From assembly GCA_013239625.1 (NCBI GenBank), contig MU053073.1, positions 1 through 33,981 on the forward strand: a DNA stretch of 33,981 nucleotides, given 5' to 3'. Every line of letters starts with the position of its first letter. Positions within the stretch are counted from its first letter, which is position 1. Shown here piece by piece: positions 1 to 33,981 of the stretch. Below the pieces are notes generated by a model. The model had not been told where the DNA came from. It ran no database searches and saw only the letters and a program-made list of their open reading frames with translations. The stretch comes from Lama guanicoe. Taxonomy: Eukaryota. A program made the position numbers and the translations under genes.

Positions 1-15
1 TGTAATGATGCTGGT

Positions 16-122
16 ATCAGAGTTTACTGGTTAGCTAAAGGGCAGAGAGCAAGAGGAAAATAAAAGGTAGTATTTGCTTTTAACAAAGCAGACTGGGTAG
101 TATGTTAAGTGTTAGGGTGGAC
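16..122 (+). repeat. 107-bp direct repeat, copy 1
   Basis: Ungapped match to 26805-26911 with 3 mismatches (positions 51, 60, 72). Confidence 0.97.
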
Positions 123-302
123 AGCATCAGCTGCTCTGCCTCCCGAGGGCAGGCCGGGAGGACTTCTGGACCCGGCGCAGCTTGGGGGGGAGGCCCCCGT
201 GCGCGGCCCAGCCAAGAGTGGGCATATGCCGGGATGAGGAAGAGGCGGGAAGGGAGGGGTTGTGGAAGGGAATGTGGGGGGCATGCCAGGGACCCCAACA
301 CT

Positions 303-370
303 AATAAAGAATGGACTCTGCTTCTCTTTTGTCTGAGACTCCGTTGCTGGGGTTGGGTTGGGGGGATGGG
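303..370 (+). terminator. candidate polyadenylation signal with U/GU-rich downstream element and G-quadruplex motif
   Basis: AATAAA 303-308; ttctcttttgtctg follows; G4TTG3TTG6ATG3 at 349-370. Confidence 0.4.
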
Positions 371-729
371 CTCAGTAGGCACATGGATGGGGCCGATGCA
401 CAGAAGGGCCGGGAGGGAGAATCACCCTTTCTCCTGGGAGAAACGGGTTTGGCTCTGCCTATGAGACCAGAAGAGGGTCTGGGCCTGGTCGGGCCGTGGC
501 CTGGAGAGAAAGGGCGTGCCTGGGGTGAGGACCTCCCAGCAAACCGAGGAAAGCAGGCAGGACCTGGGAGGTGGGGGCGGGTTATGAGGGGCCCTCTCAC
601 TTTTTACCCCCAACTCTGGCCCTGCACTGCCCTGCCCTCAGCTTGCTTTTTCCACCCTCAGCCTGAAAGCTGCCTACCTCCAGTTCTCATCTAAGAAAGT
701 CTAGGGGGTCCTTGATACTATAAGAATTG

Positions 730-1545
730 GGCACAAACACATCGTGGCTCACACAAAAACCATCTTATACACAGACAAAGGCAGATGTTAATATGCAAAG
801 CACACACCAGCACGAGTGTGCACTTACACACAGGACCTCATACATATGCTATCAACACATGTGCACAATGGTGTAGACACAGGTGACATGGCCGCCATGT
901 TACACAATGATACAGGGATCCACACACAGGACACATTCACTAGTACACACATGATATAAACACATGATGTATGTCATGGATAGAAGAGCATACAAATACA
1001 CGGTGACATTCACACAATAAGCACATTGGTTCCATCCATGTACACGATAGTAACAGGTTCATACATGATAAATATACAATAAAGACATGATGATGTATAT
1101 GTCTAGATAGAAATAAAAACATGTCATTGTATGTCATTACATACTTACGTGACTGTATGAGCTTGTGCCATTATATATTGTATAACGTCATGTAATGGCA
1201 TTCCTGTACATTTACCATAATATACGCGTTGTGATTTATACACTCACACAACCACAGCCTCACATGCACATCACAGCATACGACACCACAACAAGTAGAT
1301 ATATGTGCAATGGCGCACGCAGAAGCACGCACACCTATGTACCCAGTGAGACCCAGACACATAAGAGCATGCAGGCATACATATGGATGTGTGTGTATGT
1401 AATAATACAATGCCCCCCACATGTATAGATAAATGTCTGTTCTGCACATGCCTGTGATACACGTGCAGGCACATAAGGCGTGTGTACGTTGACATAAACA
1501 TCAGTGACACGCATCATGTAGTGGCGCACATATTCATCTGCACAC
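730..1545. repeat. degenerate CA/TA/TG-rich low-complexity tract
   Basis: About 800 nt of imperfect alternating purine-pyrimidine (cacacat, atgtgtgtat). Confidence 0.75.
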
Positions 1546-2329
1546 TGGGGAGTGAGGATGTCACCTCTTCCTTATGCGTGCCCCCTCCCCAGTGCCTATG
1601 TGGAGCCCACCCTTGGGCTCTGAGGCTCCGTGCTGCTGGTGCTCTTCCCTGGGGGCACCACACGAGGGCCCCCGACCTTAGCTGAGACTGGCTGCGGATG
1701 GACTGAGTCTCAGGTTCAGAGGCCTTGCTGAGGCCCTTCCCAACATCCGTGTCTCTGGGGACTCCATCCGGGCCTCTGCCCTCACATATAGGCTGACTTA
1801 CCGGTGGGGGAGTTCCTACATCCTTGTCCCCAAATGCCATTTTCCCATAGCTAAAAGGCCTAAGACTAGACAGAAGATGAGCGTCCTGACAGTCTGGGAC
1901 TAAGCCAGCTCAACAGGCCACGTGGCCTCCCCTGCTGGCCTGAGATAGCCAGGTTGCCCCCAAAACGCAGCCCGCCAGGAGGAAGCGGAAGCAATTCTCT
2001 CAGCTTATTTCCACCTCTGTCTCTTGCTTCTGTCTTCTTGTTTTCATTATCTTCATTTCTCTGTCTCTTTGTTTCATCTCAAATCCCATCTTTTCTATCC
2101 CTGCCATTCTCCATAGCGGGGTCTTTATCTGTCATACCAGTCCCTGTTTATGCCTCTACCAGGCTTGGGCTGGGACCAATGTGGGGAGGATTGCTGCCCC
2201 TCCCCCCGCCTCTGTACCCCGGAACATGGTGGGGTGTGGAAGGTCACATGTTGGGGGCACTGGGCCGAGATTCCGTAAAAAACCTGCTCTTCCCTCTGTC
2301 CCGACCCTGCCTGCTGGTCCAGCCCACCA

Positions 2330-2460
2330 GTCCAGCGCCATCACCATGGAAACCAGCAGCCGACTTCCTATTGGTGGGCAGGAGGGGAGGGGGAGGAGGA
2401 CGGGAGGGTTGGCTCTCCCCCGCTCACCCCCCTATTCTGAGGCTCAGCCCTCCTCCGTGC
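2330..2460 (+). promoter_or_regulatory. putative TSPOAP1 proximal promoter
   Basis: RFX X-box-like ATCACCATGGAAAC 2340-2353, inverted CCAAT 2370-2374, GGGGAGGGG Sp/KLF box; about 0.9 kb upstream of the ATG. Confidence 0.55.
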
Positions 2461-3307
2461 CCACCCTCTCTGGGCTCCGGGACTGGAGGGGACCCCTGCA
2501 GTCCCTAGAGCTGAGGCCAGTGGGGACAGAGACTATGAGGCAAGCAGCCCACCGACCCAGGCCTCCTTAGGACCAACCCAGCCACCCAGCAAGCTGGCGA
2601 GCAGCAGTGGAGAGAGGAGCAAGGAATAAAGGACCACAGCAGACCTTTGAGGATCACCCTTAGCAGCTCCTGTGGACCCTAGCCAGGCTGAGGGGTCCTG
2701 ATGGATGGCCAGACTTGCAGACGCTGATGGACACACAATAACAGCAATGCACACAGCAGCACAGCACTGAGACACTCAGACATAACCAGTGACAGCATCG
2801 CACACTGCCACAGCCCTGCAACACAGACACCCACCCCAACACACACACGGAGACAACTGGTAACTCTGAAACAGGCAGACGGTGACACCCAGAACCACCA
2901 CCCACCAGCACACAAGTGGGGGGTACCCATCCTCTAGACACATGCACGGAAGCACTGACCGGCACAGACAGACCTGGAGACACACGCACACCCGCACCCA
3001 GGCGCTGCTGTCAGTGGCCTCTGCGTATCCTCCCCACCCCCACGGGGACACCCTCGCTCTTCCACACACTCACGCGCACACACAGCCACGAGCAAACAGC
3101 TTGCATCTCCCCAGCTCCAGCTCCGGCAGCCCCGATTCCTGCAGCCTCCTTTGTGGGTGAAGAAGAACTCGGCCAACCTTGGATGGAGCTTTGGTGAAGC
3201 CAAGAGCTCAGAGAGGAAAGGGTCTGGCCTGGTATGACCCTTGCCAGCCCCTCTACCTGGCTGGGTGATGTCCCCCTGTCCGGGTCCTGGGGCCCCTTGG
3301 CAGAACC

Positions 3308-3637
3308 ATGGAGCAACTGACACCCCTCCCACGGCCGGGGGACCCTGGAAACATGGAGCCCTGGGCACTGGCCACTTGGCAGAGCTGGACTCCACATAAG
3401 GGGGGCGAACCTGGAGGCGCATCCCCCAGCATTGCTGACACCCCGGTAGCTCTGCATGTTGGAGAACTGAGGCCTGAGGAGAGCTCCGAGCCGGAGGGAG
3501 CCCAAAGATCCAGGCCTGTGGGGGGCATTGAGCCTGAAAGAGCAGAAACTGGGCTGCCCAGCCTGGGGCTGGGAGTGCTGAGCTCCAGACCCAGCTGCCA
3601 GAAGCTAGAGGACGAGGAGCTGGAGGCTTTCCCTCAG
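3308..3637 (+). CDS. TSPOAP1: coding exon 1 (MEQLTPLPRP...EAFPQ)
   Basis: Kozak gaaccATGG; donor CAG|GTAAGG; 330 nt. Confidence 0.95.
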
Positions 3638-4442
3638 GTAAGGGAGCTGTGGGTGGCTGGGGTTTCTGAGGCAGGGGCTCTCCAGCCTGGGCACGACAGG
3701 CAGCTTCACTACCCACCTCTCTTCTCCTGGCCTGTCTCCGTCTGCGGCTCCGTCTCTGTGACTGTCTGTCCTCCATTCTTGGGGCAGGAATCTCAGTGGC
3801 TCCATTTTTTGCCATCTGTCTGTCCTGACTCTCTCTGCCTGTCTGCCTACCTCTGGTCCTCCCCCTTCCCTCTTCCTCTGTGAGTCTCTCTCTGACAGTC
3901 TGTCTGTGTCTGTTTGTCTTCTCCGCAAATCTCTGTCCTTGGGGGCGAGAGGGTACCAGGGGTGTGTGGAGGTGTATGGTGGAATCAGAGTCCAGAGGAA
4001 GCAGATTCAGGGGAGGGGGCTCCGTGCTGGGCTGAGCCAGAGAGGACAAGGTTTGGGGTGGGTGTGAGCAGTCTCCTGCAGAAGACGGAGGGAGCAGGAC
4101 TCTAGGGAACTTGGGGGCCATAAGGAGCCTGGAGGAGTGGGAAAGGGAGCTCGGGCTGGCATTTCCCAAGAGGGCAAGATAGGCAGGGAGGAGAAGAACT
4201 GGGGACTAGCACAGAGGGTCTCAGGGTTGGGGGATGCTAGTGTCGGCAGAGAGGACTAAACAGCCCCTTCTCCCGGTTCTCTTGTGCTCCCCTCCGAAGG
4301 CCTGGGACATGGGGGAGAACCTCATGTCTCCTTGTATTGTGGAGGGGGAAAGGCTTCCATATGGAGGGCTCTGACTTCCAGAGGTAGGCTGGGTCCTTGA
4401 GGAGCTGCGCCCTGAGCTGGGTGGTGTCTTTTCCCACACCAG

Positions 4443-4550
4443 GGCAAGCTGAAAATGGGCTTTGGGGACAGGCCCAATCTGGAGCTGCTGAGGGCTTTGG
4501 GGGAGCTGCAGCAGCGCTGTGCCATTCTCAAGGAGGAGAACCAGATGCTG
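4443..4550 (+). CDS. TSPOAP1: exon 2 (GKLKMGFGDRPNLELL...ENQML)
   Basis: accAG| acceptor, CTG|GTGAGA donor; 108 nt. Confidence 0.95.
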
Positions 4551-4845
4551 GTGAGACTTGGAAAGCGAGTCCTGGGTCCTGGTTGGAGCTGGGGGGAGGC
4601 AGACTCAGACACCCTGGCCCTCTGCCTCAGCGCCCTCCTCCTCCCATGAACATCCCCCTCCAAGTGGGAGCTCCATGGAGCGGACATGACCTCAAGACCC
4701 AGAGAGGGTGAACCCCCACCTCACTGTGGGGTTGCCGAGGAACCCACTGTGAGCCCAGGGCTCTAGCCCTGGCCTGGGTTGTTAGGACTGGGTCTGGGGT
4801 AGGAGTGCTCCCCACATGCCCCAATTCTGGCTGACCCCTTGTCAG

Positions 4846-4974
4846 AGGAAGAGCAGCTTTCCCGAGACGGAGGAGAAGGTGCGGAGGCTGAAGCGGAAGA
4901 ACGCTGAGCTGGCGGTCATTGCCAAGCGCCTGGAGGAAAGGGCCCGGAAGCTGCAGGAGACTAACCTGAGGGTG
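4846..4974 (+). CDS. TSPOAP1: exon 3 (RKSSFPETEEK...TNLRV)
   Basis: gtcAG| acceptor, GTG|GTGAGG donor; 129 nt. Confidence 0.95.
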
Positions 4975-5571
4975 GTGAGGATGGAAGGCCTCTGGATGGA
5001 GGCTGGGCGACTGGGAAGAGGGGAGCCAGGGCTGGGCCTCAAGGGTGGGGCTTGGGAGTCAAGGACCCTTAACACTTACAATGCTTAGAACCTAGGAAAG
5101 CAGGAACCCAGGGGCCGAAGTGTAGGAAGGGCAAAAGCCAGCCAGGCTAGGAGGCTGAAGGTTTCTGGAGCTCAGGAGGGAGGGAAAGGCTGGGCAGGGA
5201 GTTCCTGAGCAGGCAGGGAGCAGGATTCTGGATTACCACGTGCTGGTGTTGGCTGCAGCCTCCCCCTGAGCTCCTCTCTGGGTGCAGAGCTGGCAGGGGC
5301 AGGGATGACAACCCATCACAGTGGCAGCCTTCAATTAGCAGCATCCTTTGGGTCTAAACTAGGATGTGCTGTTAACCCTTTCACTCCTGCTTGAAGATTG
5401 CTGGGATAGAGTAAAGGTGAGGCTGCTAGTCCCCTGAGGGTTGACCCAGTATAGAAGCAGGAGGCCATACTTCTAGGTTTTCATCCTTACCCCTCCTTTG
5501 GGAGGAGCTGAGGAGTGGGAGAAGTGTCCTATCCCTCAGGTGACAGTTCACCTTACCCCTCCCCTGGCCAG

Positions 5572-5751
5572 GTGAGTGCTCCTATGCCCAGTCCAGGGGC
5601 CAGCTTGGAGTTGTGCCGGAAGGCCCTGGCCCGCCAACGAGCCCGGGACCTCAGTGAGACAGCCAGTGCCCTGCTGGCCAAGGACAAGCAGATTGCTGCC
5701 TTGCAGCGGGAGTGCAGGGAGCTGCAGGCCAGGCTCACTCTGGTTGGCAAG
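5572..5751 (+). CDS. TSPOAP1: exon 4 (VSAPMPSPG...LVGK)
   Basis: gccAG|GTGAGT acceptor, AAG|GTGCGA donor; 180 nt, phase 0/0. Confidence 0.93.
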
Positions 5752-6044
5752 GTGCGAGGAGGCCCTGGTCACCCCTTTCAGCTCAGCCCGACACAGGGCC
5801 TTCTGCTTGGCAGTGTGGGATGTGGACGAGATGTTAATGAGATGCAAATGAAGAGAGAAGGTGGAGGCTGCTCGGGAGTAGGTTCCCCTGGCAACGGCCC
5901 AGGTGGGGTGGGGGAAGGAGGCTGAACCGAAGGGGGTGGAGCCATGAGTCCCAGACCTGGGAATTTCTGTGCTCCAGGCTTCAGGCTGCATGCCAATAGA
6001 TCTGGTTGTGTGAATCCACACATACCACACACTGGTGTGAAGAG

Positions 6045-6115
6045 ATGTTCACAAGGTATTTAGCACAGTGCCGGGCACACTGTGAGTGCCCAGTAAACGA
6101 GTTCCTTGGAATGTT
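6045..6115 (+). mobile_element. MIR/L2 3' tail fragment
   Basis: ttagcacagtgccgggcacactgtgagtgcccagtaaa resembles the MIR/L2 3' end. Confidence 0.7.
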
Positions 6116-6199
6116 TGCACACAGGCTAGCTGAAGCATGTGGCTATGTACGCATGCACCTATGACCAGGCATGTCTGCATGGGAGGATGTGCACGTTCC

Positions 6200-6990
6200 T
6201 GCGCACCGGAGCCCCTCCAGCCAGGCTGAGGGCGGCCTCTGTTGGGGATGGTGTGGGGCGGGCAGGAGTTAGGCCCAACTCTCCTCCTTGTCCCCCGACT
6301 CCAGGAGGGCCCCCAGTGGCTCCACGTGCGGGACTTCGACCGGCTGCTACGCGAGTCCCAGCGGGAGGTGCTGCGGCTACAGAGGCAGATCGCCCTGCGC
6401 AACCAGCGGGAGCCGCCCGCGCCGCCTGGACCTCCGGGCCCCGCCGTCCCGGCCAGAGCAGGGGCGCCTGCCCCTGGGGCTCCGGGAGAGGTGAGGGCCG
6501 GCGCAAGGGCAGGTGTGTGGGTGCGTATAGACAGGGGTGGGAGCGACTCGGGGGTCTCCCCCTGCACCGCGCTCAGAGCCCCGACGACGCAGCGGTGGCG
6601 GCGTGCGCACTGCAAGGCCTGGGGGCTCTCCAGCCCCCTCGGGCTCGTACCTGCGCTGCACCGGCTCCCGGGGGCTCGGGGTCCTCCCTCCGCGGGCCTG
6701 CGGCTCGCGAGCCCGCCCCGCCGCCCCTGCCGCGCCGCGAGTGGTACGGCCCGGCCGCAAATCCCTGGTTGCCCTGGCAGCCGCCCGGGGCCCAGCCCGC
6801 GCCTCCGCCTCCCGCAGCCGCTGCAGCGCGGGGACGCCCCTTTCAGCGCCCTCCTGGTCCTCCAGGCCCGGCCCGGCTACCCGCGGGCGGCGTGTGTCCG
6901 TCTGGGCTCCAGGTATGGGCGACCCTCGCTGGGCGCCGGGCTTAGGCGGCCCCTGCCCCCAGGGTTGGGGACCCAGCCCGGACCCCCAGA
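6200..6990. promoter_or_regulatory. intragenic CpG island (exon 5 / intron 5)
   Basis: Very GC-rich with dense CpG and several CCCCGCCCC-type boxes. Confidence 0.85.
6305..6490 (+). CDS. TSPOAP1: exon 5 (EGPQWLHVRDF...APGE)
   Basis: tccAG| acceptor, GAG|GTGAGG donor; 186 nt. Confidence 0.95.
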
Positions 6991-7645
6991 ACTTAGAGGT
7001 CTGGCTCCTCTCCATTGTCTGTACTGGGCAGCACCCAGGTCTACCTCCTTCTGGGAAGAGGGGAGGGAGAAGAGACTTCATAGCGATCCAGGCCTCAGGA
7101 TGCTTCTTGCTCAGATTTTGTCTCTCTGCCTGGTCCAGGGAGGGAAATGCATCGACCCATGAAGACCTGTCCTCCCAGAGAGTTTGCACGGATAACTGGG
7201 ACATGCGAGAGGGTGGGCTTGAGGGAAGCTGGGAGGAGGGTGTGGCCAGGTCTGCAGGGCTCTCCGCCAAGCCCAGATTTGGTGGATCCATGACCCCTAG
7301 CTCTGGGGACGCTGCATCCCTGGGGGCTCAGACAGCCGCCTAGTTCTCTGCCAGTCACTGAAGGACACCCGGGACAGTATTGAGTGCAGAGCAGCACTGG
7401 AAGCTAAAAAGGGAAAGCTTTGGCCTGGATAAGGGACCCATATCCCAGGGCAAGCGTGGATCTCAGGATCTCAAAAAACTACGTTGTTTAGAGGACACAG
7501 GGGTGTCTGATGGGAGGGAGTGGGCGGGGATCTCTTTGCTGACTGTGAGGTGCTTGGGAACCCCCCTCAGACAGGCTGGGCTGGGGGCAGACTGCCCTAA
7601 GGCCCTGTTCTCAGGTGCCAGCCTTCTGCCTCTGGCCATTTCCAG

Positions 7646-7723
7646 GCCACGCCCCAGGAGGATGTGGAAAACCCACCTGTGGTCCTAGGGGACCCAGAGA
7701 AACAGCAGAGGGTGCAGCAGCTG
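7646..7723 (+). CDS. TSPOAP1: exon 6 (ATPQEDVEN...VQQL)
   Basis: tccAG| acceptor, CTG|GTAAGT donor; 78 nt. Confidence 0.93.
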
Positions 7724-7806
7724 GTAAGTCCCAGGTCAAGGGTGGAGAAGACCTGTTGTGGGTAGATCTGCCTTCCCACACGAGGAGCTCCATTCTGACC
7801 CCACAG

Positions 7807-7890
7807 GAATCCGAGCTCAGCAAGAAGCGGAAGAAATGCGAGAGCCTGGAGCAGGAAGCCCGGAAAAAGCAGAGGCGATGTGAGGAGCTG
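7807..7890 (+). CDS. TSPOAP1: exon 7 (ESELSKKRKK...CEEL)
   Basis: cacAG| acceptor, CTG|GTGAGC donor; 84 nt. Confidence 0.95.
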
Positions 7891-8136
7891 GTGAGCTCTT
7901 GAGGGCCTCCTGGAGGCCAGCTCCTCCCTTCCCTCCATCGGACCAGCTGGGTGGTGGGCTCCGTCTCGGCTCTGCTGCCTTCCCTCCTGCCCTGAGAGCA
8001 CGCCATCCCTCCCTTGTGCGGGGCTCTCCTTTCCAGGCTGATGCAGGTTCCAGGTTGGGGAGGGCAGGGTCCTCTGTGTAGGGGAGAGGAGGAGTGTGGA
8101 TGCTGGGACCCTCCCCAGTGTCCTCTGGTCTCTCAG

Positions 8137-8226
8137 GAACTGCAGCTGAGGGAAGCCCAGACTGAGAATGCCCGCCTCGTGGAGGAGAACTCTCGGCTCA
8201 GTGGGAGAGCCACGGAGAAGCAGCAG
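8137..8226 (+). CDS. TSPOAP1: exon 8 (ELQLREAQ...EKQQ)
   Basis: ctcAG| acceptor, CAG|GTAGCA donor; 90 nt. Confidence 0.93.
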
Positions 8227-8427
8227 GTAGCAGCTCTGCCCAGGTGCGGGGCTGGGCTCCTGCTCCTGTCCTGGGCCCCAGGCAAGGGGCTGTCCCCTCC
8301 ACCACCCCACCCCGATCTGGGCTAGAGTATGAAGCCTGCTACTCCCCCACACCCTCGCCCCACCCCCATGAGGATGCTGAGGGGATGAGGCTCACACACC
8401 TGGCTCCCTGCCACTCTGGCCTTCCAG

Positions 8428-8550
8428 GTGGAGTGGGAGAATGCAGAGCTGAGGGGCCAGCTCCTGGGGGTGACACAGGAGAGGGACTTGGCCCTTCTCA
8501 AGAGCCAGGGCCTGCAGAGCAAGCTGGAGAGCCTGGAGCAGGTGCTGAAG
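8428..8550 (+). CDS. TSPOAP1: exon 9 (VEWENAEL...QVLK)
   Basis: tccAG| acceptor, AAG|GTGAGG donor; 123 nt. Confidence 0.95.
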
Positions 8551-8822
8551 GTGAGGGGACCGTGTGTGTGTGTGTGTGGGGGGGGAAGGGTGCCGGTCCC
8601 TGGCACGGGGAAGAAGGAGGACAGTGGCATATACCCTTTATTGGGCCCTGGGGTCTAAGGCTGAGTCCTGGTGCCGCTGGCCCCTTTCCTTCTCTAGCCT
8701 CAGTTTCCTTTTTAGCAGAGACTATCTAGAACACATGGTGTCTGAGGCTTCCTCGTGACTTAGGTCTTCTGTAAACACAGTAGAGCAGGGCTCTGGCCTT
8801 GACCCAGGCTCTTGCATTTCAG

Positions 8823-8927
8823 CACATGCGGGAAGTGGCCCAGCGGCGGCAGCAGCTGGAGGTGGAGCATGAGCAGGCCCGACTCAGCCTGCTGGAAAAG
8901 CAGGAGGAGGTCCGGAGGCTGCAGCAG
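8823..8927 (+). CDS. TSPOAP1: exon 10 (HMREVAQRR...RLQQ)
   Basis: ttcAG| acceptor, CAG|GTGGGG donor; 105 nt. Confidence 0.95.
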
Positions 8928-8989
8928 GTGGGGCAGGGTCTGGGGGGGGGCAGGAGTGGGGGAAGGGTGATAGGCTGCCGGACCCCAGC

Positions 8990-10060
8990 TTAATCATCAC
9001 CCAGCCGATGGGCGTCTACTAAGAACCTAGTGGGTAGCAGGCACAGGGAGGACCGTAAGGGGCAAAGACCAGGTCCCTGACCAATCAGCGCATAAACAGA
9101 TCCACGCATGAGGTGGTCCCAGTCATTGACGAGTCAGTGGGGGAAGGGTAATGTGACACAGAGTGGCTGGGGTGGGGTGAGGGGCCGCTGCTTTAGAGAG
9201 GTCAGCCTTGAATACCTCCCGGGCCAGGAGGAGCCAGCTGATGAGCACCCCTCATGGGGTTGGGGAGGGGAATAGAAGTGCCAGGGCCCTGTGGTGGGAA
9301 AGAGCTTGGGGGTCCAGACCAGGTCACTGGAATATTGTAGGCTGGACAGAACAGCAGGAGTAGGCAAGAGCCAGATCACCTCAGGCCTTAACGATCTTGG
9401 GAAGTTTGGATAGCTTGCTCTCTGAGTGGTGAGAAGCTGTTGAAAGGTCCTGAGCAGGCGCATAGCGAGATCTGATCCCTCATTTTAGAGGATCGCGTTG
9501 GCTGTGCTGCGGAGGGTGCCGAGGGAGTGGGCGTGGAAGCGGGCAGTCAGGTGGGAGAAGATGGCTGTCTGGACTAGGGTGCAGAGATGCAGGTGGAAAC
9601 GAGTGGACGGATTTGAAATTTATTTCGGAGACAGAATCGATCGGACCCACTGCAGGATTCCAGCTGAGGCCCCGCTCTTTCATCCCTTTGCTGATTAAAT
9701 GGAGGTCGAGACTTTTCATCCCCCAGGAAGGAGGGAGGAGGGCAGCAGATTTGAGAGGTGGGGAATCCTGAGTTCTGCATTCTGTGTTGGCCAAGTTTGG
9801 GTTGTGTGCTACACACTCAAGTGGAGGTGTCCATAGACAGCTGGGTTTATGAGCCCAGAGTTGTGGGAAGTTGGTCTTGTAGATCGTTTTGGAGTATTCG
9901 ATGCGTCTAGTCGCATGACTAGACGGGACCCTTTGGGGGAAGAGTGTAGAGTACGAGGCAGGCTTAGCACTGTACCCTGCGGCACCCTAACATTCAGAAG
10001 GGGTAGAAGACAAGCAGGCTGAAGAGGCTGAGAAAGGACAGAGAGAGAGGCAGGGGACCG
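8990..10060 (-). mobile_element. LINE-2 fragment
   Basis: Typical antisense L2 motifs (ggccctgtggtgggaaagagcttg; tcattttagaggatc; caagtggaggtgtccatagacagctgg). Confidence 0.75.
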
Positions 10061-10326
10061 AAGGAGGAGGTCCTGGGGAGAGAGAAGCGGAATAGGCCCC
10101 TCTCCTTGACCCTCTTGCCTTCTGGCCTGAGGTAATCTCCAGGGTGCGAGTCAGGAGGGAGAGACCCTCAGCCCCTTCCCAGCACCCCGCCTTCTCTCCC
10201 CTCCTCTCTCTTCCTCTTCTTTCTTCTCCCCCTTGGCCCTTCCTCCCCTCCTCCCTTCCGGCCCTCCCTATCCCACCCCCATTCCTCATCCTTCCCCTCC
10301 AGCATGTTGCCTCCTCCCACCTGTAG

Positions 10327-10377
10327 GCCCAGGCAGAAGCTCAGAGGGAACATGAAGGGGCTGTGCACCTGCTGGAG
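10327..10377 (+). CDS. TSPOAP1: exon 11 (AQAEAQREHEGAVHLLE)
   Basis: tgtAG| acceptor, GAG|GTAGGG donor; 51 nt. Confidence 0.93.
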
Positions 10378-10792
10378 GTAGGGTCCCTGGAGGTGGCCGC
10401 CGGCTTTGCCAGCTTGAGGGGAGGCTGGGGAGGTTCCAAGAGAGCTGGGATGAACTGCCTGGGTGTCAGTGTGGGTGTGGAGGGTATGGGCCTCCAGGAA
10501 GGGCCCTTAAATGCTATAGGGCCTGGGGACCTTCCCTCCACCATTGACCGACTTCTCAGGCCAGAGCACAGTTGGGCAGAGGCTCCTGGGTCTGGTGGCA
10601 GCTGCCTCCCATCGCCACCCACCTTAGAGGCTGCCTCTGCCCTGAAATGTCCTTCCCCTTAGCAACTGCTTAGTCAGTCCTGGGAGCTGACGGGGTGGCG
10701 TCCACCGGGGCCCCTCTCTGCTTCCCTCGCTAAGTGATGACCACAGGGTAAGGATTCTAATGTTTCCTCTGTGCTTTCCTTTCCTGCCACAG

Positions 10793-10813
10793 TCTACCCT
10801 GGATTCCATGCAG
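10793..10813 (+). CDS. TSPOAP1: exon 12, 21-nt microexon (STLDSMQ)
   Basis: Pyrimidine tract plus cacAG|, CAG|GTACAG donor; matches recalled human LLESTLDSMQ. Confidence 0.9.
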
Positions 10814-11616
10814 GTACAGCCTCCTGACCCCCCACCTCCTTGGGGGGTCCCCTCCCCAACACCTCTCCAGACTGGCTGAGCTGCGTCTCCTCCCTCAGGT
10901 CCAAGTGGTCCCGACTCTCATGTCCAATGGCGGGGGTGTGACCGGTAGCAGACCTGAGAATCCATAGATGGGCTAGGCTTCCCGCAGGACATGTGGGCCA
11001 TCCCCTCATCCCACACCTGCCTCTGTGCCTGGCAGACACAGGGCTTTCCCTCCCCTGAAACCTAGTCACTCAGACCACGAGGATGTTCATCACCAGTCAA
11101 CCTGTGATCCCCTTCACGGGGACTCTCCTGATACTTGGGGAAAATTCTTGAGAATTGGCTCATTCCCATCACAAAGATGCCCCTACTGACGTGTGGGATC
11201 TCTCTGGGCCAGGATTTGGGTCACTGACTGTGGGAGGGTTACAAACTATGGAGCTAAGAAAACTTCTGAGGTGATACTGGTGGTGGTGATGGGGGTGGGG
11301 GAGGTGACCCTTTTGGCCTAGAAAGCAGCCAGAAGCAGGAAATGGCCCTGCTGGGGGCATGAGGGTGTGCGGCGTGAGGCAGGCTCCAAGCCTTCTCTGG
11401 GACAGAGTTGGGAGTGAAGGTGTCCCACAGCCCCAGGTCTTCACCCTGAGGCAGACACCTTGCAGGGCAGTGGGGCAGCCAGGCTGAGGAGGGGTGTTCA
11501 GACCTGGGGGCTGGGTGGATGTGATCTGAAGCCCCACATGGGGCTGTGTGGTGATGACCCAGGCTGGATCGGGCAGCCTGGCTAGGCCTGGTGGCTCATT
11601 GTGGGTCTTGGCCCAG

Positions 11617-11821
11617 GTCCGGGTTCGAGAGCTGGAGGAGCAATGTCGCAGCCAGACTGAGCGCTTCAGCCTCTTGGCACAGGAGCTCCAGGCCTTCCGC
11701 CTGCACCCGGGTCCCTTGGATCTGCTCACCTCTGCCCTGGGCTGCAGTACCCTGGGGGACCGCCCGCCACCCCCCTGCTGCTGCTCCACCCCCCAGCCCT
11801 GCCGAGGGGCCGGCCCCAAAG
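11617..11821 (+). CDS. TSPOAP1: exon 13 (VRVRELEEQ...AGPK)
   Basis: cccAG| acceptor, AAG|GTAAGG donor; 205 nt, ends phase 1. Confidence 0.95.
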
Positions 11822-11894
11822 GTAAGGTTGACCCCAGTGACATTAGCCTGGAGTCCCCAGGCCTGGGGCTTTTGTATGGAGCAGAGTTCAGGGT

Positions 11895-11970
11895 CAGCAA
11901 AGACTAGCAACTCACCCAAAGTCACAGAGCAAGTTAGAACCAGGTCTGGCTACAGCCAGGCTCTGATAGA
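11895..11970 (-). mobile_element. MIR fragment
   Basis: aactcacccaaagtcacagagcaagttagaaccaggtctggct resembles the antisense MIR core. Confidence 0.6.
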
Positions 11971-12401
11971 GAGAAAAAAAGAACCTGGAGGAGTGGCTGT
12001 CCCAGGGTCTGGCCCAAGCATCTCAGGCTACTGCTCCTCCACCTCCAAGACCTCTGTGGTCATGGCTGGGAGGTGGGCACCTGGGGTCAGTAGCTGGCAG
12101 TGTGGGCTGGTGGAGAGCCAGTTGGACATCAGTCAGGTCTGGTGGTCCTGGCTCCACTCAGTCCATGGTGCTGTGAAACCTCTGGGGACCCTGTGTCCTA
12201 AGCTTAAGCCAGGAGCATCCAGTGCATCTCATCAGGCTGCTCTGAGTGAGGGTCCTGCAAAATAACATATGTGATCACCTCCACCTCCACTTAGTAAGTT
12301 CCCCCAGTATGGAGGGCCAAGCCCCCAGATCCAGGAAGACCTTTGGTCCCTGGTCACTCCTCAGGCCACAGACCCAAGCCCACATGTCATCTTCTCTTTA
12401 G

Positions 12402-12574
12402 ATCTTGACCTCCCACCGGGCTCCCCAGGGCGCTGCACTCCGAAGTCTTCCGAGCCTGCCCCTGCCACCCTTGCTGGGGTCCCCCGAAGGACTGCCAAGA
12501 AGACAGAATCTCTCTCCAACTCCTCTCGTTCTGAGTCCATCCACAACAGCCCCAAGTCATGCCCCACGCCCGAG
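12402..12574 (+). CDS. TSPOAP1: exon 14 (DLDLPPGSPG...CPTPE)
   Basis: tttAG| acceptor, GAG|GTCAGT donor; 173 nt. Confidence 0.95.
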
Positions 12575-12934
12575 GTCAGTGCTGGGGAGGGGCCTGAGGT
12601 CTGGCTCCGCCTTGGGGAAGGGGGAATGGGGAGGTGGCCCTGACCTCTTCTAGGGTCCCCAGGAGTTGAGTGGCTGCTGGCCCATGTGGGGTCCCAAGGG
12701 GAGCCAGGCCCCGTGGGAGAGGCCAGTGGATTCTTCCTGGTGGGCAGGGAGCTTAGGTGGGGCCCACCCCTGCTCTCCGGGACCTGCCACCAAGCCCTGC
12801 CTTGGGGCCGCCCAGCCCCGCCCCTCTGGGACCCAGAGAGGCCCTGGAGTCCTGGGCTGGATGGAGAGAGACACTTTGGCGCCAAGATCTGCATAATGAG
12901 GCTGTTCAGGAGAGTGTCTGTAGCAGGAGCAGAT

Positions 12935-13160
12935 GGTTATGTGAAATGGAGCGCAGGTTCCAGGATTCAGATCCCAGCTTTGTTTTAGGCAAGTCGCCGA
13001 CCCCTTCTGGGTTTCAGTTTCCTTGTCTGGATTGTGAACTAATAAACCTGTCTGGTAAGGTTGTTGTGAGGATTACGTGAAAAAAAAAATCCAAGGATGG
13101 AGCCTCCCTCAGTGCAGGGCACTCAAGAGATGCTTAACATATGGAAGCTATTATTATTAC
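12935..13160 (+). mobile_element. MIR
   Basis: ttaggcaagtc...tttcagtttccttgtctg...ggttgttgtgaggatta...gctattattatt. Confidence 0.8.
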
Positions 13161-13774
13161 CCAGTTCTTTGGTATCACTCACAACTCTTCTGATGTCCTC
13201 ATCCCTCTCTAACTCCCAAACCCCCAAAAGTGGAGGGGGCAGGTCAGGGGCAGCCCTGCTGTCCAATGTTGTGGAGAGTGGTAGAACCCAGCCCTGGGCC
13301 TCTACTGCCCCCTTGTGGGATAGAAAGGTGGTGCTGGCTGTGGATGCCCCCATTCACCATCTCAGGACCCTCCCCACAGGCACTTCTCAGCCCCTCTACC
13401 TCTGTGCTTCCAGCCCTTTAAGGTCAGAGTGCTTTGCTGTGTCTTTACCTTAAGGAGATAAACTGTCATTGGACACCCACTGCACACCGTTGTGGCTGGC
13501 GCCCCTTTGATGGGGAAAGTGGTCTTATTTACTGGTGCGGCAGAGGCCAGGGCTCAAGGAGGGATCCAGGTTATCCCCCCTCCTTCTACCCAGGGCATCA
13601 GGGCTCGGCCAGGACCTGCTGGCTCAGGTGCTGATTTAGAAAACATGAGGGCTCATCACTGCTCGTCTTGTCCAGCATGTGCTTAACTTCTCTTCTCAAA
13701 ATAATGCCTCCTCTATCTGCTTTGCCATTGGCCCTGCATCATGGAGAGGACTGGTCCTTTCTGTTTGCCCCCAG

Positions 13775-13890
13775 GTGGACACAGCCAGTGAGGTGGAGGA
13801 GCTGGAGGTGGACAGCGTCTCCCTGCTTCCAGCAGCGCCGGAGGGCACCCGGGGAGGAGCCAGGATCCAGGTCTTCCTAGCTCGCTACAG
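13775..13890 (+). CDS. TSPOAP1: exon 15 (VDTASEVEE...FLARY), start of SH3-1
   Basis: cccAG| acceptor, CAG|GTAGGC donor; 116 nt. Confidence 0.95.
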
Positions 13891-14177
13891 GTAGGCCCCT
13901 CCCTGCCGCTCCCCATTCCCGCAGCATTTGGGGTGTATCGGAGGAAGGGGGCGGGTGAAGATAGCAGCACCATCTGGAGATGGTGGGAGTGATTCAGGGA
14001 TCCCAGTTGGACACATCCTCTTAACCTAGTTGGGCTGAGGTGGGCACAGTGAGTGATCCACTTGGTTAACAGTGCACAGCCAAGTCTCATAGAGGCCAAG
14101 TGCATTGGAGGAGAGGATACAGGACCCGGAGGGAGAATGTCAGTCGCTGTCCTCCTCCTCTGCACCTTTTCCCACAG

Positions 14178-14287
14178 CTACAACCCCTTCGAGGGCCCCA
14201 ATGAGAACCCGGAGGCAGAGCTTCCGCTCACTGCTGGCGAGTACATCTATGTCTATGGCAGCATGGACGAGGATGGCTTCTTTGAAG
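14178..14287 (+). CDS. TSPOAP1: exon 16 ([16 protein letters not shown]...GFFE), SH3-1
   Basis: cacAG| acceptor, AAG|GTAGGA donor; 110 nt. Confidence 0.96.
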
Positions 14288-15196
14288 GTAGGAAGGTAGT
14301 GGGGATCGTTCTGTCCCTTCCCCTGCTTTTAAGCTCCTCTCCCCAAAGACCCCCACCCATCCGTATCCTCTCAGCCCACTGTAACTTCTCTAACTCAGCT
14401 AAAAGGTGTACAGAGACCCAGCAGCCTGCGGGGAAAGGGTACGGGAGGACTCTGGAAGCAGCTGGTCCGACCCCAGGTCTGCCCCACGTAGGGCAGGACA
14501 GGGCCACCACAGTCCATATGGTGGACAGAGTGTCACAGGGAATTCAGCTAAATTCTCTTCTGCACTGGCAGACAGGGCGTGGCAGTGCTTAACGCTAGTG
14601 ACCTAGGTCAGGCATGGAGCATAGATCTGATGCTGGACTCCAGTCTGTGTGGGAAGAGGAATCAGGGGCCAAACCCAAGCAAAGGATGTTAGCAAGTGGT
14701 TAGCAGTTATCAGGGCCCTGGCAGGGCGGAGCTTCAGGGCAGTTCTCCAGTGCCTGTGGGGAGATCGGGCAGTCGAGGCAGATGCCCCATTACTGAAACT
14801 GAGCAACAGGGCAGGGCCTGCAGAAGAAAGGGCTCTGGGAGACTCCCCAGGGTGGTCCTGGCCAGGCACCTGGCTGCATCCTTCCACAGCGGGGAGGATG
14901 GCACTGCGGGGAGGAGTCCGGGGTGAGATGTGGACAGGGCAGGGCGAGAGCTGTAACCTTGTGTGGGGATTTAGGAAAGTGGTTTGGTCTGGGTCTGTAA
15001 CACCCAGAGCTTTGAGAGTGTGAGGCCAGGACTTCAGAGCTTGCTCCTTCCTGGGCCCCATGCCTGTTATTTGAGTAGGTGCTAAGAATGATAATAAACA
15101 GCTAAACTCTCTATAGGGATGGATAATGGAGAGCAGGATTAAGTAGCTCCCAGGAAAATGACTTTTTTAATGAAAAAAAATCAAAACATCAAAAAC

Positions 15197-15310
15197 GGGG
15201 AGATAATTAGGTTTGTGTGTTTGTTTGTTTATTGGAGGCATTGGGGATGGAACCCAGGTCCCTGGGCATGCCAAGCCCTAGGTCTGCCACTGAGCTCTAC
15301 CCACCACCCC
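15197..15310 (-). mobile_element. tRNA-derived SINE, Vic-1-like (camelid)
   Basis: Reverse complement ggtagagctcagtggcaga (A box)...ctgggttccatcccca (B box)...aataaacaaacaaa...cctaattatctcccc. Confidence 0.75.
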
Positions 15311-15600
15311 AAACATAAGTATTGACTCCCCGAAAATCACTGGAATTTGAACTATGCCATCTGGAATGACTGAAAGACACGTAGACCACTGGGTGCAAGG
15401 TGCTCTATTCCTCATCATACTTTGGCTAAGTGACTGCTTCATCCTCATCTGGTCCCACCTGGACTGCTCTCTAGGGCACGAGCTTCAGAAGCAAGAGACT
15501 GACTCTGGCCCAGGCTCCAGCACTAGCCTTTCAGGGCTGTAGATCTGCTTAGTGTGATGGCTCCGACCTTTAAGGTCGCACTCCTTAGTGTTGGTGGCTG

Positions 15601-16054
15601 TGTTGATTTCCTAGGGTTGCTGGAACAAATTTCCACCAACTGGAGGGCTTAAAGCAACGGAATGGTGTTCCCTCAGAGCTCCGGAGTCTGAAATCAAGGT
15701 GTTGGCAGAGCCAACCCCCTCCCCCCCCGAGGCTCTAGGGGAGATTCGGTTCCTTGTCCCTTTCAGTTTCTGGTGGCTCCAGGTGTTCCTTGCTTGTGGC
15801 CACATCACTCCAGTCTCTGCATCCATAGTTTATTGGCTCCTCTTCTTCTCTTGGTGTCCCTCCCTGTGTGTCTCTTATAAGGACACTTGTCATTGGATTT
15901 AGGACCCACCCAGATAATCCAGGATGATCTCATCTCAAGCTCCTTAACGTAATTGCCTCTGCAAAGACGCTTTTCCCAAATAAAGTCATAATCACAGGAT
16001 CCAAGGTTTAGGATGTGGACATATTTGGGGGAGGCCAGCTTTCAGCCCACTGCA
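15601..16054 (-). mobile_element. MaLR solo LTR (MLT1C-like)
   Basis: tcttataaggacacttgtcattggatttagg...tccaggatgatctcatctcaag...tctgcaaagac hallmark. Confidence 0.88.
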
Positions 16055-16659
16055 GTGCTTATTTTATCCAATTTATTGAAAATCTCTTTTGTTTTCTTCT
16101 TCAAGTTTCCTTATTTTTTCTTTTTCCCTCCTAGCATAAGCAGAAAGAGAGGGTATTGGGGAAACTCACCTGCCCTTCTGCAGCTCAGGCCAGCCTACAC
16201 CCGCCCTCTGCCCTAAGCCCTGGCCCTGCTCCTCCTTTCTCCCAGTAAGGCACACAGCTGCCAGCTTATCTGTCCCCTGGGAATCTTTCTCCTTCTCCCA
16301 AATTAGCTGTGATATGACAGGCTGTGTCCCCAATTTCTGCGTTCCTTAACAGCTCACAAACAAACAACAACAAATGTTATATAATACTCTCATGCCGAGT
16401 GTTCAGGGGAACTGGCACAGGGCCACAGAACTTACCTCTGGTTGCTGTCTGGACTGACTGCCAGTGATGCTCCTGGATCCAGGCCTGCTGTGGGCCCCTA
16501 TCCCTTCTAGAGCCCACAGGGGACTCTCTTCTCTAGCACGTCTGTCTTTTGTCCCTAAAGATCCCTTCCCTTATTCTGACCAGAGGGGGCTTCCCTCTCC
16601 CTTCGAGGATGTCTGTTTTCCCTACAGAAGATGAAGGGTGCCCCTGCCCTCACTCCTCA

Positions 16660-16892
16660 GGCCTGTGTAATATGACAGTTTTCAAACGTACAGAAATATT
16701 AAAGAATGCTACAGTGAACACCTATGTACTCACCACTGTAGATTCAACGGTTGTCAGCATTTTGCCATAATTGCTTTTTCTATGTGTGGGTTAAAAAAGA
16801 AAAACAATTTAAAAGCAAGTCGTAGACAGATGACATTTTACCTCGACACCCTTCAACATGCATCTCCTTAGAACATGAGCGTTCTCCTACAT
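16660..16892 (-). mobile_element. ancient L1 3' end fragment (L1MC-like)
   Basis: ttcaaacgtacagaaa...gtgaacacctatgtactcacca...cttcaacatgcatctcct...ttctcctacat. Confidence 0.7.
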
Positions 16893-17029
16893 TCCTGCAG
16901 CATCAGCATCACCCGGGAGCTTGTCGGAAATGCAGACGCTCAGCCCCACGCAGACTTAGCTGAGTTAGAATCTGCGTTTTAACAAATCTCCGGGTGATTC
17001 CTCCGCACAGTAACGTCTAAGCCGCACTG
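16893..17029. mobile_element. MER5-like hAT-Charlie DNA transposon fragment
   Basis: cagcatcagcatcacccgggagcttg..gaaatgcag...gaatctgcgttttaacaa...ggtgattc. Confidence 0.8.
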
Positions 17030-17239
17030 TCCTGTATTACCGCGGTGCTCTGAAAATGAACCCTAACGCCCTAATGCAGACCTTGACCGCTCTTGTCGTT
17101 TAAAAGTGCTGACAGGTCACTGTTGATCCGACTCAAATGCTTACGATCGCCCACTAACTGTTGCTCAAGTGCACTCATTGGACTGCGCGGTCTCTCTGCC
17201 TCCTCTCTGTCTTCCCCTCCCTCGCCCTCCCTCTGCCAG

Positions 17240-18070
17240 GAGAGCTCGTGGACGGCCGAAGAGGCCTGGTCCCTTCCAATTTTGTAGAGCGGGTGTCCGA
17301 CGACGACCTCCTGACGTCCCTCCCTCCGGAGCTGGCCGATTTGTCCCACAGCTCAGGCCCCGAACTCAGCTTCCTGAGCGGAGGGGGGGGTGGCAGCAGC
17401 AGTGGGGGCCAGAGCAGCGGGGGACGCAGCCAGCCAAGACCAGAGGAAGAGGCCGCAGGGGACGAGCTCGGTCTGAGCCCCCCGCCCGAGGGCCTGGGGG
17501 AGCCCCCAGCTGTGCCTTACCCCCGAGGTCTGGCCATCCTCAAGCAGCTGCCCCACAGCGTGGTGCTGGCCTGGGAGCCGCCTCCCAAGCAGGTGGAGCT
17601 GCGGGGTTACCATATCTGTGTGGATGGGGAGCTGCGTCAGGCCCTGGGGCCCGGGGCGCCCCCCACGGCTGTGCTGGAGAACCTGGACCTGCGGGCGGGG
17701 CCCCTCCGGGTTTCCGTGCAGGCCCTGACCAGCCGGGGCAGCTCTGACCCTCTACGCTGCTGCGTGGCGTTGGGTGCCCGGGCCGGGCTGGTACCTAGCC
17801 AGCTGCGGGTCCATCGACTGACAGCCACGTCTGCTGAGATCACCTGGGTGCCCAGCAATAGCAACTTGGCCCATGCCATCTACCTCAATGGGGAAGAGTG
17901 CCCCCCTGCCCGTCCCAGCACCTACTGGGCCACCTTCTGCCACCTGCGGCCTGGTACACTCTATCAGGCCCGAGTGGAGGCTCAGCTCCCACCTCGAGGG
18001 CCCCGGGAACCAGACTGGGAGAGGCTGGAGCAGCAGGCTGCCACCCTGCAGTTCACCACACTCCCAGCAG
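17240..18070 (+). CDS. TSPOAP1: exon 17 (GELVDGRRGLVPSNF...FTTLPA), end of SH3-1 plus FN3-1/2
   Basis: gccAG| acceptor, CAG|GTATGC donor; 831 nt. Confidence 0.96.
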
Positions 18071-18245
18071 GTATGCGTGCTCGGGCACCTGGTGTCTGTA
18101 ACATTCGGGAAGAAGGTGTCAGGCCACAGGTGCTGGTGGAAGGGGAGGCTGTTGCTACTTGTGTTTTTAGGGACATGGAAAAGTGGGCTGTTACCTCTGG
18201 CGGTGAGTGTCCTGCATTAGCGGGTCTTGTGCCCCCTTCCTGCAG

Positions 18246-18397
18246 GCCCGCCTGATGCCCCCCTGGATGTGCAGATTGAGCCAGGGCCCTCCCCTGGAAT
18301 CTTGATCATCAGCTGGCTCCCAGTAACGATTGATGCTGCTGGCACCTCCAACGGCGTCCGGGTCACAGGCTACGCCATTTACGCTGATGGGCAAAAG
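18246..18397 (+). CDS. TSPOAP1: exon 18 ([10 protein letters not shown]...ADGQK), FN3-3
   Basis: tgcAG| acceptor, AAG|GTATGG donor; 152 nt. Confidence 0.96.
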
Positions 18398-18509
18398 GTA
18401 TGGCCTGGGGACTCTGCCCATCTCTACTCTAGGAGCAGGATGTAGGTCTCTCCTTGCCATGCTCAGAGGCCTGGTCTCCCCAGCCTGGCACAGAGATGCC
18501 CGGCATTTG

Positions 18510-18665
18510 GGCACTGTGTAACAGATTGGTTAAGAGCATGCGCTTTGGTAGCAGGTGACTGGGATTCAAAAACTGCTCCACCACTGAAGCCACGTGGCCA
18601 GGAGGCTCAGATGAGATGAGGCGCCAAAGGCTCAGTGCAGTGCCCGACATAATGCTGCTGTCATG
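18510..18665 (+). mobile_element. MIR fragment
   Basis: ggttaagagcatgcgctttgg...tgggattcaaa...gctccaccact. Confidence 0.6.
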
Positions 18666-18727
18666 GTGTCCTCACACTTGGCCATCTCAGCCTCCCTTTC
18701 CCATCCTGTGCTCCCTCCACCCTGCAG

Positions 18728-19105
18728 ATCATGGAGGTGGCCTCGCCCACAGCAGGCAGCGTGCTGGTGGAGCTGTCCCAGCTTCAGCTGCTGCAGGTGT
18801 GCCGCGAGGTGGCCGTGCGCACCATGTCGCCACACGGCGAGTCGGCCGACTCCATCCCGGCTCCTGTCGCCCCAGCCCTGGCCAAGGCTTGCTTGCCAGC
18901 CAGGGTCTCCTGCCTCTCACCACGACCAGGCTCAGAGGCCAGACCACCCCTTGCCCCAGCCTCCCCAGGTCCTGGGGACCCTAGCTCTTCCCTTCGGTGC
19001 CCTGACCCCCGTGGAACTCAAGAACCCCCCGGGGCCCCCCCAGCAAGCCCTTCCAGAGAGACACCAAAAAGATCCCAAGCGGAGCGCCCAGCACCTTGCT
19101 CCCAG
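18728..19105 (+). CDS. TSPOAP1: exon 19 (IMEVASPTAG...APCSQ)
   Basis: tgcAG| acceptor, CAG|GTACCT donor; 378 nt. Confidence 0.94.
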
Positions 19106-19190
19106 GTACCTCGCTGGGGAGCGGAGGAGCAGGTGGAGGCTGGGAGAAGGGTCTGGGGCTTGGACTCTTCCTCGGTACCTGCCATTCCAG

Positions 19191-19430
19191 GAGGAGGCCG
19201 GGGCAGCTGCACCGAATGCCTCAGGGGACAGGAAGGCCAGTGAGCCATCCTTGGAAGAGCAAGTTCCTGGCCCTGCTGTTTCCTCCCTGGCCAAAGAGGA
19301 GGCTGAGCAGACCGCGGGAGAGGCCCTCCCGGCCCCTGGCTCCACCCCGGCCGCGCTGGCCCAGAGGCTGCCCTGTGCCGAGGCCTGCCGTGGAGGGGAC
19401 ACAGGGTCTGCGCTGAGGCCCAGGGCTGAG
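19191..19430 (+). CDS. TSPOAP1: exon 20 (EEAGAAAP...RPRAE)
   Basis: tccAG| acceptor, GAG|GTATGG donor; 240 nt. Confidence 0.92.
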
Positions 19431-19773
19431 GTATGGGGCTGGGGACACACTGGGACCCCTCAAGGAATCGGGGTCCTCCTCTCTGCCTCTGCCAGTCAAA
19501 GTCTGGTTACCCACTCTGTTCCCTGCTCTGCTCTGGCTTTGTTCTATGCTGTGTATGGCTGTTTCTTTGTCACTTTATCGTTCAGATTTCTTTCCCTCTT
19601 GGCTGCCATCCTTCTTCCTCACCCCCAGTGTGCATCTCCTCCATTTGGGGCATGACCTTCTCTCCTGCCAAGGGACCCCGTTCATTCCGGCTGGGGCTGA
19701 CCCTGCCCGAGTCTGCCCACCCCCTGGGGTTGCCTCACTGCCCTCCCTTCCTCCTTTGTCTTTGCTCTTGCAG

Positions 19774-19950
19774 CGGGAGGACACAGCAGAGCTCGGGGTC
19801 CGTCTGGGGAACTCTCTTGTGGACCATGGCCGCAATTCAGATCTGTCAGATATCCAGGAGGAGGAGGAGGAGGAGGAGGAGCTGGGTGTCAGGACTTGCT
19901 CTTTCCAGAAGCAGGTTGCTGGCAACAGCATCAGGGAGAAGGGGGCCAAG
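19774..19950 (+). CDS. TSPOAP1: exon 21 (REDTAELG...SDLSDIQE8...KGAK)
   Basis: tgcAG| acceptor, AAG|GTAACG donor; 177 nt. Confidence 0.94.
19858..19881 (+). repeat. coding (GAG)8 poly-Glu
   Basis: Counted directly in exon 21. Confidence 0.95.
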
Positions 19951-20541
19951 GTAACGGGGTGAGGAGGGGCTGGTGGGCCCTAGACCCCTGGTTCCAGGGA
20001 CCTCTACCCCACGTGTCAGCAGCTGCTCCTGCTGCCACCGAGTGCCAGAGGTGGTCTAGGTGTGTGGCCCGAGCCCCGTCCTGTGCCTCAGATAGGAAGT
20101 GGCTCATGCTTTGCCTCTGCCCTCCTGGGAGGAAGGGAAGATGAGGCGCTCTTTTCTGCATCTTCTCCTGCTCAGACCCTCCAGAAGCAGTGCCCTGGCC
20201 ATCTGAGAGCCTGATGTTGGGAGCTTCCAGGGAGGGGGCGGGAGGCCTCCCTGCTATTACAGGCATAGCCTGCTCCCTGATGCTCTTGCCTCTCGGAGGG
20301 TCCCAGCGTCCGTTCAGCCTCTTCCTTGGGAGTGTTCCCTAATTCTTCCTCTCGCTCTGCCCTGGATGTGCTGCGTGGCTTGGGGCCAGGCCTCTCTTTC
20401 TGGTCCTTCCTTTTGGAGGAAGCTGAGGGAGGGCTATGGGGTTGCCTACAACCCCTGCCCTCATTTGAGGGCTAAGGTCACAACTCTGTCCTTTTCCTAC
20501 GGACCTCTCTTCCCTGCTACCCTCCCCCCCCCCACCCCTAG

Positions 20542-21408
20542 CCTGAGCCCGAGCCCTGCTGTGAGACTGACAGCGACGAGGAGATCTTGGAGCAAATCCT
20601 GGAGCTGCCCCTCCAGCAGTTCTGCAGCAAGAAGCTCTTTAGCATCCCTGAGGAGGAGGAGGAGGAGGAGGAGGAGGAGGAAGAGGAGAATGCGGAGAAC
20701 GAGGAGAATGAGAAGAGGCCAGGGGCAGGCTGTTCCTTCCGAGACCCTGGCCCACCTGAACCTGCATTGCTGGGGTTGGGCTGTGACAGCGGTCGGCCCC
20801 GAGGACCTGGTCTATGTCCCTTGTCTCCTGAGCCCTCCAGAGCTGGGGACCGCCCAGAGGACATGCCTGGACTAGTTGGTGGAAGCAGCTGGAGAGGAAG
20901 AAGTGGGTCTCCTGAGAAGCCCCCAAACCGCAGGCGGTCCCCAGATCCCCGTGAACACTGCAGCCGGCTTCTCAGCAACGCCGGGTCCCAGGCCTCGGGA
21001 CGACCAGGCCCCGCACGGGAGAAGGGTAGCCCCACTGTGGTCGAGGGCAGCAGGGCTGGACCAGAGGCTGGTGGGAGAGGGCGGCCAGCTCACTCGAGGA
21101 AGTGCACCCGTGGCCGGGCCCCAGAATCCAACCTGGCCAGCTGCCTCTCCCCGAAGTGCTTGGAAATCAGCATCGAATACGATTCTGAGGAAGAGCAGGA
21201 GGCGGGCGGCGGGGGCGTCAGCTACACCGGCTCCTGCCACCTCGGAGATGGGGAGGCCTGGGGCACAGCCCCCGTAGGAAGGCCGCGGGGGCCTCCTAAG
21301 GCCAGTTCAGGCCCCAACCCCTACCCACGCCTCCCGGCCTGGGAGAAAGGGGAGCCAGAGCGGAGAGGCCGCAGTGCAACTGGCAGAACCAAGGAGTCAC
21401 CCTCCCGG
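20542..21408 (+). CDS. TSPOAP1: exon 22 (PEPEPCCETDSDEEILEQ...KESPSR)
   Basis: cctAG| acceptor, weak CGG|GTCCGT donor; 867 nt, phase 0/0. Confidence 0.9.
20650..20688 (+). repeat. coding (GAG)10GAA(GAG)2 poly-Glu
   Basis: Counted directly in exon 22. Confidence 0.95.
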
Positions 21409-22047
21409 GTCCGTGCCCACTCCCCACCCTGGGCAGCCCCCTGCCTGCTGCCACCTGGTGGCCCTGCTTGCTGCCCACCGGCTGCTCCCATTCCACGCTG
21501 CCGCGTCCATCAGCAGAGGTGGGGCCGGGCCTCCGGGCTCCCTCACCGCCTCCTCCCGCCCACATTCCACTGCTTTGCTGCTTCTGCCGATTGGAACTGG
21601 GATGCACAGTGTTCCGCTGTCATTAGTCACCAGCCAGCCAGGCCCCTGCCTTCGGGCAGGGTGGCCCCTCCCTCTGCTTAGCTAATTACATCTTCAGGAC
21701 ACTGAGCGTGATATCCAGCATCACCCAACCCTGACGCCGAGAAGAGGCCCTCTCCCACGCTCCTTGGCCAACTCTAAGATCTAACCTTAGTCCCCTCTAC
21801 TGCACTCATCTACTAAGGTGGCTGGAGCTGGGGCCTCCCCTCCTGCCCTTCCTCCCTCCATGGGGGTGTCTGATGTCCCCAGCGAGGCTGGGCCACGGCT
21901 CCAGGAGAGGAATGTGTGTCCCTGCTCTGCTGTGCCGCTCACGCTGCCAGGCTGAGCTGGGGGAGTGCCTGCGGGTCCTACCCCTGCTGAGGTGCCCGCT
22001 GGAGGGATGGTGTGTCACTTCTGCCATCTGTTGCACTCTCTTTGCAG

Positions 22048-22147
22048 GCAACAGAGACTGGGGAGCCCAGAGGGCAGGCTGGCTGTGGGCGGAGGGGCCC
22101 CCTGCGGAGAGGGGCCCGGGGGTCCAGGCCAGGCCCCACCGAGCTGG
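22048..22147 (+). CDS. TSPOAP1: exon 23 (ATETGEPRG...PTEL)
   Basis: tgcAG| acceptor, TGG|GTGAGC donor; 100 nt. Confidence 0.92.
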
Positions 22148-22233
22148 GTGAGCACCTGATGGGGGCTGGGCTAGGCTGAGCGGGCAGCCCTGCCCCCTTG
22201 ATCAGCACTTACTGCCGTTGCTCTCCCCCACAG

Positions 22234-22388
22234 CCCCTCCGAGGAACCCTCCAGAAGCAGCGCTGGCTTACCAGGACCTACCCATCAGGGTCTTTGTGGC
22301 TCTGTTTGACTATGACCCCGTGTCAATGTCACCCAACCCTGATGCCGGGGAGGAGGAGCTCCCCTTCCAGGAGGGCCAGATCCTGAAG
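22234..22388 (+). CDS. TSPOAP1: exon 24 (PPRNP...VFVALFDYDP...QILK), SH3-2
   Basis: cacAG| acceptor, AAG|GTGACT donor; 155 nt. Confidence 0.95.
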
Positions 22389-22434
22389 GTGACTGACTCA
22401 CTGCCAGGTCCTTCCTCCCTCCTTCCCTGCACTG

Positions 22435-22660
22435 GAGGGATGAGAACGCAGCTTCTAGAGCCAGATGCTGTGGGGTCGGGTCCTGATGCTGCCACTTCTA
22501 GCTGTGTAACCTTGAGTGGATTAACTAACTCCTCTGGGCCTCGGTTTCCTCACTGGTGAGAGGGGGGTAATGTCAGTGTCTACCTCACAGGGTTGTTTGA
22601 GGATTAAATGGCTCAGTGCCCATAGAACGCTGACTGACTGTTAACATCATAGCTTTTATT
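22435..22660 (+). mobile_element. MIR
   Basis: gccacttctagctgtgtaaccttgag...ctctgggcctcggtttcctca...acctcacagggttgtttgaggattaaatg. Confidence 0.88.
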
Positions 22661-22957
22661 GTGCCTCCAAGCATTTTTTGAAGGCTTTTGGCCATTGCTC
22701 TGAGGTCAGGGAGATCTAGTCTGGGGTGGGCTGGGGGAATGGATGTGCAGATAGTGGGCGATGGTCATGCGGAAAGGGCTGTTTTCTCTCATCCTTCTGA
22801 TCCTTATTTTTGGCCATTTCCTTATCTCCTGTACCATGGCGTGCTGAAGGCAGAGCATTCTCCTGTAGTCCCAAGTGTGGTGCTGCAGGTTCTGGCCTGG
22901 AGCGCAGGGAGCAAGCTCAACTGGCCTCCTGAGATAACTGGTCTTCTTCACCTCCAG

Positions 22958-23126
22958 GTGTTTGGGGACAAGGATGCCGATGGCTTCTACCGGGGTGAAG
23001 GTGGGGGCCGGATGGGCTACATCCCCTGCAACATGGTGGCCGAGGTGGCTGTGGACAGCCCTGCCGGGAGACAGCAGCTGCTCCAGCAGGGTTATTTGTC
23101 CCCTGATGTCCTTGTTGAGGGTCCAG
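22958..23126 (+). CDS. TSPOAP1: exon 25 (VFGDKDADGFY...GYIPCNMV...EGP), SH3-2
   Basis: tccAG| acceptor, CAG|GTATGA donor; 169 nt. Confidence 0.96.
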
Positions 23127-23509
23127 GTATGACCTGCTCCTGTCCCTCACCCACCTCTCGCCACCCCATTTCCAACTCAAACCCTGGCCCCACCCCAACC
23201 CTGGCCCAAGCAGTTTGTCTGTCTGGAGTGGCCTGGGTGCCTCATTCATCCACCGGCAGAGCCACTGGGGCCTTCAGGGACTAAGGCGAGTATGGCCACA
23301 GCAGCGAACTTTCCACATGGAATGGGGGTCTGTTGCAGAGGAGATGGGCCATGGATTTTGGATCCTGGAGGTTGGGGATGGGAGAGAAAGGCCTTTCAGA
23401 AATTTGAGTACAGGAACCCTGGCACAGCCCCAGAGGAGCCTCTGGAGTCACTGTCCTATCTCCCTCCCTGCCTCGGTTTCTCTTACATGTCCTTGCCTTT
23501 CTGGACCAG

Positions 23510-23581
23510 GGAACGGTCCCTTTGTGTACTCCACAGCCCGCACAACTGGGCCTCCCCCCAAACCCCGCCGCTCCAAGAAAG
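23510..23581 (+). CDS. TSPOAP1: exon 26 (GNGPFVYS...PRRSKK)
   Basis: accAG| acceptor, AAG|GTGGGT donor; 72 nt. Confidence 0.92.
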
Positions 23582-23999
23582 GTGGGTGAGACCCCCCTTC
23601 TCCCTCGGGGCCTGTGGATGAGGGGGGTGGAGGGCACTGCTTGGCTCTCTGGGGAGATGCAGGTGAGGTCCTGAGCAGGTAAAGGGAACCAGGGCAGATC
23701 TTCACCCACAGCCATCCCTTCCAGTGGGGAGCTTCATTCTAATGGGGATGGGGAGCAGTTTGCTGGGACCTCAGTTCCAAAAAGCACCCCACTATAAGTT
23801 CTACGCAACCTGGAGAAGTCACCTACCCTTTCGGGGCTTTAATTCCTACCAAAGCTAAGGGGCTGGGCTACTGTGCTCTCTGGGTGTCCTTCTGCAGCCC
23901 TTGGCTGAGGCTGAGCATCCTGCCTGCCCTTGCTCCAGCCCCCACCTGGGATGAGGAGGGACGCGAGGGGCGGGGCTCATGGGCACATTCTCTCCACAG

Positions 24000-24032
24000 C
24001 TGAATCGGAAGGCCCTGCGCAGCTCTGTGCAG
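24000..24032 (+). CDS. TSPOAP1: exon 27, 33 nt (AESEGPAQLCA)
   Basis: cacAG| acceptor, CAG|GTGAGG donor; phase 1/1. Confidence 0.88.
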
Positions 24033-24207
24033 GTGAGGGGCCATCCCTGAAACAGAAAGAGGTGGGGCGGGGCGGCCCCTCTGGCCTCTCCCCAGGGCCT
24101 GCGACTAGTGGGGCGTGGTGGATAGGGTCAGCAGGCCTCTGTGTGGAGGATAGTATAGGGCGGGGGAGCCTAGGAGAGTCCTGTGTCTTCTCCCCCACCT
24201 CCTGCAG

Positions 24208-24311
24208 ACCCACTCCAGCGGGTCTCCTCTGCTGGCCTGGAAGCTCCCCGCGGCATGGTGGCTGCCTTTGACTACAACCCCCGGGAGAGCTCCCCCAACA
24301 TGGACGTGGAG
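24208..24311 (+). CDS. TSPOAP1: exon 28 (...MVAAFDYNPRESSPNMDVE), SH3-3
   Basis: tgcAG| acceptor, GAG|GTGAGG donor; 104 nt. Confidence 0.95.
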
Positions 24312-24399
24312 GTGAGGGCCCTCTGAGAGCCCAGCCAAGGCGGGGGGTGGCAGGGCCTCCCTCCCTGGACCTGATAACTGCCCCTTGGTCTCTCCATAG

Positions 24400-24471
24400 G
24401 CGGAGCTGCCCTTCCGGGCAGGGGACGTCATTACAGTGTTCGGGGGCATGGACGATGATGGCTTCTACTAT
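24400..24471 (+). CDS. TSPOAP1: exon 29 (AELPFRAGDVITVFGGMDDDGFYY), SH3-3
   Basis: catAG| acceptor, TAT|GTGAGA donor; 72 nt. Confidence 0.95.
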
Positions 24472-24675
24472 GTGAGAACATGGGGGTGGGGGAGTGCCCC
24501 TGAGGCGGGGAAGGGGGATGAGCAACGTCTCCTGATGGAAGCCTGGAGGAATGGACTAGGTCACCTTCCATGATTGTGACCTTGAGCCCGGGTGGTTCCC
24601 CCAGGGCTTCAGAATCAAGGGGGTGGAGCTGAGGCCTCTTTCCTGGTCTCAGTCTCACCAGCATCTCCTCCTCAG

Positions 24676-24786
24676 GGGGAACTGAATGGACAGCGGGGCC
24701 TGGTTCCATCCAACTTCCTGGAGGGCCCTGAGCCTGAGGCAGGTGGCTCAGACAGGGAGCCTGGGACACCCCAGGCAGAGGGGCAG
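24676..24786 (+). CDS. TSPOAP1: exon 30 (GELNGQRGLVPSNFL...AEGQ)
   Basis: ctcAG| acceptor, CAG|GTCAGT donor; 111 nt. Confidence 0.95.
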
Positions 24787-25422
24787 GTCAGTGAGGACCT
24801 GGGCTCCCAGTTCAGCAGTTGGCTCTCCTCACTGTTGGTGTGGTGGTGGGGGCAGGATGGCGTTGTGGGAGAGGTGCCTCTGGGCTGTGAGCCAGGTGTG
24901 CCCTGTGCCCAGGGCGGAGCTGCTGAGCCACATACAGCCAGAGGGCGCCCAGCTGGGGTGGCTCCCTCCCAGCATGTGCCCCTTTCTGAGGAGCGGGGAG
25001 GCTGCCACCTCTATCTCCGGCCCATCTGAGCTGGCTGCCCACACCCCGGGCCAGTGCAAGTGAGGGGCCCTGTGGAGAAGGACTCCAGATCTCCCCCCAC
25101 CTCTAACCGTCATAGCCCCCATTACAGTACGCCCCCTGCCCCCTTGCTGTATCTCCCTGTCTCCCAGGTGCCTTTTAAGGCCAGTTGCCCAGCAAGGCCC
25201 AGCTTCTTGGGTGGGTGGAGTACAGTGAAGCTCCAGGCTCACAGGATAGGGAGAGGATGAGGCCAGAGCCCCCAGTGGAAAACCCTGGGCCTCCATCTGC
25301 AAAGGGGCTTTGCAAAGCAGGGCCAGCCCCTGCGACCTGGTGACCTGGCGACCTGGTGACTGGGTGGAGAGCATGTGGGTCTGTCCATAACCCATCTCCT
25401 CTCTTTGTCCCCTGTTCTTCAG

Positions 25423-25452
25423 AGAACGAGGAGGAGAAGAGTCCAGTGCTAG
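25423..25452 (+). CDS. TSPOAP1: exon 31 coding part (RTRRRRVQC*); exon probably extends to 25484
   Basis: ttcAG| acceptor; matches recalled human C-terminus; GTAAGT donor at 25485. Confidence 0.92.
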   Translation, partial: RTRRRRVQC

Positions 25453-25684
25453 ATGGAGATAGATATATGTAGAGAGAGCGACGTGTAAGTGGGGACTGAA
25501 CCCCATGTCCATGTGACCCTGCTCTTTGTGGCACTGTAATCAGACAGCGCTCCTTTGTCTCTGACACTGGAGCTGACCTGGCTTTCCCCCGCTTCTTCCA
25601 GGGAACAGGGGAGGGAGATCTTGCCGTGATCCAGATTCGGTTATAGGATCATCCACTCCCCTTGCCTTACTCCGGGCGGTGCCA

Positions 25685-25895
25685 GCTGTCATAGGAATAC
25701 ATGTCATCATAGTATATAATGTCCCATGTTAGCTGACTTCTCATATTCTATAGCTCACGCGGCTTATAGAATATTATGTGACATCCATACTGTGACTCGT
25801 CAGTATATTATGATACTGTATGACTATGGTATTATAATATGGTTATTATTATTGGTGACAGAAGGTTGATGCTATGATGCCACCAGTAATAATAG
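25685..25895. repeat. AT-rich low-complexity (TAT/CAT) tract
   Basis: Abrupt drop in GC with repeated attat/catag words. Confidence 0.6.
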
Positions 25896-26804
25896 TCTCC
25901 CCACCCTTGTCCTCTGCATCATGACCTGTTAGGGGATCAGATGCATGATTTTATATCCAACTCTCAATTTTCTCTGCTCGGGGGAATAAAAGAGGAGGCT
26001 TAAACAGTTGGAGTTCGTAGGTAACCCCAAACCATTCATCTCTGGGGCTCAGAGACCCCTTCCATTTGTTTCCCCAGCAACCTCTCCCTTCTGGGAACCC
26101 TGGGAGGGAGTGGGAAGGGCCTGGCCCCTGCCACCCAGCCAATAGCCCTGGCTGGTTGGCAAGAGATTCTTTGACCTTTAGGTGCTAGGAGACCTCTCTG
26201 TGGGCAGGCCCTGCCACATCGCCAGGGTCTTGAGTGTGGGCCCCAGGCTGGGCACCTAGCTCCTGCCTCCGGCCTGGGCTCTGTGATTGGCCCTGCCAGC
26301 AGATGGCCAGGCTCTGGTGGAAGCCGGAGTTTGAGGAATGGAGTTGGGGGCAGGGGTGGAGAACGCACAGGCTGGCAAGACCTGACTGGGTGGTACCAGG
26401 CACAGGAGGGGATGTCAGCGATGTTGGGGCACTTCCTGGTGGCTCTCCTGTTTGCTCAAACCCTGCCCTCAGGCCACTAGCAACACAGTCTGGGTGGGTG
26501 GGTGGCAAAGGGAGCCAGGAGTGGGCAGGGCCGCCTCCGGGGCGATGCCCAACTGTGAGTGTCCTCTGCCCTGGGCTCCCTGCAACCCTCTCGGGGGCCA
26601 TTCAGGGAAGAGTCCGGATCTCCTCTCTCTGGAGTGGGCACTGGCTCCACTCTCTGAAGGCCCACGTGGGCATGCTCCTTCATCTGAGAGGTGGTGCGGA
26701 AACTGCCCTCCCTGGAGTGTTGGGAGGGGATGACGTGGGGGAGCTGGAGCATCTGTCCTGAGGGTCAAGTCCAAGGACGCTGTCAGCCCAGCATCCTACA
26801 GAGG

Positions 26805-26911
26805 ATCAGAGTTTACTGGTTAGCTAAAGGGCAGAGAGCCAGAGGAAAGTAAAAGGTAGTGTTTGCTTTTAACAAAGCAGACTGGGTAGTATGTTAAGTG
26901 TTAGGGTGGAC
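26805..26911 (+). repeat. 107-bp direct repeat, copy 2
   Basis: Ungapped match to 16-122; differences at 26840, 26849, 26861. Confidence 0.97.
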
Positions 26912-28999
26912 TAGGGAAGAACTCAAGACGGGCAGAAATTTCCTCCTGGACTTTCTATGTCAACATCCATTTCAGTTTTGGACCTTTCACCAGAGTGCTC
27001 ATGTGATGGAGAGGAGGAGCTCTGCCCACCCATGAAGTTACTTCCCAGACCAACAGGTCTCTGCCCGGCTGCTCGAGAAAGGCAGCTCATCCTCTGAGGT
27101 TCCTGGGGCCCCACAGGAGTGTGAAGTGCAGGAAAATGGAGTCCACTTTGTGTAGAAAGCTAACCCATCCTATTTGGACTCATAGAGTGAACCGGGCCAA
27201 AAAGAGGAGGTGTGACCCTCTTGTCTACACTCTATGACTACACCTCCTCACTCCTCCAAGTCCTCGGGCCCCTTTCCTCTGGATCTACCCTGAACCTGCT
27301 CTGAGGTCACCGGGGATGCCCCAGTGACTGGAAATCCGGGCAATACTCTTTCAGTCCATGATCCACTCACCACTCTCCAACACTGGGAAGGCTTTAGCCA
27401 CTGCCTCTTTCCAAGGAGCCTCTTCCCCCTCGGTTCCAGTTAAATCTGTTCCTCTTCCTGCCTTCTCTCTTGGGACTCATGGAACTGTTACCCCAAAAGG
27501 GAAAGGGAAAAGACTCCAGCTCTTGTCACACCTGAAAGATAAGACAACAGGAGACAGCGTTGTGCAGCAAAAGATTTCACAGGATTTACTCAGGAAAAGG
27601 AAAAGCACTCCTCCAAGAACCGGGGGTGGGCAGGTCCAGGGCAGACAGCAATAGTCTTTGTCTACCTTCCTCTGCTACCCTCGCTTACAGGTGGTCTCTT
27701 GACTGGCTGACGGCTCTTGCCCCAGAGTGCTCAGTCGTGCCCGGCCCTGGGGCGCATGTCTTTACTCATGATGCACACAGAAAGACCCAAGGAGGGGGGG
27801 CTAAACTGCAGTGCTAATAGCACTAGGTCACATCTGGTTGGGTCCTTCTTGCTACCCCACAGTCTCCACCCTTGGGTTCTAACCAGTTTCTTGCTGGCAC
27901 TCGTTCAGAGGAAGTAAAGACCCTTTATGCTGCAGGCGGGCACACTGCCATCTTCCAGACCCTCCTCCCTCTCCTCCACCTGTCTGCCCGGTACCCCCAC
28001 TTATCTAACTGCCTAACAGTCTTCAGGTAACAACTGTTCAAACAGAAGTGTGGGGACCATGGCTGCACCTTCACTCAAACTCCAGTGAACCTGAGCCCCT
28101 GACACTGATGGAATCATCACGTCTCGAGCCAGCATCACCTTCTCACCTGGATTTGTGGAGCAGCCTCTCCCTGCCTGACTGCCGTTTGCCCCTCCAACCC
28201 ACTCCACCTGCTGTGGGGCCACTGGCGAGTGTGCAGAGCAGAGCCTGTCTAGTCCCTGCTGACTGGGCTTCGGTGCTGTTCTGCAGCCCAAAGCATGGAA
28301 AGGCGGTTCTTTTCAGAGCTAACTCCTCCACCAAGTGACAGTTCGTGCATCCCCGGTGAAGACCGTGACGGCCCCGAGGGTGCATGGAGCCTGGTAAGAA
28401 CTTGTCTGTTGGGAACGTTTAGGGTGAATCTTCCTTTTATTCAGTCGGTGCTGTTTAGTCTTAAAGTCGTGTTTGATTCCTTAGGGGGAATGGTGTTGGT
28501 ATTATTCTCATCACCTCCCACCCCCCTGCGCCCAGCCCCAGCCCAGAGCCAAACAGAGGTGTGCAGAGATGTCTCTCACACTACTGTGGACGTGGGTTGC
28601 TTCGGGACTATACCCACTGATCCATGCCTCCTCCCTGAAACCCTCCAACTGTCTCATAGGCCTCCTCTCACCCGCCCTCGAGTCAGGGGCATGGCCAAGC
28701 ACAAGGACCCCTGCTGGACAGGTGTCACTCACAGCCTGGGCGTGGGGGCGGGAGGGCAGCACCCTGGGTGCGGCACACAGGCTGGGGAGCAAGGATCCTG
28801 CTGGGACTGTGGGAGGCGGACTTCGTCATTACCAGAGGGTGGGGTGACCCTGGTTCCCTTGGGAGACGAGACTGCTCGTTTAGATGGCTGTGCTGGCTGG
28901 AAGGGCATGGACTTGCTGGGTAAACACAGCTGGTCTGGCGGGAGAGGAACTGGCCAGGTGGGGAGCCTCTGCTGCATGGCGGGGAACACGCCCGCTCTC

Positions 29000-29490
29000 A
29001 CCTGACAGTCCCCCAGGGAGCAGAGGTGCCCCTGCAGGAGCTCAGGGGGCCCTAGGAGGTTCCCCCGAGCACGGCACCTTGACACGTCGAACATCCTAGC
29101 TGGAGGAGCCGGGTGAGCAAGAGCAGGAGGGCGGCCACTGGGACCTGCCCCCCACCTCCTCCCTGAAAGGAGGAGCCAGCCCCGCCCTGCCGACTCCCAG
29201 ACCTGGGGACAGAGGACAACGGGACACAGCTCTCCACCGTTCACTGCCCCCACCTGAGCCCCTCCAGCCTCCAAGCCTTCACATATTTACTGTTTCTTTA
29301 TCTAAAAGGTAAAAAGTCTTCCTGCTCTGGCCACTCCTTTAGGACTTCATCCTCCTGTGAAGGGCCCCGTGTACGTGGAAAGCCTCAGCACACTTGCCAC
29401 GCTTTTCTCCTTGCTCATCTGTCTTTTGTGCATTTACTTCTTAGCCGGAGACCCCGGGAGGGGGAGGAGGGCTTGTCCTCTGCTGCGGCA
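29000..29490 (+). mobile_element. degenerate ERV1-type solo LTR
   Basis: gaagggccccgtgtac...gcttttctccttgctcatctgtcttttgt resembles R/U5 of MER34/MER39-type LTRs; left boundary uncertain. Confidence 0.5.
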
Positions 29491-30727
29491 GCCGTGCAAA
29501 GCCAGGCCTCACAAGACGAGACGCTAACATCGGCGTGAACTTAGTGGTGACTCAGACTCTTAGGGAGCAGGACAAACGCCTCCCCAGGAAGCAAAGTAGG
29601 TCCTTGAGGAGGAGGGAGAGAACCAGGAAACGTGAACTCAGAGGTGCCCGCCCTTGTGGCCACTAAAAACAGTTGTGGGTCTGAGTGGCAAGGGTGAGGC
29701 AGGATTTTAGCTTCACCGATGCCTGTGGCTATGGTGACACCTCCAGGCCCATGTGCTGCTCTGTAACTTAAATAAGAGCTCTGGGAAGAGCCCGCAGGTC
29801 CTCTTAATTAAACCAATTCATCTGGCCACCAGGGGCATATGGACCCTCAAAGTCCCACTGAAATCTTCCTTCGAGAGCGCAGCACGGTTTTCTGAGAAGA
29901 GACTTGAACCTCACGGTGGTAATGCCTGGAGCTCCACGGGGACGCAGCATGTGCCGGGGGCGGGGGAGGATGTCCTGGGGCTGAGTGCTCGCGGAGGTGT
30001 CTGTCACCTTGCTTTATACGTGGTCTCTGCAAAGGAAAGGCCCCCCAGAGCTCTTTACCCCAGAGGGTGTGGATTCCGATGGGGACGGACCTGACAGAAT
30101 TTGGTGCAGGGCCCCACCTCAGGTGGACTGACTAGCAGGTCACAGCATCAGTCAGATTAAATAAAATCAGTAAATGCAGAACTTGTTGTCTCCAGAACCA
30201 TGCAGGACTAAAAGTTGTCAGACTTACATCGGTAGTTCGGACGCTGGAGGGACAACAGCCAGGTCTTGACGTTGTCAGCAGTGGAGCGGTCCTCAGTTCA
30301 CCCAACAATCCTAGGGGATTTCACCCGGGTGGGGGTTAGGGGCTTCCTCTGGACCAGGCACGTTGCCAGCATCCATGTGTCCAGAACAAGCACTTGCATG
30401 AACACCTGGAGCTGCTCAGAGGATGATGTTACCTGTGCAACATCACCCCTGGGCTCTGGAGGAAGGTGGGGTGGGGGGGGGGTTGAGACCTCCCCTGCAG
30501 AGTGTGTGCAGCTACGAGGCTGCCGCCCCCGGGGAGCCCGGCAGAGGCACGTGGAGTCCCTCCAGAGACAAAGGCATACCGAGGCCACACAGAACAGATG
30601 TGCCATTTCTGTAACAGTGACTTCCAAACGGGCTGCTGGCAGTACCATGGTGTGGAGGGGCTGGGATCCACTGTGGGGGCTGTTCACGCTCCTCCAGTTG
30701 AGAACACACCAAAGTGGGTTAGTACCT

Positions 30728-31306
30728 NNNNNNNNNNNNNNNNNNNNNNNNNNNNNNNNNNNNNNNNNNNNNNNNNNNNNNNNNNNNNNNNNNNNNNNNN
30801 NNNNNNNNNNNNNNNNNNNNNNNNNNNNNNNNNNNNNNNNNNNNNNNNNNNNNNNNNNNNNNNNNNNNNNNNNNNNNNNNNNNNNNNNNNNNNNNNNNNN
30901 NNNNNNNNNNNNNNNNNNNNNNNNNNNNNNNNNNNNNNNNNNNNNNNNNNNNNNNNNNNNNNNNNNNNNNNNNNNNNNNNNNNNNNNNNNNNNNNNNNNN
31001 NNNNNNNNNNNNNNNNNNNNNNNNNNNNNNNNNNNNNNNNNNNNNNNNNNNNNNNNNNNNNNNNNNNNNNNNNNNNNNNNNNNNNNNNNNNNNNNNNNNN
31101 NNNNNNNNNNNNNNNNNNNNNNNNNNNNNNNNNNNNNNNNNNNNNNNNNNNNNNNNNNNNNNNNNNNNNNNNNNNNNNNNNNNNNNNNNNNNNNNNNNNN
31201 NNNNNNNNNNNNNNNNNNNNNNNNNNNNNNNNNNNNNNNNNNNNNNNNNNNNNNNNNNNNNNNNNNNNNNNNNNNNNNNNNNNNNNNNNNNNNNNNNNNN
31301 NNNNNN
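30728..31306. other. assembly gap (579 N)
   Basis: Run of n. Confidence 1.
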
Positions 31307-32271
31307 GAGGCTGGTGCAGGGCAGACCTCAGGGTTCCTGCAGCAGAGCCACGGTCTCCCATGGTGGCCTTTTTTCACCATCTAAATCCCTCTTTGCTCCG
31401 ACAGCCTGTTTCTCACTTTGTCACAATCCTCCCTCCTCTCTGCTCTCCTGGGAGCTGCATCCATCCTGAGCAGGCTCTGGGGCTGCGGGGCCACTGTCCC
31501 CACTTGTCCCAGAGCAAACCCTCCACGTGCACATGCACGGGCAATGTCCCCTCACCGAGTGTCTCCAGGAGGAGGAGATAGTGCAGACTTCAGAGAAATA
31601 GTTTTGATTTAGATCAGATGAGTCACCTCGGGTGAGGCATGGTGAGGCCAGAAGCAGGTCAAGGGCAGAGACAGGAAGGAGTCTGACAGCTTTGTGAGCC
31701 CAGCACCCTGGGGAAAGGAGGCCCAGGGTCAGCCAAGGCACAGCAAGAGAGGGACAGCTGAGGACACACCTTTACTGTGGTTTCTGTCAAAGGAAGCGGG
31801 GTGGCAGGGCAGACAGGCCTGGGGACAGCTGATCTGGATCAGTCTGACAGGTTCTGGGGCACAGGGCTGCTCCTGGTTGTCTGGGACCTGGCCCCGGGCA
31901 GTTAGGGCAGATGTACAGTGGCCTGGAGTATGAGAGCCCCACATGGGAGGTGGTTGGAGTGCGGGCTTAAGGGAATGCACTAGAAAGGGAAATGAGCAGC
32001 TTCTAGTTGGGGCCTCAAAACTGAGTCAAAGCCACCTGTTAAAAACCATCCCACACTCACCAGAGCCAGCAGCTGCTGCAGCTGGTCCAGGGCCAGCCCT
32101 GCCCACCACACAGCCTTGCGTAGCTGCACCCCAGAGTGCCTGGCGCTGGTCTTCAGGTGCGGCTGTGCTTGTGAACCCACAGGGAATCTCCCCCCAAAAG
32201 GCCTCTCCTTCAAGATGGGGAGGGATAGCTGATCTACGTAGTACGTAGAAATAGACAGAGAATCAGGCAAA

Positions 32272-33155
32272 ATGAGGAGACGCAGGATGACGTTCCAATC
32301 AAGAGAACAAGACAAAACCTCAGAAGAACTGAATGAAATGGAGATCAGCACCCTAACTGATAAAGGGCTAAAAGTAATAGTCATGCAGGTGCTCAGAGAG
32401 CTCAGGGGAAGGGTGGATGAACACAGGGAGAGCTTCAACAAAGAGAAAACATAAGAAAACACCAAACAGTAGTTATAATTATATGCTGGAAAAACGCCTC
32501 TTAGAGGTTCAACAGTAGATTGAATGAGGAAGAAGGACAGACCAGTGAGCTGGAAGACAAAGCAATGGAGCTTACCCAGAGGAGCAAAAATAAATGAAAA
32601 AGAAATTTTAAAAAGTGAAGATACCCTAAGAGGCCTCTGAGACAGCATCAAGCAGAATAATATTTGCATTATGGGGGTTCCAAAAGCAGAAGAGATTTTT
32701 TTTTAAAGGGCAAGAAAAAATTATTAGAAGAATTAGTGAATGACAGCTTCCCTAATCCAGAGAAGGAAACAAACATCCAGGTCCAGGAAGCCCAGAGAGT
32801 TCTGAATAAGATGAATCCAGAGAGACCACGTCAAGACACATTGTAATTAAGATGGTAAAAGTTAATGATAAAGAGAGAATCCTAAATGCAGCAAGAGAAA
32901 AACAACTTGTTCAGACCAGGGACCCCCAACAAGACCGTCAGCAAACTGTTCAGGAGAACACTTCCAGGCCAGAAGAGAGTGGTATAACATACTCAGAACC
33001 CTGAGAGAAGAAATCCTCCAGCCGAGAAGCCTCTGCCAGCAAGGTTACCACTCAGCACTGAAGGGGAGATCCAGAGTTTCCCAGGTAAGCAAGGGCTAAA
33101 GGAATTCACCACCAGTAACCCGGCCCTACAAGAAATAGTAAGTGGACTTCATTAA
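32272..33155 (+). mobile_element. decayed LINE-1 ORF1 (stops and frameshifts)
   Basis: MRRRRMTFQSREQDKT..., FPNPEKETNIQVQEAQRVLNKMNPERP, and C-terminal LKEFTTSNPALQEIVSGLH* match L1 ORF1p motifs. Confidence 0.9.
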
Positions 33156-33387
33156 GCTGAAAAGAAATGACACTAATTAATAACAAATGTTTTTCTTAGA
33201 GAACAAGGCACAGATGTTCCACTTAGCACTTACCTGCCTAATCCTGGGACCAGCAGAGGAAGCGAGGGAGCCGAAGAAAGGCGAGAAATATGAGGGGACC
33301 GCTGGTCCCCGTGCTCCGGGCTCCTCTGTGCCGCTGGCTCTTTCATCCGCAGCAAGTTCTCAGGGGGTGTTCTCACCTCCTTGTTGG

Positions 33388-33628
33388 TGTTGCGACACCA
33401 CGTACACATACACACTGTATGCGGAGAGGGCTGATGGCTACTCTGAAGCCTTATTGCGTTACACGGTCTTATACAGCAAAGAAGAACGACAAGGGTTATG
33501 GTTGACAGGCAGTGTCTGGCTCAAGGTCAGAAGACCCTTCATGTTTTGGTAAATCATGTTCGTGTTGGCACCAGCGAGCCTTACAGCTTATCAGGGTGGA
33601 ACATACGAGAAACGACTGCTTCACAACA
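33388..33628 (-). mobile_element. short LTR-like element
   Basis: TG...CA ends with 7/8 inverted termini (TGTTGCGA / TCACAACA); on the minus strand TATAAGA is followed by CAATAAG. Confidence 0.4.
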
Positions 33629-33981
33629 TTCTTCTTGGACTCAGGCGGCTGTGCCTGTCTCAGGTTGCACCCCCCTGGGGATCTTACCCATCCTTGGCTA
33701 ACCAGCCTTCTCACCTGAGTCTGCAACTTTCTATCACTTGTTTACCATTCCGGCTCAAGGCTCATTCCTTTGTTCCCACAGTCGGGGGCCTACGCTCCTC
33801 TGTCCCTTTGGCCATGGAGACTCTGAGACGGTGGTAATGTAACTGGAGTCACCCGGATTCTGCCGAGAGGGCTGCCTGAATGCTGGTGATGGCTCCACTG
33901 TATCAAACTGCCTCTTTAACAGAGCATGGCTGGGGGCTAGCAGGTATGTATCACTGTATTTAAAATAGATAAACAACAAGG

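Follow-up and report, generated by a model that had tools for sequence, protein, structure and literature searches.

The TSPOAP1 gene and its place between two repeat copies

The window, i.e., the whole 33,981-nucleotide stretch of Lama guanicoe DNA that was analysed, carries the gene TSPOAP1 (RIMBP1) on a G+C-rich block that lies between two direct copies of a 107-bp sequence. The main features are as follows.

1..15, forward strand: left flank of copy 1, 40% G+C, with TGTA at 1-4, 58 nt 5' of an AATAAA
16..122, forward strand: copy 1 of the 107-bp repeat, 39% G+C
123..26804, forward strand: G+C-rich block between the copies, 26.7 kb
3308..25452, forward strand: TSPOAP1 (RIMBP1) coding region, a spliced model of 30 GT-AG exons and 1860 aa
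25423..25484, forward strand: stop-bearing exon (RTRRRRVQC*), followed directly by a GTAAGT donor at 25485
26805..26911, forward strand: copy 2 of the 107-bp repeat, 42% G+C, with AGTAAA at 26848

The spliced TSPOAP1 model is free of stops, frameshifts and other disabling changes, and it matches the Camelus isoform P0129 at 1807 of 1850 aligned residues (97.7%). The exon at 17239-18069 matches TSPOAP1 of Vicugna pacos at 100% and that of Camelus at 96% identity, which bears out the gene name given in the earlier note. On the evidence of its coding sequence, the gene between the copies is an intact camelid TSPOAP1; a decayed paralogue is ruled out by the intact coding region, which carries FN3 and SH3 domains. 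The Camelus TSPOAP1/RIMBP1 models P0002, P0003, P0132 and P0134 resemble it in these domains and in the 97.7% identity of the coding region, whereas they end in a KKE exon, which the sequenced part of the window lacks. The donor at 25485 scores 5.2 bits, where donors in the window range from -6.2 to 12.2, and its partner exon was not found in the window's sequenced bases.

Besides the TSPOAP1 promoter, every coding exon of the VQC-ending isoform and 1.3 kb of the next intron, the block probably contains the 3' part of pri-miR-142, an assignment made from the spacing of the human signals and from synteny, miR-142 lying just upstream of TSPOAP1 in mammals. The following feature is relevant to this assignment.

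303..308, forward strand: AATAAA with a T/GT-rich run 3' of it, the likely homologue of the proximal pri-miR-142 signal (a weak match)

According to PMC3827369, the human pri-mir-142 has poly(A) signals 327 and 978 nt past the hairpin, i.e., 651 nt apart. The window has a TATAAA at 955, 652 nt beyond the AATAAA at 303, and this near-equal spacing, itself a weak match, suggests that in the unrearranged locus the hairpin would be found shortly beyond the left end of the window. A miR-142-3p motif was present in one metagenome contig and in none of the genome contigs; the metagenome contig is fish-like and could not be aligned to this region.

The two 107-bp copies are 26,789 nt apart and align without gaps and in the same orientation at 104 of 107 positions (blastn E 8.5e-46), and in an alignment of the flanks the identity outside both copies, on either side, is at background. 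The repeat search and blastn thus reproduce exactly the coordinates, orientation, spacing, identity and sharp ends reported earlier. Of the window's 16 direct-repeat families, this pair alone exceeds 34 nt; its longest perfect run is 50 nt. The mismatches are 51A/26840C, 60A/26849G and 72A/26861G, and in all three the A is the copy 1 base. Three mismatches in 107 correspond to a divergence of 0.6–8%, a range that does not establish the recent origin claimed in the earlier note.

Several identities of the 107-mer could be rejected. A poly-A tail or a short target-site duplication is absent at both copies, as had been noted before, and this is also the state of class 2 insertions. The window contains zero Rfam families at gathering score, an Rfam search of 1-400 returned three chance-level matches with none on the repeat, and the folding of the repeat is ordinary (z of 0.53 to -1.82 in 8 folds). 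A snoRNA, miRNA or tRNA, or any other structured RNA gene, is ruled out by this ordinary fold, which is not unusually stable, and by the lack of an Rfam or ARAGORN match. An mRNA retrocopy (class 1 insertion or L1 retrocopy) is ruled out because the tail-less copy continues ~58 nt beyond the hexamer, well past the likely cleavage site. An LTR element or MITE, as the 8-bp inverted pair TG...CA of copy 1 might suggest, is unsupported, given the lack of a target duplication and of the pair at copy 2. Exact patterns from the 107-mer had 0 matches in viral, metagenome and genome contigs, and 1-140 had zero blastn matches to plasmids and phages. A 54-aa frame that spans the 26804/26805 junction had only two weak matches, to repetitive proteins, and was rejected.

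A terminal exon missing from the sequenced bases

The C-termini of 181 homologues fall into a conserved KKE exon of ~59 residues (92 homologues), the RTRRRRVQC ending (70) and other endings (19). KKE forms are seen in C. dromedarius, C. bactrianus and C. ferus. One fused model, from the last of these species, has MPO directly after the KKE exon. The RIMBP1 KKE C-terminal isoform is conserved from camels to primates. The place of the KKE exon is downstream of the VQC exon, since the window has that exon with its donor at 25485 and the intron ahead of the KKE exon aligns with read-through models from other mammals.

The KKE exon was found on neither strand of the window by hmmsearch (best score 6.4 bits; control exon 1e-23), nor in 24001-33981 and 1-3300 by a frameshift-tolerant DNA scan, which gave 22–24 bits against a null of ~22, with controls at 152, 56 and 46 bits. 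No MPO exon is present in the window. None of the 37 matches to the KKE region is from Vicugna or Lama, and the sole V. pacos model ends as a read-through into an intron. This model may share its assembly line or origin with the window, and thus we do not count it as independent evidence. A single feature bears on where an unsequenced exon could lie.

30728..31306, no strand: assembly gap of 579 N, the only spot in the window able to hide the KKE exon

The gap starts 5.2 kb past the donor at 25485, and the KKE exon could be inside it if the gap is under-sized or the intron long. In human TSPOAP1, the last intron is ~2 kb and the last exon ~1.2 kb, sizes that argue against an exon in the gap. 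Additionally, there are no signal hexamers from 30601 to 32249, and none follows the gap before 32250. Copy 2 had previously been assigned to a presumed 3'UTR, which is not established: the terminal coding exon is absent from the window's sequenced bases, and copy 2 is therefore placed outside an intact 3'UTR.

Base composition changes at the inner edges of the repeat. The left flank (40% G+C), copy 1 (39%), copy 2 (42%) and the DNA 3' of copy 2 (45–51%) are A+T-richer than the block ends, of which the first 100 bases have 74% G+C and the last 100 bases 63%. The steps are thus from 39% to 74% at 122/123 and from 63% to 42% at 26804/26805, as if the block were set into A+T-richer DNA. For the left flank, which is 15 bases only, a content of 6 G+C favours a source at 42% over one at 64% by ~6 to 1. 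We infer that bases 1..15 are native 3'UTR upstream of the repeat, although they could also be junction filler; they have no second match in the window with up to 2 mismatches allowed.

The flanks share a short motif, given here with its position.

26789..26795, forward strand: CAGCATC, 10 nt 5' of copy 2, repeated at 122-128 and with its complement at 7-13

A 7-mer common to three of four random flanks occurred in 270 of 200,000 draws, CAGCATC having been spotted post hoc. We leave it without explanation because of this post hoc choice, because it is frequent in the window (22 sites) and because its register does not suit a simple switch. The longer sequence TGATGCTG at 6-13 is complementary to 122-129 and forms an 8-bp inverted pair at copy 1 only; an 8-mer common to two of four random flanks occurred in 11,743 of 200,000 draws.

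The 107-mer looks like a whole, putative poly(A) cassette. Copy 1 has AATAAA at 59..64 on the forward strand, CA at 84-85 and 89-90 (20 and 25 nt on) and then a G/T-rich run, with TGTA 5' of copy 1 only. Copy 2 has AGTAAA at the equivalent position, and among 12 hexamer variants tested this is the earliest signal hexamer beyond 25985; copy 2, which we propose as the poly(A) site in use, hence bears the weaker hexamer. It is from motifs alone that we infer a working poly(A) site. Neither the poly(A)-cassette appearance of the 107-mer nor the absence of the terminal coding exon was recognised in the earlier note.

Origin of the repeat pair

The repeat is real in the assembly and, to judge from the features described above, likely marks a larger rearrangement than the small patch proposed earlier. 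An origin of the repeat by templated insertion, through break repair or template switch, as that note had it, is plausible in kind, but a patch of 107 bp set between an intact upstream region and an intact 3'UTR does not account for the missing exon, the poly(A) anatomy and the G+C step at the inner edges.

Our preferred reading, which we hold tentatively and which could well be correct, is that a template switch set the 26.7-kb TSPOAP1 block, lacking the last exon, down behind the gene's own putative poly(A) region, and that the 107-mer is the overlap which this left. The ancestral order would have been miR-142, the block, the last exon, the 107-mer and the downstream DNA. A germline fork that had reached the end of the 107-mer would have jumped back to position 123, copied the gene as far as its last intron (26804) and rejoined 107 bases behind its exit point, as in FoSTeS/MMBIR. 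On this reading, copy 1 would mark where the original last exon truly ended, in what is now an upstream position. The last exon would have been lost at the left edge of copy 2, and the window's gene would use copy 2 as its poly(A) site. This gene could make the VQC-ending protein and would be unable to make the KKE-ending protein, and the KKE exon is predicted to lie upstream of base 1.

We favour this single-event reading because it explains the repeat, the missing exon and the composition together. In geometry, the block is flanked by direct copies of a sequence whose identity as the recipient would follow from the same reading. The missing exon and the G+C steps point to junctions that the ancestral allele may have lacked. 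As for filler, CAGCATC is found at three of the four flanks in a register that is wrong for a simple switch, and microhomology is not demonstrable at 122/123 or 26804/26805 from the window alone. The lack of demonstrable microhomology counts against the reading, as do the weaker hexamer of the copy that should be in use, the shortness of the left flank and the chance that the KKE exon is inside the gap. Further, a second surviving TSPOAP1 copy should yield a second V. pacos protein, and none is found among the homologue matches, in which alpaca coverage amounts to one model. A baboon alternative tail that resembled the repeat or its upstream flank by eye was rejected as no better than shuffles: the baboon downstream tail had no significant alignment to the repeat and flanks (40–186 of 250 shuffles reached the score in all 8 tests). 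Since the tail did not align, the repeat stays a putative ancestral 3' end.

It is possible, though rather unlikely, that the 107 bases alone were copied as a break patch, either as a class 2 templated insertion or through a local switch of template. The recipient would most likely be the 3' region of pri-miR-142, and the last exon would be in the N gap or lost separately. The size of the 107-mer fits the experimental range for class 2 insertions of 73–414 bp (PMC5110952), as does its lack of a tail and target duplication. Similarly, the complementarity between positions 6-13 and 122-129 is what a fold-back filler would give, and the passages of PMC3827369 on the human pri-mir-142 report no signal where the AATAAA of copy 1 would fall. 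However, such a patch needs a second, unrelated oddity within a few kb (the exon in the gap or deleted), has no signal hexamer after the gap before 32250, and leaves both the G+C step at the left edge of copy 2 and the poly(A) anatomy to chance.

An assembly artefact seems unlikely to us. It would involve mis-ordered contigs or a chimeric tip, so that a single site, read twice or through two alleles, gave both copies and the last exon fell out of the assembly. Copy 1 starts 15 bases from the window edge, the window contains a gap and all three differences are A in copy 1, as such an error might produce. Nonetheless, there is no N at either junction, two separate mis-joins would have to be no more than 107 bases apart, and three differences in 107 bases between alleles have a probability of 0.1–1.7% at an assumed heterozygosity of 0.2–0.5%. 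We consider it improbable that the 107-mer is a piece of a young dispersed repeat, or that the gene block was taken in by a foreign locus: nothing links the sequence beyond 26911 with the TSPOAP1-MPO interval and the window is without an MPO exon, but the repeat has no tail, tRNA-like head, shared terminal repeat or Rfam/tRNA match, the 8-bp inverted pair is at copy 1 only, and independent insertions that share both ends at 97% identity would be unusual.

Known systems and significance for camelids

The kind of mechanism is already known, and the TSPOAP1 locus would be a new instance of it. In the human insertions described in the sections of Gu et al. (2016, PMC5120786) to which we refer, the fork resumes at a more proximal position, which duplicates the insertion site, and, as proposed for TSPOAP1, the copied segment has a direct copy of the recipient sequence on either side. 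Those cases differ in being human clinical rearrangements, mostly interchromosomal, with one sized site duplication of ~182 kb among the cases in these sections. At TSPOAP1, donor and recipient would adjoin, with an overlap of 107 bp and putative breakpoints. The class 2 insertion polymorphisms treated in the parts of Onozawa and Aplan (2016, PMC5110952) used here resemble the 107-mer in their size of ~100 bp and in having neither a poly-A tail nor a short target duplication, whereas their donors are distant and intact; here the donor would be 27 kb off, and an exon is missing from the sequenced bases nearby.

The earlier suggestion that the repeat could mediate deletion of the gene by single-strand annealing is possible, but such deletion is likely weak. 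In the portion of Mendez-Dorantes et al. (2018, PMC5959236) considered here, direct repeats supported deletions even with a break 28.4 kb from a repeat, but these were 287-bp reporter repeats, in comparison with 107 bp and a longest perfect run of 50 bp at TSPOAP1. A divergence of 1–3% strongly suppressed deletion even with the 287-bp repeats, and we thus expect little from 107 bp at 2.8%.

No paper on TSPOAP1 in alpaca was found in the open-licence PMC and bioRxiv literature, BZRAP1/MIR142 methylation and short motifs had no match in the literature text, and the gene name TSPOAP1 is absent from the searchable supplements of PMC8151252, PMC13260204 and PMC13371160.

Extended to the family, the preferred template-switch reading would imply that South American camelids carry a shuffled locus, with the last exon and poly(A) site upstream of the gene's own promoter, behind miR-142. 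The sole gene copy would end on a duplicated 107-bp cassette, and an event that joined both ends of the gene would have cost the lineage the KKE isoform and rewired the 3' end of pri-miR-142; we regard this extension as doubtful. If an assembly error is the cause instead, it would account for the wrong alpaca gene model. If the template switch did occur, the locus would be a case from nature, either fixed or still segregating, in which template switching inserted a gene-sized segment and duplicated a short stretch at the site. A presynaptic scaffold protein would thereby have lost one of its conserved C-terminal isoforms, and the DNA right behind miR-142 would be altered.

Candidate 3' ends of TSPOAP1

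In the Vicugna pacos TSPOAP1 model (P0001; window 24787-25180), the last SH3 exon is prolonged to about 24896, from where the model appears to splice onward to about 25170, and its C-terminal end, PGAF, is found in no other homologue of the set (n = 181). Three further sequence signals could supply TSPOAP1 with a replacement last exon or with a 3' end that lies further upstream:

25602, strong acceptor-like site, unused (13.8 bits)
25985, AATAAA
26078, strong acceptor-like site, unused (11.6 bits)

The C. ferus model (P0134) joins MPO in frame to TSPOAP1; this fusion is most likely an annotation join, and the model is informative here for synteny only.

Repeats and low-complexity tracts

The following elements were recorded in the window:

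750-1550, A+T-rich low-complexity tract, near one TSPOAP1 end
15190-15310, minus strand, tRNA-like SINE
25690-25990, A+T-rich low-complexity tract, near the other end
32240-33170, plus strand, broken LINE-1 ORF1 remnant (Pfam Transposase_22 and Tnp_22_dsRBD)

No tandem array was called at either A+T-rich tract. The SINE appears similar to the camelid type, and 27500-27800 may be an old LTR fragment on the minus strand, judging by its appearance.

miR-142 words and the mir-142/RIMBP linkage

Copy 2 of the 107-bp repeat (26846-26866) has short matches to two pre-mir-142 words given in PMC9905709, AAAGTA and GTAGTGTTT. These matches arise from the two G variants of copy 2 and are absent from copy 1, so that a miR-142-3p seed match lies on the minus strand of copy 2; the matches are probably due to chance.

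On the fish-like metagenome contig L001, retrieved by the miR-142-3p motif, mir-142 at 2273-2357 (Rfam match) stands tail-to-tail with a RIMBP-family gene, whose last SH3 exons are at 3427-4841. In mammals, mir-142 lies upstream of TSPOAP1 on the same strand. Thus, the linkage of mir-142 with the RIMBP family is old, and its orientation in L001 differs from the mammalian one.
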